Part shown: piece after piece, positions 1-64,000 of the stretch
Layout: each line of letters starts with the position of its first letter
Numbering within the stretch: position 1 is the first letter of the stretch
IMG/VR virus record: IMGVR_UViG_3300028914_000001
Location: 93,489-157,488 of that record
DNA from: a virus
Lineage: Duplodnaviria > Heunggongvirae > Uroviricota > Caudoviricetes
Reading direction: 5' to 3' (one strand)
DNA: 64,000 nucleotides
Notes under the pieces: model-generated
The model's database searches: none
What the model saw: only the letters and a program-made list of their open reading frames with translations
What the model was told of the DNA's origin: nothing
Program-made: the position numbers and the translations under genes

Positions 1-635
1 CTTCCGCCGCCTATTGGGACATATCCGTTAGCAATAACGTCGAATTGACCGTCGCTGTACTGCACGATGGCCGCCTCGTGGTTTTCCGTAGGGACAGCAG
101 CGACGATACGCTTCGGGTGAAGCGCTATCTCCGGCTTGTCTGGAGGAGGCGGGGGAAGAGGCCGAGGCGGTATAGGCGGCATCGGGCCAATCGGATTAGG
201 CCAGATTGGCTTAGGATGGCAACCGCAGTCATGATGGAACACGGGAGCAACCGGGCGCATCGGGCCCATACATCCGCAGACTGGCGCCTGCTGAGGCATG
301 CACTGGTAACGGAATGTCGGATGCGGATGCCAATGCTGGTGCCACGGGTGGCCCCAGTAGTTAGCCCAGAAATGCGGGTACGGTTCCTGAACATGCGGCA
401 ACCCGAAACTTCCACACGGAGGCGGTGCCGGGTACATTCTCGACGGGGTGTATTCCCAAGGGCCTGCCTGTCTCGGTGGAGGCGGAAAGCACGGTCCAAA
501 CCATGGAGGTGGCTGGAACGGCATGAAAAGTGGTGGAGGAGGCGGACAGCAATGATGGAACGCTGGGGTCTGCCTCATGTATGGCATCCTGTCATAAATA
601 TCGTTAGGTACGCCGTTGTTGCATCCGCAGCTCAT
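1..635 (-). CDS. Pro/Cys/His/Trp-rich protein, runs off the window edge (MSCGCNNGVPNDIYDRMPYMRQTPAFHHCCPPPP...)
   Basis: Translated by hand: ATG at 635 with GAGGT RBS, open to base 3. It is absent from the ORF track because it has no stop in the window. Confidence 0.8.
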   Translation of the reverse strand, partial: MSCGCNNGVPNDIYDRMPYMRQTPAFHHCCPPPPPLFMPFQPPPWFGPCFPPPPRQAGPWEYTPSRMYPAPPPCGSFGLPHVQEPYPHFWANYWGHPWHQHWHPHPTFRYQCMPQQAPVCGCMGPMRPVAPVFHHDCGCHPKPIWPNPIGPMPPIPPRPLPPPPPDKPEIALHPKRIVAAVPTENHEAAIVQYSDGQFDVIANGYVPIGGG

Positions 636-652
636 ATCACATTACCTCACGC

Positions 653-1069
653 TTAATTCTGTTTGGCTTCTTCTACCTTTTCTATTCGTTTTTCGATACT
701 TGCCAAAGTAGATTTAATTCCAGATAGGGTCTCGTTAATCGAATTCAGTGCGACCGTAATCTGCTCAAGCTTAACATCGACCGTCTTCAAACGGTCCTTT
801 ACACCATCGACATCCTTCTGGATAAGCTCAATCTTGTGTTCGAGGAGAAGCATCTTCTCCCGATAAGCAGCTTCCTTCTTCTGGTATTCAAGTTCCATTT
901 CGAGGAACTTCTTGTCCACATTACTAAATTGTTCGTTGCGTTTAACCCCTGTATCCTTCCTTTGCGTCTCTATCCTTTTTATCAGATAATACAATCCAAG
1001 AGCCACCAACGTGAATATCAGCAACGCTGGACTATTCGTCTTCAAAGCCGCTATCCACATGTCTGCCAT
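653..1069 (-). CDS. N-terminal TM helix plus coiled coil, holin/XhlA-like membrane protein
   Basis: MADMW start with GAGGA RBS; hydrophobic stretch ALLIFTLVALGLYYLI followed by heptad repeats. Confidence 0.55.
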   Translation of the reverse strand: MADMWIAALKTNSPALLIFTLVALGLYYLIKRIETQRKDTGVKRNEQFSNVDKKFLEMELEYQKKEAAYREKMLLLEHKIELIQKDVDGVKDRLKTVDVKLEQITVALNSINETLSGIKSTLASIEKRIEKVEEAKQN

Positions 1070-1100
1070 AAACCTATCCTCGGGCATGTAACCATACCCT

Positions 1101-1109
1101 TAGTTTATA
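1101..1109 (-). promoter_or_regulatory. TATAAACTA putative late-promoter motif
   Basis: Intergenic, just upstream of 653..1069. Confidence 0.6.
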
Positions 1110-1127
1110 GTTTCGGGCCCCTTCAAA

Positions 1128-1520
1128 CTAAAAGTTTTGAATAGCTTTTTCCCTCAAATCTCGTACAATTTCCTTATAAATTTGCAGCACGTCACGAACG
1201 AAATCGACGACGTTCACGTCGTGCTTCGAGACGCTTCCACACAGGGATACACCGCCCATCTTGTTGAAGTTGAACAGGCAGTGGTAGTCGGTGCAAAGTT
1301 GTTCGTAATACTCGTAGAACTCGTCCTCCACGCTTATGCTTTCGCTCGAATCGAGCCATTCCTTATCTCTCTCATCATCCCAGCAAATGAATGGGTAGCA
1401 ACGTATTGCGGGCTTTCCGCTTGAATCCAGTTTACCAAATGTGATATTGTCATAGATTATCATCCCATCCTTGGTTACTGTGAGGCCCATGGATGTCAGC
1501 CTTCTGATTAGCTCTTTCAT
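1128..1520 (-). CDS. hypothetical protein
   Basis: 130-aa ORF with ATG start, tiles with neighbours. Confidence 0.7.
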   Translation of the reverse strand: MKELIRRLTSMGLTVTKDGMIIYDNITFGKLDSSGKPAIRCYPFICWDDERDKEWLDSSESISVEDEFYEYYEQLCTDYHCLFNFNKMGGVSLCGSVSKHDVNVVDFVRDVLQIYKEIVRDLREKAIQNF

Positions 1521-1575
1521 GAGAAGAGTTCCTGTATGTCTAATAAGGGTTTATACTTATTCCAGGACGGCATAC

Positions 1576-1609
1576 AAAACAAGGGCCGCCAGCCTTATGC
1601 TGACGACCC
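1576..1609 (-). terminator. intrinsic terminator
   Basis: GGGTCGTCAGC-ATAAG-GCTGGCGGCCC followed by TTGTTTT on the minus strand. Confidence 0.6.
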
Positions 1610-1733
1610 CAGGAACCTTTTCTACACTTGCAGATAGGCAAAATAGATAAGTGCCAGCAACGGTCCCATGCCTATATGATGGCGACGCAATCGCTGACAC
1701 TCATCTATTTGTTTATACAATGAATTTTACAGG

Positions 1734-2171
1734 TTATTTTTTGCCCGTGCTTCCAAAGCCGCCACGGTTTTCACCCGTAAGTTCAGATTCAATGAAGTTG
1801 AGCTTCGGCTGGTTTTCAATCACACGGAACTGTGCAATGCGGCTACCCTTTTCGATTGTGGTATCTTCCGTTGCATAAACAGGAAGTTTCCACCAGTCAT
1901 TCGGACCGCAGTAAGAACAGTCGACCACACCGACACTGTTGGTCTGGAGAACCTTGAAGTTCTTGTATGTGGAGCTACGAGGTGCGAGATGCGCTTCGTA
2001 ACCCTGCGGCAACTGCATAGCAACGCCAAGATGGATAAGCTTAAATTCACCCTTCTTCAACGTAACAGTTTCGGCTGCTGCCAAGTCAATCCAGTCAGAC
2101 TTGCCTGCAACATAGGTCAGGCGGGCGATGCTGTCGTCAAGGTACTTGATTTTGATATTCAATTCACTCAT
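1734..2171 (-). CDS. dut: trimeric dUTPase
   Basis: Motifs [19 protein letters not shown] and RGGFGSTG; real start MSELNI at 2171. Confidence 0.93.
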
Positions 2172-2190
2172 TTTTTGATTCCTTTTTTGA

Positions 2191-2577
2191 TTAAAACAGG
2201 TCAGACGAATCCGTTTCGTCAGACTCTTCCGTCGGTGCATACTTGCCCTCGATTGTAGCAGTAAAGTCAAACATCGAAGACACAGATACATCCACATTGG
2301 AATATTCCACATCGTAGTGAGAAAGCGTATCTTCAAGGTCAGATGCAATCCTCTCTTTCAAATACGAGTCAAGCGAAGTTTCTGTCTCGAACTTAGCCCC
2401 ATCCGGGTTCGCCACAGCCCAGTCCTTAGAATGGTATGCCACAGTGATGACGACAACATTGCCTGCATCCTGGTCCATTTCGCTTTCTACTTTCATGCAA
2501 TCGCAGTCAATTTCAAGTTGGTCCTGAAACCATTCCTTGACATCAACGCTCAAATCTTCAAGCTCTTCATCGTTCAT
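2191..2577 (-). CDS. acidic hypothetical protein
   Basis: 128-aa ORF in operon with dut. Confidence 0.7.
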
Positions 2578-2589
2578 ACGAACCTCCGA

Positions 2590-3495
2590 TTACAATATAG
2601 TATTTACACCCTTTTCTTTCAAGAGGGCAAAGAACTTTTCTGGCGTAATAATCTTAACGCCGAGCTGTTTTGCCTTCTTGGACTTCGTGGAGGTAGAGTT
2701 TTCGTCAGCCTGTACGAGATAGTCCAGCTTTGCGCTTACGCTTCCCTTTACCTGTCCACCAAATGTCTTCACAGTGCGTTCAAGGTCGTCACGGTTGTAT
2801 TCCATAGCTCCCGTGAAGCAGAACGACATTCCGCCGAGCGCATCCATTTCTACAGGTTTCTTGAAAGTGAATTTGCCCAATTCAAGAACCCCGACGATTT
2901 CATCGAGAGCAGCGAACATCTGGGTAAACAGATTCATTTTGACATCATATGCGCTAAACCCATTGATTGCTAGCGTGGAGAGTCTTTCCGGGGTATACGA
3001 GCTGAATGTAGCCATTGTCGAAAGCGGATTTTCATACCATCCGCCGAACAATTCAAGCGTTTCCAATCCAGACAGCTTTGCTTCGGAGAAACCATCAAAG
3101 TCAAACATAGACAGGAACTTGCTCATTGAAATCGGCTTGCTTAACGCAGCAAGCATATTGTTTCGCAACTTAGCCCCGTTTACCTGGCTCTTCATGGCAA
3201 GCGAAATGTCGTTTCCGCCAGACACAGCATCGGAAATCAGCTCAGGAATCTTTTTCATTCCCACTTCGTTGACAAGGGCGGTAACACAACTTTCGCCTGC
3301 ACCGTCTATTTCCAACACGTCGAAGAAGTTGGCAAACTTGTGGACAATCTTCTGCGGGCACGACGGGTTCACGCAGCAAACCATCCCGTTGTCCATTACA
3401 TTCAACTCTCCGTGGCATACAGGACATTCCTTAGGGAACGCAATGTTAGATGCCACATATTCTTTGTACTTTTCTGGAACCATTATAACTCCCAT
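2590..3495 (-). CDS. ligA: NAD+-dependent DNA ligase, C-terminal half (C4 Zn finger, HhH-like region, BRCT)
   Basis: FPKECPVC...CVNPSCP Zn finger; GMSFCFTG...SVSAKLDYLV..STSTKSKKAKQLGVKII BRCT. Confidence 0.85.
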   Translation of the reverse strand: MGVIMVPEKYKEYVASNIAFPKECPVCHGELNVMDNGMVCCVNPSCPQKIVHKFANFFDVLEIDGAGESCVTALVNEVGMKKIPELISDAVSGGNDISLAMKSQVNGAKLRNNMLAALSKPISMSKFLSMFDFDGFSEAKLSGLETLELFGGWYENPLSTMATFSSYTPERLSTLAINGFSAYDVKMNLFTQMFAALDEIVGVLELGKFTFKKPVEMDALGGMSFCFTGAMEYNRDDLERTVKTFGGQVKGSVSAKLDYLVQADENSTSTKSKKAKQLGVKIITPEKFFALLKEKGVNTIL

Positions 3496-4151
3496 GCAAG
3501 TTTAGCTGACTTGAACTCATCCAGCGAGTTCAAGATACTGATGACACATTTTTTAACATTTTTGGTGTTCGGATATTCCGTCACACCGTTTCTTTCAAGC
3601 ATACGAATAACCTCCGTAGACTTAACCAAGTTGCTCGTATTGCGTTCTACCGTCGATACCGACCTGCTTACGCCACCAACCCTTCCATCCCTGGTAAAAT
3701 TGGGCCCGCCGGACATTCCAACCTGCAGTAGTCCATTCATGCGATAAAAACTAGGTTCGCCTTCATAGTTGTACAACAAGCGTATATCCATCGGTATAAT
3801 AGTCGGATTATGCTCGATAAACGGCTGAGGATAACCATACGCAGTTAGCTTCTCCCCGATAGGCAGTTCCGTATGGGCTAAGCGGCATACCATAGGCAAT
3901 GAGGTAGGAGTCTCTTTCAACTTTAACAAGGCAATATCAGACAGCGAGTCGTAATCCACTATACGGACCTGGTAGCAAGTATCATTCTTCATGTCATAAT
4001 AGCATGCATGTCTATAATTCGACACTACATGATATGCAGTCACAATGTACTTGCTGTTTACAAAGAACCCCGTTCCTCCATGCACATCCTCGACAACCTC
4101 AGCAAAGGAAGCGCAAGCGAACAACAAAATGATAGCGAGTAGTTTTTTCAT
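3483..4151 (-). CDS. secreted trypsin-like serine protease
   Basis: Signal peptide; GTGFFV, TAYHV (His), DIALLKL (Asp), GMSGGP (Ser). Confidence 0.88.
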   Translation of the reverse strand: MKKLLAIILLFACASFAEVVEDVHGGTGFFVNSKYIVTAYHVVSNYRHACYYDMKNDTCYQVRIVDYDSLSDIALLKLKETPTSLPMVCRLAHTELPIGEKLTAYGYPQPFIEHNPTIIPMDIRLLYNYEGEPSFYRMNGLLQVGMSGGPNFTRDGRVGGVSRSVSTVERNTSNLVKSTEVIRMLERNGVTEYPNTKNVKKCVISILNSLDEFKSAKLAWEL

Positions 4152-4177
4152 GATGTTACCTCTTTGTTTACACCTAA

Positions 4178-4206
4178 AATATACCTAATTAAATGTTTCC
4201 CGGCAA
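4178..4206 (-). promoter_or_regulatory. sigma70-type promoter TTGCCG-N17-TATATT
   Basis: Read directly, upstream of the protease and ligase C-half. Confidence 0.6.
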
Positions 4207-4223
4207 CACCTTTAATGTAAAAT

Positions 4224-5567
4224 TTAATTTACAACCTTATCGACCTGCGGAATCACTTCGCCGTGACGGGAGATTTCCACCTTGCAACCAATCTGAATAC
4301 CCATCTGCATCATCTTGTTCAAGTTCGAGAGGGAAGCTCGTTCGACAGTCACCCCGTCAAGCTCGGTCGGAACCAAGATGGCAACAGGGGAGAGATAACG
4401 ACCCTTGCAGCTCCATTCTATTCCAATTAGAGTTGTAATCGCCGTTTCCAGCTCGAACTTCACAGCACACTGAGTCATCGGGGTCTTTCTACGGAGGTCG
4501 TCATAGTCGATGTCGTTAATCTTGACGACAATGCCGTCGCAACCATAGTCGATAGTCTTCTTGCGGCTTGCATACACCTTTTCACGGAACGCATTTACCT
4601 GTTCGAGGGTATCGACCAGCTCGTACATCGGGACTTCAAATCCGCAGGATTCGAGCCACTGCATCTTTTCCAGCTCGGTCTTGAACTGGGTCGGAGCCCT
4701 GTTAAGAACATCGTATGCAACGAAGGACATATCTTCCGAACCAGAACCATCAAGACGCTTGGAGAGGCCAGCACTTGCGTTACGGGCCGTCTTCTTCGTC
4801 TGGGAATACTTTTCGAGGAACATGCTTTCCTTCAACATGAACTCGCCACGGATTGAACCAGTGAAGTTCGGAATGCTATGGACAAGACCCTTCCATTTCA
4901 AGGCAGACTGCGTGATGTCCTCACCCTGGAAACCATCGCCACGGGAAATCGCCTGAACTACCTGGCCATCCTGATACATTACTTCACTTCCAGCTCCATC
5001 GCACTTGCCGTTCAGCATGAGACGGTGCGTGCTTCCATACTGCGGGAACCATTCCTTCTCAAATTCTTCCATGTTGGCAAACTTCTGCTGAGTGCCAGTT
5101 ACAAGGTAATGCGGGTACTTCTTTCGCCCCGTATCGTCCGAGGCAGCCAAACCGCCCGCAGCCAACGGGTTCTTCGGGTTGATTTGGCGGAGTTCGAGAA
5201 CAAGGGCGTCGTAAATTTCGTCGGACGCTTTTTCACGGCCATTGTAGTATTCCTTAGCGATGTAATCGATTACTTCACTCAGCAAGGCTTCACGGTCAAG
5301 CGCCTTGCCCTTCTTCGAGTTCGCCGTGACCGCAATATCCGATGCGGCACTGACAGACATTTTAAGCTCGTCGGCAAACACCTCTGGGCGAAGACCCGCA
5401 CCTCGCAGGAGTACGGAATACTTGTAGTAGACATCGTCCTCATCGTTTCCGTATTTTGCGAAATCGGATTCGGCAAGGATGTTCATAACGACCATATCAA
5501 TAGCCGTCTGCAAGCCACCAGTAGGCAGCTTAGGGGCAAGATGTTCAATAAATTCAATGTTCTGCAT
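4224..5567 (-). CDS. ligA: NAD+-dependent DNA ligase, N-terminal half (Ia, adenylation, OB fold)
   Basis: YYNG..SDEIYDAL (Ia), KCDG motif I, SRGDGFQGEDIT, IRGEF, RNASAG, DGIVVK, AVKF, ends RHGEVIPQV. Confidence 0.92.
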   Translation of the reverse strand: MQNIEFIEHLAPKLPTGGLQTAIDMVVMNILAESDFAKYGNDEDDVYYKYSVLLRGAGLRPEVFADELKMSVSAASDIAVTANSKKGKALDREALLSEVIDYIAKEYYNGREKASDEIYDALVLELRQINPKNPLAAGGLAASDDTGRKKYPHYLVTGTQQKFANMEEFEKEWFPQYGSTHRLMLNGKCDGAGSEVMYQDGQVVQAISRGDGFQGEDITQSALKWKGLVHSIPNFTGSIRGEFMLKESMFLEKYSQTKKTARNASAGLSKRLDGSGSEDMSFVAYDVLNRAPTQFKTELEKMQWLESCGFEVPMYELVDTLEQVNAFREKVYASRKKTIDYGCDGIVVKINDIDYDDLRRKTPMTQCAVKFELETAITTLIGIEWSCKGRYLSPVAILVPTELDGVTVERASLSNLNKMMQMGIQIGCKVEISRHGEVIPQVDKVVN

Positions 5568-5571
5568 ACTA

Positions 5572-5886
5572 TTACCTGCATTCTGGGCGACGGACGGTGG
5601 ACTTGTTCGTCACAGTGACCTTCAACTTAGAGAAATCGCCGTTAAAAAGCAGAGAACCCGGCTTCCAACGGTTCGACAGTTCGGAACCGACCGACTGGCT
5701 TTCCCAAAAGCTCTTTTCAACCGGGATGTTAAACTCGATTGCATTCATGCTGTTCTTGATATGCTCACTGATACTGAGCGTAAATGTCGATTGCTTGACT
5801 TTAAGAGTCAAAACGTAGTGATACGGGTCAGAGCATGCGGCAGAAATGCCAGCAGCAACAAGAATACCTAAGATGATTTTCTTCAT
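5572..5886 (-). CDS. putative lipoprotein
   Basis: MKKIILGILVAAGISAAC signal peptide with lipobox-like Cys. Confidence 0.65.
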   Translation of the reverse strand: MKKIILGILVAAGISAACSDPYHYVLTLKVKQSTFTLSISEHIKNSMNAIEFNIPVEKSFWESQSVGSELSNRWKPGSLLFNGDFSKLKVTVTNKSTVRRPECR

Positions 5887-5909
5887 GAAGTTTCCTTTTT
5901 ATGTTAGAT

Positions 5910-6089
5910 TTACATTTCACCAACACCCATGAGGTCAAGCTTATCCCTTGACTGGGTGGTAACTTGCGTCAACGGCACATGATGCGGCTCAAAATGTTCA
6001 TGAGTCGTCAGATACACTTCGGCATCGGGTTTAACCTCGCCTGTCCACCTGATGTATGTAAGTTTGTTATACAGTTCTTCAAAAGTCAT
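5910..6089 (-). CDS. small hypothetical protein (59 aa, MTFEELYNKL...)
   Basis: Hand-translated; follows the promoter at 6116-6144 and has an RBS-like AGGG. Confidence 0.55.
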   Translation of the reverse strand: MTFEELYNKLTYIRWTGEVKPDAEVYLTTHEHFEPHHVPLTQVTTQSRDKLDLMGVGEM

Positions 6090-6115
6090 TGAATACCCTT
6101 TGTATCCTTGACTAA

Positions 6116-6144
6116 AATATAGTAAAATAACTCTCGGCTGTCAA
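6116..6144 (-). promoter_or_regulatory. sigma70-type promoter TTGACA-N17-TATATT
   Basis: Exact hexamers with 17-bp spacer. Confidence 0.75.
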
Positions 6145-6175
6145 CAAAAAAGGCCCTAGATTTCAGTCGGGACAA

Positions 6176-6184
6176 TATAAACTA
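6176..6184 (+). promoter_or_regulatory. TATAAACTA putative late-promoter motif
   Basis: 18 nt upstream of the 6203 ATG. Confidence 0.6.
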
Positions 6185-6202
6185 GAGTTATACGTATTAG
6201 GA

Positions 6203-7894
6203 ATGAGAATGAACCCACTTTTTAACCATTACGCTTCCAAGCTAGATTTAACACTTCCGCAATACGAAGCGGTATGTGCATTGGCTAATTCCTTGTTTGA
6301 AGATGCGGCATCGACAGCAAAGCACAAGACAAAAAGAGCCATACGTAATGCATTGCCCGCATTTAACATTTTTTTCGATGAAATCGCAAAAGACGACGAA
6401 AAAAATCCGATATTGACTGAAAGAGGCAATACACAGACCGTACTCGAATATCTTGAAAATAATGTGAGGGCTACATTCTTCCACGACGGAACAACAAGTA
6501 TAAAGTTCGAGCCAGGCGCCGCTAGAATTGCTTACGGCGAACTTGGCATGCAAGCCCACGAGGATACTAGAAAACTTACTCTCCTTGGAAAGATACTACA
6601 AGAAATTTCGATAGCTCATGAAACCGAATACGACTCAAACCTAAACGGCATGACGTTCAATGAACTTAAAGACCGATTCGGTGCATCAATAAATAAAGCC
6701 GACGCCGAAACCGAAGAAAAGTTAAAAACCAAGACCTACGATAAAAGTGATTACATAATCAAATGGATTCCAGATTTCAGTACAGCACAACAGTATAGTC
6801 AATACACTGACTATGGGCCAAACGAACACTGGTGTTTGACTCATGATAAAAGAATGTGGGACAACTACACAGGCTCGCATAACGAAAACAAAGTATATTT
6901 CTGTCATGTTCCTAATTTCGAATCCGTTCCGAGAGAAATTGGACCTAATGCGCCGCTTGATGACTATGGACTTAGTTTGGTTTCCGTTATAGTAATGCCA
7001 GATAAGCACTTGCGAGCAGTAACATCTCGTTGGAATCATACTAACGGTGGTTCTGATGGCGTCATGAACAAGGAGCAATTATCCGATTTGCTTGGCGGAT
7101 ACGTATTTAACATTTGCCCCCCTTACAGCAGAGAAGAAGTCATCAAACGAGGATATATCTACCTGGACGAAGTTCAGCAAATGCTCGATGATGGTATTGA
7201 CCTGAGTAAATATATTGATGGTAAAGGGCGTATTAAGATTAATGACAAAATGAATATTCTGCACGGGCGGAAACTTTTGTCTGACCAATGGTTTGATTGG
7301 ATAGATGACTTCAGGAATGGATTCGCCCTTGTTCAATTGAATGAAAAAGAAAACTACATCGACATAGAAGGAAATCTGGTGTCCGACCAATGGTTTGAGG
7401 AGGTAGAGGACTTCGTTAATGGATTCGCTAAGGTTTACTTGAATGGAAAAACGAACTTAATCAACACAGCGGGAAAGCTACTGTCTGACCAATGGTTTGA
7501 TAGGATAGGTATTATCAAAAATGGATTCACCCATGTTAAATTGAATGGAAAATACAACTTCATCGACACAGAAGGAAATCTGGTGTCCGACCAATGGTTT
7601 GATGCTGTCTCATTCGATAATGGATTCGCCCGTGTTCAATTGAATGGAAAATACAACTACATCGGCACAGAAGGAAATCTACTCTCTGGCCAATGGTTTG
7701 ATGTGGTAGGGTGGTTCAGTGGTGGATTCGCCCGTGTTAAATTGAATGGAAAATACAACTTCATCGACACGAAAGGAAATCTTCTATCTGACCAATGGTT
7801 TGATGAGGTAGGTAGGTTCGATAATGGAGTCGCTGTTGTTCGATTGAATGAAAAATACGCCAACATCGATACAGAAGGAAATATAAGGCGGTAG
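6203..7894 (+). CDS. WG/KWG-like beta-repeat protein with the shared N-terminal module
   Basis: Six ~34-aa repeats (SDQWFD.v..F.NGFA.V.LNgKyNfIdteGN) at the C-terminus. Confidence 0.8.
   Translation: MRMNPLFNHYASKLDLTLPQYEAVCALANSLFEDAASTAKHKTKRAIRNALPAFNIFFDEIAKDDEKNPILTERGNTQTVLEYLENNVRATFFHDGTTSIKFEPGAARIAYGELGMQAHEDTRKLTLLGKILQEISIAHETEYDSNLNGMTFNELKDRFGASINKADAETEEKLKTKTYDKSDYIIKWIPDFSTAQQYSQYTDYGPNEHWCLTHDKRMWDNYTGSHNENKVYFCHVPNFESVPREIGPNAPLDDYGLSLVSVIVMPDKHLRAVTSRWNHTNGGSDGVMNKEQLSDLLGGYVFNICPPYSREEVIKRGYIYLDEVQQMLDDGIDLSKYIDGKGRIKINDKMNILHGRKLLSDQWFDWIDDFRNGFALVQLNEKENYIDIEGNLVSDQWFEEVEDFVNGFAKVYLNGKTNLINTAGKLLSDQWFDRIGIIKNGFTHVKLNGKYNFIDTEGNLVSDQWFDAVSFDNGFARVQLNGKYNYIGTEGNLLSGQWFDVVGWFSGGFARVKLNGKYNFIDTKGNLLSDQWFDEVGRFDNGVAVVRLNEKYANIDTEGNIRR
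7270..7885 (+). repeat. six ~102-bp tandem coding repeats
   Basis: GACCAATGGTTTGA recurs at ~102-bp spacing. Confidence 0.85.
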
Positions 7895-7940
7895 GGAAAT
7901 ACTCGACCCATCATCCTTTCTGAACGCTTTATAGCAAACA

Positions 7941-7968
7941 AAAAAGGCCCGACTATTAAAGTCGGGCC
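7941..7968 (-). terminator. intrinsic terminator closing the tRNA array
   Basis: GGCCCGACT-loop-AGTCGGGCC with an A6 run on the plus strand. Confidence 0.75.
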
Positions 7969-7999
7969 CATATGTTTTATCTTTCGGCTTTGCAATTAG

Positions 8000-8073
8000 T
8001 ACCCGAGACAGGGGTCGAACCTGTCACCAACGGTTTAGAAGACCGTCGCTCTAGTCCACTGAGCTACTCGGGC
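8000..8073 (-). tRNA. tRNA-Arg(UCU)
   Basis: Full cloverleaf, loop CTTCTAA. Confidence 0.92.
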
Positions 8074-8084
8074 AAGTTCATTAG

Positions 8085-8158
8085 TCGGCAGAGTGGGACT
8101 CGAACCCACAAAATCTTGGGTTTGAACCAAGCACGTATACCAGTTCCATCACCTGCCG
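8085..8158 (-). tRNA. tRNA-Leu(CAA), short variable loop (atypical)
   Basis: Loop TTCAAAC, Leu-type D arm, 5-nt variable loop. Confidence 0.8.
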
Positions 8159-8165
8159 AATTTAG

Positions 8166-8249
8166 TCGGTAAGGGGGGACTCGAACCCCCACGTCCTTAC
8201 GGACACCAGCCCCTCAAGCTGATGCGCCTACCAGTTCCGCCACCTACCG
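8166..8249 (-). tRNA. tRNA-Leu(GAG)
   Basis: Class II cloverleaf. Confidence 0.92.
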
Positions 8250-8267
8250 AGATGGAAATAAAAGTAA

Positions 8268-8349
8268 TCGGAAAGGTGGGACTCGAACCCACACACCTTT
8301 CAGCACAAGAGCCTAAATCTTGCGTGTCTACCAGTTCCACCACAATCCG
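8268..8349 (-). tRNA. tRNA-Leu(UAG)
   Basis: Class II cloverleaf. Confidence 0.92.
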
Positions 8350-8363
8350 AAAAAAAGTTATAG

Positions 8364-8436
8364 CAGGACGTGATGGACTCGAACCACCGACTAACAGTTT
8401 TGGAGACTGCAGACCTACCAACTGGTCGAACGCCCT
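8364..8436 (-). tRNA. tRNA-Trp(CCA)
   Basis: Cloverleaf, loop CTCCAAA. Confidence 0.92.
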
Positions 8437-8469
8437 GTAATGGATGGCCTTTCGGCCACCCGAATGAAA

Positions 8470-9807
8470 CTACTCTTCGGTGTTTCCATTCATCTTTTCG
8501 TACTCAGCAATGTACTTGAAGATACCGTCGCTGAATCCGTTGATGTGAATGAACTTACCGTATTCAATTCCGTTCTGGTACGTTGCTACGTTCACAATGT
8601 ACTTGTGCGGAATTCTGAGTACTTCCTTGCTGAAGTAGCTACCAGAAGACTGTTCGTCCGTAATGATAATCAATCGGTCGAACGGTCTGTTGTTAGCCTT
8701 GACAGCATCGTTCGTGCTTCTCTGGATGTCAGTACCACCCATAGAACGAGCACAACGGTCAGCAAGAGAGAAACCCTTCTCCGTGCAAAGATGTGCAGTA
8801 TTGTCAAAGGTGTAGACCTTCGTGAACTCGCACACTTCGTTCATGATAGCAGCGATGGAAGCTGCTGCCTGAGCACGGGTGACTTCGCCCTTGCCGGACA
8901 ACTGACAACTCATGGAACCCGACGTGTCAACCATGAAGAGAGTGTTCCCTTCAAGCTTGTCGAACGTTTCCCTGGCGGATTGAAGCATTGCTGCTTCAAG
9001 CTGCTTGGAGTATGTTCCAGCGCTGTACTTGTTGGCCGTATAGAAGTTGTACGGCATGACACCACGAACATTCATCTTCTCGATGCCATCCACGATTGCT
9101 CGTTGTGACACCTTTGCCTGCTCCATGTTGCGGAGGTTCCTCAACAGGGCAAGCGCACCGAGCCTGTTCTGGGAAAGAAGGTTCTCGAAGACTTCCTTCT
9201 TATCCTTGCCTGCGCTCAACTCAGTTTCCCAGGTAAGCGGTGTTGCAAGGCTGTCGTCCACAATCTTCTTGTAGAGAGCGTTCGTTTCGTCGTTCGGGGC
9301 CTTCGGGTGGCAAAGCATGACCGCATCCTTCAAGGAAACCGTCTTCTTCGTGCCCTTGTACTTACCGAACTGGTACTCGTCGAACTTGGCGAATGCCAAT
9401 GCGAGACCCTTCTGCAACTGCTTCGGCAACGTCTTCTTGCCTTCCGCAAGGAACATTGCAAGCAACTCGGTGATGTCATCAACACGGGTTACGGTCGAAT
9501 TGACAAGTTCCTTGGTAAGCTTGCCTTGCTGTGCAAGAACAGTCAGCATGAACAACGGGGTATGACGAAGGTGATATTCGTGTTTTACCTTGTTCAATGT
9601 TGCAATGGCGAACTCGGTGCTGACCTTGCCCATGTACTCCTTGATGCGGTCCTTGACCGACTGACCGTCCTCATAGAACGTATCCTCGTTCAAAAGACAG
9701 CTGAGCACGGTACGCTGCAGCTTCTCCTCGTAGCCAATGTGTGATGCCTTTCCACCCTCGTAAGTAGACACCGGGGTAGATACCTTTCTCTTGTTAATCG
9801 ACGCCAT
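8470..9807 (-). CDS. rsr: Ro60/TROVE-domain RNA-binding protein with C-terminal vWA
   Basis: TYEGGKA, LRHTP, AFAKFDEYQFGKY, LKDAVMLCHPK, TWETELS, ALLRNLRNM; MIDAS DTSGSM, GGT, IIITDEQ; AAGGAG RBS before MASINK. Confidence 0.93.
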   Translation of the reverse strand: MASINKRKVSTPVSTYEGGKASHIGYEEKLQRTVLSCLLNEDTFYEDGQSVKDRIKEYMGKVSTEFAIATLNKVKHEYHLRHTPLFMLTVLAQQGKLTKELVNSTVTRVDDITELLAMFLAEGKKTLPKQLQKGLALAFAKFDEYQFGKYKGTKKTVSLKDAVMLCHPKAPNDETNALYKKIVDDSLATPLTWETELSAGKDKKEVFENLLSQNRLGALALLRNLRNMEQAKVSQRAIVDGIEKMNVRGVMPYNFYTANKYSAGTYSKQLEAAMLQSARETFDKLEGNTLFMVDTSGSMSCQLSGKGEVTRAQAAASIAAIMNEVCEFTKVYTFDNTAHLCTEKGFSLADRCARSMGGTDIQRSTNDAVKANNRPFDRLIIITDEQSSGSYFSKEVLRIPHKYIVNVATYQNGIEYGKFIHINGFSDGIFKYIAEYEKMNGNTEE

Positions 9808-9853
9808 AATCATCTCCTTTGTTGATTAGGAATTGTTGATGTTGAAAAAATAT

Positions 9854-9992
9854 TGCCAGATGCCGGACTCGAACCGACAACTTCCTGCTTGGATTATCTA
9901 AGTAGCACATCCAACGCCACAGACCATATGGACTGGGAAAAAGCGAACGTGAACATTGAGGGCTGGCGCTCTACCTATTGAGCTAATCTGAC
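9854..9992 (-). ncRNA. tRNA-framed Y-like RNA 1 (139 nt)
   Basis: Acceptor GTCAGAT/ATCTGGC, D arm and TTCGAGT T arm; anticodon loop replaced by a conserved insert. Confidence 0.8.
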
Positions 9993-10002
9993 ATAAATGT
10001 AG

Positions 10003-10147
10003 TGCCGATGGAAAGATTCGAACTTTCAATAGTTTTTAGCTAAGTAACTCTCACTATCGCAGCGGTTTCCCGAGAAAAGCGCAAGAGGAACATTTCCCCT
10101 GCCAGTTATCAACCTGTGACACAGATTGACGGGGAAATAACATCGGC
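10003..10147 (-). ncRNA. tRNA-framed Y-like RNA, D arm replaced by a long hairpin (145 nt)
   Basis: Acceptor GCCGATG/CATCGGC, T arm GAAAG-TTCGAAT-CTTTC, insert with TTTTCTCGG-GAAA-CCG...TTACTTAG. Confidence 0.7.
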
Positions 10148-10160
10148 ATAAAAATTGTAG

Positions 10161-10294
10161 TACCATAGGCTGGATTTGAACCAACGACCACAAGTTCCTC
10201 ATCGAAGTAAGCCATTCAAACGTCACCTTTTCAGGGAAAAAAGACGAAAGGCGATTTCATATACTCGTGCTCTACCAGACTGAGCTACTATGGT
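10161..10294 (-). ncRNA. tRNA-framed Y-like RNA 2 (134 nt)
   Basis: Acceptor ACCATAG/CTATGGT, D arm, T arm; CGAGT/ACTTG stem enclosing the insert. Confidence 0.8.
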
Positions 10295-10301
10295 ATTTTA
10301 G

Positions 10302-10385
10302 AGGAGAGAACAGGGTTCGAACCTGCGTGTCGTTTCCGACAAAGCTTTAGCAAAGCTCCGCTTTTACCAATTCAGCCATCTCTCC
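10302..10385 (-). tRNA. tRNA-Ser(GCU)
   Basis: Class II cloverleaf. Confidence 0.9.
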
Positions 10386-10389
10386 ATAA

Positions 10390-10463
10390 TGTGCTTGGCC
10401 AGAGTCGAACTGGCGACCTACAGTTTAGGAAACTGTTGCTCTATCCAGCTGAGCTACAAGCAC
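10390..10463 (-). tRNA. tRNA-Arg(CCU)
   Basis: Cloverleaf, loop TTCCTAA. Confidence 0.92.
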
Positions 10464-10470
10464 AAGCGGA

Positions 10471-10752
10471 TTACTTCAATGTATCATCAGTGTATTCCAA
10501 CGATACCTTGTCATTGCCGAAAAAGATTTCGACAGTAACAGTGTAAACCTTTTCAGTGTTGTACCTGTCCCAAACTCGCCACAACTTGGCACCAACGGAA
10601 GCTGCGGCACCCTGGAAGATGTCGCATACGCTATTAAGGACATCCTTCTTAGGCAAGGTCGTATCTTTGCTATCGACCGTTTTAAGCAACTTCGCCATCT
10701 TGTCAGCAACGGCTGCCTTTACAGCATTAACATCATTCAATGATGCACTCAT
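10471..10752 (-). CDS. hypothetical protein inside the tRNA array
   Basis: AAAGGAG RBS before MSASLND, 93 aa. Confidence 0.75.
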   Translation of the reverse strand: MSASLNDVNAVKAAVADKMAKLLKTVDSKDTTLPKKDVLNSVCDIFQGAAASVGAKLWRVWDRYNTEKVYTVTVEIFFGNDKVSLEYTDDTLK

Positions 10753-10780
10753 ATCATCTCCTTTACTGTTTAACATTTCG

Positions 10781-10865
10781 AGCGCACGGTAAGAGTCGAA
10801 CTTACGTGGGCGTTCAGCCTAGAGGTGTTGCAGACCTCCCCCTTCGACCGCTTGGGTACGTGAGC
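10781..10865 (-). tRNA. tRNA-Cys(GCA) with long variable arm (atypical)
   Basis: Loop CTGCAAC, U73, 16-nt variable region, Tyr-like D arm. Confidence 0.8.
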
Positions 10866-10869
10866 AAAA

Positions 10870-11470
10870 ATCGCCATTCTCTTTATAACAAACCGAATGG
10901 CGAAGGCCGTGTATCCTTATATAGACACAATCATCCACGCTTATGTACACTAACATGGCCAGTTTTTCGGATTCACCGCAGGGAACAGTACCTGATTGTA
11001 ACAACGAAGACGTCTGTTATCTTGACTTAATGCACCTCTTGCAACAACATTGCTGTACCCGCCCTCATTAAGGACCTGCCTCTATTCGGAACGGCAGCTG
11101 CAATTCTTTGTCGGTACACATGGGCTTTAATACCCACATTCCTTCGTGCAATATATCCTGTTAGAAAGAACAGGAACTTGTGCATCATCTTCTTCCCTTG
11201 GCTTCCACACCTTGAATGAGAGCAGTCTGCCCTCACCGATTTGGGTTTAACTAATCGGGATGATGCATCGGGAATCACACGGATAGTAGCATGCCAGTCA
11301 CGGTGAACTATCTGCGTCCTATCCATAACTACCGCCAACTGCATTGTGGCGAAGACGGCAGTCATTTTTTAGTGATTGTGGAAAATCTTGTCGGCACCCG
11401 TTATGTGGCTTTCGCCGCAACCTTTGGCTTTTATAACGTGTCTTGCAACACATGACCATCTTTCAGTGCC
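10870..11470 (-). ncRNA. candidate large structured ncRNA (~600 nt)
   Basis: More than ten visible hairpins; no convincing CDS. Confidence 0.55.
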
Positions 11471-11477
11471 TATTTAG

Positions 11478-11550
11478 TTGGGGTAGCTGGACTCGAACCA
11501 ACGAATATGGGAATCAAAATCCCATGTCTTACCAACTTGACGATACCCCA
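11478..11550 (-). tRNA. tRNA-Gln(UUG)
   Basis: Cloverleaf. Confidence 0.92.
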
Positions 11551-11557
11551 GTAATAG

Positions 11558-11630
11558 TACCCCATCAAGGGTTCGAACCTTGGACCCGCTGATTAAGAGT
11601 CAGCTGCTCTTCCAACTGAGCTAATGAGGC
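11558..11630 (-). tRNA. tRNA-Lys(CUU)
   Basis: Cloverleaf. Confidence 0.93.
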
Positions 11631-11639
11631 GAAACTTCG

Positions 11640-11712
<73 letters not shown>

Positions 11713-11716
11713 ATAG

Positions 11717-11789
11717 AGCGGATAATGGGGTTCGAACCCACAACAACCTGCTTGGAGGGCAGGAACTCTACCAGTTGAGCTACATCCGC
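11717..11789 (-). tRNA. tRNA-Gly(UCC)
   Basis: Cloverleaf, U73. Confidence 0.92.
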
Positions 11790-12119
11790 AAAATTAGTTA
11801 ACCTTCGTGAATTCGAACCACGACACAGAACGAACCGAAGCCCGTTGTGCGCCAAACCTGGAGGCTAAGATTTGTGCACCAATCTATTGCACCATCAGCT
11901 CTTTGGGACGCTGACACCCCACCTTCATCTCGGGACGGTGCGAAACGCTATCTATTTGACACTCGCCAAGGCATAGAATTATCCTTATGTGAAGTTCACC
12001 CGCATTACCAGATACGGTTTTCGACGCCATATCCTTCCTGCCCTTTTTACTTCCAACTTTAGAGGCCGTTTGATTTGCAATGTCATCACAGTAAATAAAC
12101 GGTAAGAAAGCAAGATTCG

Positions 12120-12195
12120 TGGGCCCCCCGAGACTTGAACTCGGAAAACCTTCGGGTTATGAGTCCGCTGCTCTGACCTATTGAGCTAGAGGCCC
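12120..12195 (-). tRNA. tRNA with CAU anticodon, Ile2-like
   Basis: GGGCCTC acceptor typical of Ile2; weak anticodon stem. Confidence 0.7.
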
Positions 12196-12342
12196 AGAAA
12201 CAATTTGATTAGGATAGCACCAATGAGCAGCACGTTGTATTACTACAACTCGGTCTCACAGCTACCATTTCCCTCCCTTGGAGGAGAGCGTATTAAGCAC
12301 TCAGCATTACTACATTGAGTTCATTTATACGACTAATCTTAG

Positions 12343-12473
12343 CGCCAGCGGCAGGACTCGAACCTACGACCCCGAGCTTCCTAATGCTAAGTAACCCATT
12401 CCAAAACGCCACCCTTGCGGGAGAAAATGCGGACAGGTGTTGTACGTGCTCTAACCAACTGAGCTACGCTGGC
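12343..12473 (-). ncRNA. tRNA-framed Y-like RNA 3 (131 nt)
   Basis: Acceptor GCCAGCG/CGCTGGC, D arm, T arm; insert capped by CCC-GCAA-GGG. Confidence 0.8.
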
Positions 12474-12480
12474 AAAAAAA

Positions 12481-12575
12481 ATCCAGGTAAATGCAGAAAC
12501 CGATGTGCCCATCGCAAGGCACTATACATTAAGAGTGTACAAGGTCTATGTATCGGTTATCTATCGACACTGGAT
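12481..12575 (-). ncRNA. free Y-like RNA A (~95 nt)
   Basis: ATCCAG-TGTCG-ATA-GATAACCGAT ... ATCGGTTTCTGCA-TTTAC-CTGGAT. Confidence 0.6.
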
Positions 12576-12585
12576 GAATTTCTAG

Positions 12586-12714
12586 TACCAGGGGCAGGAC
12601 TCGAACCTACGACCACGAGCTTAACAGGCTAAGTAACCCGTTCCAAACGCCACCCTTGCGGGAGAAAAACGGACAGGTATTTTTACGTGCTCTAACCAAC
12701 TGAGCTACCCTGGA
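12586..12714 (-). ncRNA. tRNA-framed Y-like RNA 4 (129 nt)
   Basis: Near-identical insert to RNA 3, inside a tRNA frame. Confidence 0.8.
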
Positions 12715-12723
12715 GAAAAATTA

Positions 12724-12810
12724 AAGTCAGGTAAAAGACGAAAGCGCATTGCCATAGGCGAACGGATTTGCAGTCTGTTTCTAAGTAACGCTTTCAAACG
12801 ACACTGACTT
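12724..12810 (-). ncRNA. free Y-like RNA B (~87 nt)
   Basis: AAGTCAG-TGTCG-TTT-GAAAGCG-TTACTTAG ... CGCTTTCGTC-TTTTAC-CTGACTT. Confidence 0.7.
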
Positions 12811-12812
12811 AG

Positions 12813-12901
12813 TGGGTTGAATAGGAGTCGAACCTACAATGTTTACCCAGAGGGAACGGATTTACAGTCCGTTGCGAAACCACCATCCTCGCAGTCAACC
12901 C
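12813..12901 (-). tRNA. tRNA-Tyr(GUA)
   Basis: Class II cloverleaf. Confidence 0.88.
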
Positions 12902-12916
12902 AAATAAAATTGTTAC

Positions 12917-12989
12917 TGGAGCATAGGAGATTCGAACTCCTGACCCCCTGCGTGCAAAGCAGGTGCTCTACCAACTGAGCTAATACCCC
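12917..12989 (-). tRNA. tRNA-Ala(UGC)
   Basis: Cloverleaf, G3-U70. Confidence 0.94.
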
Positions 12990-13050
12990 ATAAATTGCAA
13001 AGCCAAAATTTCAATCAGCGGGCTAACAACTCGTGTCAACCACGGTCAGA

Positions 13051-13079
13051 AAGATAGAAACTAAGACATCGTTTGTCAA
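13051..13079 (-). promoter_or_regulatory. sigma70-type promoter TTGACA-N17-TATCTT
   Basis: Positioned to drive the distal half of the array, including the Y-like RNAs and rsr. Confidence 0.7.
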
Positions 13080-13113
13080 GGGTTTCTACCAAAATTTTCA
13101 AACTTTTTTTTAG

Positions 13114-13195
13114 TCGGGTACGTGAGATTCGAACCCACACTCCTCGCAGAACATCGCCCTGAACGATGCGTGTCTACCAATTCCACCAGAACCCG
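13114..13195 (-). tRNA. tRNA-Leu(CAG)
   Basis: Class II cloverleaf. Confidence 0.92.
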
Positions 13196-13201
13196 AAGTA
13201 G

Positions 13202-13276
13202 TTGCGGAGAACGGACTTGAACCGTTGACACACGGATTATGATTCCGTTGCTCTAAACCAACTGAGCTACACCGCA
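13202..13276 (-). tRNA. tRNA-Met(CAU), elongator-like
   Basis: Loop ATCATAA; lacks the fMet GGG/CCC stem. Confidence 0.8.
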
Positions 13277-13560
13277 TCGGTGATGACGCTTTTGGACTAT
13301 CAGTCTACGGTCTTTCATAGCAGGTACGTCATCGTGGGCAACCTCAAACTTCTCCAGTTGTAGTCGTTTGCCACCTCGGGTTCGTAAGCACCTCGCATGC
13401 TTCAACCCGTCATTAGCTCTTTTACGAGAAGAACGCTAATGGCCTTTTAAATGGCGGCGTTTTAGCCTGTCACCGAGCAGGGGCCACGTTTCCCGTCCAT
13501 CCCATGCCCGTCTCGGCATGATTGACTCAAATTGACGGGACCCGCCTTGCAAGCACAACA
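13277..13560 (-). ncRNA. candidate structured ncRNA (~280 nt)
   Basis: Nested hairpins: CCCGTC/GACGGG, CATTAGC/GCTAATG, CGGGTT/AACCCG, GATGACG/CGTCATC. Confidence 0.5.
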
Positions 13561-13578
13561 AAATCATAGAATAGTTAG

Positions 13579-13649
13579 TCCGCCAGTCGAGACTCGAACT
13601 CGAACTAAGGGAATCACAATCCCTTGTGCTACCGTTACACCACTGAGGG
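13579..13649 (-). tRNA. tRNA-His(GUG), degenerate acceptor stem
   Basis: Loop TTGTGAT; C-C mismatch in acceptor, A73. Confidence 0.65.
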
Positions 13650-13654
13650 GGTAG

Positions 13655-13729
13655 TACTCCCAATAGGATTCGAACCTATGACCCCTTGCTTGTAAGGCAA
13701 GCGCTCTGAACCAACTGAGCTATGGAAGT
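13655..13729 (-). tRNA. tRNA-Val(UAC)
   Basis: Cloverleaf. Confidence 0.92.
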
Positions 13730-13737
13730 AAATTTAG

Positions 13738-13820
13738 CGCAACCAGCGAGACTTGAACTCGCACGCCCATAGGGCACCAGCGTGACAGGCTGGCCTGGCT
13801 ACCAATTTCAGCATGGCTGC
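13738..13820 (-). tRNA. tRNA-Asp(GUC) with long variable arm (atypical)
   Basis: Loop CTGTCAC, G73, variable hairpin GCCC-TAT-GGGC, Leu-type D arm. Confidence 0.8.
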
Positions 13821-13827
13821 ATACATA

Positions 13828-13901
13828 TAGCTCCAACGGGACTCGAACCCGTATTACCGCCTTGAGAGGGCGACGAACTAGGCCAGTTATTCGATAGAGC
13901 C
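13828..13901 (-). tRNA. tRNA-Glu(CUC)
   Basis: Cloverleaf. Confidence 0.9.
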
Positions 13902-13907
13902 AAAATA

Positions 13908-14092
13908 CAATGGATAGGTGAATATGCGGAGTATCACCGTGACAGCTTCCCCGTACCGATGCGAAATCTGCTTATAACCTAAAACAAACCGTTTCGCTTT
14001 TACGCCTATCTTGTCGGCACGTATATCTGTCGTAGCTGGCATGTAGGTTGTTCCTTCAGGCAACCAGCCCGCTGAACAGAGTTCTATCCAAT
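13908..14092 (-). ncRNA. candidate rod-like ncRNA (~185 nt)
   Basis: TGGATAG/CTATCCA closing stem with stacked helices GACAG/CTGTC, GTGCCGA/TCGGTAC, GCGAAA/TTTCGC. Confidence 0.5.
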
Positions 14093-14097
14093 GTTAG

Positions 14098-14174
14098 TGA
14101 CACTAGCAGGACTCGAACCTGCGACCTTCTCGTTCGTAGCGAGACGCTCTAAATTCCGACTGAGCTATAATGCC
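14098..14174 (-). tRNA. tRNA-Arg(ACG)
   Basis: Cloverleaf. Confidence 0.92.
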
Positions 14175-14183
14175 ATAAAAGTA

Positions 14184-14256
14184 AGCGTCATGTCGGACTC
14201 GAACCGACGACCTTCTCCATGGCAAGGAGACGCTCTACCAACTGAGCTAATGACGC
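14184..14256 (-). tRNA. tRNA-Gly(GCC)
   Basis: Cloverleaf, U73. Confidence 0.93.
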
Positions 14257-14264
14257 AGTAAAAG

Positions 14265-14357
14265 AAGCGAGGGTGGGATTCGAACCCACGGATGACAGGG
14301 CCACTGCCACCGACGGTTTTCAAGACCGCTGCAATAAGCCAGCTCTACCACCTCGCC
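14265..14357 (-). tRNA. tRNA-Ser(UGA)
   Basis: Class II cloverleaf, long variable arm. Confidence 0.9.
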
Positions 14358-14365
14358 ATATTTAG

Positions 14366-14439
14366 TCGGAATGGCAGGATTTGGACCTACGACCTCTTGC
14401 TCCCGAAGCAAGCGCTCTACCAGACTGAGCTATATTCCG
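14366..14439 (-). tRNA. tRNA-Pro(CGG)
   Basis: Cloverleaf; T loop variant TCCAAAT. Confidence 0.88.
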
Positions 14440-14440
14440 A

Positions 14441-14728
14441 AATTTATTTAAACACAAACTTACAGGCGTCCTAATTTCAAGGACGGATTAAGGAGCACAC
14501 TTGGTGGTTAACCCAAAGTTTATCTCCCCCATTCTTATTTCAAATGGTCTCACGTGGCATATTTTAGTAGAGCCAATACTACACCTCTGCGACCATCATT
14601 CTGGTATTCATCTAATTCGCAGAGACAGATTCCTCATCCCTGAGTTTTCCCCATCAGGGTTAGCCCGTTAGCATGAAATCAAGAACGATGCAACACGGGT
14701 TCTACTCATTTGTGTTTAAACAAAGTTT
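14441..14728 (-). ncRNA. candidate structured ncRNA closed by a terminal inverted repeat (~290 nt)
   Basis: TTTAAACACAAA/TTTGTGTTTAAA ends; internal CCCTGA/TCAGGG, CTCTGCGA/TCGCAGAG, CGTCCT/AGGACG. Confidence 0.5.
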
Positions 14729-15045
14729 GATGAATTCGAGGAGCTGCGGGGGTTACGGCATCCTTTCCGCTTGTCGCCGAGGCCATCGGTTTGTCATCTA
14801 TGTTGCGAACGGGCTCACCTACTAGCCCTTACATAGACCGAAGATGGTTATCGTTACCATTTAATAGCAGGCTTCATCACGCCTCCCGTCCATCGATATC
14901 CGAACGAAACGGGTCTGGCCCTCAATGACGGACATTTAGCCAGATGTTTTCTAACTCCGACAGTAAGACTCGAACTTACGACCTGAGCTTTAGGTGACTA
15001 CTTATGGCTACTGAGTGAACCATATTACACCTATAATTTAATTAG

Positions 15046-15118
15046 CTCCGATGGAGAGACTCGAACTCCCGACCAGCTCATTACGAATGAGCTGCTCTAC
15101 CAACTGAGCTACAACGGA
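15046..15118 (-). tRNA. tRNA-Thr(CGU)
   Basis: Cloverleaf, loop TTCGTAA. Confidence 0.88.
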
Positions 15119-15124
15119 ATGTAG

Positions 15125-15198
15125 TAGCGCCAACGGGACTCGAACCCGTATTGCCGCCTTGAAAGGGCGATGAACTAGGCCAGTTATTCGATAGCGCC
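15125..15198 (-). tRNA. tRNA-Glu(UUC)
   Basis: Cloverleaf, near copy of Glu(CUC). Confidence 0.9.
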
Positions 15199-15208
15199 AA
15201 AAATATAG

Positions 15209-15282
15209 TCCGCAACCCTGGACTCGAACCAGGAACCTCCACCTTATCAGAGTGGCTATCTAACCAGTTGCTATAGCTGCGG
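15209..15282 (-). tRNA. tRNA-Ile(GAU)
   Basis: Cloverleaf, loop CTGATAA. Confidence 0.88.
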
Positions 15283-15369
15283 ATAAAAACAATAGGTGGG
15301 TGGTTTATAACCACCAAAATCCCACCCCGTGGGCACCTACTTTGTTTCACCTATTGTTTAATACTTTCG

Positions 15370-15443
15370 TGCCAGCTTCTGGAGTCGAACCAGACTACTC
15401 GGATTTTCAGTCCGGCCCAATCACCGGGTTTGGGTTAGCTGGC
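15370..15443 (-). tRNA. tRNA-Phe(GAA)
   Basis: Cloverleaf, loop CTGAAAA. Confidence 0.85.
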
Positions 15444-15539
15444 AAAATGATTGACCAAGAATCACGAAGGAGTCCAACCTTCCACATGGACTGAGCCATC
15501 GCCAGCGGGAACATTGAGACCCTTGGCCAATCGAGTTAG

Positions 15540-15613
15540 TAGCGGGGGCAGGACTCGAACACTGCGACCTTTGGGTTATGAGCCCAACAAGCTACCAACT
15601 GCTCCACCCCGCA
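15540..15613 (-). tRNA. initiator tRNA-fMet(CAU)
   Basis: 1:72 mismatch, GGG/CCC anticodon stem; one extra base in the T stem. Confidence 0.85.
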
Positions 15614-15626
15614 AATTTCTTCATAG

Positions 15627-15699
15627 TTGCCGTTGAGCGGTTCGAACGCCCGAATACAGGAGTCAGAGTCCTGTGCCTTACCAGCTTGGCGAAACGGCA
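15627..15699 (-). tRNA. tRNA-Gln(CUG)
   Basis: Cloverleaf, loop CTCTGAC. Confidence 0.92.
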
Positions 15700-15707
15700 A
15701 TAAATAG

Positions 15708-15778
15708 CTCACGTTAAAGGAATCGAACCTTTGTTTCCCGCTGCAGACAGGCAACTCTTCCAGTTAAGCTAAACGTGA
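15708..15778 (-). pseudogene. tRNA-like gene with degenerate anticodon arm (identity undetermined)
   Basis: Perfect acceptor and T arm; anticodon loop TCTGCAG lacks U33. Confidence 0.6.
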
Positions 15779-15781
15779 ATA

Positions 15782-15854
15782 AGCCTGTGGAGAGGCTCGA
15801 ACTCCCGACCAGATGCTTACAAAGCAACTGCTCTACCAACTGAGCTACACAGGC
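15782..15854 (-). tRNA. tRNA-Thr(UGU)
   Basis: Cloverleaf. Confidence 0.92.
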
Positions 15855-15859
15855 GATAA

Positions 15860-16240
15860 AACAACTTCACCAATTCCACCATCATATCGGCCTACACCGA
15901 TATTAACTTCTCCCGCTCCCGAAGCGAGTGTGTCTCCTGATTACAAAGCTAAAATGCTCAGGCTAATAGGCGGCCCTTTTCGGTTGGGTTCCCACAATGG
16001 AGCTACCATCACGATTATCACAACCTATTAGGGGCCGCTTTTCACCTGCGGATGTTTCTGGGAGCTACCCAGAGGTCCATTCTAAACTTGGGGCGTCGTT
16101 TTGCTTTACCGTCCCTACCGTCCCGGCCAGACTTCCTGCGCACTCCGTACTAGCCTGCGAATTTCGTTTCAGCGGATGTATATGCGGTAGTTAACTACCA
16201 CCTGGGAACTATGCCATAACCTGTGTCAACATCCTTTTAA
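15860..16240 (-). ncRNA. candidate structured ncRNA with pseudoknot (~380 nt)
   Basis: GCGGCCC/GGGCCGC crossing AATAGG/CCTATT, plus several hairpins. Confidence 0.5.
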
Positions 16241-16246
16241 ATTTAG

Positions 16247-16319
16247 CTGACATGACTGGACTCGAACCAGTGACCAGACGATTAACAGTCGCCGACTCTA
16301 CCTACTGAGCTACATGTCA
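16247..16319 (-). tRNA. tRNA-Asn(GUU)
   Basis: Cloverleaf, G73. Confidence 0.92.
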
Positions 16320-17095
16320 ATAATATCCCTGGGCACCACCCCTTTCACATGTTGTCATGGGTGCGTCAGGATTGGACGCAGAAAGCTTTACTCAAAGCTA
16401 ACGAACCTACCGCCTGTAACGATGGGTAAACACCGAATGGAGGAAATAGGACCAATTACCGATTACCTTTTACCATTTTAGACGGATTTGTTGTCGGTTG
16501 TGGCACCAAACCCCAACGAACTGGCCGTCGCCAGACATAGAGTTTGCAAACCGTCAGAAAGCCACTTTACCATAAAGCATATACCGAAGTATATACCGAT
16601 GGTTCTCGTCCATCCAACACAAACTGGAAGGACAATAGTCGGGGTAGCCAGATTCGAACTGACGACATCCTGCTCCCAAAGCAGGCGCTCTACCAGACTG
16701 AGCTACACCCCGCAAGTTTTTAAGGTGCTTCCGGCACCACCGTTGAACGGCATAGCGGTTACTCACCGCTAGGAAACGCTGTCGTTCCCTTATTCGGAGA
16801 CCTCCATATGAAGACCCCCGAAAAAGAGAACGCAAGAACGATGCCTTCCGACCTGTATCGAACAAGGCGTTTTCAACATTGCTGCTGACGGTTCCCTCAC
16901 CTACGGGTACACCGTTCTCAACGTCATGATTGTTTAAATCACCCAACACAGTCCATTGCCAAGACTATCATGTGTGAGTAAGGTTATCAACCTAGCAACT
17001 TTTGCAAAGCCGAAATGTCAATCTTCTGAAAGGACTCACGGTCCAATCTGACGCAGGAAAGTAAGTTCGAAACCTTGACTGTTCCCGTTTACGTC
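16320..17095 (-). ncRNA. candidate giant structured ncRNA enclosing tRNA-Pro
   Basis: Dense hairpins on both sides of the tRNA; 17041-17055 is complementary to 16362-16377. Confidence 0.55.
16639..16712 (-). tRNA. tRNA-Pro(UGG)
   Basis: Cloverleaf. Confidence 0.93.
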
Positions 17096-17099
17096 GTCA

Positions 17100-17128
17100 A
17101 TTATAGAAATATTCAAAAGCTTTGTCAA
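17100..17128 (-). promoter_or_regulatory. consensus sigma70 promoter TTGACA-N17-TATAAT
   Basis: Perfect consensus with an A-rich UP-like element; heads the RNA island. Confidence 0.85.
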
Positions 17129-17157
17129 GGGGGAATTCGATATTTTTTTTAAATTTT

Positions 17158-17772
17158 TTATCGAATTTCTTCCGTCGCTCTGAAAGCTATTAGTTCGTAA
17201 CTGTCTTTATCACAATCTCGAACGTACTTTTTGAACGACTCAAAGGATTTGAACATCTCGCCAAGACTCAGGAACATATATTCTCCGACCTCGAAGTCGG
17301 GCGCCCTTAGCTTGGTCTTGCCGCAGATATCAATAATCTCTTCCATTGATAGCTGTCGGTTACTGTCCTTGTCCACCACGTTGATTACGTTGTAGTCATA
17401 GACTGGTTGTCGATAGGTACCCGTTACGGGGTTATCGAGTCTGATGAATTTCAACGTTGCCATTATGGTGATTTCGTAACCGCTTGGCAAGTGTTCTTCG
17501 ATAAGATGTCCAAACTGTTTGGCGATATCGGAGCACACGTTGTATTCATCTCCCTCTGGTGGTGTGAAGTTCGCCAGCTTCGCTGTTCGATTAAACTTCT
17601 TCCACCAAAGATGCCCTGTCTGTTCCAATATCGTACAATACTTCAATTCAAGGCCAATGTCTGCACGCTGGAACCAGAAATGCCTGTTCAAATTATTTGA
17701 ATAAAATTCGAGCAGGGCAGCCTCATCCAGTACGGACAGGTTGATGACATTCATGTCTTCGTATACGCTCAT
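17158..17772 (-). CDS. hypothetical protein
   Basis: GAGGGAG RBS before MSVYEDM. Confidence 0.75.
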   Translation of the reverse strand: MSVYEDMNVINLSVLDEAALLEFYSNNLNRHFWFQRADIGLELKYCTILEQTGHLWWKKFNRTAKLANFTPPEGDEYNVCSDIAKQFGHLIEEHLPSGYEITIMATLKFIRLDNPVTGTYRQPVYDYNVINVVDKDSNRQLSMEEIIDICGKTKLRAPDFEVGEYMFLSLGEMFKSFESFKKYVRDCDKDSYELIAFRATEEIR

Positions 17773-17788
17773 AATGTCTCCCTCTCGG

Positions 17789-18445
17789 TTAATTGTTGAA
17801 CATGTCAATCTGGTCTTTAGAATCAATCTCTTGCAGCAGCGATTCCATTGACTTTGATAATTGTTTATATGTTGACATTCCGTCCGAAATTTTTTTGAGT
17901 GCCTCTTTTGCAGTTTTTTCTGCCTTTTCTATGAGAAATTTGCTTTTATCCTGCTTTTTGGCATCATTTTCCGCCTGTTTTTTCTCTTCGGCAATCAACC
18001 GGGCCAACGATTCGATGCCTTTCTTGGCTTGGTACATGACTAGACCATACTGCTTAATGCGTTCCTTTCCGTCGGGTTTCTTAATGAGGAGGGCTTTAAG
18101 AATGCTTGCATCAATCGGTGAGAGCTTGTATTCCTCGATGATTTCATCGACTCGGGATTCGCTCGGCAGGGAAGATGATGTCGGCCACGTTACACCAGTC
18201 TCTATCTGGCGAACCCTCTCGGAGGAGATATGGATGATTTTCTCGTAGTCAAGCTTCCTAGCTTCCGACTTGGTCATGCCACCTTCGGCCTTCGTGCGGA
18301 GCGTCCTCTTGACGAGGTCTGCATCGAACGGGTTCAACTGGAACTCAATCCACACGTCCCACGGCTGGATTTTATGCTTTGCGTAGTCCGATTTTCCTAC
18401 ATTATGGTTTCTAACACTGTCCGTCGCATTGTTCACTTCTTGCAT
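17789..18445 (-). CDS. DUF3310-like (T7 gp1.7-like) N-terminal domain plus coiled coil
   Basis: NHNVGKSDYAKHKIQPWDVW motif; GGAG RBS. Confidence 0.55.
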   Translation of the reverse strand: MQEVNNATDSVRNHNVGKSDYAKHKIQPWDVWIEFQLNPFDADLVKRTLRTKAEGGMTKSEARKLDYEKIIHISSERVRQIETGVTWPTSSSLPSESRVDEIIEEYKLSPIDASILKALLIKKPDGKERIKQYGLVMYQAKKGIESLARLIAEEKKQAENDAKKQDKSKFLIEKAEKTAKEALKKISDGMSTYKQLSKSMESLLQEIDSKDQIDMFNN

Positions 18446-18468
18446 TTGGAGTCTCCTGTTTGAATACA

Positions 18469-19269
18469 CTAAAATAAATTATTTGGAACCAAGTCTATCA
18501 CGAAATCTTCCTTTTTTAGAGAATTGTAATCATAGGGTTTCTCACTGGGGTATCCCATCGGGTTGATATAGAGGTGGCCGACCTGATATGCTGTATGGGT
18601 ATGGCCAGCACACCAGATGGCGTCTGGTTTCAGCATGCCGATATATTCAGGAGAGAAATAGTAGTAGACCGAGTTGAACTTGTCATGCTCGTCCGGGACA
18701 CGGAAATTGATAGGAGCGAAGTGGGTGACCATGACATCGGGCTTCTGTGCGAGGACGGACCTGCACTGCTGGTTCAACCTCTCACGAATCCGAACTATAT
18801 CGTTGTCCATGTAGTTCCAATACTTGCCGTCATAGGTCTTCGACACCCAGTTGCTGTCCACTTCCTTCCTGGAATGCGGTATGTCGAGGTATTTCAGGAA
18901 GGTGTAATCCCATATCCCAATGCAGCCACCGATATTGACACCGCCGACATTTTCCACATTCCCATCCAGCATGTGAAGGTTGTCTATGGAGTCTGCCAGC
19001 TTATGGAAACATTCAATCTTGGCTTCCGTATTCCTGAACTTGCCGTTGTCGAGATGTACGCTCATGTCATGGTTTCCCATACAGAAAAGGACATGGCTAT
19101 ACATGTCACATAACCGAACAAGAATTTCACGGGCGGCATTAAACTTGCTTGCCATATCCCCAGGGATAATCAGTATATCCGCAGGAAGGAAACTGGATAC
19201 GAAAGTATCCATCGACATCTCCTTCTTGTAGTAGTCGTAGTGAAAATCCGAGAAAATAAAGGCCTTCAT
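18469..19269 (-). CDS. calcineurin-like metallophosphoesterase
   Basis: SDFH, GD, GNHD, THFAP and GHTH motifs. Confidence 0.9.
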   Translation of the reverse strand: MKAFIFSDFHYDYYKKEMSMDTFVSSFLPADILIIPGDMASKFNAAREILVRLCDMYSHVLFCMGNHDMSVHLDNGKFRNTEAKIECFHKLADSIDNLHMLDGNVENVGGVNIGGCIGIWDYTFLKYLDIPHSRKEVDSNWVSKTYDGKYWNYMDNDIVRIRERLNQQCRSVLAQKPDVMVTHFAPINFRVPDEHDKFNSVYYYFSPEYIGMLKPDAIWCAGHTHTAYQVGHLYINPMGYPSEKPYDYNSLKKEDFVIDLVPNNLF

Positions 19270-19275
19270 ACCACA

Positions 19276-19304
19276 AATATAGGATATGAAGGCCGATTTG
19301 TCAA
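19276..19304 (-). promoter_or_regulatory. sigma70-type promoter TTGACA-N17-TATATT (predicted leaderless mRNA)
   Basis: The -10 box lies 6 nt before the ATG at 19269. Confidence 0.75.
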
Positions 19305-19328
19305 TGACACTTTACACTAGGCATCAAG

Positions 19329-20198
19329 TCAAAGCAAGTCATTTTCCTTAGGCGGTGCCTTCGAGAACAGGTCGGAATCTCGTCCAAAACGCTTCTTGGT
19401 AAACGCCCTTTGTCCACCCGGCATATTGTGCCAACCGAACCACACCTTGTCACTATTGTCAAGATACATTGACGGAACACGACCATTGAACTTTACGTCT
19501 GCAATATACGCCATCCTGTTGGATAGGTCGGCATACTTTCTCTTGGTAGCTTCATTGTCTGCGGCTGACATACCTGCATTAAGCGGGTGCATGAGCGCCT
19601 TATCCAAGCAATACTGTCCGATAAGGTCAGCCGTTCCACCATGTGCCAAGGCATCATTTATTACGGGGTCGTTCTTGTAAGCAGCGATACCTGAACCACG
19701 GGTCAGGAACTTATGCTTCAAGCAGTCTCTTTCCCATTGGAGATATCGGCGGAAGTCAGTTCTATCCTTCCTGCTCTTATCAAACATCATATTGAGCCAT
19801 GCCTTCGCCTGTGCATCGGCATCGTATCTCTTTTCTTCGTCACTATATGTAGAATCCGCTGCGAAGTTCTTGATTCTCGGAATCCACGTTAGTTTGCTCA
19901 GGTCCACCTTATACCAGTCGTTCTCAGGCTCCCTTAGCTTATAGTGGTCTCTCACTTCCATCCACTTCTTGTTAAGCTCATCGTGTAATTCTTCATCAGT
20001 AGGGTGTTGAAGTTGTAGGAAATATGCGTACGCATCCATCCTCTCGTTGACTTCGTTGATGATGTCACCAATGTTCTCACCGTTAATCTTCGGCCTGTTC
20101 ATGGTAATCTTATACAGATTGCTGGTAGCTTCCAACTGAGCCGGGGTAAGTCCCAGCTGAGATATAGCTTCCATGAAAATTGCGTAGTTGTCCGTCAT
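19329..20198 (-). CDS. hypothetical protein with the shared N-terminal module
   Basis: FMEAISQLGLTPAQLEATSNLY. Confidence 0.8.
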   Translation of the reverse strand: MTDNYAIFMEAISQLGLTPAQLEATSNLYKITMNRPKINGENIGDIINEVNERMDAYAYFLQLQHPTDEELHDELNKKWMEVRDHYKLREPENDWYKVDLSKLTWIPRIKNFAADSTYSDEEKRYDADAQAKAWLNMMFDKSRKDRTDFRRYLQWERDCLKHKFLTRGSGIAAYKNDPVINDALAHGGTADLIGQYCLDKALMHPLNAGMSAADNEATKRKYADLSNRMAYIADVKFNGRVPSMYLDNSDKVWFGWHNMPGGQRAFTKKRFGRDSDLFSKAPPKENDLL

Positions 20199-20218
20199 AA
20201 TCGTCCACCTAAATTCAA

Positions 20219-20575
20219 TTATAGTTTATTGTCCTTCGGTTCAAGCAACTGTTTCAAGTGTTCGTCAATAAATACGATTTCCCAATGATAGGAGTTGACG
20301 ATACCGTTTGCAATCCCGGCAACAAGAGTTCCCGTACGGTTACGGTACACCGCAAAATGGCGTTTCATCCTGTCGGCCAAGATGGTGACTACGGAATCCT
20401 GATATGATATTCCATGCATCTTCTTATGACCAAGCAGTTCAACTTCCTCTACGTTCTTGCCGAAGCGTTTAAGAACATCCACCGCACGCTGTATCATCTC
20501 AGCAACGTCATAGTTGATGAGCAACTTAGGTGCGTTCTGGTCGATTATCTGATTTGTTTGCATGATTGCTTGCAT
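20219..20575 (-). CDS. hypothetical protein
   Basis: 118 aa; TATAAACTA 5 nt upstream. Confidence 0.7.
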   Translation of the reverse strand: MQAIMQTNQIIDQNAPKLLINYDVAEMIQRAVDVLKRFGKNVEEVELLGHKKMHGISYQDSVVTILADRMKRHFAVYRNRTGTLVAGIANGIVNSYHWEIVFIDEHLKQLLEPKDNKL

Positions 20576-20580
20576 ATCTC

Positions 20581-20630
20581 TAGTTTATAACGTCAGGAAA
20601 GACGTTTATTACACCGCATATTATAAACTG
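20581..20630. promoter_or_regulatory. divergent TATAAACT(A/G) motifs
   Basis: Minus copy 20581-20589, plus copy 20622-20630. Confidence 0.6.
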
Positions 20631-20654
20631 TTATTAAGTTTGCAAGGAACATCA

Positions 20655-21437
20655 ATGAAATCTCTTTTTGAGCGAATAGACAAGCTTGACACCAACCTTC
20701 GGATTTCAAGCGAGTGGGCCAAGCGCAAGTACAACGAGTTCAACTCTCGTTTCTTCGGAGGCAAGCTCCCGAAGGACATCAAGTTCGAGATGTCTGGCAC
20801 GCAAAACGCTGTCGGCGACGCATCATGCATTGTCAGCAACCAGCCGTCACCCGGAAGCATTCCCGTAGGTGATAACTTCGTCAGCAAGCTCAAAATACGT
20901 CTATCGAGCTACTTCAACGACATTACCGAGACGGAAGCCGAGGAAGTCCTGCTCCATGAGATGATTCACATCTGGCAGTACGTCACCATTCCGAAGGCCC
21001 AGTGGGGTGCGAACATGCATGGAACATCGTTCACCAACAAGATGAACGAAATCAACAGGATGTCCGGCGGAAAGTACAACGTGACCGCCACCAACGATTC
21101 CAGCATGAAGGCCCGCCACGCTGACGACCTCATGCGGAACAAGAAGGAATACGACGAACTCAGCGAATCAAGGCTCATGTTCATCAAGGACAAAAACAAC
21201 AGCGCCAAGGTTGATGTAATCCGATTCAAGAACGAATCAGATATGAACCAGTTTGCCGAACAGTTCGTCCCGATGCACGAGCTTGAAGTTACGGGAACCG
21301 CTGCCCCGCACGACATCGACGCATACCGATACAGGTTCGGGGCGTTGAAGCCAAACACTGAAGAGAACCGCAACGGATATTACATCATGAACAAGAGGGA
21401 CATCGAAGAGGCCAAGCGTCTCGGTGCGATATCCTAG
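20655..21437 (+). CDS. SprT-like zinc metalloprotease
   Basis: YNEFNSRFFGGKLP, LLHEMIH (HExxH), HGTSF; start MKSLFER with AAGGA RBS. Confidence 0.8.
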   Translation: MKSLFERIDKLDTNLRISSEWAKRKYNEFNSRFFGGKLPKDIKFEMSGTQNAVGDASCIVSNQPSPGSIPVGDNFVSKLKIRLSSYFNDITETEAEEVLLHEMIHIWQYVTIPKAQWGANMHGTSFTNKMNEINRMSGGKYNVTATNDSSMKARHADDLMRNKKEYDELSESRLMFIKDKNNSAKVDVIRFKNESDMNQFAEQFVPMHELEVTGTAAPHDIDAYRYRFGALKPNTEENRNGYYIMNKRDIEEAKRLGAIS

Positions 21438-21448
21438 GAGAGAACACT

Positions 21449-21643
21449 ATGTCATTGAAGAAACACCTGTTCGAAGCAGAAATCAAGAAGCTGAACTTGC
21501 CGCCTGCAATGGAAGCGGCAATCGACGACCTTCACGACGCAACTTTTCCCGAGGATGGCGACGACCCCGAATTTGTCGAGAAGGACTGGAAGTCTGTGGA
21601 CAAGGACCTTGGCGACGGAACGTCGTCAGTCGAAACTACATGA
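21449..21643 (+). CDS. 64-aa protein made of the shared N-terminal module plus an acidic tail
   Basis: AGGAG RBS; FEAEIKKLNLPPAMEAAIDDLHDATF. Confidence 0.7.
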   Translation: MSLKKHLFEAEIKKLNLPPAMEAAIDDLHDATFPEDGDDPEFVEKDWKSVDKDLGDGTSSVETT

Positions 21644-21708
21644 TTTGGCCAACGATAACTTTCGCAATCGTCGTCATAACAATTCTATTGATAACGGGCA
21701 AGGTATAA
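21640..21708 (+). CDS. 22-aa single-TM peptide (MIWPTITFAIVVITILLITGKV)
   Basis: ATGA overlap with the upstream stop; hydrophobic. Confidence 0.45.
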   Translation: MIWPTITFAIVVITILLITGKV

Positions 21709-21711
21709 AGG

Positions 21712-21741
21712 AAAGTTCCATGGGTTAATCCATGGAACTTT
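21712..21741. terminator. bidirectional terminator
   Basis: AAAGTTCCATGG/CCATGGAACTTT between convergent genes. Confidence 0.75.
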
Positions 21742-21753
21742 ATAATTCAACTC

Positions 21754-23373
21754 CTATACATCACTCAGTATAGCTCTCAGGTCATCCATAGTGAATGTCT
21801 TTGCTTTAGCCAAGGCAGTGCAAAACGCCCATTTAAACGTATATTTTTTATCTAATAGTTTTTTGATAGCATTTCGTTTTTCATCAGTGACATTTGTCCA
21901 ACCAGCAAATAGGCCTTGGGTCATTTCGTTATATGCCTTATCCCATTTATCAGACAAGTCACTATTTTTAGCATTCACATAACAATCCTTCACAGCCTTC
22001 ATATACCGTTTGTTATTATCCGCTGTATTCCTCATCATTGATTTATAATCCAATCCCACTCTATGAGATAGTTCAATGTATGTATCATCAACCTTCTCTG
22101 GAATTAAGTCGAACAACTTCTCAGCATCAACTTCAAGGAATGCATTAATGTTATTTATAACGGTAAGTAAGTCCGGGACTTGATATCTGTTGGTCATCGC
22201 ATTTACGTCCAACAAGTGCCTTAGCATATCATCCTTATATTTCTTGTTTACATCACGAGTATCTTTAATAGCACGGGATATATGCCCTTCTTGTCCTTTA
22301 AACTTTGTGCTATCCTTTTGCATCCAAGGCCTATTGGATTTTGGCGGTATATAAGCCGCAGCAATCAATTCCTTAGGAGTATGCAAACGTCCGTCATTCT
22401 TCGCCGCATCATATTTCTCACTGCTTATTCTACAACTTTGATTTGCAATACACTTTGCTGTTTCATCCATTACCCATTTAAATTTGTCAATAGGAACTTC
22501 ATTAAAGGCCATATACTTATTAATATGAAGAGAACGAATTAAGCTGTCTATTGTATTCACCAGATACTTTGGCAAAAAATGTTGCGCCTCACTATACGTG
22601 GTCGAATAACTTGTATTATTTTTCCATACTACCCATGGTATAAAATTGCTAATTTCTTCAAGAACATGTTCGTCTTCTTTTTGCATTAAAGATAAGTTTT
22701 CTTTACCAATATCTTCTCCAAACACATCAATCTGATATTCCCCTTCCCTCGAAATACTCGGTTCTCCCTCATTAACCTTAAACATGCTACTCGCACTTCT
22801 CCTTCCAGATGGAAGTTTTCGCCTATCCATTTTATTGTATTTATCTTTATCAAGTGTAATTTTCAATGTATCAATCTTGTCACGATGCTGTGCTGGTGGG
22901 TTATATGGAATTTCATATTCATCATTAAAATTATCAGAGTTTCCAAAGTCACGCCCTTTACGAATCAATCTGGGCTTTTTCTTATTGAAATCTCTTAATA
23001 CAGGAATCATGTATGGATTAAGGGCAGTCCATACTACATTGTCATATTCGTTAGTATCGCCCGTGTTGCGCCCATAATTCTTATTTTGAATGGTTATGCC
23101 ATTATTCAGTATAGAGTCAACATTATCTGAATGCGTACGATGGAAACGCACCTTAACAGGATGTTGAGCTTTGTACCGTGCCAATTCGACATTTTTATCG
23201 GATTTACCCATGCGTGTATCTTTTGATGGCATATCTCCAGACCGCATGATAGATTTCATCTCGTATAACGGCTGTACACTTTCAAAACAAGCAGTGTACA
23301 AATCAGCACAACTTTTAACTTGATGAGGAGTCAAATCCATAGCTTTTAACGCTTCAATGAAATATTTTTTCAT
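21754..23373 (-). CDS. ADP-ribosyltransferase-like protein with the shared N-terminal module (paralog 1)
   Basis: VRFHRT..NVDSILNNGI ... VVWTALNP ... IDVFGEDIGKENL. Confidence 0.55.
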   Translation of the reverse strand: MKKYFIEALKAMDLTPHQVKSCADLYTACFESVQPLYEMKSIMRSGDMPSKDTRMGKSDKNVELARYKAQHPVKVRFHRTHSDNVDSILNNGITIQNKNYGRNTGDTNEYDNVVWTALNPYMIPVLRDFNKKKPRLIRKGRDFGNSDNFNDEYEIPYNPPAQHRDKIDTLKITLDKDKYNKMDRRKLPSGRRSASSMFKVNEGEPSISREGEYQIDVFGEDIGKENLSLMQKEDEHVLEEISNFIPWVVWKNNTSYSTTYSEAQHFLPKYLVNTIDSLIRSLHINKYMAFNEVPIDKFKWVMDETAKCIANQSCRISSEKYDAAKNDGRLHTPKELIAAAYIPPKSNRPWMQKDSTKFKGQEGHISRAIKDTRDVNKKYKDDMLRHLLDVNAMTNRYQVPDLLTVINNINAFLEVDAEKLFDLIPEKVDDTYIELSHRVGLDYKSMMRNTADNNKRYMKAVKDCYVNAKNSDLSDKWDKAYNEMTQGLFAGWTNVTDEKRNAIKKLLDKKYTFKWAFCTALAKAKTFTMDDLRAILSDV

Positions 23374-23382
23374 AAGGTACCC

Positions 23383-25083
23383 CTATACATACTGCAATTT
23401 GGTTTGCAGCATATTAAACCATTTATTAGTAGCATCGCCTGTCATACCAACGCAAAACGCCCATTTAAACGTATATCTTTTATATAATATTTGTTTTAGA
23501 ACATTGATTTTTTCATCTGATGCCCTATCCTTAAACCTATCTTCAAACAATTCATCACGTAATTTATGCCATTCCTCATATACATCACTATTTTTAGTTC
23601 TTGTATAAAACTCCTCTATACCATCATATAAGGCATCATCACCCTGCCTACCATTATGCATACGTCGTGGTATGGATTCACGGATAAAACTTTCTAAACA
23701 TGGCTTAAACATGTGAATCGACTCATCATACAGGTCTTCTATAAAACGACCAACAGACCAAAACAAACTGTTGTACTTCCTCATACCGCCGTGCGGCGTT
23801 TCTTGTATAGCGTCATCCGAGTGTAGCACATTCATTATAGGGGCATCGTACATCTTATCAGTAAACGAACGTTTATCCCTGCTTATGTCACGAGTATCCC
23901 GCACCGAACGAGATATATGACCTTTTGCCGCCTTGACATTAGACCTGCCTTCAAGCTCTTCCCCCATCCAAGGTCGATTAGATTTCGGCGGTACATAACC
24001 AATTTCCACAACCTCATCAGGACTAATAGGATAATCAACACCTGACGTACGCTCTTTAAATCGTGAACTACTTATTCGATATGGGTGCTGGGCTATGCAC
24101 TTTGAAGTTTCCTGCATTACCCATTTTAATTTTTCGAATGGAACATGAAAGTTGCCACTATTCACTTTCAGTACATACGGCACTTCAGTTACCCGGAAAA
24201 ATTTCCATTGTTCAATCAAGCTAGATATTGAATTTAACAAATAAGATGGCAAAAACTTTTTTACTTGGTTAAAGGTAGTCGAGTATCTACGCCGATGACC
24301 ATCTGCATCAACAACCCATGCAATAAAATTTTCAATTTCTCGAATCACATTTTCATCTTCTTTTTTCATAAGAGATATATTCTCTTTGCCAATATCTTCG
24401 CCAAACACATCTATTTTGTAAGGTCCCTCATGAGAAACACTGGATTCACCTTCGCCAACTTTTTTCATATATTTTGCGCTTTTTCTTCCATCTGGAAGCC
24501 ATCTTCTATCCATTTTATTGTATTTATCTTTATCAAAAGTAAGCTTTAACGTGTCAATATTCGAACGGTATCGTGCTGGAGGATTATATGGATATTCATA
24601 TATATCCTCGTCATCTTCGTCGGGTTCAACCCAATTACCCTTTTCATCCCAATGCGGACGGATTGCTTTATGTAGCAATATAGGTTCTTTTTTGTCGAAT
24701 TTTCTTAATACGGGTATGTTATCTGGATTAAGAGAAGTCCAGACAACAGGGTCATACGCATTCGCATCTCCAGTATTACGTCCATAATTATCATTCTGGG
24801 TCTTTAATCCAGTATTCAGTATTGAATCTACATTACCCGCAGCGGTACGATGGAACCGAACCGTAACAGGATGTTTCGACTTGTATCTTGCCAATTCGAT
24901 ATTTCTATCTGATTTACCAACACGTTTACCTTTTGTATCTGCATCACCAAAGGTAAGCGTATCTTTCATTTCATATAACGGATGTACACTTTCAAAACAG
25001 GCCGTGTACAAATCGCCACAACTTTTAACTTGGCTAGGAGTCAAATCCATCGCTTGTAACGCTTCAATAAAATCCTTTTTCAT
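23383..25083 (-). CDS. ADP-ribosyltransferase-like protein with the shared N-terminal module (paralog 2)
   Basis: VRFHRT..NVDSILNTGL ... VVWTSLNP; clear tandem paralog of 21754..23373. Confidence 0.55.
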   Translation of the reverse strand: MKKDFIEALQAMDLTPSQVKSCGDLYTACFESVHPLYEMKDTLTFGDADTKGKRVGKSDRNIELARYKSKHPVTVRFHRTAAGNVDSILNTGLKTQNDNYGRNTGDANAYDPVVWTSLNPDNIPVLRKFDKKEPILLHKAIRPHWDEKGNWVEPDEDDEDIYEYPYNPPARYRSNIDTLKLTFDKDKYNKMDRRWLPDGRKSAKYMKKVGEGESSVSHEGPYKIDVFGEDIGKENISLMKKEDENVIREIENFIAWVVDADGHRRRYSTTFNQVKKFLPSYLLNSISSLIEQWKFFRVTEVPYVLKVNSGNFHVPFEKLKWVMQETSKCIAQHPYRISSSRFKERTSGVDYPISPDEVVEIGYVPPKSNRPWMGEELEGRSNVKAAKGHISRSVRDTRDISRDKRSFTDKMYDAPIMNVLHSDDAIQETPHGGMRKYNSLFWSVGRFIEDLYDESIHMFKPCLESFIRESIPRRMHNGRQGDDALYDGIEEFYTRTKNSDVYEEWHKLRDELFEDRFKDRASDEKINVLKQILYKRYTFKWAFCVGMTGDATNKWFNMLQTKLQYV

Positions 25084-25814
25084 AAGGCGCCTCTAGTTAC
25101 ATAGTTAAGTGAAACCCACCCGTCAGTGGTTCGGCCCCATCCACGCCTTTCAGCATAGATATTTATCTGGGTGCCCTTCTCATATTTCGTGACAACATTT
25201 CCTACAATGGGAGCTTCACGGCAATTCAGATTTGCCGTTGTCATACCAGAATATAGAGGGTTCCTCGGTAGCTTCTCGGGAGCAAGGATTTTCAGGAAGT
25301 CATACCAGTTGGACAGACACTCCTCGTTTCTCACCCACGGCTGAGGGCATTGCTTACCGCTAATGCAGTGGTGCATGATGACATGGTCGAGAGGAATATC
25401 GTATTCCTTCATGAGCTTCTTTGCAAGCAATGCAGTACGCTCGACCACCTTGTCGGATATGCTCCAATCCGTGTCGGAAACTTTGAGGGACTTCGTATTC
25501 TTCTTGTCTGAACACATCTCGATTGAAATGCAGTTCACATTGCGGGCCTTGCCGTACAGGGTTCCACCAAGCGATGTAGAAATTTTTTTGTACAGCTTGT
25601 CGCCAACCGCCCAGCAATACTGGTTCCTAATGTCGGTGTTGAACTGGACCGCTTCTTCCTGGTCCACAATAAAGTCGGCACTTGCGTTTGTGCCCTGCTT
25701 CCCAAAATAGTTTGCGAAGCTCCTTGCCTTCCCTCCCTTCGAAGTCGTACCAGCGGTGAAGTGTATCACCAGGTATTCAATCGGGCGGTTCTTTTTGACG
25801 GTTACGTTGTACAT
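25080..25814 (-). CDS. N-acetylmuramoyl-L-alanine amidase (Amidase_2) plus SH3b, endolysin-like
   Basis: LVIHFTA, SADFIVD, WAVGD, ISIEMC, VIMHH..GKQCP; C-terminal NLNCREAP...GWVSLNYV. Confidence 0.9.
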   Translation of the reverse strand: MYNVTVKKNRPIEYLVIHFTAGTTSKGGKARSFANYFGKQGTNASADFIVDQEEAVQFNTDIRNQYCWAVGDKLYKKISTSLGGTLYGKARNVNCISIEMCSDKKNTKSLKVSDTDWSISDKVVERTALLAKKLMKEYDIPLDHVIMHHCISGKQCPQPWVRNEECLSNWYDFLKILAPEKLPRNPLYSGMTTANLNCREAPIVGNVVTKYEKGTQINIYAERRGWGRTTDGWVSLNYVTRGAL

Positions 25815-25815
25815 A

Positions 25816-26349
25816 CTACACCGTCGCTCCGCCACCAACGTCGGCACCACCGCCTCCGCCGCCATCGTAACAGCCTACTGCACATCCCTGCTTGTACGGC
25901 GAGTAGTTCATCCTGTTCGGGGATGCATATCCAGTCACCATCGGCTGAGCTGTCGTGTTAAAACAATTTACTGGATACTTGCTGGGCAGATGGTCCTGAG
26001 CCCTTTCCATCATCTCCCTGATTTTAGGGTCAGACTTAACCTTGCCACGCTTCCATTGAATCTTCCCTGGGAACAACTGTTTCATTTCTTCCTTCGGGTC
26101 ACGGTTGGCGTTCGGATTAGTGGATAGGGTCATCGGGTTCTTGTACGCACCCATGTCGTTGGAATGAGAACCGTTAGTTGCCATCGGCGCCTGAATTGCG
26201 TCATGGATGTTATGGTTCTCAGCCATCGGCAACGTCAGATGCTGTTCAAAGCCTTCAAAACAAGCCTTACACAGACCCGTGAGGGCTTCCATCTGGGCTT
26301 CGGAAAGACCTAGCTTTCCAATAGATTCAAAAAACAGTTTCGTGTTCAT
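25816..26349 (-). CDS. hypothetical protein with the shared N-terminal module and Gly-rich tail
   Basis: FFESIGKLGLSEAQMEALTGLCKACFEG. Confidence 0.75.
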   Translation of the reverse strand: MNTKLFFESIGKLGLSEAQMEALTGLCKACFEGFEQHLTLPMAENHNIHDAIQAPMATNGSHSNDMGAYKNPMTLSTNPNANRDPKEEMKQLFPGKIQWKRGKVKSDPKIREMMERAQDHLPSKYPVNCFNTTAQPMVTGYASPNRMNYSPYKQGCAVGCYDGGGGGGADVGGGATV

Positions 26350-26353
26350 ACCT

Positions 26354-26371
26354 AATAGTTTATAAACTATT
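26354..26371. promoter_or_regulatory. 18-bp palindrome carrying back-to-back TATAAACTA motifs
   Basis: AATAGTTTATAAACTATT between divergent ATGs at 26349 and 26375. Confidence 0.7.
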
Positions 26372-26374
26372 TGC

Positions 26375-27400
26375 ATGAAGGTAAACGGATTCATCATACC
26401 CGTAAGGGGGAACTGCCGAGCTATGAACGAGGAGCGAAAGAACTTCTCGGTAATGACTCATGTTTCCGAACATCTTTGGAACGACAGGCTTGGAGCCTAT
26501 GTCGAACGTTCGGAGAAGGCCCAGATTAACAACCCAGTCATGTCCCGTGACAGGAACCTCGGGGTGAGGTTCCACTACCGCAGGCACAATGCGTTCCTCG
26601 ACCAGGAGCGCTACGACAGGATGTCGGCTGACTTCGTGAAGCGTCAGGGAGTATTCATCAAGTATTACACAGTGACGATGGACGTAGACAGCAACTCGCT
26701 GTTCCACGAGGACAACTTGCGTGTCGTGGACAGGGAGTTCGACTTCCAGGTGCTAATCGGGTTCCAGCCGCAGAAGGAACTTTACGACAGGTACGGAATC
26801 CAGTTCGACGGAAAGATGGAACTCCAGTTCCTGATGACCTACTTCCTAGAATGCAACTACCAGTCCCTGAGGGAACACGGTATCAAGCCCCTGTGCGCCC
26901 CTTCTGAGCATAACCCAATCTGGTATCAGCGTGGCTACGAGGATTTCCGTTACTATGGTTACACCGCACAGCAGATTTTCCCCAAGGCTGGCGACATGCT
27001 CAAATTCGAGTTCAACAACATCTTGTATCAGGTGACCAAGATTTCAGACGAGCAGCCTGAATACGAGTACAAGCAGAGAAAGTACTGGTGGAAGGTATTC
27101 GTGGATACGGCAGTGGATTCTGGGCAGAAGGTATCGGACGACGTTTTGAAGAAGCCCGAACAGGAAAACTTCATCAACAACCTCCTCGGGCAGACTACCT
27201 TCGAAAAGACCGAGATGGAATCAGGTGCAGATGCGGCAAAGGCTACAACAACGGCAGAATACCCGTTTGCAGTCAACGCCACCGTGGACGAACTGAAAAA
27301 GGATGTCCTTTTCAGGCCACCCGAAGTTCCAGAATGCGTGGAAAATGTTACCGAATCCCCGTCTTACCAGCCGTGCGAAAAGCTGCTCGGCGGCTGGTAG
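26375..27400 (+). CDS. T4 gp14-like neck/head-closure protein
   Basis: IKYY...LFHED...YGIQFD...PKAGDMLKF..NNILYQV pattern. Confidence 0.55.
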   Translation: MKVNGFIIPVRGNCRAMNEERKNFSVMTHVSEHLWNDRLGAYVERSEKAQINNPVMSRDRNLGVRFHYRRHNAFLDQERYDRMSADFVKRQGVFIKYYTVTMDVDSNSLFHEDNLRVVDREFDFQVLIGFQPQKELYDRYGIQFDGKMELQFLMTYFLECNYQSLREHGIKPLCAPSEHNPIWYQRGYEDFRYYGYTAQQIFPKAGDMLKFEFNNILYQVTKISDEQPEYEYKQRKYWWKVFVDTAVDSGQKVSDDVLKKPEQENFINNLLGQTTFEKTEMESGADAAKATTTAEYPFAVNATVDELKKDVLFRPPEVPECVENVTESPSYQPCEKLLGGW

Positions 27401-27598
27401 CTACGTTTTACTACGTGCGCTCAATACGGCTTCACGAGCAAACCCTTTTAGGTCCCAGTATTCAGACAGATACTTAACCGTATCGACTTCCTTTGCACTA
27501 GCAATAATGCCTGGGCCTTTGCCTCGTTTCACCTCATTGCCAGACTTCATCGCAGAAGTCAATACTGCTTTCCATTTTTCGCTACTGCTTCTCATAGT

Positions 27599-28000
27599 CT
27601 ATTCACCAATAGAAAGTGCTGTATTCAACCACTCGATTATAGGCGTGTTGTCCTCGCCTTCGAAGTATTTTCCGCCAATGTCTTCACCTTTCTGGATTAT
27701 GCAATGAACGCAGTTAAGATTTTCGACATCAATGATGGCAGACACCCTGTATTCACCATGCATGAGGAGAAGTTCGACATCGTCGTTGGAAAACACAAAC
27801 TTAATCGAATCGGGTTCAACCGATATTGATTTTAGAATCGTTTCCAACCGAGATGTGAACTTCTGCATCTTTAGCGTGTAAGCATACAGGTCAACAGGCC
27901 TACCCTTGGTCAGCATAAGCTCAATGCGGCAGTACGAATTGAGCCCCTTACTTATGGCGGCTTCGATTAGGTCTTGTTCAACGACCGAGCAACTCATCAT
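27599..28000 (-). CDS. hypothetical protein
   Basis: Tiled ORF with GGCGG RBS. Confidence 0.65.
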   Translation of the reverse strand: MMSCSVVEQDLIEAAISKGLNSYCRIELMLTKGRPVDLYAYTLKMQKFTSRLETILKSISVEPDSIKFVFSNDDVELLLMHGEYRVSAIIDVENLNCVHCIIQKGEDIGGKYFEGEDNTPIIEWLNTALSIGE

Positions 28001-28563
28001 TCCGCCTTTACGTGTCTGAAACCAAGTTCCATAGCTTCCGCAACGGTGATTTCATCCCCGTCCTTGTACACCTTGCCCGTCTTTTCGTTGGGTTCGCCAG
28101 CCTTGAATGTGGAAGCAGGCACCGGGTTACCGGGATGGAAGGTGTACATCACTTCACCCAAACCTTCTTCGGGTCCGATAATGAGAATGGTAAACCCGAC
28201 ATCCTTACGCATATCCGTATTTATGCAAAGCGAGAGGTAGCCCGTTTTCTTAAAGTCATTGAAATGACAGACATCGTCTGGCTTAAAATCGGCGAGGTCA
28301 AGCATGCCGTGATGGCCAGGAATGTCAGTCGTAATCACTGCCCTGCATCCAGGGGCGAGAACACCCGTGCTATCAACCCACGGAGACCAGTTTGCCGTCA
28401 TCAGTGCGTTTTCAAGGGCTTCAACCGTGCTGTAATCGGTGGTAGAACCGATACCCGTGTCGAGTCGCTGTTCCAAACAGGACTTGAAGTAGTCAGGGAG
28501 TGCCTTCTTCGTCTTCTGGATTATATCATAGATTTGCTTGTTGAAATTCATTTTAAACCTCAT
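27997..28563 (-). CDS. hypothetical protein
   Basis: 188-aa tiled ORF. Confidence 0.75.
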   Translation of the reverse strand: MRFKMNFNKQIYDIIQKTKKALPDYFKSCLEQRLDTGIGSTTDYSTVEALENALMTANWSPWVDSTGVLAPGCRAVITTDIPGHHGMLDLADFKPDDVCHFNDFKKTGYLSLCINTDMRKDVGFTILIIGPEEGLGEVMYTFHPGNPVPASTFKAGEPNEKTGKVYKDGDEITVAEAMELGFRHVKAE

Positions 28564-28596
28564 ACTAAAAACATTGTTTAACCACTTGTATCACAC

Positions 28597-28920
28597 CTAC
28601 GGAGGAATGACAGACTTATGGGAAGCACGAGCCCTCTGGTGCTGATGGGAAGGGTTTCTAGGGAACCTGAACCGCTTCCACACTTCCTTCGCTGCAATGT
28701 TTTCATCCACTATTGCCGACATCTGCAATCTGGTATCAGCCTCGACGCCCACCTTCTCGATTGACTGGTCGGCATGGTGCAGGTCGTGACCTAGCTCGAT
28801 TGCCTGTTCCGAATATCCCGAGGAGGAAGCGTTGGTAGATTGTTCATAGTTCCAGGCCGACACGGAGCCATAGAGGGCGCTAGCGGTCAAAAGGATAAGT
28901 GCAACTTTCTTGATATTCAT
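28597..28920 (-). CDS. small exported protein
   Basis: Signal peptide MNIKKVALILLTASALYGSVSA. Confidence 0.6.
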   Translation of the reverse strand: MNIKKVALILLTASALYGSVSAWNYEQSTNASSSGYSEQAIELGHDLHHADQSIEKVGVEADTRLQMSAIVDENIAAKEVWKRFRFPRNPSHQHQRARASHKSVIPP

Positions 28921-28948
28921 GGTATCCCGTGTTAAAGTCAATTTACAT

Positions 28949-29368
28949 CTAATTGGATTCAGTTGTTTCTTGCTTAGGTGCTGGTATGAAAGCGATGTGG
29001 ATATCGGTAATCTGGCCGTCATGCTGTCTTTCGACCTTGATGCCGTCGACGGAAACGAGGTTGATGCCGAGTTGGTTGACGATGAATTCGCCGAGCTTGT
29101 TGGCGGCAGGGTCTTCCTTCATGTCCTGCAAGAGGTTGTTCTGCTTCCGCTTCATGTACTTGTCTACATCGAAGGGGAGTTCAACATGGAGGGAGTAACC
29201 GTTGTTGATGACTCCGTATTTCACCCTGCAGTCTTCCTTGCAGCGTTTCATCGCTTCCCTAAGCTTTTCCCATGACTTCTGGGAGACATCGTATTCTAGG
29301 GTGCTGTCCGCTAAGTCGAGGAAATTGTAAAGTCTTTCCTCAAGATTTGTCAATTCACGTTTGAACAT
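28949..29368 (-). CDS. hypothetical protein
   Basis: GAGGT RBS, 139 aa. Confidence 0.75.
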   Translation of the reverse strand: MFKRELTNLEERLYNFLDLADSTLEYDVSQKSWEKLREAMKRCKEDCRVKYGVINNGYSLHVELPFDVDKYMKRKQNNLLQDMKEDPAANKLGEFIVNQLGINLVSVDGIKVERQHDGQITDIHIAFIPAPKQETTESN

Positions 29369-29394
29369 AGTTGTTTACCTCTTGTAGCCTTTTG

Positions 29395-29751
29395 TTATTT
29401 GCAACCACCAAATACCAGAAAGATAACAACGCCGAATATCATAAGTGGCATGGCGTTGATTGAAATAATGTACTGCCAGTAAAACCTAAGGTCGTTATAC
29501 TCTGGGTGACAGTCCCGCATCTCTGGATAGACCACGAGGACCCAAAGAAACGTAACAGGAACCATACTGAATATGCCAAAGAGCGTACTCTTAAAGATTG
29601 GAAAGAATTCGACTACCTGGTTGTACTTATCACTCCAGAAACCGAAGCCTATTCCTAGAAAGGCAACAACTAGCGGCCAAACAACCGAGAAGTTCAGCAG
29701 CTTCTCACGGAAATCTTCACCCTTTGTATGTGGAACCGTGCAGTCTCTCAT
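29395..29751 (-). CDS. membrane protein (3 TM)
   Basis: Three hydrophobic segments; AGGAGG RBS. Confidence 0.75.
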   Translation of the reverse strand: MRDCTVPHTKGEDFREKLLNFSVVWPLVVAFLGIGFGFWSDKYNQVVEFFPIFKSTLFGIFSMVPVTFLWVLVVYPEMRDCHPEYNDLRFYWQYIISINAMPLMIFGVVIFLVFGGCK

Positions 29752-30038
29752 TAGCGAGCCTCCTTTTCTTCGTCATCGACGAGGTTAACACATGGAATTT
29801 TTAGACCGTCACCCATGTCGATTACGCAGTTTCGGTGACTGCATATAAGACAGAGGTCACGGTTTTTGACTTTCTTGGTAGCAAGCTGTGTATTGTCCAT
29901 TACGAATCCTTTTGTATATGGTAGCATAGATTGCGTTTAGTAGTGCGAAAGCGACTGCAAAAATAGCAGCCGCTATCCTGAAACCAAGGAATATGTCATG
30001 CAGCCGTAGCTTTAAACGGCGGTATGATTTCCTTGATA

Positions 30039-30635
30039 TCATACGGATGCCTTCGGCTGCGACTTGCCCTTCACATAGAAGAACACCCAGTCACGAGCAT
30101 GATTCTGTTCAGTGATAGGCAATTCCTTGGTGCAGACTGCGTTGGCCGCACTCATCTTGTTGACAATCATCGGTTTCAGCGTGGACATCGCAGCGTCCTT
30201 GTGGGAGAGTTCACGACCATGGAACTGTACCGCAATCTTGACAGGATGACCAGCTTCAATGAACTCGGCTGCCTTGTTCATCTTGGTGTTGAAATCGTTT
30301 TCGCCAATGTTCGGGCCAAAAGTAATAGTCTTCTCTTCGGAACGACGAGCGTTTTCACGGTTCTTCTTGTCCTGTTCCTTTTGAGCCTTTTTCTTCAAGT
30401 ATTCTTCCTTCTTGCGGTCACCGAGCTTGAAGATAGCAGCCTTTTCGTTAACAACGACAACGTCAAGACCCTGGTCTTTTGCCAGCGTTTCCGCCTGACC
30501 ATAGGTCATCTGTTCGATTGTCCCATCATCTTTCTTCAAACGAATGGAAGCGTTACGGTCAAAGGTCTGGGTTTCGGTGGATTCCTTAGCACTACGCTTA
30601 AAACCGTAGTTGCCGTTGTTGTAGGATTTGTACAT
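30039..30635 (-). CDS. infC: translation initiation factor IF-3
   Basis: IRL....QAETLAKDQGLDVVVV, EEKTITFGPNIGENDFNTKMNKAAEFIEAGHPVKI..QFHGRE. Confidence 0.9.
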   Translation of the reverse strand: MYKSYNNGNYGFKRSAKESTETQTFDRNASIRLKKDDGTIEQMTYGQAETLAKDQGLDVVVVNEKAAIFKLGDRKKEEYLKKKAQKEQDKKNRENARRSEEKTITFGPNIGENDFNTKMNKAAEFIEAGHPVKIAVQFHGRELSHKDAAMSTLKPMIVNKMSAANAVCTKELPITEQNHARDWVFFYVKGKSQPKASV

Positions 30636-30687
30636 TTAATTTCCTTGTTTTAATTGTTGATTAGGGATTGTTTATCCCGATGACAAG

Positions 30688-30716
30688 AATATAGATAAAT
30701 AAATCCCCTCTGTCAA
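30688..30716 (-). promoter_or_regulatory. sigma70-type promoter TTGACA-N17-TATATT
   Basis: Upstream of infC. Confidence 0.75.
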
Positions 30717-30757
30717 GGGGATTTAAACAATGTAATGTAAAAATATATTAACAAATC

Positions 30758-33700
30758 CTAATCCACGAAGTCTACGCAAGTCGGTTTAATTGCGTTATAC
30801 AAATCGACAAACTCCTGCACCGATATCGGGGTGTCATAGAACCTGAAATCATAAGATTTAGGAATGCTGATTTTCGTACTGTTGGACTTGATTGTCCAGT
30901 TTTCCGTGATGGTTCTCCATGTAAGCTCGTTTCCGACAGCGACCCTGATAGGATAGCGTTTCTTCTCGACGACGGGCTTTATTTCCCCGTCCTCGTCCTC
31001 CTCATATCTCGTCACCACGTCGTACGTCGGCACCTCATGCGAAAGGAAAGCGTCATAGGTTATAGACTTTTCGTCCTGCTTATCAACCGTGATAGTAAAC
31101 GGTATCGGGCGGATTCGCCCCTTATCCGAATAGGCATAATAGGTATTGCCAACCGTGAGAGGGCTACTTGCAGGAACAACCAATGTATAGTAATCCTTAC
31201 TTTCAACGGTGGATTTATACTTCATCGGATAGTCCGCAGTGCCGCTAAACACCCAGGACGGGTCGCTAATCTTTATTCCTTCACCGACCATCCGATGATG
31301 GTACAGTTCCACATGGTAGGCATCCTTGTCGAATCCTGCGGGGAGCGACACCAGCGCCGTCGCTTTATTATTGTCGATACGAGTAACCGTTGCCTTCAAC
31401 TTATCTTCCAAGGCATTTCCGTTAGACACATCGACCACGTCGCCGACCTGCAAATTATCGACCTTTCCGTCAGTAGGAACGTCGAATTTTATCATTGCCG
31501 CAGAGACACTCGCCTCGCTTATTGGAACTTCCCTGTAATATACTGGCTCATCGTCTTCTGTAGATGAAACGGCGAGAAGTTCAAACCAGTCGGTCACATA
31601 AACCATTTCCGTAGTAGCGGCACCGACTTGATGCAAGCGATATGCAACATACTCCTTAGGATTCTTCGAGGTGCGTCCCACCAAAGCATACATAGTCCAT
31701 GAGCCGACACGGTCATCGTCCATATCCGCCTGCCAGAACACGATGCTGAACCCGCTATAATCACTGCTGTTGTACTTGTCGTTTTCTCCCTTCGAGAACG
31801 CACCGTACTCGTGGTCGCATAGAACATCCTCATTGCAGTCCGGCAATACAGCACCCTCAATGCAGGTATCTTCCAGTACAATATCCTCCACATCAAACCT
31901 GTACTGCTTGTCGAAGGATTCCACATTCTTGACACAATCATCAATGAGCGGGTCGCCACTGCTACCCGGCATCAATTCCTTATCGACTTCCGTCTTTATC
32001 TGATAGTCCGTAATCCTGATTCGCTTACCCGGAACCAGAGTGCCTTCTTTCTCGCCGCACTTGCCGACAACCTTCACCGTCCTTGTAGCGGTATTCAATA
32101 CGCACGAGCCGTTCAGGTAGTAATACCAGATGTGATAGATTCCACACTTGCAGAAGTCAATGTCATTGTATGTAACAATGTCGTTCGACATGTCGATTGA
32201 ATTGCCACTGTACGGGCCAGCCTTACCCAGATACTTCCAGTCGCCGCACATGATGCGGTACAGGCCGTCCTGACCGTCTTCCTGATTCTGCAGGTTTACA
32301 ATCATCCCGCTTCTGAGGTTGACACTTCCAATCCAGTAGTTTCCATACTTTCTTCCGACATTGGTGTCTATGGTTGCCGCTACGGTCTCGGTTACACGGG
32401 CGCCGAGGTCAATGAACATATCATCCGTGACTGGACCGTAATATTCCCATGCCGTCTTCTTTACAACCCACAGGCCGTTTTCGCTTACAGCCTTTACTGA
32501 TTCAGTATCATCTTCATCATCAGGGGAATCCTTATCGAACTGCGACGTAAGCCATACCAAGTCGTTTTCCTGCAACTTGATTCCGTTAAGCGTAAGTTCA
32601 CCGTACTTGTATTCAAGATACTCGTTATACTTCACCTTTACCGAAATGTATCTCATTTTACAGCAAGATTCTTTATCACGCAACTTGATATAAAGGTCCT
32701 TGCCGTAAGTCTTCATCGGAGTGTTCACATTGTTGGGGTCGTCATCCGTGTTCAACTCGATTGGCGAAACATAGATGCAGTTCGCACCAGTCGTGTACTT
32801 TCCATCAAACTTAGAGCCGTCGTAGACATACCTTATGACCGGGAAATCGACACGATATGCAGCCTCAGTGCCATCGCAACCTTTGCCGCTCAATACTATC
32901 CTGCTCTTTCCGCAGACTTCCCTTCCTTGTTCATCAACAGGGAACATGCCCTTCATCAGGTTTATCTTGATTTGATTGTTCTCCCAATCAATTTCATACA
33001 CGGGCACGTCCGCCTTGCTTGAACCGTTATACAGTTGCAGTTCGGTGCAGGAAGACCTAGAAGCCTCGACGATGAAATCATTGTGGCACACATCAATCGG
33101 AAAACCCTGAGCGTTAATATCTACGGGGCTTTCCAATGTAAGCGTATTGTCGTTCTGAACGTACTTGACTTTTATTTTATCAGATTCCCGCCCACCGTCC
33201 ATGTACTTCTTCGCCTTGTCGATGACATAGTAGGTGTCGTTGCCATAATCATCCACACCAACCTTGTATTTCAGGGTAAGGATATCGCCTGGGGCAAACA
33301 GTTCCTTTACCTTGTATCTAGGTTGTATCTTTATGCTCTGGTAGAACATCTGACAGAACCGGGTCTCAAACGAAGAATGCTCGGCAACCACCTTGTCGCC
33401 TTCGTTCTCGAAAAGCACATGGAAATAGTCCAGCAGCTTATCAATGTCCGCAGTGGACGGGTCAAACCCCTCATGGCACGGGGTATTTCCATTCTCGTCA
33501 ACCACTGGCAGCATGTTGAAGTCGAGAACCAGCTGTTTTCCGTAGGTATTCGCCTCGGTTGCCGCATTCTCGACATGGCCAGGTATAACGGTATAAATTG
33601 GAAGCGTGCATGTTTCTTCGGCGCCGTTCACACGCAGTTCAAGTTCATTGATGACAGGGCATTCGCACGCATGAGCATTGATAAGATTACACTTGTACAA

Positions 33701-33907
33701 CGTCAGTTCGTAATAGGCGCCATCATACATCGGTTCCAGATGGAACAGGCCGTCATCATCGGCCAAATCCAAACTTTTGATATCATCAGCGACGAGTATA
33801 CGAGAGACGAACTGACCTGTATAGTTACGGCCATAGATTATAAACGGTGTTTCTATCTTAATCTTCTCTGTATCGCACAACGCCATCGAGGTAAACCACT
33901 GATTCAA
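30758..33907 (-). CDS. large virion structural protein (tail/baseplate-like)
   Basis: 1049 aa, acidic, beta-rich; two copies of the L..gD.V.L..Q....NGlW/Y motif common in tail fibres; TATAAACTA at 33915-33923. Confidence 0.65.
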   Translation of the reverse strand: MNQWFTSMALCDTEKIKIETPFIIYGRNYTGQFVSRILVADDIKSLDLADDDGLFHLEPMYDGAYYELTLYKCNLINAHACECPVINELELRVNGAEETCTLPIYTVIPGHVENAATEANTYGKQLVLDFNMLPVVDENGNTPCHEGFDPSTADIDKLLDYFHVLFENEGDKVVAEHSSFETRFCQMFYQSIKIQPRYKVKELFAPGDILTLKYKVGVDDYGNDTYYVIDKAKKYMDGGRESDKIKVKYVQNDNTLTLESPVDINAQGFPIDVCHNDFIVEASRSSCTELQLYNGSSKADVPVYEIDWENNQIKINLMKGMFPVDEQGREVCGKSRIVLSGKGCDGTEAAYRVDFPVIRYVYDGSKFDGKYTTGANCIYVSPIELNTDDDPNNVNTPMKTYGKDLYIKLRDKESCCKMRYISVKVKYNEYLEYKYGELTLNGIKLQENDLVWLTSQFDKDSPDDEDDTESVKAVSENGLWVVKKTAWEYYGPVTDDMFIDLGARVTETVAATIDTNVGRKYGNYWIGSVNLRSGMIVNLQNQEDGQDGLYRIMCGDWKYLGKAGPYSGNSIDMSNDIVTYNDIDFCKCGIYHIWYYYLNGSCVLNTATRTVKVVGKCGEKEGTLVPGKRIRITDYQIKTEVDKELMPGSSGDPLIDDCVKNVESFDKQYRFDVEDIVLEDTCIEGAVLPDCNEDVLCDHEYGAFSKGENDKYNSSDYSGFSIVFWQADMDDDRVGSWTMYALVGRTSKNPKEYVAYRLHQVGAATTEMVYVTDWFELLAVSSTEDDEPVYYREVPISEASVSAAMIKFDVPTDGKVDNLQVGDVVDVSNGNALEDKLKATVTRIDNNKATALVSLPAGFDKDAYHVELYHHRMVGEGIKISDPSWVFSGTADYPMKYKSTVESKDYYTLVVPASSPLTVGNTYYAYSDKGRIRPIPFTITVDKQDEKSITYDAFLSHEVPTYDVVTRYEEDEDGEIKPVVEKKRYPIRVAVGNELTWRTITENWTIKSNSTKISIPKSYDFRFYDTPISVQEFVDLYNAIKPTCVDFVD

Positions 33908-33918
33908 TCATCAATAGT

Positions 33919-34473
33919 TTATACCCCGTCCAGCTCGGAAAACGACAGGTCGGGCACCGATGCGACCGTCGGGTCTTGTTTCTTCCCGACATCCTTAAAC
34001 GCTTGCTCGCAAGGATACATCAGGATATTCTTGTATATCTCCCATAACAAATCGGGAACCTCGACAGCATGAGAAGGGGAAACAGAAAGCCAACACCTAC
34101 CGTCCTCGACAAGTCCAAAACCAACCCACTTCTTACATTTCAGTTTCGAGAACAGGAAGTCCATCCGCATCTTATACATAGATTTGTCTCCCCTAAATGT
34201 ATGCCTTCCCTTGCTGTATTCACTCTTGAAGGTCAAGCAAAGCTGGACTACCCCTCTATCAAGTACATTGACGATGATTCCTATTGTACAGTCACGCAAT
34301 TTCTTTTCGGATTTTACCGACACGACTTCCATCAGTGCGATTCCCTTCCATTCATCTACGGACGCATACCGTTTAAACCCCGATGCCGTAGTCTTCTTGT
34401 TCCACTGGTCGAGCTTGTATCCGCTGATATCAGCCAATAAGTCAGAAAAGTTGTATTCTTCCAAAGTTCGCAT
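33919..34473 (-). CDS. hypothetical protein
   Basis: Probable start MRTLEEY. Confidence 0.7.
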   Translation of the reverse strand: MRTLEEYNFSDLLADISGYKLDQWNKKTTASGFKRYASVDEWKGIALMEVVSVKSEKKLRDCTIGIIVNVLDRGVVQLCLTFKSEYSKGRHTFRGDKSMYKMRMDFLFSKLKCKKWVGFGLVEDGRCWLSVSPSHAVEVPDLLWEIYKNILMYPCEQAFKDVGKKQDPTVASVPDLSFSELDGV

Positions 34474-34523
34474 AAAAGTAAATATAATTCGCCAAATGAA
34501 ATTTGGCAAGGCTTTGTTGAAGC

Positions 34524-34532
34524 TATAAACTA
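34524..34532 (+). promoter_or_regulatory. TATAAACTA motif
   Basis: Upstream of 34559. Confidence 0.6.
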
Positions 34533-34558
34533 AATGAGAAGTCATAAAAGGATTCTTT

Positions 34559-35041
34559 ATGGGTACGCTAAAATCTTCCGAATACGCTTATCGCAGTGCT
34601 GGTGACAACTTCGACACCCACCCGGACTACAGACACGACATGTTCACGATGTGCCAGGAATACGCCAAGAACGTGAGCGACATTTCAAGCGGCAAGGCTA
34701 AGAAGTTCCTCGACCGTGCATATAGCCAGAACTACTGGCATACCGCAGACCGACTCGCAGCCGAGCAGGATAAATTCCTTGAAGACGACATGGTAAACAA
34801 CACCCCAGGTCGTGGCTACCGCAATTACCGCCGCATGGAGTACGACATCCCCAAGGACGCCAGCAACATTGGCAAGTCCGCACAGAGGGACCGTGAAGCC
34901 GCAGAGGAACGTGGCGTATGGGACAAGGACGAACTGCTTAAAGCTCTCAGGCAGAACAGGTTCGCCATCTGCTCTACCGCATCGGCAACTTCCGACAAAC
35001 CGATTACCCAGAAGGACTACAAGGACCAGATTAAGCTTTAG
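34559..35041 (+). CDS. hypothetical protein
   Basis: AAGGA RBS; terminator follows. Confidence 0.8.
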   Translation: MGTLKSSEYAYRSAGDNFDTHPDYRHDMFTMCQEYAKNVSDISSGKAKKFLDRAYSQNYWHTADRLAAEQDKFLEDDMVNNTPGRGYRNYRRMEYDIPKDASNIGKSAQRDREAAEERGVWDKDELLKALRQNRFAICSTASATSDKPITQKDYKDQIKL

Positions 35042-35077
35042 TTGTGGTGAATTGCCTCCTTATAGCCACAACAAAGG

Positions 35078-35106
35078 AGCCTCCCTGCAAAGGGAGGCTT
35101 TCTTGT
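35078..35106 (+). terminator. intrinsic terminator
   Basis: AGCCTCCCT-GCAA-AGGGAGGCT-TTTCTT. Confidence 0.8.
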
Positions 35107-35122
35107 TATATGAAACGAACCT

Positions 35123-35593
35123 CTAGTTCTGGTGTTTCTTCTTGTACTCGGCATACAGCGTTTCGAGGAACTTTACCGCCTTGTCTGTCGGCATCCTCCC
35201 CGTCGCCTTGCGCTGTGACGTGAAGTACCGTTTGAACTTCTTCGGTTCAATCTGGGCAATAGGTATCGCATCAACCACATGCCAGCCATAGTCCTGAAAT
35301 GGGATGAAACCAGCCATTTGCAGCATTACGGTGAAATGAATGTACCTGTCGCTCATCGGATTGCCATCGGCATCACGTAGAGGCATCTTGCGACCAACCC
35401 ACCTCAGAAGTTTGTTGAACGGAGTGCAGATGAAATTCCACGGTCTACGGAACAACCTGAAATAAAGGCTAGGCTTTATCAGCAGGGCGTTAGTGCCGTA
35501 TGTCGCTTTGACAAATGCAACGAGCTGGCTCCTAGGTAGGCAAACGAGCTCACCCATTTCAGCAAGCGTATCGACATATTCTTGCATGGTCAT
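35123..35593 (-). CDS. hypothetical basic protein
   Basis: GAGGT RBS. Confidence 0.75.
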   Translation of the reverse strand: MTMQEYVDTLAEMGELVCLPRSQLVAFVKATYGTNALLIKPSLYFRLFRRPWNFICTPFNKLLRWVGRKMPLRDADGNPMSDRYIHFTVMLQMAGFIPFQDYGWHVVDAIPIAQIEPKKFKRYFTSQRKATGRMPTDKAVKFLETLYAEYKKKHQN

Positions 35594-35641
35594 AATATGT
35601 ACCTCATTTCTTGTGAACCGAACGAGTTTTCCAGCCGTCCA

Positions 35642-36241
35642 TTAGGCTTCCTTCTTGGTTTTCTTGGCACCCTTCTTCACGGTCTTCTTGAAACCAACGT
35701 ACTCCACTTCGACTTTCTTTTCTTTCTTGGCAGTTTTACCAGCCTTCTTCTTTGCCTTGGGCTTGTCGGCAATCGGTTGGAGAAGCTTCGGGGCAGCTAC
35801 GTTATCGGCGTTCCACAGACGCTCATGGCAGAAAGCCTTCATGCCTTCGAAGAGAAGGACTACGATATTGTGAAGGCTCGGCACGTCGCAAACGACTTCC
35901 GTCGGTTCGCTGTTCTTGAGGTTCGTGTCAATCTTCACCTTGTCGACCTCGTCGAGCGTGGTCCTTGATGTATTCATCAGGTCACGGGCGACACGGCAGA
36001 AACCTTCCCTCATGGAATTTTCTACGGCATCGAGGAAGTCATATATCTTGCCGTAATCTTCCGTATTGAGTTCGGTATTCAGTCTTGTGTTGCGGGCGTG
36101 CCAAAGGGTATCAAAATCGGAGATTTTGTATTCGTTTTCGGGACGGTCAAGACCCCTGCCGAACGCACGGTCGAAAAGACTCTTCTGTTCGTCAAGTGTG
36201 ATGTTGAGGTCTTTAGAATGGAGGGTAAGTGTATGTTTCAT
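35642..36241 (-). CDS. hypothetical protein with Lys/Ala-rich C-terminal tail
   Basis: KPKAKKKAGKTAKKEKK...KKGAKKTKKEA. Confidence 0.75.
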   Translation of the reverse strand: MKHTLTLHSKDLNITLDEQKSLFDRAFGRGLDRPENEYKISDFDTLWHARNTRLNTELNTEDYGKIYDFLDAVENSMREGFCRVARDLMNTSRTTLDEVDKVKIDTNLKNSEPTEVVCDVPSLHNIVVLLFEGMKAFCHERLWNADNVAAPKLLQPIADKPKAKKKAGKTAKKEKKVEVEYVGFKKTVKKGAKKTKKEA

Positions 36242-36355
36242 TGGGATATCCCCTAAGTTAAACTAATCTTAAAATACATTTTTCGAAATATATTTTTATA
36301 CCGAAACAGTTCTATTCCACCGTGATAAACTATAAACGAAAATACGTGAGCCAAT

Positions 36356-39300
36356 ATGTTCGATTTCAGCAAATACTTCAAAAAGATGTCCGCAAAGACG
36401 GACGCCAAAATAGAGCTAAAAGACGTGCCCATAAAGGCAGACTCGTCCGTCGCAACAGATGACGGAGACAACTCTCTGAACGAATATGTTACCCGCAACA
36501 TCGACTACATCGTTACGGGCATAACCCTCGATGACACCACCCGTTACTACGGAACCGACCGTTATTTCGACGGAAGCACTAACGACAAGAAGGACATGCT
36601 GGTGCAAAGCTGTTCAGTAATTGGCGAGGACGGAAAAGAAAGCGACGACAGGTACGCTTTCAGGGTAGGCTCCTCTCTCGGGGATGCCGAATACGAGGTT
36701 CCACGACCAGGTGGCACCCTGATTTCGACCGTCAATGGGTACGCCCATTACGACGACGATGCCAATGTAGACCAGAAAGTCGGACTTAAACTGAGTGTCG
36801 TGCCGAAATACGCCCTCATAAAGAACCCGCAGCCAGTAGCCGACGATGCCAGCGTGTATGCACACGCAATGGCCATGTTCGGCCTGTTCGGAAGCGGATG
36901 CGAAACGTACAAGTGGGCTACATCCGACAAGTACGAAAAGAAGAACTGCTCCCTTTCCCACTCCACGCTTCAACGCCGCATGAGCAAGGTAGCGAGGGAT
37001 GTTCAGGAAAACAAGTTCGAGGTCGAAGTGTCTACCTATTATGACCTCGTGGACCCGAACGCCGCACCTCCGCCACCAGGAAAAAATGCGGAAGATGTTA
37101 CAGTCGTCGACCTTTCAAGGCGCATGACAGCCTCCGATGTAGCCAAGGCGGATACGGCTGGGTTCTGCAAAAAGATGCAGAACTATGGCTATATGATTGA
37201 CTGCACGGGAGACAACCAGACTCCGTTCTTGCCTTCTCTCCGTGATGCATTCGAGGCGTACTTCCCGAAGGAAGAAGTCGCCGAAGATTTCGAAGACCAG
37301 TTCAGCGATGTCCTTGCCGGAATAAAGAGCCTTTGGTCATTGAAGAAGCACCTCAAAAAATCTACACGGCAAAAGATTGAGAAGGTCTCGGCAGCAGACT
37401 TCCGTAACGCCAGCCCAGATGAAATAAATTACACAGCCGAGGGAGAAACATTCCTGATTGATGTCGAATCGCTGAAATGCAGTTTTGCTAATGATGAGAG
37501 TTCTGACTTGAATAGTTTCGTTACTATCGTCACTCCATACTTCTCCATTGACAAATACAAACGATTCCAGTTTAAGAGGCAAATTAATGGAATATACATC
37601 TATACCAAAATGGACTCGCCTGTCGTATTGAAGGACCTGTATGACGCCTACTCTGGCTCATCAGTTGCTAATGCATTGATATCATACACCGAGTATAAGT
37701 TACCCGATTTTTACTCTATGCTGGAAGGCATTTTTGATACCTATGTCGCACCAAGAATACCGAATATCAAAAAATATGAATGGCTCAGCAATCTGTTGAA
37801 CCACGCCGTCATCGGTACAAAGACTCCGATATCAAAAGCAAATGACCCGTCATTTACTTCCCCATTCCTATTCGGGCAGACAGCCGAAGAGATTGAGGCC
37901 TATGTGAACGCAAATTCGGAGATGACGATAAAGGTGGTCGACTGGTACAATGGCGCCAAATATGATACCGAAACCAACGTGGCGTCGACTGCACGCAAGG
38001 AGCTCATCCCGTTGTTCCAGGCGGATTCATCCATCACGTCATCGCACTTGCACGACAAGATAGACATTGTCGATGACATCGACGACATCGTAGATACTTT
38101 CGACTCCGTCATCACGGCACTGGCATTTCTGCACCCATCGGCTGCTGCCATCTTGAAGATAAGGCTGAACTCGTTGAAGCGTGAAGTTGACGACTTCAAC
38201 CGTGTAATCAACCGCATAAAATACTTCGAGTATTACACTGCCGATTCAGTGTTTGAAAGCAAGGAACGCCTCCTCTCCGATGCGCAGTGCTATCGTGTTA
38301 CCAACGGAATTCCAATCACGGCCAATTACCCGGCAAGACTGCTGATTCCTACCCGCCTGTACAAAAAGGTCAAGAAGAAGATTCGTTTCCTCTACTTCTG
38401 GAAAACCATAACCAGAACAAAGTACATCGGCACACGCTGGACGGAAATCAGGTTCATCAATGTCGGGCTGTACAGCAAGTATCCGAAGGACATGAGGATA
38501 CCCAAGCGCATGATACCGTTCGAGTCCAGTTACACATACGGAACCAGCATTATTGTCAACAGGGAAATTCCTAGCGACCTCGAACCGGGAAAGAAGGTAT
38601 CGCTCAAAGTCGAGAACTTCGCAGATGAACTTTCCGCCACGATAACCGATGCCCATACGATAACTCTCGATTCTATCGCAGCAATACCGAAGACTGGAAA
38701 TACCCAATACTTCATGGTGGGCCTCGACGACACCAAGAGCGGCGACGAGACATCCCAGGTGAATATCGAGTACAACCTTCCATACTTCCCGTATGACGAG
38801 GAAATACGTGGATACGCATTCGGTTCCTACGGCCCGTTCGACCAGTCGAGATATGCAATCAAGGACCGCAGCGGTAGCTTCGGTTCCGGCAAGGACGGCT
38901 GGAAAATCTTCTACGATACCAGCAAGGAAATTTCCGCACTGAGGAAGGGAATAAACATATATCCATGTGTAGCCCACCTTGTCAAAATCTTGAAGGACGA
39001 GTTCGGAAAGGAAAAGGTCGAACTGGTAGAGACCACACGCTCTGTCGATGACCAGAGGGCAAGGTGCCTAGGCGGAAGCGAGAGCGCTTTCCTCTCATGG
39101 CACAACTACGGACTTGCTGCCAAAATAATGATTTATCAGGATGACAAGAAGACCCCAATCAAGGACGGAAGCGACGACATGATGAAGCTCGTCGATATCG
39201 CCCGTACGTTCACCGACGATTGCCTGAACGGCAAGTACGGTACAAGGTTCAATGTTGTCTGGTGCGGTCGCCTTACTGTCGGTGCCGACCTGTTCGACTG

Positions 39301-40576
39301 GGAGTTTCTACCGATAGGAGTGAACCACAAGGACGCACCCAAGTTCCGTGACAGCCTGATTTCCCAGAGAGACCCGGTAGTAGATTTCTCCTATGTTCAG
39401 GCAAGTAAATATGCGAAAGCCCCTACTCCCGAATTACAGAAATCAAAGACAATCCAATGGATTTCAAACAAGTCGTCCGTTTATCAAAACGCCGACACTT
39501 TTGGTGGTGTAAGGTACGTAAGTCCCAAGTCTATTCGTAACTTCAATTTCCCTAAGAACCTCCCGCTTATCAACCTGATTGAATATCTAAGGATGATTCA
39601 GTTGAAGATGGACGCTTACGGAACGAAGATGCCGAACAAGGGCGACATGTACGAATGGCTCAACAAGAACAAGATGGCATACCAGCAGTTGCTCGTGTAT
39701 TTCGGCATGATGGGCAACCTGCAGTCATTCCGAGCCCTTCTCGCTGGCGAATACATCAGCCGATACAAGCCAATCGTTCTAAGCTATTATTCGACAGACC
39801 CGATTGCATTCGTCAAGAACTTCCTCGGAGATGAATACTACAAAATTCAACTCCGGGCTGACGACATGATTGATGCGTCGTACATTACACTATCAGACGG
39901 AAGACTACACATCCCGTGCGGAGACGGCAGGCCCAACCTTCCTCTGTCAGTAGACAACATGTTCGACCAGAAACAGGTCACGAAAGATAATTACCAACGG
40001 GGTCGCTGGGTTGACGGAATCTTCGTTCCGGCAACAAAGGAAGACGAATATGTTTCCAAGACATCAGTCATCGGTGGTTACAACAACTTTGTTGCAGTCG
40101 GCGGGGATGCCTATATCCTGCATGCATTCATCGGAGACCAGATTAAACAAGAGTTCGATGCAATAGTCAAGATGTTCGAAGGATACAACGGAGAACTGAT
40201 GTTCGACTCGTTCTACAACGGACCGTATGCAGACAAGTACGAGCAGCTCGAAAACGAGTTCGGCATCATCGCAAAGCAAGACCTCATTGATTTCGACAAG
40301 TTGAAGGGAATGCTTACCGTCGCCAACATAAACGACCAGAAAACTGAATCTGGTACAACTCCAATCAGCACTGACGAAGAAACTGGGTACAAGGATATAT
40401 ATGAAAAGGTGGTATCGAACGCCGAAGTCGCTGGAATGAAACTAGCATCACTTAGCTCAGAACACCTTGAAGTCAACCCTCCGAAAGCAGAGACCGTAAC
40501 AATAGAAGATGTCTATAAGATAATCAACAACGGCATTGCCCCAACGGCAAACGACATAATTAAATCAACGCATTAA
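36356..40576 (+). CDS. large virion protein with an internal M15C-like peptidase domain
   Basis: 1406 aa; ETTRSVDDQ...SWHNYGLAA; TATAAAC motifs at 36324-36339. Confidence 0.65.
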   Translation: MFDFSKYFKKMSAKTDAKIELKDVPIKADSSVATDDGDNSLNEYVTRNIDYIVTGITLDDTTRYYGTDRYFDGSTNDKKDMLVQSCSVIGEDGKESDDRYAFRVGSSLGDAEYEVPRPGGTLISTVNGYAHYDDDANVDQKVGLKLSVVPKYALIKNPQPVADDASVYAHAMAMFGLFGSGCETYKWATSDKYEKKNCSLSHSTLQRRMSKVARDVQENKFEVEVSTYYDLVDPNAAPPPPGKNAEDVTVVDLSRRMTASDVAKADTAGFCKKMQNYGYMIDCTGDNQTPFLPSLRDAFEAYFPKEEVAEDFEDQFSDVLAGIKSLWSLKKHLKKSTRQKIEKVSAADFRNASPDEINYTAEGETFLIDVESLKCSFANDESSDLNSFVTIVTPYFSIDKYKRFQFKRQINGIYIYTKMDSPVVLKDLYDAYSGSSVANALISYTEYKLPDFYSMLEGIFDTYVAPRIPNIKKYEWLSNLLNHAVIGTKTPISKANDPSFTSPFLFGQTAEEIEAYVNANSEMTIKVVDWYNGAKYDTETNVASTARKELIPLFQADSSITSSHLHDKIDIVDDIDDIVDTFDSVITALAFLHPSAAAILKIRLNSLKREVDDFNRVINRIKYFEYYTADSVFESKERLLSDAQCYRVTNGIPITANYPARLLIPTRLYKKVKKKIRFLYFWKTITRTKYIGTRWTEIRFINVGLYSKYPKDMRIPKRMIPFESSYTYGTSIIVNREIPSDLEPGKKVSLKVENFADELSATITDAHTITLDSIAAIPKTGNTQYFMVGLDDTKSGDETSQVNIEYNLPYFPYDEEIRGYAFGSYGPFDQSRYAIKDRSGSFGSGKDGWKIFYDTSKEISALRKGINIYPCVAHLVKILKDEFGKEKVELVETTRSVDDQRARCLGGSESAFLSWHNYGLAAKIMIYQDDKKTPIKDGSDDMMKLVDIARTFTDDCLNGKYGTRFNVVWCGRLTVGADLFDWEFLPIGVNHKDAPKFRDSLISQRDPVVDFSYVQASKYAKAPTPELQKSKTIQWISNKSSVYQNADTFGGVRYVSPKSIRNFNFPKNLPLINLIEYLRMIQLKMDAYGTKMPNKGDMYEWLNKNKMAYQQLLVYFGMMGNLQSFRALLAGEYISRYKPIVLSYYSTDPIAFVKNFLGDEYYKIQLRADDMIDASYITLSDGRLHIPCGDGRPNLPLSVDNMFDQKQVTKDNYQRGRWVDGIFVPATKEDEYVSKTSVIGGYNNFVAVGGDAYILHAFIGDQIKQEFDAIVKMFEGYNGELMFDSFYNGPYADKYEQLENEFGIIAKQDLIDFDKLKGMLTVANINDQKTESGTTPISTDEETGYKDIYEKVVSNAEVAGMKLASLSSEHLEVNPPKAETVTIEDVYKIINNGIAPTANDIIKSTH

Positions 40577-41660
40577 ACTGGCCTGCCTTTTCCTTGGCCT
40601 TTCTGCGTTCTTCCTTTTCTATGGCACGCATCTTTGCGTTTACTTCCTGCCTGTGCTTCACGTTGGCCTGGTGGATGCTACGTCTTACCGCACGGTTGTA
40701 TTCAAGCCTTTTCTGTGATACATGGCCATTTTCAACGAAGTCTTCTGGGTTCATTCCAAGGACTTCACCCACCATGATTTCTTCGTCAGACATCGTACAT
40801 AGTGCATTCTTTCTTGCCGTAGCATTTACACGGGCCTCGTCCACCCTCTTCTTGATGTTGTCGAAGATTCCGTACATGACATTGAAGTTCTTTTTCAAAT
40901 ACTGCACAAGACGGGCACCCGTCATCGGAGTCCTCGAAATCAAACCTTCGGGAACAACCCTGCGGTTCATCCACAGTTTCTTCTTCACTTCACATGGGAC
41001 GATGATAAATAGTCCGTCAGCCGTGATTTTCACAAGGGTGATATGTTCAGGGTTTGCCGCCCAGCAAATGCTCCTTTCTTCCATTTGCCCGTTGGAGTCA
41101 TACTTGATACTTACCGTTTCGTCGCATGTGAATATAACACCCCAGTAGTAACCATGGGTGTCTCTCGGTCTGACCGTACCCAGCTTCCTTGCATAGATAT
41201 ATCCATTACGGCGACCGCCGACTTCTTCAGGCTTGGAGTTAGTCTCAATTTTCATGAACGAGTTAAGGTTCGGATTCCCGTGATATACCTGAGTTTCCAC
41301 AATGTTCCTCGCCTTCACCTCCGACTTCATCAGGTCTATGTACCAAACATTCGGGGGTTCCTCATGGTAGCCGCTAGTATGGTAGAAAATGTTAAGAGTA
41401 CCGTTTACAAAGTCTATCCAGTTCTGGTCCGTGCTTGTCTGGAAATCAAACTTTTTAAACCAGTCTTCATATTCCTTCTGCACTGCGGTCGGAAGCGATT
41501 CCACCGTAACGAACCCCTGCAACTTGTCTGGTGAACGATTGTACTGCGGAGCGACTTTCTTTATCCAATAATCAAGAACGATATCCTTATGGTCCTTCCA
41601 GTTGATACCATCATTCAAATAGTTAAACAAACGGATTCCGGCAAGCTTCTTCGACTTCAT
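40560..41660 (-). CDS. hypothetical protein
   Basis: 366 aa; TATAAACTA at 41682-41690. Confidence 0.75.
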   Translation of the reverse strand: MKSKKLAGIRLFNYLNDGINWKDHKDIVLDYWIKKVAPQYNRSPDKLQGFVTVESLPTAVQKEYEDWFKKFDFQTSTDQNWIDFVNGTLNIFYHTSGYHEEPPNVWYIDLMKSEVKARNIVETQVYHGNPNLNSFMKIETNSKPEEVGGRRNGYIYARKLGTVRPRDTHGYYWGVIFTCDETVSIKYDSNGQMEERSICWAANPEHITLVKITADGLFIIVPCEVKKKLWMNRRVVPEGLISRTPMTGARLVQYLKKNFNVMYGIFDNIKKRVDEARVNATARKNALCTMSDEEIMVGEVLGMNPEDFVENGHVSQKRLEYNRAVRRSIHQANVKHRQEVNAKMRAIEKEERRKAKEKAGQFNALI

Positions 41661-41681
41661 AAACTACCTATCTTTACCAAA

Positions 41682-41720
41682 TAGTTTATACTTCCGCCCA
41701 ACCCAGAACTATATAAACTA
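41682..41720. promoter_or_regulatory. divergent TATAAACTA motifs
   Basis: Minus copy 41682-41690, plus copy 41712-41720. Confidence 0.6.
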
Positions 41721-41746
41721 TATGTGAATTCAATCGGAATACAACA

Positions 41747-42694
41747 ATGCAGAACGAAGAACTTTCCATTTTTGAATCACAGTCCTTGTTTGAGGAGATA
41801 AACCAGCAGTGCAAGGCCATTGCCAATCTGCCCCCAGACGAAGATGACACACCGAATGACGAAGAGGACATTGCGGTTGTCGTCAGGGCCAGCCCGCATG
41901 AGAATGAAAACGCACCCCTATATAGGGCATACGGGATTTCCGGCGAACAAATAAACACCAAGAAAGGACCGATTTTCAGTGCAACAGACGACCATGAACT
42001 TACCACCAAAGACAAGGAAACCATCTGTGAGTGCGGTCTTGGTCTGAACACCATGAATGCCATCCATGCGATGAAGAACATCAACGCTCTCGAATCGCTT
42101 GGTTACGAAGCACCGTACAATGTTGGCGATACCGTCCACTTGAAGAACCAGGACATGCCGCACATCTTCGTCATTGTATCGACCGACGGTGACGGATATG
42201 AGCTCGCAAAGCCGACAAACAACTGTGCCGAAATGCGTACCTGCGGTGACGGCTGCTGGCCAAGAATGCACTGTTCCGCCGACGAAATCGACAAGAAGAC
42301 GATGTACGACCTCATGGCAATCGTGAACATTCTCAAGGAGAACGAGGCGTGTGACAAACAGATGAAGGAAAAGCTCTGCCCGACCCTCATCCCGGAGTAT
42401 GACACTACTCGACTCGGAATGCATCAGCTCCATGAAGCCCAGATTTCTACGGTGGATAGCCGGGGCCAAAAGCTGGCAAAGCAAAACCGCAACGCAATAA
42501 TGCACCAGGACCTGAAAACCCTCCACAATAACCAAATGATGGACGAGCAAGGCCACCTAAAACCGAACAACAAGGAACTATTCAAAGGCATATCGGAACG
42601 CATGGACGAAATCTTCGGCACTGGATACAAGGATAAGTTCACTTATGACGGTGGCCCGGAAGTTCAATGGTCTGACGAACCTATTCAGGCTTAG
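41747..42694 (+). CDS. hypothetical protein
   Basis: 315 aa, acidic N-terminus. Confidence 0.75.
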   Translation: MQNEELSIFESQSLFEEINQQCKAIANLPPDEDDTPNDEEDIAVVVRASPHENENAPLYRAYGISGEQINTKKGPIFSATDDHELTTKDKETICECGLGLNTMNAIHAMKNINALESLGYEAPYNVGDTVHLKNQDMPHIFVIVSTDGDGYELAKPTNNCAEMRTCGDGCWPRMHCSADEIDKKTMYDLMAIVNILKENEACDKQMKEKLCPTLIPEYDTTRLGMHQLHEAQISTVDSRGQKLAKQNRNAIMHQDLKTLHNNQMMDEQGHLKPNNKELFKGISERMDEIFGTGYKDKFTYDGGPEVQWSDEPIQA

Positions 42695-42714
42695 TTCAAT
42701 TCAAAGGAGATGCT

Positions 42715-43053
42715 ATGACATTGAAACCCAAAATCTACTACGATGCAAGCTGCCCAGTATGCAGCAGCTACATCCGCCTGATTAAGAAGAAGGTGAGCGA
42801 AGAAGTTGTAGACTATCTCGATGCAGGTTCCGAAGCAAAGGACTTCAAGTACACCGATGCCAACGGAAACACCTACACAGGAACAACAGCAATCGACCGC
42901 ATGGCCAAGGACTTCCCGGAAATCCTCGACTTCATGTGGGTTCTTCCTCCATCACTCAGATTGAAAGGTCTAAAAACGGTTTACAAAGCTAGCGGTGTCG
43001 CAAGACGCACAATAGCAAAGGTAACTAAACGACCGTGTAACTGCGGACATTAA
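42715..43053 (+). CDS. DCC1-like (DUF393) thiol-disulfide oxidoreductase
   Basis: IYYDASCPVC motif; AAGGAG RBS; C-terminal CNCGH. Confidence 0.75.
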   Translation: MTLKPKIYYDASCPVCSSYIRLIKKKVSEEVVDYLDAGSEAKDFKYTDANGNTYTGTTAIDRMAKDFPEILDFMWVLPPSLRLKGLKTVYKASGVARRTIAKVTKRPCNCGH

Positions 43054-43057
43054 ATTT

Positions 43058-43086
43058 AAAACCCACTGAGAAATCAGTGGGTTTTT
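43058..43086. terminator. bidirectional terminator
   Basis: AAAACCCACTGA-GAAA-TCAGTGGGTTTT. Confidence 0.8.
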
Positions 43087-43091
43087 AGTAT

Positions 43092-43529
43092 TTAGTTCGT
43101 TCCGTCGGTTACCTCAATGGTCTTAGCCTCGCCGCTATCAGGTCTTTTCTTCACAGCGATAGTACAGAGACCATCCTTGACGGTAGCGGCAGCATTCGCC
43201 ACATCGTATGCACATGGATATGTCCACGAGAACGTGAAGTTCGGCCTCTTGATGTAATCGTAGAAAGGCACATAACCCTCAGGGTCTTTCGGGGAGGTCG
43301 CAGTAACCTTAATCACGTTACCCTTAGCCTCTACTTGAACATCCGATGCGGAACAACCAACAACGGCAATCTCAAGAATAAGGACTTCCTCGTTCTCCTG
43401 GGTCTCTGGATTCTGGATGACAGCCTTCTTAAATGCGTAAGGGAAAATCGGGCGTCCGTATTTCTTCGGCTCGAATATGTCGAATACCGTTTCATACATA
43501 GCGTTCAATGCAGGAAGTGTTCCCACCAT
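43092..43529 (-). CDS. HSP20/alpha-crystallin-like small heat-shock protein
   Basis: ILEIAVVGC...VQVEAKGN...FTFSWT...AAATVKDGLCTI; AGGAG RBS before MVGTL. Confidence 0.75.
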   Translation of the reverse strand: MVGTLPALNAMYETVFDIFEPKKYGRPIFPYAFKKAVIQNPETQENEEVLILEIAVVGCSASDVQVEAKGNVIKVTATSPKDPEGYVPFYDYIKRPNFTFSWTYPCAYDVANAAATVKDGLCTIAVKKRPDSGEAKTIEVTDGTN

Positions 43530-43663
43530 AGTTATTCTCCTGTCGGCAGTTTGCCGACCGTTGAGTGAACCGAGGCCCCGACAGTTTGTCAAGACCCCAT
43601 GCCATCAGGAGTTTCCGTCAGGCAAATGAAAAAGGGAGCCAGTGCGGCCCCCTTTCCATATTC

Positions 43664-43672
43664 TAGTTTATA
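43664..43672 (-). promoter_or_regulatory. TATAAACTA motif ahead of a structured 5' UTR
   Basis: About 135 nt upstream of the HSP20 ATG. Confidence 0.55.
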
Positions 43673-43683
43673 CACTCAACGAG

Positions 43684-44034
43684 TTAGAGTTCTTCGTCGT
43701 TGACCGAAGCTGTCGGTTCGGCTTCCGTTTCGTATTCCTTTACCCTCAGGTCGTTTGCGGCACCCGTTCCTACCAGTGCAGCATCAAGGCCTTCGGCATT
43801 CAGGAATTCGACAACCGACAATAGTCCACGGCGTATTTCAGCCGGAGTCTTCTTCGTCATTACCTTGCTGGACATAATCTGCTTGACAGTCTTGAGTTCA
43901 GCCGCCCTGCGCCATACTCTCCATTCGTAGTCGCTCATGTCTCCACGCTCGGTAATCATGTAGCCCATGTTGGTATCTCTCAGAAGAGGGACTAGAACAT
44001 AGTTGGCGTTAATGATTTCTGCAATCGTCTTCAT
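43684..44034 (-). CDS. hypothetical protein
   Basis: GGAGG RBS before MKTIAE. Confidence 0.75.
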   Translation of the reverse strand: MKTIAEIINANYVLVPLLRDTNMGYMITERGDMSDYEWRVWRRAAELKTVKQIMSSKVMTKKTPAEIRRGLLSVVEFLNAEGLDAALVGTGAANDLRVKEYETEAEPTASVNDEEL

Positions 44035-44043
44035 GGCCACCTC

Positions 44044-44946
44044 CTAGATGCTAACACTCACACACACTCCCTTTTCGCTAGACAGTATGGCGATAGTAAC
44101 ATGCAACTGGCCGTTTTCAAATGCAGCCTTAACATTGTCCTCGTCAACAGGCTTCGCAAACGGGAATGTAAACTTAAAGTGATTCAACAAGTATGCCGGA
44201 ACACTGGACTGTGCGGCCAACACCTTGATTCTCTTATTCTTCTTGCCAGCAGCAGGAGATTCAGAATGAAGCTTACGGATACCGCTTACTTCGAGGCTGT
44301 TCTGAACAACCCTTACCTTGATGTCACTCGGGTTAACTCCCGGCAGGTCGATGTAACATTCATAGTTCTGGTCGCTGGTTACATACATTTCAGAGAACGG
44401 CGCCCCAAACCCGTCACTCATTTGCGGAACCTGCGGAACAGGCTGCATCTGCATCGGCTGTTGCGGGTAGTACTGCGGCGGCTGAGGATATCCTTGTTGC
44501 GGATAACCCTGCTGCGGATAATACTGCGGTTGAGGCGGGTAGTACGGCTGTTGCTGCATCGGTTGTTGCGGCATCGGCTGTGGTTGCTGAGGAATCGGCT
44601 GTGGAGCCTGCGGTTGAGGCAACGGCTGGGCCACCATCTGTGCCGGAGCCACACGCTGTACGTTATTCACAGGCGGCTGCTGGTAATTGTTGTACTGGGC
44701 AACAGGACCTTGCTGTCTGGGTACTGGACGTTGCGGTTGCTTACGGTTAATCTGCCCAGGGATAATACCGAGCGGGCTCTTGTTGGCCAACTCAGCCGCT
44801 TCCTGAATCTGCCTTGCCGCTTCACTGTTTGACATAGTCGGTTCACCGTTGGGAACATCGCCAACAGACTGACCAGACGTTGCTATTGTTGGTTCTTCTA
44901 ACATTTTTTTCTCTCCATTAAAAAATCGTGTAATGAATTTGAACAT
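44044..44946 (-). CDS. HSP20 domain protein with a Gln/Pro/Tyr-rich N-terminal extension
   Basis: YIDLPGV..DIKV..LEVSG.R...F.F...VDEDNVKAAFENGQLHVTI. Confidence 0.85.
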   Translation of the reverse strand: MFKFITRFFNGEKKMLEEPTIATSGQSVGDVPNGEPTMSNSEAARQIQEAAELANKSPLGIIPGQINRKQPQRPVPRQQGPVAQYNNYQQPPVNNVQRVAPAQMVAQPLPQPQAPQPIPQQPQPMPQQPMQQQPYYPPQPQYYPQQGYPQQGYPQPPQYYPQQPMQMQPVPQVPQMSDGFGAPFSEMYVTSDQNYECYIDLPGVNPSDIKVRVVQNSLEVSGIRKLHSESPAAGKKNKRIKVLAAQSSVPAYLLNHFKFTFPFAKPVDEDNVKAAFENGQLHVTIAILSSEKGVCVSVSI

Positions 44947-45740
44947 TATGAATTCACCGTCTCTTTAAGAAGACTATAAAATTCCTTGTTCTTGGCTATT
45001 TTTTCATAGGCAGCCTTCTTAATCTTCTGAAACTCTGCCTTCTTCATATTGAGGTTTGCCGCAATATCCGCCGCAGGAAGGACCACATCATCCTTCAATC
45101 CAAACGAATATCGCATTATGTAGAGTTCCTTGCTGTCCAAACTGGTTTCGAGCATCTTCCAGAGAGCATCCTTCATATTATCGTGTTCAAGCTCTTCGAT
45201 GCCATCGGAGTTCAGGTCAGGGGCCTCATTATAGATACTATCCGGGTTGTCATCCTTCGAAGTCCTGATAGACTGCTTCAAGTTGCTCATTACTTCGTTG
45301 GCATGCCCCTCACGTTCCGTATAATCAGTCTGGTTTAAACGACGCTTCTTTGAGACGTTCGACTTCAATGCGATAGGAATACGGATTAGGTCGTCGTCAG
45401 ACACAAAGGTATTCAACGCACGGCGTACATACCACACGACAAACGAGATGAATTTGGTGCCTACATGGGGGTCATACTTGTTGAAAGCTTCAATCAAGCC
45501 AATTTTCGCCTCGGCAAACAAGTCATCTATGGACTTGTCACATTCCTTGGCTTTATCACTTGCCATCTTGAACGCAAACTTCAAGTTGGCTATGATGATT
45601 TTGTCGAAGATTTCCTTCTTACGGGACTCATCCGTGCTGTTGGCATACTCCTCGAACAGCCGACGTTCCTCTTCCCGACTCATTGTAACTGATTTGTTAA
45701 GTTCTGCCTTTATGCATGGTGTAATCTTACAGTAGTCCAC
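44946..45740 (-). CDS. sigma-70 family RNA polymerase sigma factor (RpoD/RpoH-like)
   Basis: REEERRL, ANLKFA, DDLFAEAKIGLIEAFNKYDP..GTKFISFVVWYVRRA; region 4 at the C-terminus. Confidence 0.9.
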   Translation of the reverse strand: MDYCKITPCIKAELNKSVTMSREEERRLFEEYANSTDESRKKEIFDKIIIANLKFAFKMASDKAKECDKSIDDLFAEAKIGLIEAFNKYDPHVGTKFISFVVWYVRRALNTFVSDDDLIRIPIALKSNVSKKRRLNQTDYTEREGHANEVMSNLKQSIRTSKDDNPDSIYNEAPDLNSDGIEELEHDNMKDALWKMLETSLDSKELYIMRYSFGLKDDVVLPAADIAANLNMKKAEFQKIKKAAYEKIAKNKEFYSLLKETVNS

Positions 45741-45826
45741 AAAACAACCATTTGTTTCGAGTATATCCTAATATATATTATTTGACAGCAATTCCCTCAA
45801 ACTATTTTGAGGGAACCGCTTTTTCA

Positions 45827-48800
45827 TCACATTTGACGTTTTCTCGGGTCTGGAACACCCAGTCGGAGAAAGTCGTTCAGTGTAGCCTCCCTTGCCAGAA
45901 GACCTTCACGGTGAACCATTGGCGAGCGAGTATCACTCCTCAGTCTAACAGGACCGATATATGTCTTGCCAAATCCTAGACCCTTCTCTGGAGAGTAGGT
46001 TATCTGCTGATAACGCATCTTAGTGTTTCCTGCGTTCTCATAGAACTCCCTCTCAGAGCTATCCACATAGCCGACCTTACTGCACTTTGCAAGGACGCTA
46101 TACGGCATTCCATCATGTCTAGCATCTCTACCCCTGAGGAAATACACCTTTTCGTTACTCTTCAAATTCAACTGAGCTAGAATCTGGTTGTACGGGTCCA
46201 CCAGAGACTCATCGACATCATTTGACTTCATCGCATTTCCACGTAGCATATTCAGTTGATATGCAAGACTGTTTTTCTGTTTCAATCCTTCGGTATTTCC
46301 TGAAATAGCCCTAGCAATGATATCAAGCGCATGTCTGTTTGCAGATGTTCCAGAATCAAGCAGGTATTTATAACCCGCCCTATACATGGCATCAGACTTG
46401 CAATCTACCTTATATGGAGTCGGATAGTGCCAAACGTCATCATCGTCACGCCACTGCTTCGAACATGTACTCTGAATAACTTTTCCTTCATCGTCAACAA
46501 CCGGGGAGCTGTATTCGTAGTGGGCACGTTCAGTATCTATCATCATACGACCGTCAATGTCGGTGTATGCATTCATGATAGTATCATAATTATCAATCTT
46601 ACCGATATGGTTCGGGCTATCAATCACGTCATCACGGAACTGATTGACACGGCTCTGGGAATTTTTTTCAACAATTTTCATCTGGTCTGCGGTAAGACTA
46701 AGCGGAGTCTTGTGGTCCTTTCCGTTGATGAGGAAAATCTGCACAAAATCCTTTTCGCTTACATATCTGAAACAATCATTATAGCCGTTCTCTTCAAGGA
46801 ACTTCAGATACTCTCTCAGAGTAATCTTGCCTGCCGCATACATGTCGAAATCCATATTCTGAACAAACAGTTTCCTTTTCCTAAGAATTGCATCATGGTT
46901 CAGAACAACGTTCGGACACTTCAGCATCACAATCTGTCGAGCTACATTTACAGGTTTTCCAGATGCATCAGGCTTCTGGTTTATCACACCTATAAAGAAA
47001 GCACCTGTATGGTCCCAGATAGTAGTCTTCAACCGCTCGTTAGGGATAATGTTGCCATCCGGGTCAATATCCAGGAACACACTCTTATTCATGTGGACTG
47101 ACGACGGATTATTTGCGACGAAATCCTTGACAAGAAACTTGGTTGGGAATAATGTCAACCCGGCCACCGACATGTCTCCTGCCTTGAATTTGGCATACTT
47201 CACCAACGGATTTTCACCCTTAGCCGAACCGCCAAACGTATTTTGCCCAAGTTGCAACCTATTTGCTACACTAATAGCATCAGTGCAGTCGCCCTTCAAT
47301 ATGGCGTCATTATTAAGGAATACACTAAGCATTGCTGAATCAGTTTCGTTGAGGCTATACGGAGAACAGCCCTCCAAGTGCATGTTTCCACGAACTACGA
47401 CTTCATCATCAGACCCCTGCGGGCTGGATATTTCAGAGCCGAACACATGAGCACCGCCCTCGACATACACTCTTCCGGCAAGTTCGATGAGTCCGGCACT
47501 CCTGTCTTCCCTTGATTTTCCAAACACAGTTCCACGGCGACGACCGTGGTCGATGCGGATACACTTGGCGATATTCTCTGCTGGTGTCGTATTGACACCG
47601 CTTATTTCAGTCCTTGCAAACTGTCCACCACCTTCGGCATTAGCACCAACAGTAGTTCCTTTAAGAGTACATGTGCGGATGCTGCATGGGCCATTGGCAA
47701 CCACATTGTTCAAGTAACAGCCGCTACATGCCACTGAACCCGCACTCGAATCCAATGTGACATCACCGACAAGCTGGGTAACAACCTCACCCTTCTCGAA
47801 CAATTTATGTCCTTTGGAACCGTTAGCAGCACTCTTTATGAATCCAGTTTCATAACTTGCCGTTCCGAAGATGCTAATCAAGTTGTCTCCCTTGAACGTG
47901 ACATTTGCTGCATCTACCGGGTCAAGTCCACGCTTCCATCCATTAAATGTCTTGTCGCCAGCGTTACTCATGTGTAGATTCACAAGGTTACAATCATCGA
48001 TTGTGGCATAGCCATTTTCGATAGTCGAACTGCGTATCTTTGATTTGATTATGGTTACGCCACGAAGGCCTTTCTTGGAGATTTCCCCATATATACGGTT
48101 ATTGGGCAACATCTCGTTAGCGCCATTGTTTCCAACAGCAATGGTCGTATCCACAAGAGAAGAGCCATAACCAATGTTCACAAATCCTGTACTTTGCGAG
48201 ATGTCCACCTTGCTCAGCTCGCACTTGCCGATAACAAATTCTCCATCCTTTGCAAGATTACATCCGTCCACGATTATAGCAAATCCCCGTATAGTCGGGA
48301 CACCACCTTTAAGACCAGTCTTTCCGACAATCCTTTCCAGCGATTCACCCGGCTTGCAGCTGCTATCATCAAACATGGCAACAACCTTTGCCGACAAATA
48401 GCCATTAGGCGTTCTACCGAGCAGAATCAACGGATGGCATGGAGTTCCTTCGGAAACAACATTTCCCTCGGCATCCTTCGTTCCGCCAATCATGACCGTA
48501 TTCTTTCCGGCAACGTAATTATTAAGGTTGGACGACACCCCCTTTCCATACGCTTGCCTAATCTTGGCTTCAACCCCTTCTTGCAATGTGTAGTCGCCGT
48601 TCTTGTCAAGAGCACATTCGATGTTCTCGACCCAGCCGTTTTCATCATATCCATAAGCATTAGAAGCCGCCGTGGACGTAAGGCTCCTTCCCTCGTACTC
48701 CGTCTTGACAATAGTGTTCAACATGTCGACGCCATATCGCTTAACCTGACTCTGGTCAAAGTTCGGGTTATTCTTGACATAGCTATCGTAATTGTCATCA

Positions 48801-49900
48801 TCCATATAGACATACGGCGTTGCTGACGTAATATTCTCAATTCCACCATTGTTCGGAACCTGATATATCGTCTCGGTGAATACACGCCCTGGAGCCATAG
48901 CCGCACTCGGCTTGAACAACAGCCTGAACATATCCTGGCGCTTCGCCCATTCGTTCATCTTTTTGTTCTGACCAAGAGTGTTTTCTTTTTTCCGCTTCGG
49001 TTTGTCCAGAGGAGCGATACTATTCGTCGAAGCAGCCAGCGTATTGTTTACGTCCTTGGAGATGTCATAGACCACGCCAGTGGTTTCATCCATGCGATAC
49101 TTATCGCTTGCGTCCGTCCATTCCTTGAGCATCACCCGGTAAAGACTTTGCACTGGCAATCCGTATTCGTCTTCCAGCTTTTTCTTTGCCGCCTCGTTAG
49201 TAGTGGTCACATCAGTCCTAATATCACGGTCGTCGATAGATGTAGACAAAACTACTGCATTCGGGTTGATTTGAACCCTGCAAGGAATACCGATGTTAGC
49301 AGCTTCCTCACCCGTCCTGTGTAAGCCAATTCCAAGCACTAAACGCTTAATATCGATAAACGGGATACTTTCTAGGCTATCCACACCATAATGCTGCAAT
49401 ATCCTGTTATGGACATCATCACTCATCATAACCGGGTTAGTCGCCGTCTCGTAAGTTCTCTTTCTGGCACCATCTTCCCCTTCCGCAATGATTTCATACA
49501 TCACTCGTTCAGCACTGAAATACACGTTTTTACCGTCAAGACCAGGAACCATGAACGAGATTTTGTCAATAGCATTATTTTCATTCCACAGAAGGTCGAA
49601 TCTATTTACCTTACGAGCCCATTTCCTTGCCATCGGGAAGGCTTCCTGGAACGGAATACGCAATTTGTAGTCGAGTTCATCTGGGCTGAGTTCCACTCTC
49701 TTTTCTGATGTGAGAACGGTATTTTCTTCTCCAGGAACAGGCTCGGCAACAGGTGAAATATCAAGTCCATCAGCATCGTCAAACAAGTCCTGAACACCTT
49801 CAAACAAGACTCCGTTTATTTCCTTGACCGCTTCAAGAACAGTCTTTTTCAGCCTCATCTGGCCAAGATATTTTTCAAAAACCTCTTTCCTACTAGACAT
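45827..49900 (-). CDS. very large protein with the shared N-terminal module, possible beta-helix region
   Basis: MSSRKEVFEKYLGQMRLKKTVLEAVKEINGVLFEG; TATAAACTA at 49931-49939. Confidence 0.75.
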   Translation of the reverse strand: MSSRKEVFEKYLGQMRLKKTVLEAVKEINGVLFEGVQDLFDDADGLDISPVAEPVPGEENTVLTSEKRVELSPDELDYKLRIPFQEAFPMARKWARKVNRFDLLWNENNAIDKISFMVPGLDGKNVYFSAERVMYEIIAEGEDGARKRTYETATNPVMMSDDVHNRILQHYGVDSLESIPFIDIKRLVLGIGLHRTGEEAANIGIPCRVQINPNAVVLSTSIDDRDIRTDVTTTNEAAKKKLEDEYGLPVQSLYRVMLKEWTDASDKYRMDETTGVVYDISKDVNNTLAASTNSIAPLDKPKRKKENTLGQNKKMNEWAKRQDMFRLLFKPSAAMAPGRVFTETIYQVPNNGGIENITSATPYVYMDDDNYDSYVKNNPNFDQSQVKRYGVDMLNTIVKTEYEGRSLTSTAASNAYGYDENGWVENIECALDKNGDYTLQEGVEAKIRQAYGKGVSSNLNNYVAGKNTVMIGGTKDAEGNVVSEGTPCHPLILLGRTPNGYLSAKVVAMFDDSSCKPGESLERIVGKTGLKGGVPTIRGFAIIVDGCNLAKDGEFVIGKCELSKVDISQSTGFVNIGYGSSLVDTTIAVGNNGANEMLPNNRIYGEISKKGLRGVTIIKSKIRSSTIENGYATIDDCNLVNLHMSNAGDKTFNGWKRGLDPVDAANVTFKGDNLISIFGTASYETGFIKSAANGSKGHKLFEKGEVVTQLVGDVTLDSSAGSVACSGCYLNNVVANGPCSIRTCTLKGTTVGANAEGGGQFARTEISGVNTTPAENIAKCIRIDHGRRRGTVFGKSREDRSAGLIELAGRVYVEGGAHVFGSEISSPQGSDDEVVVRGNMHLEGCSPYSLNETDSAMLSVFLNNDAILKGDCTDAISVANRLQLGQNTFGGSAKGENPLVKYAKFKAGDMSVAGLTLFPTKFLVKDFVANNPSSVHMNKSVFLDIDPDGNIIPNERLKTTIWDHTGAFFIGVINQKPDASGKPVNVARQIVMLKCPNVVLNHDAILRKRKLFVQNMDFDMYAAGKITLREYLKFLEENGYNDCFRYVSEKDFVQIFLINGKDHKTPLSLTADQMKIVEKNSQSRVNQFRDDVIDSPNHIGKIDNYDTIMNAYTDIDGRMMIDTERAHYEYSSPVVDDEGKVIQSTCSKQWRDDDDVWHYPTPYKVDCKSDAMYRAGYKYLLDSGTSANRHALDIIARAISGNTEGLKQKNSLAYQLNMLRGNAMKSNDVDESLVDPYNQILAQLNLKSNEKVYFLRGRDARHDGMPYSVLAKCSKVGYVDSSEREFYENAGNTKMRYQQITYSPEKGLGFGKTYIGPVRLRSDTRSPMVHREGLLAREATLNDFLRLGVPDPRKRQM

Positions 49901-49951
49901 GATAACCCATAATTGGTTAATTTTCATGTATAGTTTATAACCTATCAAAGC

Positions 49952-49979
49952 AAAAAACCCGTCCAACCAAATGGACGGG
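49952..49979 (-). terminator. intrinsic terminator
   Basis: CCCGTCCA/TGGACGGG with T6. Confidence 0.75.
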
Positions 49980-50024
49980 CCACATTTTCAGGCTATCTTC
50001 TCACTCTTCGGATGGTTCGTCGGC

Positions 50025-50672
50025 CTATACCCGCTCATCCGCCTCGAAGATAAGCTCATCATCGGAAGCATACTCGATTGCATCAGCCGCATCGAGCATG
50101 TCTATGTACTTCTGCTTGCGCTCCTCCGTAAGGAACGGGTCAGGTTCTAACCCTTGGATTATGCTCTTGGCCTCCCTGAACGAACCCGTCATAATTAGCG
50201 AGTAGGCATTGCCAAGCTTGACTCCGATTTCAAGCGGGGTGATTCCCGTGAACTTTGTCAGGCGGCACTCTTCCTTGAAGAGGGCAATCATCTCGTAGCC
50301 AACGTCGATGTTATACATGACTTCACCAAGGTTTCCGTCCATCGACCGAATACGGTTAAGATTACTATTCAATTCGTCAACATACCTGTCGTAAGTAACC
50401 TTTTTCCCTAGAAAGTCAAACACCTCATGCTCGGCATAGTTTTCCTGGGTAAGCGGGTTATCTACGGCAGTCTTAGACCAGTAATCCTTGTTGTTATAGA
50501 CGCACTTGCCGTCGACGTGGGTAATGCGTGAAACATATTTCATGTCAAACTCCTGTAAGATTAAGTAATCTTTTATATCTTGTCCAGATTGTTCCATCAT
50601 TATATCCAAATTCTGCTTATTCGGACACATAAAATGAATCTTATAGTCTTCTTTCCCTACGGCGTAAAGCAT
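50025..50672 (-). CDS. hypothetical protein (tail-fibre-associated?)
   Basis: Coupled to the upstream fibre genes. Confidence 0.7.
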   Translation of the reverse strand: MLYAVGKEDYKIHFMCPNKQNLDIMMEQSGQDIKDYLILQEFDMKYVSRITHVDGKCVYNNKDYWSKTAVDNPLTQENYAEHEVFDFLGKKVTYDRYVDELNSNLNRIRSMDGNLGEVMYNIDVGYEMIALFKEECRLTKFTGITPLEIGVKLGNAYSLIMTGSFREAKSIIQGLEPDPFLTEERKQKYIDMLDAADAIEYASDDELIFEADERV

Positions 50673-51877
50673 TATATATCACTCCCATTTATTCTAACAA
50701 AATATTTGTCTCCTGACTGAACAGCGACAAGATTAAAGTCCTTTGCATAATTATCAGTTACCATTTCGCAATAGTTTGTCGCATTATATGTGTCGTCTAC
50801 ATTAACTATTGCTTCGTAATTTGTAGCAACTTCCCACTGACTGCCCGTCCATATAACAACAGCACGATAATTTATTCCACCAGTCCAAGTATTTGCGTTT
50901 GATTTATAATATATGTCAAACTGAGATTTGTTAGACGGCTCATTATCTACTGGAGTCATAGAGCGAATTTTATTATTACTCCAAGGCCATTTGGTCGTAT
51001 AAATCTTGTGCTTGCAATTAGTAAACACCTTCGTTCCGTTCCCTGCATTAAATCCAGCACCATAGCCATCACCAACATTCATTATAAACTCATCGCCGTC
51101 GTTAGTTCCCATTGTATAGAACATGAACGCATATCTATCTATATCATCATTAAAAGAACCACCAGTACTACCAAAATCAGAATCAGTAAATACATGAGTA
51201 ACTCTACTCATATTCCTATGCAAAAGATAAGGGTATGGGTTTCCTTGACCACCATTTGAAGGCTGCAAGCCATTTGTTAGTCCAGCACCTCTCCAAATGA
51301 AATAGCTATCAACAGGATTTTGTAGCTGAGTTATTTCGGCGAATGTTGCAGCTTCGCCACTACAACGATGGTTTGACGCTCCTGAATAGACAGAATTTAC
51401 ATTTTGTATGTTACTGAACGATTTATAATTACCAGTCAGTCCAACATACTGAGGAACATACATTCCATCGTTTTGGCCACGCATGCTTATGTAATACTTG
51501 TTCCCGGCATACAACGTGATTGTTCCCAGACTTGTCCACGTCCTCAATATACCCGTCTTGTTATAGATGGTCACGTCACTCTGTGCGCCATTACCATTTT
51601 GATATGCGACACATAGACCGACTTCATTCAATATGCGAAGTATACATTCCGTGTTATAATGCTCACCCAACGTAGAGACCGAGTCGAGTGTTATGTCGGT
51701 AGAAGGGATAATCTCAATCAACTTATCTGTTGTATTATAATACCCATCTTTAAAAAGATATTTAATTTTCGCCCATACCAGAACATTACCGTAATATACA
51801 TAGTCAACAGACATATCCCCAAAGTACATATCTTCGGTATTAGCTCCGTTGAACATTATGTATCCATCTGCTGCCAT
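50672..51877 (-). CDS. tail-fibre-like beta-rich protein
   Basis: 401 aa, N/G/T/Y-rich, downstream of the collagen gene. Confidence 0.6.
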   Translation of the reverse strand: MAADGYIMFNGANTEDMYFGDMSVDYVYYGNVLVWAKIKYLFKDGYYNTTDKLIEIIPSTDITLDSVSTLGEHYNTECILRILNEVGLCVAYQNGNGAQSDVTIYNKTGILRTWTSLGTITLYAGNKYYISMRGQNDGMYVPQYVGLTGNYKSFSNIQNVNSVYSGASNHRCSGEAATFAEITQLQNPVDSYFIWRGAGLTNGLQPSNGGQGNPYPYLLHRNMSRVTHVFTDSDFGSTGGSFNDDIDRYAFMFYTMGTNDGDEFIMNVGDGYGAGFNAGNGTKVFTNCKHKIYTTKWPWSNNKIRSMTPVDNEPSNKSQFDIYYKSNANTWTGGINYRAVVIWTGSQWEVATNYEAIVNVDDTYNATNYCEMVTDNYAKDFNLVAVQSGDKYFVRINGSDI

Positions 51878-51904
51878 TAGATTACTCCTTCAGTCAACCC
51901 ATCT

Positions 51905-53485
51905 TTAAGCCACCGTTCCTGTACTCAGAACAAAGTGAAGAATACCGTCATTTGCCCACTGAGTCGGGTCTGCACCTGCATTTTCAATCTTGGCCTTGAT
52001 GTAGTAGAACGTATTTCCCTCAGCTCTCTGATAAGAATTATTCGTAAGGGTATACTGAGTTCCCGTAGGACCCGTCGGGCCAGGAGCTCCATTAGTACCA
52101 TTCGTGCCATTCGTACCCGTTGCTCCCCGAGGGCCTGCTGGGCCTGTCGCACCTTTTTGACCGACAAGGCTAGCTAAGAAGTCTTCCTCGGTTCCAGTAT
52201 GCCCCTTTTCTAGCCAAATCTCATATGCGGATTTTCCGTCATCGCCTGTTGCCCCGGTCGGGCCTGCTGGGCCCGCTTCACCGTCCTGTCCATCAACGCC
52301 TGATGCACCTGTCGGACCTCTTGGGCCCGGTTCACCGTCTTCACCCTTTTCACCCTGCGGAGCGCTAAATTCAACCCACCTTGAATCATCCGCATATGGA
52401 TGCGTTGTAGACATAAACGGGCTGCTCGCTTGGCAAATCCACATGGAGTTATCTTGACTGTCTTGCGACTTCTGGTCAAACACATAATCATTGCCAGCAT
52501 AAGTCGTTCCAGATACCCAAGCTCCTTTATTATTCAGACCTACGCCAGCCGGACCCTGAGGTCCCTCTGGGCCTGTCTGTCCCTGTGGTCCCTCTGGCCC
52601 GACCAAGGCATTCAAGAAGTCAGCCTCCGTTCCAGTATTTCCCGCATCTATCCATACTTCATATGCGGATTTTCCGTCACTTCCCGTTGCGCCAGTAGGT
52701 CCCGTTACACCACCAGTGACTCCTGTAATTCCCGGAGGGGTTGCCCATTCCAGGCCAGAACCGTCTTCTTTTACCCTGAGGTAGTCACCATTGTGCCAGT
52801 CGTAGCGGTAATACGGGAGCCTTTCCTGATACTCGGCCATCCATATGGATTCACCAGGCTTTATTTCATAGAGCCTCATGTAGTCTTCGTCCTTGTACCT
52901 GATGTAGGCAATCAGCCCACCACGATAAGGAGTGGAATACATGCCCATGCGGAAAAACTCTATGCGGACAGCCTTGCCAGGATTAGGTGCATACTGGCTC
53001 CACCATTCAGACTGGTCCTGCCATGTCACCATGCGGTAAACAGCACTCCAACCTTCCTTTCCATTGCGTCCGTCAACTTCGTACAGCTCGAAAATCTGAC
53101 CGTCTTCATACCATTCGAAAAGCTGGTCGGCTGTAACCCTCGGATATCCACTAGGGTCATCAGGGTCTTCTGCCTCAAGGTCATGCAACCAGTCGCCAGC
53201 AGGGTGCTGCGCATCATCGCTCGCATTGGTATACCACCTGAGAAGACGGTGAACGCTAGTACGTCCTTCACCCGTCGCACCCCGTGGGCCTATCGGGCCT
53301 GTTGGGCCTGTTGGGCCTATTTGTCCACGGGCCGCTTCACGCAATGCGTCTAAGCTAAAACCGACAGTCTGACGGCCTACACCACCCCGTTTCTTCATTG
53401 TAGCAAGAAAGTAGGCATCATCGACAGTTCCTGTGTAGCTTCCTGTATATAACGGCAATCCAATTATTTTCTTTCCTTTAAACAT
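51905..53485 (-). CDS. collagen-like (Gly-X-Y) fibre protein
   Basis: Several GPT/GAT/GPQ runs with repeated GKSAYE.W motifs; TATAAACTA at 53511-53519. Confidence 0.85.
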   Translation of the reverse strand: MFKGKKIIGLPLYTGSYTGTVDDAYFLATMKKRGGVGRQTVGFSLDALREAARGQIGPTGPTGPIGPRGATGEGRTSVHRLLRWYTNASDDAQHPAGDWLHDLEAEDPDDPSGYPRVTADQLFEWYEDGQIFELYEVDGRNGKEGWSAVYRMVTWQDQSEWWSQYAPNPGKAVRIEFFRMGMYSTPYRGGLIAYIRYKDEDYMRLYEIKPGESIWMAEYQERLPYYRYDWHNGDYLRVKEDGSGLEWATPPGITGVTGGVTGPTGATGSDGKSAYEVWIDAGNTGTEADFLNALVGPEGPQGQTGPEGPQGPAGVGLNNKGAWVSGTTYAGNDYVFDQKSQDSQDNSMWICQASSPFMSTTHPYADDSRWVEFSAPQGEKGEDGEPGPRGPTGASGVDGQDGEAGPAGPTGATGDDGKSAYEIWLEKGHTGTEEDFLASLVGQKGATGPAGPRGATGTNGTNGTNGAPGPTGPTGTQYTLTNNSYQRAEGNTFYYIKAKIENAGADPTQWANDGILHFVLSTGTVA

Positions 53486-53547
53486 AGCGTGACCAGCAAA
53501 ACTTTACAAATAGTTTATAACACCACGATAGTTTTAATGCTAAAAGG

Positions 53548-53573
53548 AAAGGCGACCTTGTCGGGTCGCCTTG
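53548..53573. terminator. intrinsic terminator
   Basis: AAGGCGACC/GGTCGCCTT. Confidence 0.75.
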
Positions 53574-53597
53574 TTATATGATGCGTAAGTTTATAAA

Positions 53598-54254
53598 TTA
53601 TTTCAGCATATTCAGCTTTCCGATGTAGTTCCGCAAGCCTGCGGCAAGCTTGTCAAGGTTCGGCTTGAATTTCGGAACCTGGTCCTGGCTTCCTTGTGGG
53701 AACCAAGAAGCCGGGTCGGAAACAATCTGTGCCAACTGTTCCATGGAATTCAGGACAGCGATAAGGTGTTGTCTGTCATTGATGCCAGCGTTACCCTTGA
53801 TTGACGCCATCTTCTGATTCATCGCATTGATGTTTCCCTCGACTCCAGAATTTTCCGTTCCGTTAATCAAGTCAAGAGCATTGTTCAACTCTTCGAGTCT
53901 TCCGTCGGCATCAATAGCGTTGCAATAATCCCTTGTTGCAGAATCAGTGTCGTTTCCATACGGAGTTTCAACGATTCGCTGGCCACCGGGAAGCTTGTTC
54001 GGCCTGCCCTGCTGCTGTCCATAGCCCTGTCCATAACCCTGTCCTTCAAACTGAGGACGTTGCTGGTATGCACCCGGCGGCATGATGCCGGGATTTCCCA
54101 TCGGCTGTTGATATCCCTGCTGGGGATAGCCCTGTTGAGGATAGCCCTGTTGAGGATAGCCCTGCTGAGGGTAATACTGAGGCTGCTGAGGATATCCCTG
54201 TTGCGGTGCGTACTGCGGTTGCTGAGGCTGTCCAAAGTATTCGTTATTGTTCAT
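53598..54254 (-). CDS. protein with a QQGYP low-complexity N-terminus and helical C-terminus
   Basis: Tandem 15-bp repeats encoding PQQGY. Confidence 0.8.
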   Translation of the reverse strand: MNNNEYFGQPQQPQYAPQQGYPQQPQYYPQQGYPQQGYPQQGYPQQGYQQPMGNPGIMPPGAYQQRPQFEGQGYGQGYGQQQGRPNKLPGGQRIVETPYGNDTDSATRDYCNAIDADGRLEELNNALDLINGTENSGVEGNINAMNQKMASIKGNAGINDRQHLIAVLNSMEQLAQIVSDPASWFPQGSQDQVPKFKPNLDKLAAGLRNYIGKLNMLK

Positions 54255-54294
54255 AATCTACCTAGTAGACGTTTCCATCCTTAAATTATATTTT

Positions 54295-54957
54295 TTATTC
54301 CCTGTTCACATACAGGTTGATGTCATACTTTACGGCATCAATCCTAAACGTTTTTACATACTTGTAGTGGACTTTCCTCATCAGCTCGTTCGTAGTCACA
54401 TCATCGGCTGGACATACTAGGAAGGTCGCAATCTTCTGTTCAAGCAGATGATTTACCAGCTCTTGGGCGATAGGATACTCATTCATCTCGGAAGATACAA
54501 CGAAATACTCGATTTCAAGCCGATTGTCAAGGTTGTATGCGCTGTGGAGAGAATATGTCTCGGCGGGGACGATATTCATGTAGTTTTCCTTGGTCGGGTC
54601 AGAAACGGTAAGAACGCCTACCGGGACGTCTTCGTATGTGATGTACTCAACCAGGTCAGAGTTTTTTATTTGTTCCACAGTATCCGGCTGAGCAACAATA
54701 CGTTTCAGATTACGGAAATCATCACTGTACTTACCATCGATTAGTTTTCCAAGCTCACTCAGAGTGGCATCATCGATGTCGCTCGGGTTCTTTATATACA
54801 GCTTGAAGTTTTCATCAAACGGTCCAGCGTTGGTCTGACCATCAATCTCGAAACCGTCGATTACGCCGCCATCATCTTCCGGCTGGTATTCCTCAATCAG
54901 TGATTCACCACTGATAGCCTCGAAGAGCTCATGTTCAGGAACATCTTTGAAATCCAT
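54295..54957 (-). CDS. GNAT-like fold protein
   Basis: PVGVL...LEIEYFVVS...PIAQELVNHL...NELMRKVHY pattern; GGAGG RBS before MDFKD. Confidence 0.45.
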   Translation of the reverse strand: MDFKDVPEHELFEAISGESLIEEYQPEDDGGVIDGFEIDGQTNAGPFDENFKLYIKNPSDIDDATLSELGKLIDGKYSDDFRNLKRIVAQPDTVEQIKNSDLVEYITYEDVPVGVLTVSDPTKENYMNIVPAETYSLHSAYNLDNRLEIEYFVVSSEMNEYPIAQELVNHLLEQKIATFLVCPADDVTTNELMRKVHYKYVKTFRIDAVKYDINLYVNRE

Positions 54958-54967
54958 ATAGGCCTCC

Positions 54968-55582
54968 CTAGATTCCATCACCTGCCGATTCCGACGGGTC
55001 TTCCTCGCCTTCTGCCACTTCGCCAGTTTCATCAACGGGTTCCGTGTCATCGGCATTTGGGACCACGTCAACTTCCGGGCCGGGTTGTTCTGGAGTCGGC
55101 TCGATTGAGTTAATGAAGTCAAGCGACTGGTTGGTCATGTCTGAATCTCCATTTACCGAGCTAGCATCAGCCTGCTCATTCATGGCAATGCTCGCACCAG
55201 TCAGGTCATTGTTTTCCGGGTTCATTGAATTAGCCCAGTCAGCAACCTCATCCCAATTATTCATATCCATAGCACTGAACTCATTTGCCCCAGGTGCCTG
55301 TTCGGTTGTAGACGGATTGACATCATCCGAAAACTCGACTTCTGGATGCATCAGTTCAGCCTTCACTTTCTCGGCAGCATATTTCACTACATCGTACGGT
55401 TCATTCATGTTATCATAGGAACCCGGCGACATCATGCGTTTGTCCTGTTCAGAACGAATCTCTGCATCCAACTTTGCGGCAACCGTTCCCTGGTCTACAC
55501 CCGATAAACCAGCCAAGTCAGAAACCACGGGCGTTCCACTGCTAAGTGGATTCGCCTTGATAACTATATCCTCACCTCTCAT
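54968..55582 (-). CDS. acidic low-complexity protein
   Basis: D/E/N/S-rich, tiled. Confidence 0.75.
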   Translation of the reverse strand: MRGEDIVIKANPLSSGTPVVSDLAGLSGVDQGTVAAKLDAEIRSEQDKRMMSPGSYDNMNEPYDVVKYAAEKVKAELMHPEVEFSDDVNPSTTEQAPGANEFSAMDMNNWDEVADWANSMNPENNDLTGASIAMNEQADASSVNGDSDMTNQSLDFINSIEPTPEQPGPEVDVVPNADDTEPVDETGEVAEGEEDPSESAGDGI

Positions 55583-55592
55583 GGCTTACCTC

Positions 55593-57155
55593 TTAAAACG
55601 GTTGATTTTCATCCGTTTGGCTAGTGTCACTATTGCCACCAAGATTTGGCAATTCTTCGCTCGTATTTTCACTAATCTTGTCTACTTGGCCAATGTCGTT
55701 GATGTCCGGCCCAGTACCAAGGTCGGCGCCAGCCATGCCTGTATCCAGGCCGCCCGTGCCGTCATCCATACCAGGCATTCCTGTATCCATACCAGCCATG
55801 CCTGTATCCATACCGCCAACGCCGCCTCCAATGCCGCCTCCAATGCCGCCCGTGCCTGCATCCATACCGCCAGCGCCTGCACCTCCCATTCCAGTTGCAG
55901 CAGTACCATCGTCAGGAAGACCCATGCCTGAATCCATATTTTCTTCACTGTTCGTAGTCTCACGGCCTTCACCCTTACGAGCAGCCATTTCCTGCATCAT
56001 TTTGTCGCTATACAGCCATGACTCAAACTCCAACGCAGAGTTTACATCGTTAGATTCAAGGAACCGACAGAATGCTTCGGCTTCCTTTTCATAAACCATT
56101 CCTTTGAATTGCTTATAGAAGGTCTGGAATTCTTCAAGCTTTTTCACAGGCGACCAGTCCGTCATAATTCCCTGCGTACCCTTGCTAATCTGTTTTCCCG
56201 TCGGCATCAATCCTTGGTGATTCTGTCTCGCCTCATTAGCCATTTTGTCCGCCAGAATGTTTGTCAGTCTAGTAAAACTTCCGTTTTGTGAACTATCCTG
56301 AGACACAGTCGTGCTTAGCTTCTCTAGACAGTAGTCGACAAAGTTTACCTCTTTGTTAGGACCTTCAAGGTCGCCTCCAAGGCCCGCATTCCCACCAGTG
56401 GCACCACCAGCAGCGTTGCCGCCCATTCCTCCTGACATGTCAGGAGCCATGCCAGTTCCATTATCCGCAGGAGCGGCAAAATCGGCTTCGCCAAACCCTC
56501 CGTCAGCACCACCCATGTCAGATTCCATGATAGCATTAGCGATATTCAGTAGACCACGCATATCAGCATCCATTATAGGCTGATATCCGTTTTCGTCCGT
56601 AGAATAGATATTATCTTCCTCAGCCATTTCGTTGGCTTCCTTAATCGCATCATCGCAACACTGCAGAATAGTCTGTCCAAACCCGTCTATATAGTGTTCT
56701 GAATCCAACGAGAGTTCAAACATTTTTTCAACGAAATCATCGACATTATACTTAATCGTTATGTTTCCGTTATCGTTAGGATATAGCATATCAACGACAA
56801 CAGAGTGGTTTTTCCTATTCATCTTGAACTTAGCATGTGCAGAGTCACATACTACATTTCCTAGGTCAAGACGGAACAAAGACTGACCAACAGACTGTGC
56901 GACCGCCTCTGTCAGAGCCTTGTTCAAAATTGTCTGTATCGTCGTGTATCCGTGAGGGTTACAATCCTTGTTCACCTTCTTTGCGAGGTCTCCCCAATTA
57001 ACACCCTTTTCGCCACGGACATGTTTGCCCTGAATTGATGCAACAATATTCTTCATCGTCTCGATTGGCACAGCTTTGGCGGGTTTTACCGGGCCGCTTT
57101 CAGTGTGGACGTATGCAAACGTGCTGTTGTTATTCATACTTATGAACTCCGACAT
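55593..57155 (-). CDS. acidic protein with Gly/Met-rich (DTGM) repeats
   Basis: GMDTGMAGMDTGMPGMDDG; TATAAACTA at 57172-57180. Confidence 0.75.
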   Translation of the reverse strand: MSEFISMNNNSTFAYVHTESGPVKPAKAVPIETMKNIVASIQGKHVRGEKGVNWGDLAKKVNKDCNPHGYTTIQTILNKALTEAVAQSVGQSLFRLDLGNVVCDSAHAKFKMNRKNHSVVVDMLYPNDNGNITIKYNVDDFVEKMFELSLDSEHYIDGFGQTILQCCDDAIKEANEMAEEDNIYSTDENGYQPIMDADMRGLLNIANAIMESDMGGADGGFGEADFAAPADNGTGMAPDMSGGMGGNAAGGATGGNAGLGGDLEGPNKEVNFVDYCLEKLSTTVSQDSSQNGSFTRLTNILADKMANEARQNHQGLMPTGKQISKGTQGIMTDWSPVKKLEEFQTFYKQFKGMVYEKEAEAFCRFLESNDVNSALEFESWLYSDKMMQEMAARKGEGRETTNSEENMDSGMGLPDDGTAATGMGGAGAGGMDAGTGGIGGGIGGGVGGMDTGMAGMDTGMPGMDDGTGGLDTGMAGADLGTGPDINDIGQVDKISENTSEELPNLGGNSDTSQTDENQPF

Positions 57156-57175
57156 GTAGTCTAATCATTCATAGT

Positions 57176-59515
57176 TTATAACGTCTTGGTACCCAAAAGC
57201 ATCGGCAAACGGTGTTGCCAACGCAACACGAAATTGATTTGGTCCTCGTCCCAGTCATCACCCCCGACATAATCCATGTAGTCGATACAGGTTACGACAT
57301 TCGTGTCCATCACACACACCCGCTGTCGGCACTCATGGCAGAACATCGAGAGTTCCGCAGCAATATGGTCATCGCCGATTATATAACCATTCAGTATTCG
57401 TACACGAAGAATATCTGGTATCATACTCGCCCTGATTGCAAATACGGGCCCGCCAAGAATCGCCACATCGGTAAGCTCGCCAAATCCTAGTTCCCCGATG
57501 ATTTTCTTCGTACTGTTGTCCTTAATCGACAATCCCTCATAGCAACCGTAGGAGTCGTGACTGTCATGCCAGTTGAACGTGTTAGGAATAGTTTTCCAGC
57601 CATATGTTCCAACCATACCCACATCAGTTGGAAGCTTGTCAAGTTTTTCCTTCCAGAATATGTCAGAAATACAGGTAGAACTGTCCATGAACATGAACCA
57701 GTCAGGAGGAACGCTGAATGTCACTTCCTCCATCTTGAACATGCCGGAGAACAACGCCTTTACACTAAGGGAAACCCTATCCGCACTGTTTTTCTTTGTG
57801 AAGAAATGGTTCGGATGATACACATAATCGTATGTCTTGTATCCGCCATCAAATCTCTTGTACAGGTCAACCTCTCCCCTCTTGTAAATGCAACGGAAAA
57901 TCTGCGGTGATGTCAACGACTTGACCACATCATTGTTCGTAACGGCACTGCACTTAACGGGAGTCAACCCAAGGATATTCCTCATCTTGTTGTCATGGTC
58001 GATTTCCTGCTGTCTAATCCTCTTCAACAGACGCTTCTTTTCCGACATGACAAGACGGGGTTCGTTAATCTTCGTGTCAAGTGCAAGGGTAACATCATCG
58101 TCCGTAACTTCGTGGTACTGATACGGACTCTTCTTACGCATATCGACATACTTCTTGTGCATCATGAGGATTGAGAACTTTCCCTTCTTATAGCGTTTGG
58201 CATTCTCCTCCTTGTCAATCTTCAATTTCTTCCTGATAAATTCATGGGTGATGTCGATAAAGTTCCCGCCCTTGATTAGGGCCTCGATATCGACATAGTT
58301 GATGCCGACCATGACTTCCTTAATCTTCTGAGAATGATAGGTATACCACGTCATTATATTGCCCGAAGCAAGCTTGACATGAACTTTCTCACTGTTCTTT
58401 GCGTATGTATCAATCCACTTGTCGTTAACACCGTATCTGTTCTTGATATGCTTCCTTGTTATGAACTCCTTTCCAAGTCCATACAGTATTCCGCAATCCC
58501 TGTCATAAATGTACTTGTCAAGGTCTTCCACAAGGAACATGGCAAACCCTTTTCCTGAACGGCTCAACTTGGCGCCATTGGCTTTTCGCACAGGCTTTAT
58601 CAGTTTCTTTTCATACCTCGCCCGCAGCCATTCCTTCTTCGATGCACCGACATATATCCTAGCCATATCGCTGGAAATAATGTCCTTCAACGGGTTGTAA
58701 ATAGCGATATCACCAGCATGTGATGCAATGAACTTTCGTATATCATCGGACGAGTAGCGGTCTGTAACATAACCATCCATCGTCTTCATCTTACGTGGCT
58801 TATACACTGCAAAGAATTCGTTAGATTTCGCCGTATTTCCAATAATGTCAAGAACATCCTCGAAGGAAATCGTTGCGTTAGCCTTTGCCACAATATCAAG
58901 AAAACGGTTATGACGATAGTACACGTCAAGGTCTTTCTTGTAGTAAACGACGTGCTTCTCTCCGTCTGTAGACATCTGTTCCTTGAATGGAATGTCCTTA
59001 ACAATCGACTCAAACTGTCCCTGGGACATGCCGAGGTATTCTGCGGCTTCCATCCTACCGAACGTGGAGAACGGAAGGTCTTTCCTTCTAAACTCTATGG
59101 ACAGAAGTTTGCACCGTTCCACCACCTCTGGTTCACGGTAAAGCCTGTCCCCATTACTATCGAGAATGTAGAATAAGTTGTGAAGGATATCCCTGTCGAT
59201 AACCCATTCTACCGTGCGGTTGAGGTTTCGGCAAATGTATTTCAAACTGATATACTTTACATTGTCCTTCAACACACGGTCAGCTTCCGAAAGTTCGTAC
59301 AGCCCGTACTCAACATTCGCTTGGAGTATCTTTTTAGTGTCCGTCGGTATCTCGTACTTTATCTCGTCATAGTTAACCTTTCCTTCGGATTCATTCCGAA
59401 GAAAGTCCATGGCAGCAATCTCCTCGTCATTGACAACGGGAGATATGTCGTAGTCAGATGCAAGAGCAAGAGTGTCTTGCGGTAATTTCCAAAGTTCGTC
59501 GTGTTTAGGATTCAT
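57176..59515 (-). CDS. multi-HTH-like protein with a C-terminal GT2-like domain
   Basis: EAAEYLGMS HTH; C-terminal ISDIFW...VGMVGTYG...VAILGGPVFAIR pattern. Confidence 0.5.
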   Translation of the reverse strand: MNPKHDELWKLPQDTLALASDYDISPVVNDEEIAAMDFLRNESEGKVNYDEIKYEIPTDTKKILQANVEYGLYELSEADRVLKDNVKYISLKYICRNLNRTVEWVIDRDILHNLFYILDSNGDRLYREPEVVERCKLLSIEFRRKDLPFSTFGRMEAAEYLGMSQGQFESIVKDIPFKEQMSTDGEKHVVYYKKDLDVYYRHNRFLDIVAKANATISFEDVLDIIGNTAKSNEFFAVYKPRKMKTMDGYVTDRYSSDDIRKFIASHAGDIAIYNPLKDIISSDMARIYVGASKKEWLRARYEKKLIKPVRKANGAKLSRSGKGFAMFLVEDLDKYIYDRDCGILYGLGKEFITRKHIKNRYGVNDKWIDTYAKNSEKVHVKLASGNIMTWYTYHSQKIKEVMVGINYVDIEALIKGGNFIDITHEFIRKKLKIDKEENAKRYKKGKFSILMMHKKYVDMRKKSPYQYHEVTDDDVTLALDTKINEPRLVMSEKKRLLKRIRQQEIDHDNKMRNILGLTPVKCSAVTNNDVVKSLTSPQIFRCIYKRGEVDLYKRFDGGYKTYDYVYHPNHFFTKKNSADRVSLSVKALFSGMFKMEEVTFSVPPDWFMFMDSSTCISDIFWKEKLDKLPTDVGMVGTYGWKTIPNTFNWHDSHDSYGCYEGLSIKDNSTKKIIGELGFGELTDVAILGGPVFAIRASMIPDILRVRILNGYIIGDDHIAAELSMFCHECRQRVCVMDTNVVTCIDYMDYVGGDDWDEDQINFVLRWQHRLPMLLGTKTL

Positions 59516-59536
59516 CGTAGTTAAAATACAATATTT

Positions 59537-59574
59537 GAATGGGGGTCCCCGTGAGATAGGACCCCCATTCGTTT
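59537..59574. terminator. terminator after the scaffold gene
   Basis: GAATGGGGGTCC/GGACCCCCATTC. Confidence 0.7.
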
Positions 59575-59594
59575 GGTGTATAGTGGAAACTTGG

Positions 59595-60548
59595 TTACGA
59601 GAACACGTTCATTCCAGCGTTCAGGGCTAGCCTAACGTCATCGTCAGCAACACCGTTGTCCAGCGAACTGGGCTGGGACAGCATTTCCTTGGTAACGTCA
59701 GGGCTGTTGTACACCTTGTTCTGGGACAGTCCCTGCCCAAGGGCTTCAAACGCAGCAGACTTGCTGCCGAAGCCGACGGAGGCTAGTTTGGGCGCAGGAC
59801 GCATCCTTTTGCTGACAGCAGCGCTTCCACCAGCAGGATACCTGACCTCGTTAACTGCGAGGTTATTCTTCCGATAGTTCGTCAACCCGTTGTCCATGAT
59901 GTCGTCATGCATCAGGCCGTCGGCTATCTCGTTCAATTCGTTCATGTCAATTTGGTTGGGAGCCTTTATTTCACCGATTCCGCTAAACTCCCTGCTAGAA
60001 GTCTTCTCGTCTTCAATCCCGTTTATGTACTTGAAAATGTCTTCACGTTTAAGGTCATCAAGAGAAACATCTCGGTTCGGGTCAGTGAAGTATTCAACCG
60101 CCTTCTGCTGGAGGTCTGGACGGTAACCGTTGGTTTCACGGAGAACCTTGTCTTCAATCTTCGCATACATGAGCTGCTTCATAGCACGCTTGTATTCGAC
60201 CACTTTCTCTTGAAGTTCCGCCTTCAACTGTGCAACCGCTTTCTTCGCTTCTCTTTCCCGTGTAGTTTCTATCTGACACTCTTCGAGGACATTCACAATC
60301 TTTTGCAACGCCTCAAACAAATGTCCGTTGACGGCGTTGTCGCCCATGTTGTCAACCTTTTTCTGAACAGCTGGTTTTACCAACGCATCGAATTGTCCAG
60401 ATACCGCCTCGACCAAGGACTTGAACTGTCGGTCGCCCTTCGCCTCGTAGTCGGATATAGCCTTGCTATACCCACCCTCAATCTTCGATGCAATCTCGGG
60501 GGATATAGTACCAAGTTCTTCTTTTGTTAAGATGTCTGACAGTTGCAT
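59595..60548 (-). CDS. prohead scaffolding protein (T4 gp22-like)
   Basis: Acidic coiled coil directly after the protease gene. Confidence 0.6.
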   Translation of the reverse strand: MQLSDILTKEELGTISPEIASKIEGGYSKAISDYEAKGDRQFKSLVEAVSGQFDALVKPAVQKKVDNMGDNAVNGHLFEALQKIVNVLEECQIETTREREAKKAVAQLKAELQEKVVEYKRAMKQLMYAKIEDKVLRETNGYRPDLQQKAVEYFTDPNRDVSLDDLKREDIFKYINGIEDEKTSSREFSGIGEIKAPNQIDMNELNEIADGLMHDDIMDNGLTNYRKNNLAVNEVRYPAGGSAAVSKRMRPAPKLASVGFGSKSAAFEALGQGLSQNKVYNSPDVTKEMLSQPSSLDNGVADDDVRLALNAGMNVFS

Positions 60549-60557
60549 ATTGTCACC

Positions 60558-61283
60558 TTATCCACGCAAATTGTTGAGTAGAGCAATCCTGTTATAGCAA
60601 TGACACTTATTAGTGCGGAAATCAATGTTGCGGTTCATAACAACTTCCTTGCGGCAACGGTCAATAGATTCTGTAAGAATCTTGTGAGCCTTCCTCTTGC
60701 CTGCATCGCTTTCGAAGTGGCTAGTGATTAGGGCCTTATTGTCGAAGCTCGGGTTTCCTACAACGTCAACAGTAATCAAAGTGTACTCAGGGTCAATTTC
60801 TTCATAACCTGTGGGAAGTTCGATGGTATCGCCTGCTCCACGCAGAGAGTAGCCGGGAGTATATCCCGCCTTGATGAGGCCAGCAAGATTTCGACCCGCA
60901 TCAGTATCCTCTGCGACAACCATTCGGCAGTAAAGATTCTTTCCGTCCATACGGAGTTCCTCGATTACTGCACAGGTCTTCCACAAGTTCATTTCGAAAA
61001 TCGGGTAATCTTTCGGGTTTCCTTCCATGTCTACACGAGGGTGGTTCAATTCAGCCGCCAATCGTCCAAGAGGAATCTTCGTCTTGTTCAGCTTCGCAAC
61101 TTCCCTGGCGATGATTGCACGAGGATATGAACGACCGTTGATACCCGGTTCGTCACAGACAATAGCCGTGCCTTCCAGGATAAGTCTCTTAACCTTATTT
61201 CCATAAATGTCGGTACGTTCGGCGACAGACACCTTGCTGTCATCGAAATTAGGTACGCTAATGATTTCCCGCATCTTTCCCAT
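60558..61283 (-). CDS. prohead core protease (T4 gp21-like)
   Basis: NGRSYP, AAELNHP, GYSLRGAG and ITVDVVGNPS motifs. Confidence 0.92.
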   Translation of the reverse strand: MGKMREIISVPNFDDSKVSVAERTDIYGNKVKRLILEGTAIVCDEPGINGRSYPRAIIAREVAKLNKTKIPLGRLAAELNHPRVDMEGNPKDYPIFEMNLWKTCAVIEELRMDGKNLYCRMVVAEDTDAGRNLAGLIKAGYTPGYSLRGAGDTIELPTGYEEIDPEYTLITVDVVGNPSFDNKALITSHFESDAGKRKAHKILTESIDRCRKEVVMNRNIDFRTNKCHCYNRIALLNNLRG

Positions 61284-61296
61284 GACGCTCCCCTAC

Positions 61297-61476
61297 TCAC
61301 ACTTTCTTGGGTGAGTTAATACTTTCCATGACTATCTTGGTTTTTTCCTTCATGCACATACTATACACGGACTCCATATAGGCATTGACCATTTTTTCCA
61401 CATTGGTGGAGTCGCCGTTAAGCAGATAGCTTATCAGCGAGCGTGCGTCATTGTCTTTAAGTCCTGGTATGGCCAT
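61297..61476 (-). CDS. small prohead-core-like protein (59 aa, MAIPGLKDND...)
   Basis: Hand-translated; lies between TATAAACTA (61509-61517) and the protease. Confidence 0.6.
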   Translation of the reverse strand: MAIPGLKDNDARSLISYLLNGDSTNVEKMVNAYMESVYSMCMKEKTKIVMESINSPKKV

Positions 61477-61579
61477 TACTGAAAACCAATAATCATTACA
61501 TTCGTATATAGTTTATAATAGAGAGCGTCGGGCCAATATCTCTCGATACTGACCCATACCCTAAAATACGTTTTTTCTA

Positions 61580-62317
61580 CTAAATTCCGTTCTCGTCAGG
61601 TGAAATATTCTCATCGGGAACAGGAGGCAACATAGGCTCCTCCACTGGATTCTCCTGAACAGGCGCCTGAGCCGGAGTAGCAGGCTCTTGTTTCGGTGTC
61701 ACTTCTGCCGGAACGTGGTATGTCCTTGCCGCTTTTAGTATAGTCATCCAGTTTGTCATCACTGCGGTAAATGCCGCCAGCAAATGTTTGCATACCCGAT
61801 TCTTGTGCTGCGGGTCCCTTACCTTAGGCGCAATGTCTTCACCTCCCGAAGGGACTCCATCGATAGATTCGTAGCCAGAAAGGTAGCTGTCGTAAATATG
61901 TTTTAGGTTGTACTTCATGCCGCTCCAGTTGAAGTCCGGGCACGTACAGAATACCTTGACATCACATGAACGAAGCAACGCAATCTTCTTTGCAGGCGCC
62001 ATCGCACCTTGCGCCTGACTGAACAACGTCCCCTGCTTCGGTATGAACTCGATGTATACATCATAGTTCTTCTCGTTGCTTGCCGAAGGAACAACAAAGT
62101 GAACGACCGCATGACCACTTTTCGGGTCTCTTGTCAGGTCGTTATAGTGGAATGTAAGGGTCTTGCTCCTGTATTTCCTTAGGTTATCCGCCGCCCCCGA
62201 AAGGTCTGCCATAGTAGCCTCGAAGCACGCATCGTACAGACGAGATACGCTCTCATACTGACGCATACTTAGACCTAGATTGCCTACGGCTTCCATAAAG
62301 ATTTTCTTCTCGTTCAT
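61580..62317 (-). CDS. SWIM-like Zn-finger protein with the shared N-terminal module
   Basis: CTCPDF...VCKHL; FMEAVGNLGLSMRQYESVSRLYDACFEA. Confidence 0.75.
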   Translation of the reverse strand: MNEKKIFMEAVGNLGLSMRQYESVSRLYDACFEATMADLSGAADNLRKYRSKTLTFHYNDLTRDPKSGHAVVHFVVPSASNEKNYDVYIEFIPKQGTLFSQAQGAMAPAKKIALLRSCDVKVFCTCPDFNWSGMKYNLKHIYDSYLSGYESIDGVPSGGEDIAPKVRDPQHKNRVCKHLLAAFTAVMTNWMTILKAARTYHVPAEVTPKQEPATPAQAPVQENPVEEPMLPPVPDENISPDENGI

Positions 62318-62326
62318 ATATTCCAC

Positions 62327-63964
62327 CTAGCTAAACAGCACTTCCGCATCATGGTTTTCCATGATGAAAACTCCATCCATACCAGCCTTCTTGACGTGTA
62401 TGGCAACAAGGTCAACATCAAGCCTAATCAGGTCGCCAAGGAAATTATTGTTGCGAGCTATCCTATAAACCTCGTTATTGGTCCCCGTAAACTGGTCGGT
62501 CAGAACGTAAGTGTAAGGATATCCGTCATGTTCCATAATATCCTGGCGGAACACTGTTATAGCAGCATCGGAAACAGAGCTCGGGTCAATAGTACCGCTC
62601 GATACGGTATCCATCTGAGCCTGGAACATTCCATTTCCACCAGCACCCAACGGAAGGTTGCTAGAAAAGGCACCGCATGCAATATACTCGTCAGCATTTT
62701 CCAACGGGTTTACAATGTCATAGAATTGTTTCAAATATTTCTTAGAAACCGCCGCACTCTTCTCCGGCTTGACCGGGTTGATAACCCTGACGTTTGCAAA
62801 CTGGTCGTTCTCGTAGTTAGAAACAATCGGATTCCTGTCATAGGCGTTATTCTGGTTAGTCGCAACAACCAGGGTATTCCTCGAGACCGGGGTTTCCTCA
62901 CCGTCCAAAGCCATCTTGATTAACTTCAAGATGTTCTTGATGAGCAACGTATTGGATGCAAACGAAGTTATCCGGCGTAGGCTTTTCTCGATAGATGATA
63001 CCAACCCAAGACCTTCTCCGGCAACCTGAGTGTCCTTCCTGGTATCACCCACAAGGAATTTCGACATCAGGCTGCCTTGCTTGATTTCCTTTATAAGCTG
63101 ACGTTCTGCCCTATCCGCATTCGCTTCTATGTCACGAACACGCTTCTCGGCCAGCTTGTCCATTGCGTTTTTCTTTCCACCAGATTTCTTTGCGTTTTTA
63201 TATTTGTTACTGTACCTCATCGCTATCGTCTTGAACAGAGGATGGCGTATGTTGATAAACGGAATTCCGAACACTTCCGTATACGGTTTGCTTATCTCGA
63301 TATGAGACTTGCTCAGACCATATCCTGCTGGGATATATGCCCTCGTCGCAATGTTTTGCCCATGGTCGATGCTTACCCTATCCCTTTCCTCACGAGATTC
63401 AATCTCTTTCTTAGGATTAAACAATTCATCACAGTAATACTCTATGGCATTCGTTTGCGATGCCCTGTAACCACGACTTACCAAGCTATCGACGACACGC
63501 TCGACATCCTCGTTGTCATAGTTTCGGTTATACCTTACAGCAAACTCATCCATCTTCGCAATTACAGCAGCATAAAGAGAAGCCGCCTCTCCCGGAGAGT
63601 ACGATTCCATGTTGAGGTCGATATCCCTCATGTCTATTCCTACCGTACCATAGCCACCAAAAGTCTTTAACATCTTGTAGAATGCGTCGTAATCACCTTC
63701 TTCGATAACATGAAGCATCTCTGGCTTTTCTGTCTCTATCCTCCTATAGGCGATTTCGTACTTTTCCAAAGTGTCACCAAGCATGTGTGCGTAGCTACGA
63801 TAAGCGACAGCCACTGCCAGTTGAACCGCAGCATCAACCGATTCATCTACATTGTTCGCTACCTTCAAGTCATCGGAAACACCCATTGTGGTCAGATAAG
63901 AAATGATAAACGCATTCTCTACCATGACCCTCATCTTGGTATAACCAACGCCATCGAGCAACAT
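62327..63964 (-). CDS. hypothetical protein
   Basis: 545-aa ORF tiled with the head genes; start uncertain. Confidence 0.7.
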   Translation of the reverse strand: MLLDGVGYTKMRVMVENAFIISYLTTMGVSDDLKVANNVDESVDAAVQLAVAVAYRSYAHMLGDTLEKYEIAYRRIETEKPEMLHVIEEGDYDAFYKMLKTFGGYGTVGIDMRDIDLNMESYSPGEAASLYAAVIAKMDEFAVRYNRNYDNEDVERVVDSLVSRGYRASQTNAIEYYCDELFNPKKEIESREERDRVSIDHGQNIATRAYIPAGYGLSKSHIEISKPYTEVFGIPFINIRHPLFKTIAMRYSNKYKNAKKSGGKKNAMDKLAEKRVRDIEANADRAERQLIKEIKQGSLMSKFLVGDTRKDTQVAGEGLGLVSSIEKSLRRITSFASNTLLIKNILKLIKMALDGEETPVSRNTLVVATNQNNAYDRNPIVSNYENDQFANVRVINPVKPEKSAAVSKKYLKQFYDIVNPLENADEYIACGAFSSNLPLGAGGNGMFQAQMDTVSSGTIDPSSVSDAAITVFRQDIMEHDGYPYTYVLTDQFTGTNNEVYRIARNNNFLGDLIRLDVDLVAIHVKKAGMDGVFIMENHDAEVLFS

Positions 63965-64000
63965 AATGTAATTATTATTAGAATCATATGCCGCAAGTTC

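Follow-up and report, generated by a model that had tools for sequence, protein, structure and literature searches.

Results

Eight genes of the window carry a common N-terminal module

The window, that is the whole stretch of 64,000 nucleotides analysed here, carries eight genes whose products begin with a common sequence module, a gene for a prohead maturation protease, a gene for a candidate scaffold protein and several late-promoter-like motifs (Table 1). The initial annotation had described the module as N-terminal and ungapped at eight ORF starts, and translation at all eight bore this out: the motif F-x6-[LM]-x-L-x3-Q-x-E-A-x3-L-x4-F-E is present without gaps in 8/8 translations, with an onset 4 to 7 residues past the Met. 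The two deviants that it had named are as it stated. The module of the ORF starting at 20198 ends in ITMN, and no Glu is found in this protein before residue 41 or so; that of the ORF starting at 21449 ends in TFPE, and its G001 orthologue in AFQE/D.

Table 1. Features of the window (a slash marks the candidate cut site)
Feature	Position	Strand	Basis or context	Module position	Module end
Late-promoter-like motif	6177-6184		before tagged 6203..7894
Tagged WG-repeat protein, 563 aa	6203..7894	+	WG_beta_rep 2.6e-25	codons 6218-6307	LFE/D
Tagged protein, 289 aa, no body assignment	19329..20198	-	module HMM	20091-20180	ITMN, without Glu at the usual place
Late-promoter-like motif	20222-20229		before tagged 19329..20198
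Tagged small acidic protein, 64 aa	21449..21643	+	module HMM	21467-21556	TFPE/D, Glu displaced by one residue
Tagged protein, 539 aa, paralogue of 23383..25083	21754..23373	-	BLASTP	23275-23364	CFE/S, then a second conserved LYE/M
Tagged protein, 566 aa, paralogue of 21754..23373	23383..25083	-	BLASTP	24985-25074	CFE/S
Tagged protein, 177 aa, no body assignment	25816..26349	-	module HMM	26248-26337	CFE/G
Late-promoter-like motif	26356-26363		before tagged 25816..26349
Tagged protein, 1357 aa	45827..49900	-	module HMM	49793-49882	LFE/G
Late-promoter-like motif	49931-49938		30 nt upstream of ATG at 49900
Candidate scaffold/core protein, 317 aa, helical	59595..60548	-	directly downstream of protease gene
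Prohead maturation protease, T4 gp21 / S77 family	60558..61283	-	Peptidase_S77, phrog_207, PDB 5jbl
Tagged SWIM-type zinc-finger protein, 245 aa	61580..62317	-	directly upstream of protease gene	62213-62302	CFE/A

A 30-column HMM of the eight window copies was used to scan the 175,176-bp contig in six frames (all 2,948 segments). The window copies were recovered with E values of 2.7e-16 to 1.2e-11, and this genome scan, proposed by the initial annotation, added three N-terminal copies outside the window, at genome positions 57245-57784 and 58744-59295 (minus strand) and 136557-137921 (plus strand; E 2.8e-8 to 9e-4). Beyond these 11, no segment of the contig had an E value below 4. A wider profile gave one weak copy on the minus strand at genome positions 26032-26703 (E 0.012), bringing the contig to 11 strong copies and one weak copy. 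Profile searches detected at least 14 copies in a complete relative of 419,423 bp, at least 9 in a relative with a 73% identical protease, and about 59 real protein clusters with the module among 1.84 billion proteins. Genomes with a protease 57-62% identical gave no profile match at E <= 0.01, and the whole genome of the 253-kb phage G004 yielded only 1-3 diverged candidates below threshold and no expanded family. Megablast and tblastn searches against cultured phages gave no usable relative. The DNA comes from an uncultured giant rumen or gut phage of about 420 kb.

In 86 of 86 distinct copies, the module begins 2 to 9 residues past a Met. The conservation is one of protein sequence: at the DNA level, copies of the module average only 45% identity, and 297 of the 490 residues identical between non-paralogous copies (61%) are encoded by different codons. 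Across the 59 clusters, only the F and the end Glu occupy nearly invariant columns. One sub-family has a duplicated module end, TNACMEGV, which shows that the module has undergone internal recombination. Orthologues can differ in the tag variant that they bear.

A conserved Glu ends a predicted two-helix module

At its end the module reads [C/L/I]-[F/M/L/Y]-E, and A, S or G comes next. The end Glu is found in 76 of the 86 distinct copies, the ten others being without Glu at the standard column; P3 is C, L or I in 80/86 (mostly Cys), P2 is aromatic or Met, and P1' is A, S or G in 68/86. In the SWIM protein, Glu33 is invariant among 35 orthologues with identities down to 33%. The distant members of this set carry a T4-like leader of 13-17 residues, which ends at the same column with hydrophobic-x-E followed by A/N-N/T-M. 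The motifs published for T4 (L/I-x-E) and for phiKZ/SPN3US (A/S/G-x-E) contrast with the Cys at P3 and the aromatic residue or Met at P2 that dominate here. Since the module end differs from both, the specificity of the protease of this phage is one that we infer.

AlphaFold2 modeling of the 539-aa protein predicts a helix at residues 2-11, a turn and a second helix at 16-31 (pLDDT 70-84), then a disordered linker. The model of the SWIM protein has helices at 3-12 and 18-31 and a break at 32-35, which contains the Glu-Ala bond. The module, 27-30 residues and two helices long, is thus predicted to be a helix-turn-helix set apart from the body.

The protease gene and its surroundings

The initial annotation had placed a gp21-like protease at 60558, and the profile and structure matches agree with it. 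The product matches Pfam PF03420 Peptidase_S77 (2.8e-13; 50.2 bits against a cut-off of 27), phrog_207 (1.9e-30) and PDB 5jbl (3e-7), with the His of ELNHP and the Ser of GYSLRG aligned to the active-site positions of gp21. The score above the curated cut-off, together with the catalytic His and Ser, places the product of 60558-61283 in the S77 family, and it is presumed to be the enzyme that would remove the tag. The 317-aa candidate scaffold protein contains conserved x-x-E/[A/S] sites, including LFE/A and AFE/A; its position and composition suggest a scaffold or core role. The profiles T4 Gp23 (major capsid protein) and Portal_T4 (portal) had no matches on the contig, and no PDB relative was obtained for the 545-aa ORF that lies upstream of the SWIM gene.

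The tag is borne by unrelated bodies

The bodies of the tagged proteins fall into 26 groups unrelated by BLAST. In the window, the proteins starting at 23373 and 25083 align at E 6e-141 (BLASTP), and no other pair of bodies is similar at E <= 0.1, so that these two are, as had been proposed, the sole related bodies. They have no Pfam or PHROG match, and their RFHRT motif is invariant. Their ART-like reading found no confirmation: the Atlas leads to DarT/PARP/Tpt1 are weak (TM <= 0.27) and the AlphaFold2 body model of the 539-aa protein is poor (mean pLDDT 57).

Two other readings of the initial annotation fared better. The assignment of the ORF starting at 6203 to WG-repeat proteins agrees with its WG_beta_rep match. 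The SWIM reading of the ORF starting at 62317 is sustained by residues C124, C126, C176 and H178 of the CxC...CxH motif, which are invariant in the 35 orthologues. This protein has no Pfam match at E 0.01 and its model gave nothing significant with Foldseek against the PDB; its fold matches in BFVD are SWIM-type proteins of the jumbo phages BcepSauron and Motura (E around 1e-5). The motif and the SWIM-like fold together identify a SWIM zinc finger. Two body groups are SLT transglycosylases, with scores above the Pfam cut-off, and the genome-57745 family shows weak peptidoglycan-binding matches. No family was found for the 1357-aa protein in Pfam, PHROGs or the Atlas, and most bodies, as well as the neighbouring proteins of the head region, had no Pfam or PHROG match.

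Late-promoter-like motifs precede tagged genes

The motif ATAAACTA, which resembles the T4 late consensus TATAAATA (PMC1524935) as a consensus match only, occurs 17 times in the window where 1.9 occurrences are expected (9-fold enriched). On the contig, 28 of its 32 copies lie upstream of an ATG-started ORF at a distance of 3 to 32 nt (80 nt in one case), and seven tagged ORFs are among these 28. The starts at 26349 and 49900 chosen by the initial annotation fit the spacing from the motif better than do those of longer ORFs. The motif at 26356-26363 overlaps a divergent one at 26362-26369, with which it has a 6-bp core (TAAACT/AGTTTA) in common. By this sequence context, the tagged genes look late.

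Discussion

These data make it probable that the module targets proteins to the capsid as a cleavable propeptide, like the T4 CTS but longer, which a gp21-type protease would cut after the Glu. In T4, the internal proteins and Alt reach the prohead core through a CTS of 10-20 residues, which gp21 removes (PMC5694885, PMC3012670); the CTS of IPI, IPII, IPIII and Alt goes back to Mullaney and Black 1996, as cited in PMC5694885, PMC3012670 and PMC10052503. As with the T4 CTS, the module is an N-terminal tag on otherwise unrelated proteins (86/86 copies; 26 body groups) and has a hydrophobic-x-Glu end (76/86 copies; 35 orthologues). A gp21-family (S77) protease is likewise encoded, and the cargo is diverse and mosaic. 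By their promoter-like motifs, the genes may also be late. The module differs from the T4 CTS, however, in its 27-30 residues and two helices, which give it roughly double the length of the T4 CTSs described so far and place it outside the range of 10-20 residues, and in its site, mostly Cys-Phe/Met/Leu-Glu. The tagged proteins, whose function would be that of cargo, number at least 12 to at least 14 per genome here, compared with a handful in T4. The core of the initial annotation's propeptide idea, an N-terminal, helical, T4-CTS-like module that the gp21-type protease would cut at its Glu, was supported by all sequence-level tests run, the Glu and a small P1' being the best conserved features; its ART-like cargo was not. 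The idea is less novel than that annotation implied, since it amounts to a longer form of a mechanism already known from T4.

A second parallel comes from the giant phages SPN3US, phiKZ and 201phi2-1. Their N-terminal propeptides are taken off behind a Glu by a protease related to gp21, with a preference for a small P1', and the paralogues gp53/gp54 begin with identical sequences, which have been compared to a CTS (PMC10052503, PMC5694885). The phage studied here is also a giant, with a probable Glu-ended N-terminal propeptide, presumably cleaved, and a small P1'. Its protease belongs to S77, whereas theirs belongs to S80, and their propeptides have an A-x-E motif, are mostly 111-254 residues long and include no portable module common to unrelated proteins.

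The mechanism that we infer would proceed as follows. The tagged proteins would be produced late, and their two-helix hairpin would dock them to some part of the prohead core or shell during assembly. Cleavage by the protease of T4 gp21 type encoded at 60558-61283 would follow, behind the conserved Glu that closes the second helix ([C/L/I]-[F/M/L/Y]-E / A/S/G), freeing the mature protein inside the capsid with loss of the tag. Part of this packaged cargo, such as cell-wall enzymes and possibly host-modifying enzymes, might leave the capsid with the DNA and be injected at infection.

SLT enzymes are also known from the tails or baseplates of other phages. Their presence among the tagged bodies, the ten copies without Glu at the standard column and the compactness of the modeled helix-turn-helix, which could be a stable binding domain, would all fit an uncleaved docking or oligomerisation domain that brings late proteins to a common hub (for instance an assembly in the cell, or a virion part outside the head interior) and in which the Glu is structural. 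We consider this unlikely, since the Glu and the small P1' are conserved ahead of a linker that is disordered or acidic, orthologues with completely different leader lengths all retain the Glu, the scaffold candidate has the same tripeptides, and one of the tagged genes is the immediate upstream neighbour of the protease gene. Even less credence is given to a propeptide that is cleaved but serves mainly to silence enzymes such as transglycosylases, or to keep them folded, before the prohead protease removes it. Some bodies are indeed potentially harmful enzymes (SLT), and T4 propeptides also have chaperone-related roles (PMC10052503). However, one sequence would have to serve at least 26 unrelated folds, from the 64-aa acidic peptide to the 1357-aa protein, and the long disordered linker speaks against an intramolecular inhibitor. 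Finally, it is very improbable, and was rejected, that the module is conserved as an element of DNA or RNA, for example as a recombination linker or for translation initiation, or that it directs export from the cell: the TNACMEGV duplication, as recombination inside the module, and the tag variants that orthologues can bear would suit the former, but the 45% DNA identity and the different codons at 61% of common residues speak against it, direct reading of the module reveals no hydrophobic core or double-glycine motif of an export leader, and the tagged genes look late.

If the module is indeed a capsid-targeting propeptide, a simple sequence rule would yield a list of the proteins that giant phages of an uncultured clade carry in the capsid and probably inject. 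A path from a short T4-type leader to a folded two-helix docking module would be traced, and large capsids could be loaded with foreign proteins by means of a second, structurally defined tag. The finding extends a mechanism known since 1996 and is useful rather than surprising to the specialist.

More tentatively, and with the odds rather against it, the two-helix module may be a portable cargo-loading domain for one prohead site, with which a phage of about 420 kb could bring 15 or more enzymes and effectors into the host along with its DNA; new cargo might be acquired by tag recombination and through internal late promoters that give tagged isoforms of longer proteins. The seemingly internal copies of the module, about 14 in number, form a single sub-family. 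Their promoter context was read at the L027 locus of the G001 member, where a late-promoter-like GATAAACTA precedes the internal ATG by about 30 nt.

The N-terminal module and its fold

Translation placed the module, ungapped and 4-7 residues past the Met, at all eight ORF starts in the window, exactly as the initial annotation had described. A 30-column HMM built from the eight window copies, searched against every six-frame segment of the contig, recovered the eight (E 2.7e-16 to 1.2e-11) and revealed three further N-terminal copies, all outside the window, with nothing else below E 4; a broader profile gave a weak twelfth copy on the contig. The bodies are unrelated, as had been claimed, save for the pair starting at 23373 and 25083, the sole one with related bodies among the tagged window ORFs. 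The module is conserved at the protein level; its DNA has an average identity of 45%, and 297 of the 490 residues shared by non-paralogous copies are encoded by different codons.

AlphaFold2 predicts two helices for the module. In the 539-aa protein (start 23373), helix 2-11, a turn and helix 16-31 (pLDDT 70-84) precede a disordered segment at residues 33-58. In the SWIM protein (start 62317; mean pLDDT 81), with helices 3-12 and 18-31, the Glu-Ala bond falls in a non-helical break at 32-35. In BFVD, the body of the latter matches SWIM-type proteins from two jumbo phages, BcepSauron and Motura, as well as an uncharacterised vB_EamM_Y3 protein; no significant relative of it was found in the PDB.

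A putative cut site at the end of the module

The module starts 2-9 residues after a Met in all 86 distinct copies. Column 28 is Glu in 76/86 copies, preceded by F, M, L or Y (column 27, 82/86) and by C, L or I (column 26, 80/86), and followed by A, S or G in 68/86; the sequence downstream of that small residue is often acidic. Over 59 clusters, only F2 and the end Glu are nearly invariant. The strongest evidence on the module end comes from the SWIM-protein orthologues. Glu33 and the zinc ligands are invariant in 35 orthologous sequences, down to 33% identity. The distant orthologues carry a leader of only 13-17 residues that ends hydrophobic-x-E and is followed by A/N-N/T-M in the same columns as in the SWIM protein. 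Since Glu33 persists despite the differing leaders, it marks a conserved boundary, with a variable leader on one side and the conserved mature protein on the other. The 27-residue module stands where a short T4-like leader would be.

T4 internal proteins and Alt enter the prohead core through an N-terminal capsid targeting sequence of 10-20 residues, which gp21 removes after Glu (PMC5694885; PMC3012670). N-terminal propeptides of SPN3US and phiKZ are removed by a related protease that cuts after A-x-E, the residue at P1' being small (PMC10052503). Because the module shows every feature expected, at the sequence level, of a T4-type tag, it is probably a cleavable capsid-targeting propeptide; we infer that the tagged proteins are cleaved, packaged and ejected. 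Its length, its two-helix hairpin fold and its P3/P2 preference set it apart from known tags: the tag is a new, longer variant, while the underlying mechanism is already known. In the literature, of which our coverage was incomplete, we found no account of tag families expanded in this way in giant phages that have not been cultured.

The protease and its neighbourhood

The gp21-like protease reported earlier scored above the cut-off for Peptidase_S77 and matches phrog_207 and the T4 gp21 structure 5jbl; the His and Ser are both present in the alignment with the latter. Its gene is flanked immediately 5′ by the SWIM-protein gene and immediately 3′ by that of a 317-aa helical protein with conserved x-x-E|[A/S] sites, among them LFE|A and AFE|A. 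In T4, the scaffold gene occupies the position just downstream of the protease gene. Between the SWIM and protease genes is a 59-aa ORF that has a late-promoter-like motif of its own; its position matches that of the small T4 prohead core genes 67 and 68.

Two low-complexity proteins are encoded near the head genes, one of 520 aa that has a late-promoter-like motif and stretches rich in Gly, Met and Asp, the other of 218 aa with QQGYP repeats; distant relatives have Gln/Pro/Gly-rich low-complexity proteins in a similar position just past the scaffold gene. A 779-aa protein, encoded between the 317-aa scaffold candidate and the 520-aa protein, has a strong terminator-like hairpin ahead of its start and looks unlike a capsid protein; its only match is weak, C-terminal and glycosyltransferase-like.

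Coordinates of features
Feature	Location	Strand
tRNA array, 36 genes, most amino acids, short non-coding stretches between	window 7999-16712	-
New N-terminal module copy (30-column HMM)	genome 57245-57784	-
New N-terminal module copy (30-column HMM)	genome 58744-59295	-
New N-terminal module copy (30-column HMM)	genome 136557-137921	+
gp21-like protease	window 60558-61283	-
59-aa ORF	window 61297-61476	-
779-aa protein	window 57176-59515	-
520-aa protein	window 55593-57155	-
218-aa protein	window 53598-54254	-
Small protein 5′ of protease	L016:4557-4943	
Small protein 5′ of protease	L019:6833-7189	
Long ORF: conserved 55-aa N-domain, variable insert, then module	L027:697-2175 (419-kb relative G001)	+
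ATAAACTA	window 6177, 20222, 20581, 26356/26362, 33915, 34525, 36325	
ATAAACTA	window 41659/41682/41713, 49931, 53511, 57172, 61509	

Distribution and cargo

The window spans bases 59286-123285 of a 175,176-bp viral contig from IMG/VR. The contig is 42% complete (CheckV); its closest complete relative has 419,423 bp with direct terminal repeats, so the phage genome should be about 420 kb. A close cultured relative was sought and none was found. Through the protease gene we gathered 19 related loci (identity 57-91%). Profile searches detected at least 14 module copies in the complete relative and at least nine in a relative with a 73%-identical protease; in three genomes with 57-62% protease identity, no copy reached E <= 0.01. 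At two loci with 57-58% protease identity (L016 and L019), a small protein 5′ of the protease begins with a shorter, diverged module ending CIFE|A or CLLE|S; these versions suggest that the tag predates the 420-kb clade. Among 1.84 billion representative proteins, 64 clusters match the module profile at E < 1e-3, about 59 of them real and five repeat artefacts.

By BLAST, the bodies of 58 clusters form 26 groups unrelated to one another. The identified bodies, a minority, include a WG-repeat protein, a SWIM-type protein and two SLT lytic transglycosylases that score above the Pfam cut-off; peptidoglycan-binding matches are weak. An ART-like reading of the 23373/25083 pair was not confirmed. 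Two distinct tag variants, FIEALKAMDLTP... and MLTLLESIGLTP..., are found among the orthologues of this family, and in one relative (P0079, alignment A4) the conserved N-domain, with its RFHRT motif, is fused to WG repeats resembling those of ORF 6203. Tags and bodies have evidently been shuffled.

A late-promoter-like motif and seemingly internal copies

The window contains 17 copies of the motif ATAAACTA, where 1.9 would be expected, and the whole contig 32; the motif resembles the T4 late consensus TATAAATA (PMC1524935). Nearly all the window copies sit 3-32 nt 5′ of an ATG. On the contig, 28 of the 32 precede an ATG-started ORF, at a distance of 3-32 nt except for one at 80 nt. Seven of these ORFs are tagged genes, the remaining tagged genes sitting within same-strand gene runs; among the others are ORFs for large proteins without assigned function and one for a protein with tail-fibre-like collagen repeats. 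Several copies form divergent back-to-back pairs; that at 26356-26369 has a 2-base overlap and a shared 6-bp core, TAAACT/AGTTTA.

About 14 module matches seem internal; all come from a single sub-family whose members have an upstream domain. In its member at L027, the one locus of the sub-family examined, the DNA encoding 'SDKLI' is GATAAACTA, about 30 nt 5′ of an internal ATG; this late-promoter-like site within the coding sequence would yield an isoform with an N-terminal module. The sub-family also carries a duplicated module end, TNACMEGV, a recombination scar indicative of cassette recombination.

What the first reader, a model, noticed from the sequence alone, without database searches (positions are those of the whole stretch)
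12343..12810. Tandem units pair a free Y-like RNA with a tRNA-framed one: both permutations side by side
Transcript order is free B (12724-12810), framed 4, free A (12481-12575), framed 3. The free RNAs carry the same helix with strand order reversed. CAG-TGTCG-(TTT/ATA)-GA comes first and the pyrimidine strand plus TTTAC-CTG comes last, which is conventional Y RNA polarity, with no tRNA arms. B also holds the TTACTTAG box and a Cys-like anticodon loop (GA-CTGCAAA-TC). The ~240-bp duplication suggests a two-RNA functional unit and shows how the permutation could arise.
Basis: partly seen in the sequence, partly recalled or inferred. Interest (0 to 1): 0.75.

Follow-up and report, generated by a model that had tools for sequence, protein, structure and literature searches.

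The report
Phage Y RNAs interleaved with tRNA-shaped ones
Between tRNA genes of a giant rumen phage sit two ordinary-topology Y RNAs (partners of the Ro60 protein) alternating with two tRNA-shaped Y RNAs that carry the same protein-binding helix in reversed strand order; this shows both layouts co-existing in one operon and bears on how Y RNAs evolved from tRNAs.

Summary
On the minus strand the order is tRNA-Tyr, free B (12724-12810), framed F4 (12586-12714), free A (12481-12575), framed F3 (12343-12473). A Ro60/Rsr gene lies 2.5 kb downstream on the same strand.

The free elements are conventional-polarity Y RNAs. A covariance model built only from Y RNAs next to distant phage rsr genes finds free B as the only significant hit in the 64-kb window (E 0.005). 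In six related contigs it ranks all 12 free A and B orthologues above every other match. The shared helix covaries strongly (13 of 15 pairs change on both sides).

F3 and F4 carry the same module as an internal hairpin, strands swapped, inside a real acceptor/D/T frame.

Three points need correcting:
- Free B is not free of tRNA parts. Its apex copies the anticodon and variable arms of the neighbouring tRNA-Tyr.
- A fixed 1:1 two-RNA unit is not supported.
- The arrangement is not unique. Three unrelated phage rsr loci also place conventional and tRNA-ordered Y RNAs side by side.

The free RNAs belong to a known family. The tRNA-ordered partner and the tRNA-punctuated layout are a new variant.

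The parts
12715..12812 (-). Free B: conventional-polarity Y RNA. The core stem-closed element is 12724-12810. The outer limits are the ends predicted if the 3' end of tRNA-Tyr and the 5' end of F4 are cut by tRNA-processing enzymes.
   Evidence: Only window hit of the independent CM R2 (22.1 bits, E 0.0054). R1 gives 26.8 bits. 14 of 15 model pairs form. Fold.
12794..12803 (-). Free B candidate Rsr-recognition motif on the 5' strand: a bulged U, then GU (paired with AC), then CG-UUUGA in the internal loop.
   Evidence: Aligned by cmsearch to the GGUGUAG / GGCGNAG motif of distant Y RNAs. Compare GNCGAA(N0-1)G of YrlA/YrlB in PMC4201824.
12781..12788 (-). UUACUUAG box. It is shared by free B and four of the five framed RNAs (F2 has UUACUUCG), and occurs as UUACUUC in distant phage Y RNAs.
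   Evidence: It probably equals the conserved YUAY of YrlA.
12751..12778 (-). Free B apical module: an anticodon-arm-like hairpin (loop CUGCAAA) plus a 3-bp hairpin. It is a copy of the tRNA-Tyr anticodon and variable arms.
   Evidence: Local alignment 27/33, score 19, against a shuffle maximum of 13-14. Repeat family D13.
12724..12746 (-). Free B 3' (pyrimidine) strand: helix I 3' strand, loop GUCUUUU, AC, helix II 3' strand.
12586..12714 (-). Framed F4: a tRNA-ordered Y RNA with an open 7-bp acceptor stem, D arm, Y-module hairpin with swapped strands, box, a hairpin with loop CUGUUAA, and a T arm.
   Evidence: R3 115 bits; acceptor 6/7, D 4/4, T 5/5 pairs. Fold. Conserved in six contigs.
12474..12585 (-). 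Free A: conventional-polarity Y RNA (core 12481-12575) with two apical hairpins. The first has a pyrimidine-rich 7-nt loop, CUCUUAA.
   Evidence: MFE z-score -3.2, and -5.1 for the L014 orthologue. Orthologues score 22-28 bits with R1 (E 6e-4 to 0.012), with L012 at 17.3 and L009 at 12.9 bits. The window copy itself is below threshold.
12343..12473 (-). Framed F3: a tRNA-ordered Y RNA, paralogue of F4 (88% identical).
   Evidence: R3 109 bits; acceptor 7/7.
12812..12901 (-). tRNA-Tyr(GUA), directly upstream of free B. It is the source or sibling of free B's apical arms.
   Evidence: ARAGORN; alignment.
13051..13079 (-). Sigma-70-like promoter (TTGACA, 17 nt, TATCTT) upstream of tRNA-Ala, tRNA-Tyr, free B, F4, free A and F3.
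   Evidence: This is a consensus match only.
8470..9813 (-). rsr: Ro60 orthologue (TROVE plus Ro60 vWA domains), downstream on the same strand.
   Evidence: Pfam. E 1.4e-26 to Thermus phage phiLo Ro60 (9KOP/9L5Y) over nearly the full length.
9854..10294 (-). Three further framed Y RNAs (F1 9854-9992, F1b 10003-10150, F2 10161-10294) abutting rsr, with no free RNA between them.

Best explanation
Free A and free B are Y RNAs of the ordinary topology. Their 5' and 3' ends pair to form the Ro60/Rsr-binding module: helix II, a bulged U, two base pairs, an internal loop carrying G-N-C-G, helix I, then a UUACUU box. A variable apical module sits on top.

They are interleaved with F4 and F3. These carry the same module as an internal hairpin with the strands in the opposite order, set inside a genuine tRNA frame. 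In effect they are YrlA written in tRNA order.

All four are probably transcribed with tRNA-Ala and tRNA-Tyr as one precursor. They would then be cut apart by the tRNA-processing enzymes: RNase P at each tRNA or framed 5' end, and RNase Z or another 3'-end activity at each CCA-less 3' end. That cutting would also set the ends of the free RNAs.

The released RNAs would bind the phage Rsr. By analogy with the bacterial and Thermus phage Ro60-Y RNA-PNPase complexes, they would couple it to host factors, with different apical modules giving different partners.

Shown here: sequence anatomy, family membership, covariation, conservation, and recurrence in other phages. Inferred: co-transcription, processing, Rsr binding, and function.
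For: (1) A CM built only from Y RNAs beside rsr in distant phages (34-41% Rsr identity) finds free B as the sole window hit below E 0.01, both strands, filters off. In six related contigs the 12 free A and B orthologues are the top 12 hits.

(2) Covariation on 25 family members, including free B and two free A orthologues: 94.8% of cells paired against 64% in shuffles; 13 of 15 pairs change on both sides; score 0.82 against 0.22 shuffled and 0.09-0.17 slid. Between A and B three pairs differ on both sides.

(3) Between phage clades (84% Rsr identity) the first 30 nt of free B are identical and its 3' strand is near-identical, while the apex is replaced. This is the pattern expected for a conserved binding module with a variable effector module.

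(4) rsr is present on the same strand and is a full-length Ro60 homologue.

(5) Tandem arrays mixing tRNA-less and tRNA-like Y RNAs are the rule at phage rsr loci: 192 hits in 71 loci, all on the rsr strand. This matches YrlA plus YrlB made from one precursor in M. smegmatis (PMC4201824).

(6) The framed topology is real. Thirteen framed RNAs have different acceptor sequences, each with 6-7 of 7 pairs formed within its own unit. In the CM census they score 98-118 bits, against 71 or less for everything else.

(7) None of 31 tRNAs encodes CCA. About two thirds, and four of five framed RNAs, share a CUA trailer, which suggests common 3' processing.

(8) M. smegmatis YrlA is cut by RNase P and receives CCA in vivo.

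(9) Contigs from metatranscriptome libraries of three studies cover free A and/or free B at 95% identity or better. This is weak support, because DNA carry-over is not excluded.
Against: - The window's own free A copy is not detected by the independent models. Its box has degenerated to ACAUAG, so its status rests on orthologues and on anatomy.
- The 5' motif is GUCG followed by UUUGA or AUAGA, not the published GNCGAA.
- Rfam YrlA and Y_RNA give nothing on the free elements.
- The pair lies 2.5-3 kb from rsr, whereas most family members lie within about 0.6 kb.
- Free B's fold is not more stable than shuffles (z -1.1).
- No RNA ends, strand or Rsr binding could be examined. Only assembled contigs were available.
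Confidence: 0.7

Rival explanations
1. The free elements are structured inter-tRNA spacers. They would be relics of partial duplications of the framed module, or simple processing hairpins, that are degraded after tRNA maturation and have no role of their own.
For: They occupy exactly the spacers between tRNA-like genes. The window's free A has a degenerate box and fails the independent CM. Free B's apex is deleted in three clade-2 contigs. The free B fold is not unusually stable.
Against: Both basal strands are conserved across clades while the apex turns over. Helix pairs are kept through double changes between A, B and distant Y RNAs. All 12 orthologues outrank noise with a model that never saw them. 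Other spacers in the array are 3-15 nt.
Confidence: 0.15
2. The free RNAs are Rsr-binding competitors or decoys. Their job would be to titrate Rsr away from, or hand it over to, the tRNA-shaped Y RNAs. On this view the pair is a regulatory couple rather than two independent adaptors.
For: The same binding module sits on two very different scaffolds encoded back to back. Free-framed adjacency recurs in L151, L153 and L142.
Against: There is no 1:1 stoichiometry in any locus. Three framed RNAs next to rsr have no free partner. Multiple Y RNAs per Ro60 are common without any such model.
Confidence: 0.08
3. The functional RNA is a conventional YrlA read across the junction: F4's 3' half, then free A as a giant acceptor-loop insert, then F3's 5' half. 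On this view the 'free' and 'framed' units are mis-parsed.
For: Any tandem of permuted units contains the conventional order. The F4 3' acceptor strand could pair with the F3 5' acceptor strand at 6 of 7 positions, because F3 and F4 are paralogues. A conventional CM hit spans a framed-framed junction in L153.
Against: Acceptor strands covary within each unit across 13 framed RNAs with unrelated acceptor sequences. F2, F1b and F1 cannot pair across their junctions. The free A stem closes on itself with z -3.2 to -5.1.
Confidence: 0.03
4. The free elements are intrinsic terminators or attenuators that partition the tRNA array into transcription units.
For: In the window free A's stem is followed by eight U, and free B's stem by a U-rich tract.
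Against: The terminator scan reports nothing there. The U run shrinks to 3-4 U in all six related contigs. An RNA-library contig runs through free A into F3 and beyond (X16 record 11).
Confidence: 0.04

Closest known systems
Mycobacterium smegmatis YrlA + YrlB (Chen et al. 2014, PMC4201824)
   Same: A tRNA-like Y RNA and a tRNA-less Y RNA are encoded together near rsr and processed from one precursor. YrlA has a 7-bp acceptor stem, is cut by RNase P and receives CCA, so the mature particle has an open acceptor end like F3 and F4.
   Different: There the open acceptor end is made by cleavage, which leaves a two-piece RNA whose Rsr helix is formed by the original ends. Here the acceptor ends are the gene's own ends and the Rsr helix is a closed hairpin. 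The locus here is embedded in a 36-gene tRNA array, and the free RNAs sit between tRNA-like genes.
Salmonella Typhimurium YrlA/YrlB and Rfam RF02553 (structure 6CU1; bioRxiv 10.1101/312249)
   Same: Modular build: an Rsr-binding stem with a 5'-strand GNCG motif, a YUAY element, and T and D arms. The authors describe YrlA as a circularly permuted tRNA and propose that it originated from dimeric tRNA transcripts.
   Different: RF02553 does not match the free elements. In the window it scores only tRNA-tRNA junctions. F3 and F4 have tRNA order (D arm before T arm), the reverse of YrlA.
Thermus phage phiLo Yrl1/Yrl2 with phage Ro60 (PMC12135203)
   Same: Phage-encoded Ro60 (E 1e-26 to the window's Rsr) with two conventional stem-bulge-stem Y RNA-like genes upstream. 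In vitro they assemble with host PNPase.
   Different: No tRNA-shaped partner and no tRNA array are described there. The motif is CGAA rather than GUCG-UUUGA or GUCG-AUAGA.
Deinococcus radiodurans Yrn1/Yrn2
   Same: Several Y RNAs per Rsr. Yrn1 has its T-like and D-like elements in a different orientation from YrlA, which shows that topology can vary.
   Different: In Yrn1 the Rsr helix takes the acceptor position and is formed by the RNA ends. Here the acceptor is genuine and the Rsr helix is internal.
Circularly permuted tRNA genes of Cyanidioschyzon merolae (cited in bioRxiv 10.1101/312249)
   Same: Natural circular permutation of a tRNA-shaped RNA gene, with both orders giving the same fold.
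   Different: Those are precursors re-joined into normal tRNAs. Here both orders appear to be end products with a Ro60-binding module.

Membership tests
Rsr/Ro60-associated Y RNA without tRNA elbow (YrlB / Yrl type) | Encoded near rsr on the same strand | tested here: met
   Same strand, 2.7-3.0 kb upstream of rsr (8470-9813), within one tRNA/Y array. Caveat: most family members lie within about 0.6 kb of rsr.
Rsr/Ro60-associated Y RNA without tRNA elbow (YrlB / Yrl type) | 5' and 3' ends form a stem interrupted by a bulge or internal loop | tested here: met
   MFE folds. 14-15 of 15 model pairs form in all orthologues.
Rsr/Ro60-associated Y RNA without tRNA elbow (YrlB / Yrl type) | Conserved 5'-strand motif GNCGAA(N0-1)G (Chen 2014) or CGAA (phiLo) | tested here: inconclusive
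   GUCG is present at the right place after a bulged U. It is followed by UUUGA (B) or AUAGA (A), not AA. Distant phage relatives show GGCGNAG or GGUGUAG at the same position.
Rsr/Ro60-associated Y RNA without tRNA elbow (YrlB / Yrl type) | Significant match to a covariance model of rsr-linked Y RNAs built without the candidates | tested here: met
   Free B: E 0.0023-0.0054. Free A orthologues: E 6e-4 to 0.012. The window's free A copy alone is below threshold.
Rsr/Ro60-associated Y RNA without tRNA elbow (YrlB / Yrl type) | Helices kept by compensatory changes | tested here: met
   13 of 15 pairs change on both sides; 0 of 500 shuffles reach the score.
Rsr/Ro60-associated Y RNA without tRNA elbow (YrlB / Yrl type) | Accumulates as a discrete RNA bound by Rsr | not testable with these tools
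   Only assembled contigs of RNA libraries were available. They cover the elements but show no ends or strand.
YrlA (Rfam RF02553) | T arm, closed acceptor-like stem-loop and D arm between the two Rsr-helix strands | tested here: not met
   No RF02553 match of 13 bits or more on the free elements. Free A and B have no T or D arm. F3 and F4 have them, but in tRNA order with an open acceptor stem.
tRNA | Cloverleaf with acceptor, D, anticodon and T arms | tested here: not met
   ARAGORN and the Rfam tRNA model do not call free A or B. Free B holds only a copy of the tRNA-Tyr anticodon and variable arms.
Intrinsic terminator | GC-rich hairpin directly followed by a conserved U run | tested here: not met
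   No call at these sites. The U run is not conserved in related contigs.

The most novel reading that the evidence does not exclude
The array is a tRNA-punctuated Y RNA operon. The tRNA-ordered Y RNAs would serve twice: as Rsr partners, and as built-in RNase P/Z processing signals that release the conventional Y RNAs.

The apical arms of the set imitate anticodon arms. Free B carries a tRNA-Tyr-derived arm with GUA changed to GCA. F4 has an invariant Asn-type loop, CUGUUAA. Free A has a Lys-type loop, CUCUUAA or CUUUUAC. These arms would act as decoys for host anticodon nucleases, or as guides that bring Rsr and host nucleases or repair enzymes to damaged tRNAs.

In addition, the locus would preserve living intermediates of the tRNA-to-Y RNA transition.
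Probability: 0.12. Interest if true: 0.85.

Novelty: new variant of a known kind. Interest (0 to 1): 0.63.

Why it matters
Y RNAs are thought to descend from tRNAs. YrlA has been described as a circularly permuted tRNA that arose from dimeric tRNA transcripts, but no natural intermediates were known (bioRxiv 10.1101/312249).

This locus has three things in one co-oriented array next to Ro60:
- ordinary tRNAs
- tRNA-ordered RNAs that carry the Ro60-binding module
- conventional Y RNAs, one of which still holds a copy of its neighbour tRNA's anticodon and variable arms

The same side-by-side arrangement recurs in three unrelated phages. That makes the origin question testable by comparison.

It also offers a simple experimental system. 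One Ro60 and seven RNAs carry one binding module on different scaffolds. This allows a direct test of whether module topology, an open acceptor end or the apical arm decides what Ro60 is coupled to. It further suggests that tRNA punctuation is a general way for phages to make Y RNAs.

Tried and rejected
- **Rfam, gathering and E-value modes**. No Y_RNA or YrlA match on the free elements. YrlA hits in the genome are tRNA-tRNA junctions.
- **BLAST of the region against 50,697 phage records**. Only tRNA matches; no close relative is listed.
- **Degenerate DNA pattern scan of viral contigs**. More than 113 single hits, essentially chance; only the sister contig had two.
- **Single-strand nhmmer profiles of the 5' or 3' strand**. 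Nothing significant; the motifs are too short without structure.
- **The genome search with R1 on the window's own record**. Its first-look filter missed even free B, so it says nothing.
- **Reads laid from four RNA libraries**. Contigs only, so ends, strand and level cannot be read. Stretches without cover and contig break points were not interpreted.
- **Free A apex against the phage tRNAs**. Only the 9-nt loop region equals tRNA-Lys(CUU), which is not above shuffles, so a Lys-mimic reading of free A is not supported statistically.
- **Regex and acceptor-pairing scan for framed RNAs**. Several calls (L144, L154, L172, L179, L193, L205, L194, L206, L209) were tandem conventional YrlAs or chance, and were dropped. 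L139 stays ambiguous.
- **Terminator reading of the free elements.** Rejected.
- **A recent single 240-bp duplication.** Rejected, because both phage clades already have all four elements, and A and B share only their basal strands.

Full report
**Context**

The window lies in a 175-kb IMG/VR viral record. A sister contig of 419 kb (L011) and DNA runs from bovine and sheep gut mark it as a giant rumen phage. On the minus strand, 7999-16712 holds 36 ARAGORN tRNA genes. Inside this array, 8470-9813 (minus) encodes a 447-aa protein with TROVE and Ro60-vWA domains. It matches the solved Ro60 of Thermus phage phiLo over nearly its full length (E 1.4e-26). A Ro60/Rsr orthologue therefore lies 2.5-3 kb downstream of the finding, on the same strand.

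**The observation**

Read on the minus strand, the order is tRNA-Tyr (12901-12812), free B (12810-12724), F4 (12714-12586), free A (12575-12481), F3 (12473-12343).

Free B runs as follows:
- AAGUCAG
- a bulged U
- GU
- CGUUUGA
- helix I
- the UUACUUAG box
- two small hairpins
- the helix I return strand
- GUCUUUU
- AC
- CUGACUU

Free A has the same plan, with AUCCAG/CUGGAU as the closing helix and GUCG-AUAGA as the loop motif.

In F3 and F4 the pyrimidine strand comes first. A CCC-GCAA-GGG hairpin closes the module, and the U-GG-CG strand plus UUACUUAG comes second. All of this sits between a D arm and a T arm inside a 7-bp acceptor stem.

**Are the free elements Y RNAs? An independent test**

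A search with the Rsr protein found six close contigs (93% and 84% Rsr identity) and many distant phage rsr loci. In the distant loci L015-L019 the DNA just upstream of rsr holds tandem RNAs with a common plan: helix II, one bulged base, GG, (C/U)GNAG, helix I, UUACUUC, a variable apex, helix I return, CG.UUG.U, CC, helix II return. Some have T and D arms in YrlA order and some have none.

I built covariance model R1 from six tRNA-less examples of L015, L017 and L018. I built R2 from 14 examples of L015-L019. Neither used any sequence from the window's clade.
- R2, run without filters over the whole 64-kb window on both strands, gives one hit below E 0.01: free B (22.1 bits, E 0.0054; the next hit has E 0.56).
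- R1, run without filters over the six related contigs, ranks all 12 free A and B orthologues above every other match. Scores are 12.9-28 bits for these 12, against 12.4 bits or less for noise. Clade-2 free A copies score 22-28 bits.
- The window's own free A is not detected. Its box has degenerated to ACAUAG.

On an alignment of 25 family members that includes free B and two free A orthologues:
- 94.8% of cells are paired, against 64% in shuffles.
- 13 of 15 pairs change on both sides.
- The covariation score is 0.82, against 0.22 for shuffles and 0.09-0.17 for slid partners.

Between free A and free B, three pairs differ on both sides.

**Conservation pattern**

Both phage clades carry free B, F4, free A and F3 in the same order. 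Between clades, free B's first 30 nt are identical and its 3' strand is nearly so. Its apex is replaced or deleted. F4 is 89% conserved. A fixed basal module under a changeable apex is what is expected of a Y RNA, where the base binds Ro60 and the apex binds something else.

**The framed partners carry the same module with swapped strands**

In all five framed RNAs the hairpin can be drawn as helix I, internal loop, two pairs, a bulged U and a short helix II. In the clade-2 orthologues the loop motif of the framed RNAs takes the same variants seen on the 5' strand of distant conventional Y RNAs: UGGUGUAG in F1, UGACGCAG in F2, UGCGAUAG in F3 and F4. Helix pairs show compensatory changes between clades.

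The tRNA frame is genuine. Thirteen framed RNAs from four phage lineages have unrelated acceptor sequences, yet each pairs 6-7 of 7 positions within its own unit, with D stems 4/4 and T stems 5/5.

**The arrangement is not unique**

Model R2 finds 192 Y RNAs in 71 distant phage rsr loci. All are on the rsr strand, usually two to six in tandem within about 600 nt of the gene. They mix 60-100-nt (tRNA-less) and 120-150-nt (YrlA-type) forms.

Scans for tRNA order, followed by reading the sequences, showed true framed RNAs in three distant loci:
- L151: a conventional Y, then a framed one, then a conventional Y, with spacers of 13 and 4 nt.
- L153: three conventional Ys, then two framed.
- L142: two framed plus a mini version, then three conventional Ys.

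None of these three loci has a conventional YrlA.

A model of the framed type (R3) separates them cleanly. Framed RNAs score 98-118 bits. One ambiguous tandem (L139) scores 71, and tRNAs and YrlA junctions score 57 or less.

Each rsr locus thus seems to have a tRNA-like Y RNA in one order or the other, plus tRNA-less ones. The tRNA-ordered form is rare (3 of 76 distant loci in the R3 census, plus this clade) but recurrent.

1. Free B is not free of tRNA parts. Its apex aligns 27/33 with the anticodon arm and the start of the variable arm of the tRNA-Tyr gene 94 nt upstream. The local score is 19, against a maximum of 13-14 in shuffles. The 'Cys-like' loop is a Tyr loop with U35 changed to C. 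Free A's apex shows no significant tRNA similarity.

2. A fixed two-RNA unit is not supported. F2, F1b and F1 abut each other with no free RNA between them, and the other phages show other ratios.

3. On the 240-nt period: F3 and F4 are 88% identical, and A and B are 71-77% identical in their basal strands only. Since both clades already have all four elements, the evidence fits an old duplication of a free-plus-framed segment. One RNA-library contig from a related phage has a second copy of free B where the window has free A (X18 record 19). This hints at ongoing exchange, but it is a single contig at depth 5.

**How it most likely works (inference)**

A sigma-70-like promoter lies at 13079-13051. 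No terminator-like site lies between it and F3. The U run after free A is not conserved.

None of 31 tRNA genes encodes CCA. Most, and four of the five framed RNAs, share a CUA trailer after the discriminator. The framed RNAs therefore look like substrates of the same 5' and 3' tRNA-processing enzymes. There is a precedent: M. smegmatis YrlA is cut by RNase P and given CCA in vivo, and YrlA and YrlB come from one precursor (PMC4201824).

Cutting at the tRNA-Tyr 3' end, at both F4 ends and at the F3 5' end would release free B (about 98 nt) and free A (about 112 nt), each with its closing helix a few bases from each end.

Binding to Rsr and coupling to host PNPase are inferred from D. radiodurans, Salmonella and Thermus phage phiLo (PMC4201824; PMC12135203).

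Contigs from metatranscriptome libraries of three studies cover free A and/or free B. Contigs cannot show ends or exclude DNA.

**Comparison with what is known**

The free RNAs are new members of the known class of tRNA-less bacterial and phage Y RNAs (YrlB, Yrn2, Yrl1/2). They fail the test for YrlA.

I found no description of the tRNA-ordered partner in the papers searched. The literature describes YrlA as a circularly permuted tRNA with a closed acceptor loop, notes a different orientation in Yrn1, and proposes an origin from dimeric tRNA transcripts.

F3 and F4 are the un-permuted counterpart. Their coexistence with conventional Y RNAs, one of which retains a neighbour tRNA's arms, is directly relevant to that model. 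Tandem copies are the standard route between circular permutants, and conventional order can be read across framed-framed junctions (L153 4012-4145). The direction of change remains open.

**Verdict**

It is wrong on 'no tRNA arms' and over-reaches on a 1:1 functional unit. The locus is a new variant of a known system and of real interest to the Ro60/Y RNA field. Its expression, ends and binding are untested.

Noticed in passing
L151:5646-5773; L153:3953-4075 and 4089-4214; L142:3349-3474 and 3580-3704: tRNA-ordered (framed) Y RNAs also occur beside rsr in three unrelated phage contigs (Rsr 38-41% identical). They are always next to conventional Y RNAs, and these loci have no conventional YrlA.
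   Followed up: yes
L142:3480-3565: A 'mini-framed' element. A 7-bp closing stem (GGGGAGA/UCUCCCC) encloses a Y module in swapped strand order, followed by an AUACUUC box. It has no D or T arm.
   Followed up: no
window 11790-12118 (minus): A 330-nt non-coding stretch between tRNA-Met and tRNA-Gly that ends in a T-arm-like hairpin (CGUGG-UUCGAAU-UCACG). RNA-library contigs cover it at high depth (X15 up to about 1650, X16 233). It has no Rfam or ARAGORN call and may be another structured RNA.
   Followed up: no
window 12196-12342 (minus): The 147 nt downstream of F3 fold into a closed multi-hairpin structure (-42 kcal/mol, z -3.1) with a repeated UGUAGUAAU motif. The matching place in L011 (3004-3105) gives a weak R1 hit (10 bits).
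   Followed up: partly
window 7999-16712 (minus): None of 31 Rfam-called tRNA genes encodes CCA. About two thirds have CUA directly after the discriminator, as do F4, F3, F2 and F1b. This may be a shared 3'-processing signature.
   Followed up: partly
window 12339-12893, run X18 record 19: A 566-nt contig from a gut metatranscriptome library matches F3, then a second exact copy of free B (12728-12806), then F4, free B and tRNA-Tyr. This is a related phage with free B in the place of free A. It is a single contig at depth 5.
   Followed up: no
window 10003-10150 (minus): Framed F1b keeps the acceptor stem, T arm, Y hairpin and box, but its D arm is replaced by a long, very stable hairpin (whole element z -3.6).
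   Followed up: no
window 12387-12394 with 12371-12386; L010/L011/L013/L014 F3 orthologues: The hairpin after the box in F3 has an 8-nt loop (AUUAGGAA) in clade 1 and a 7-nt CUGCAAA loop in clade 2. A similar AUUAGGA loop closes the V arm of a conventional YrlA in L019 (about 5405-5420).
   Followed up: no
L139-L212 (for example L146:3410-3953): Phage rsr loci commonly carry two to six tandem Y RNAs on the rsr strand: 192 CM hits in 71 loci, and six in L146 alone.
   Followed up: partly
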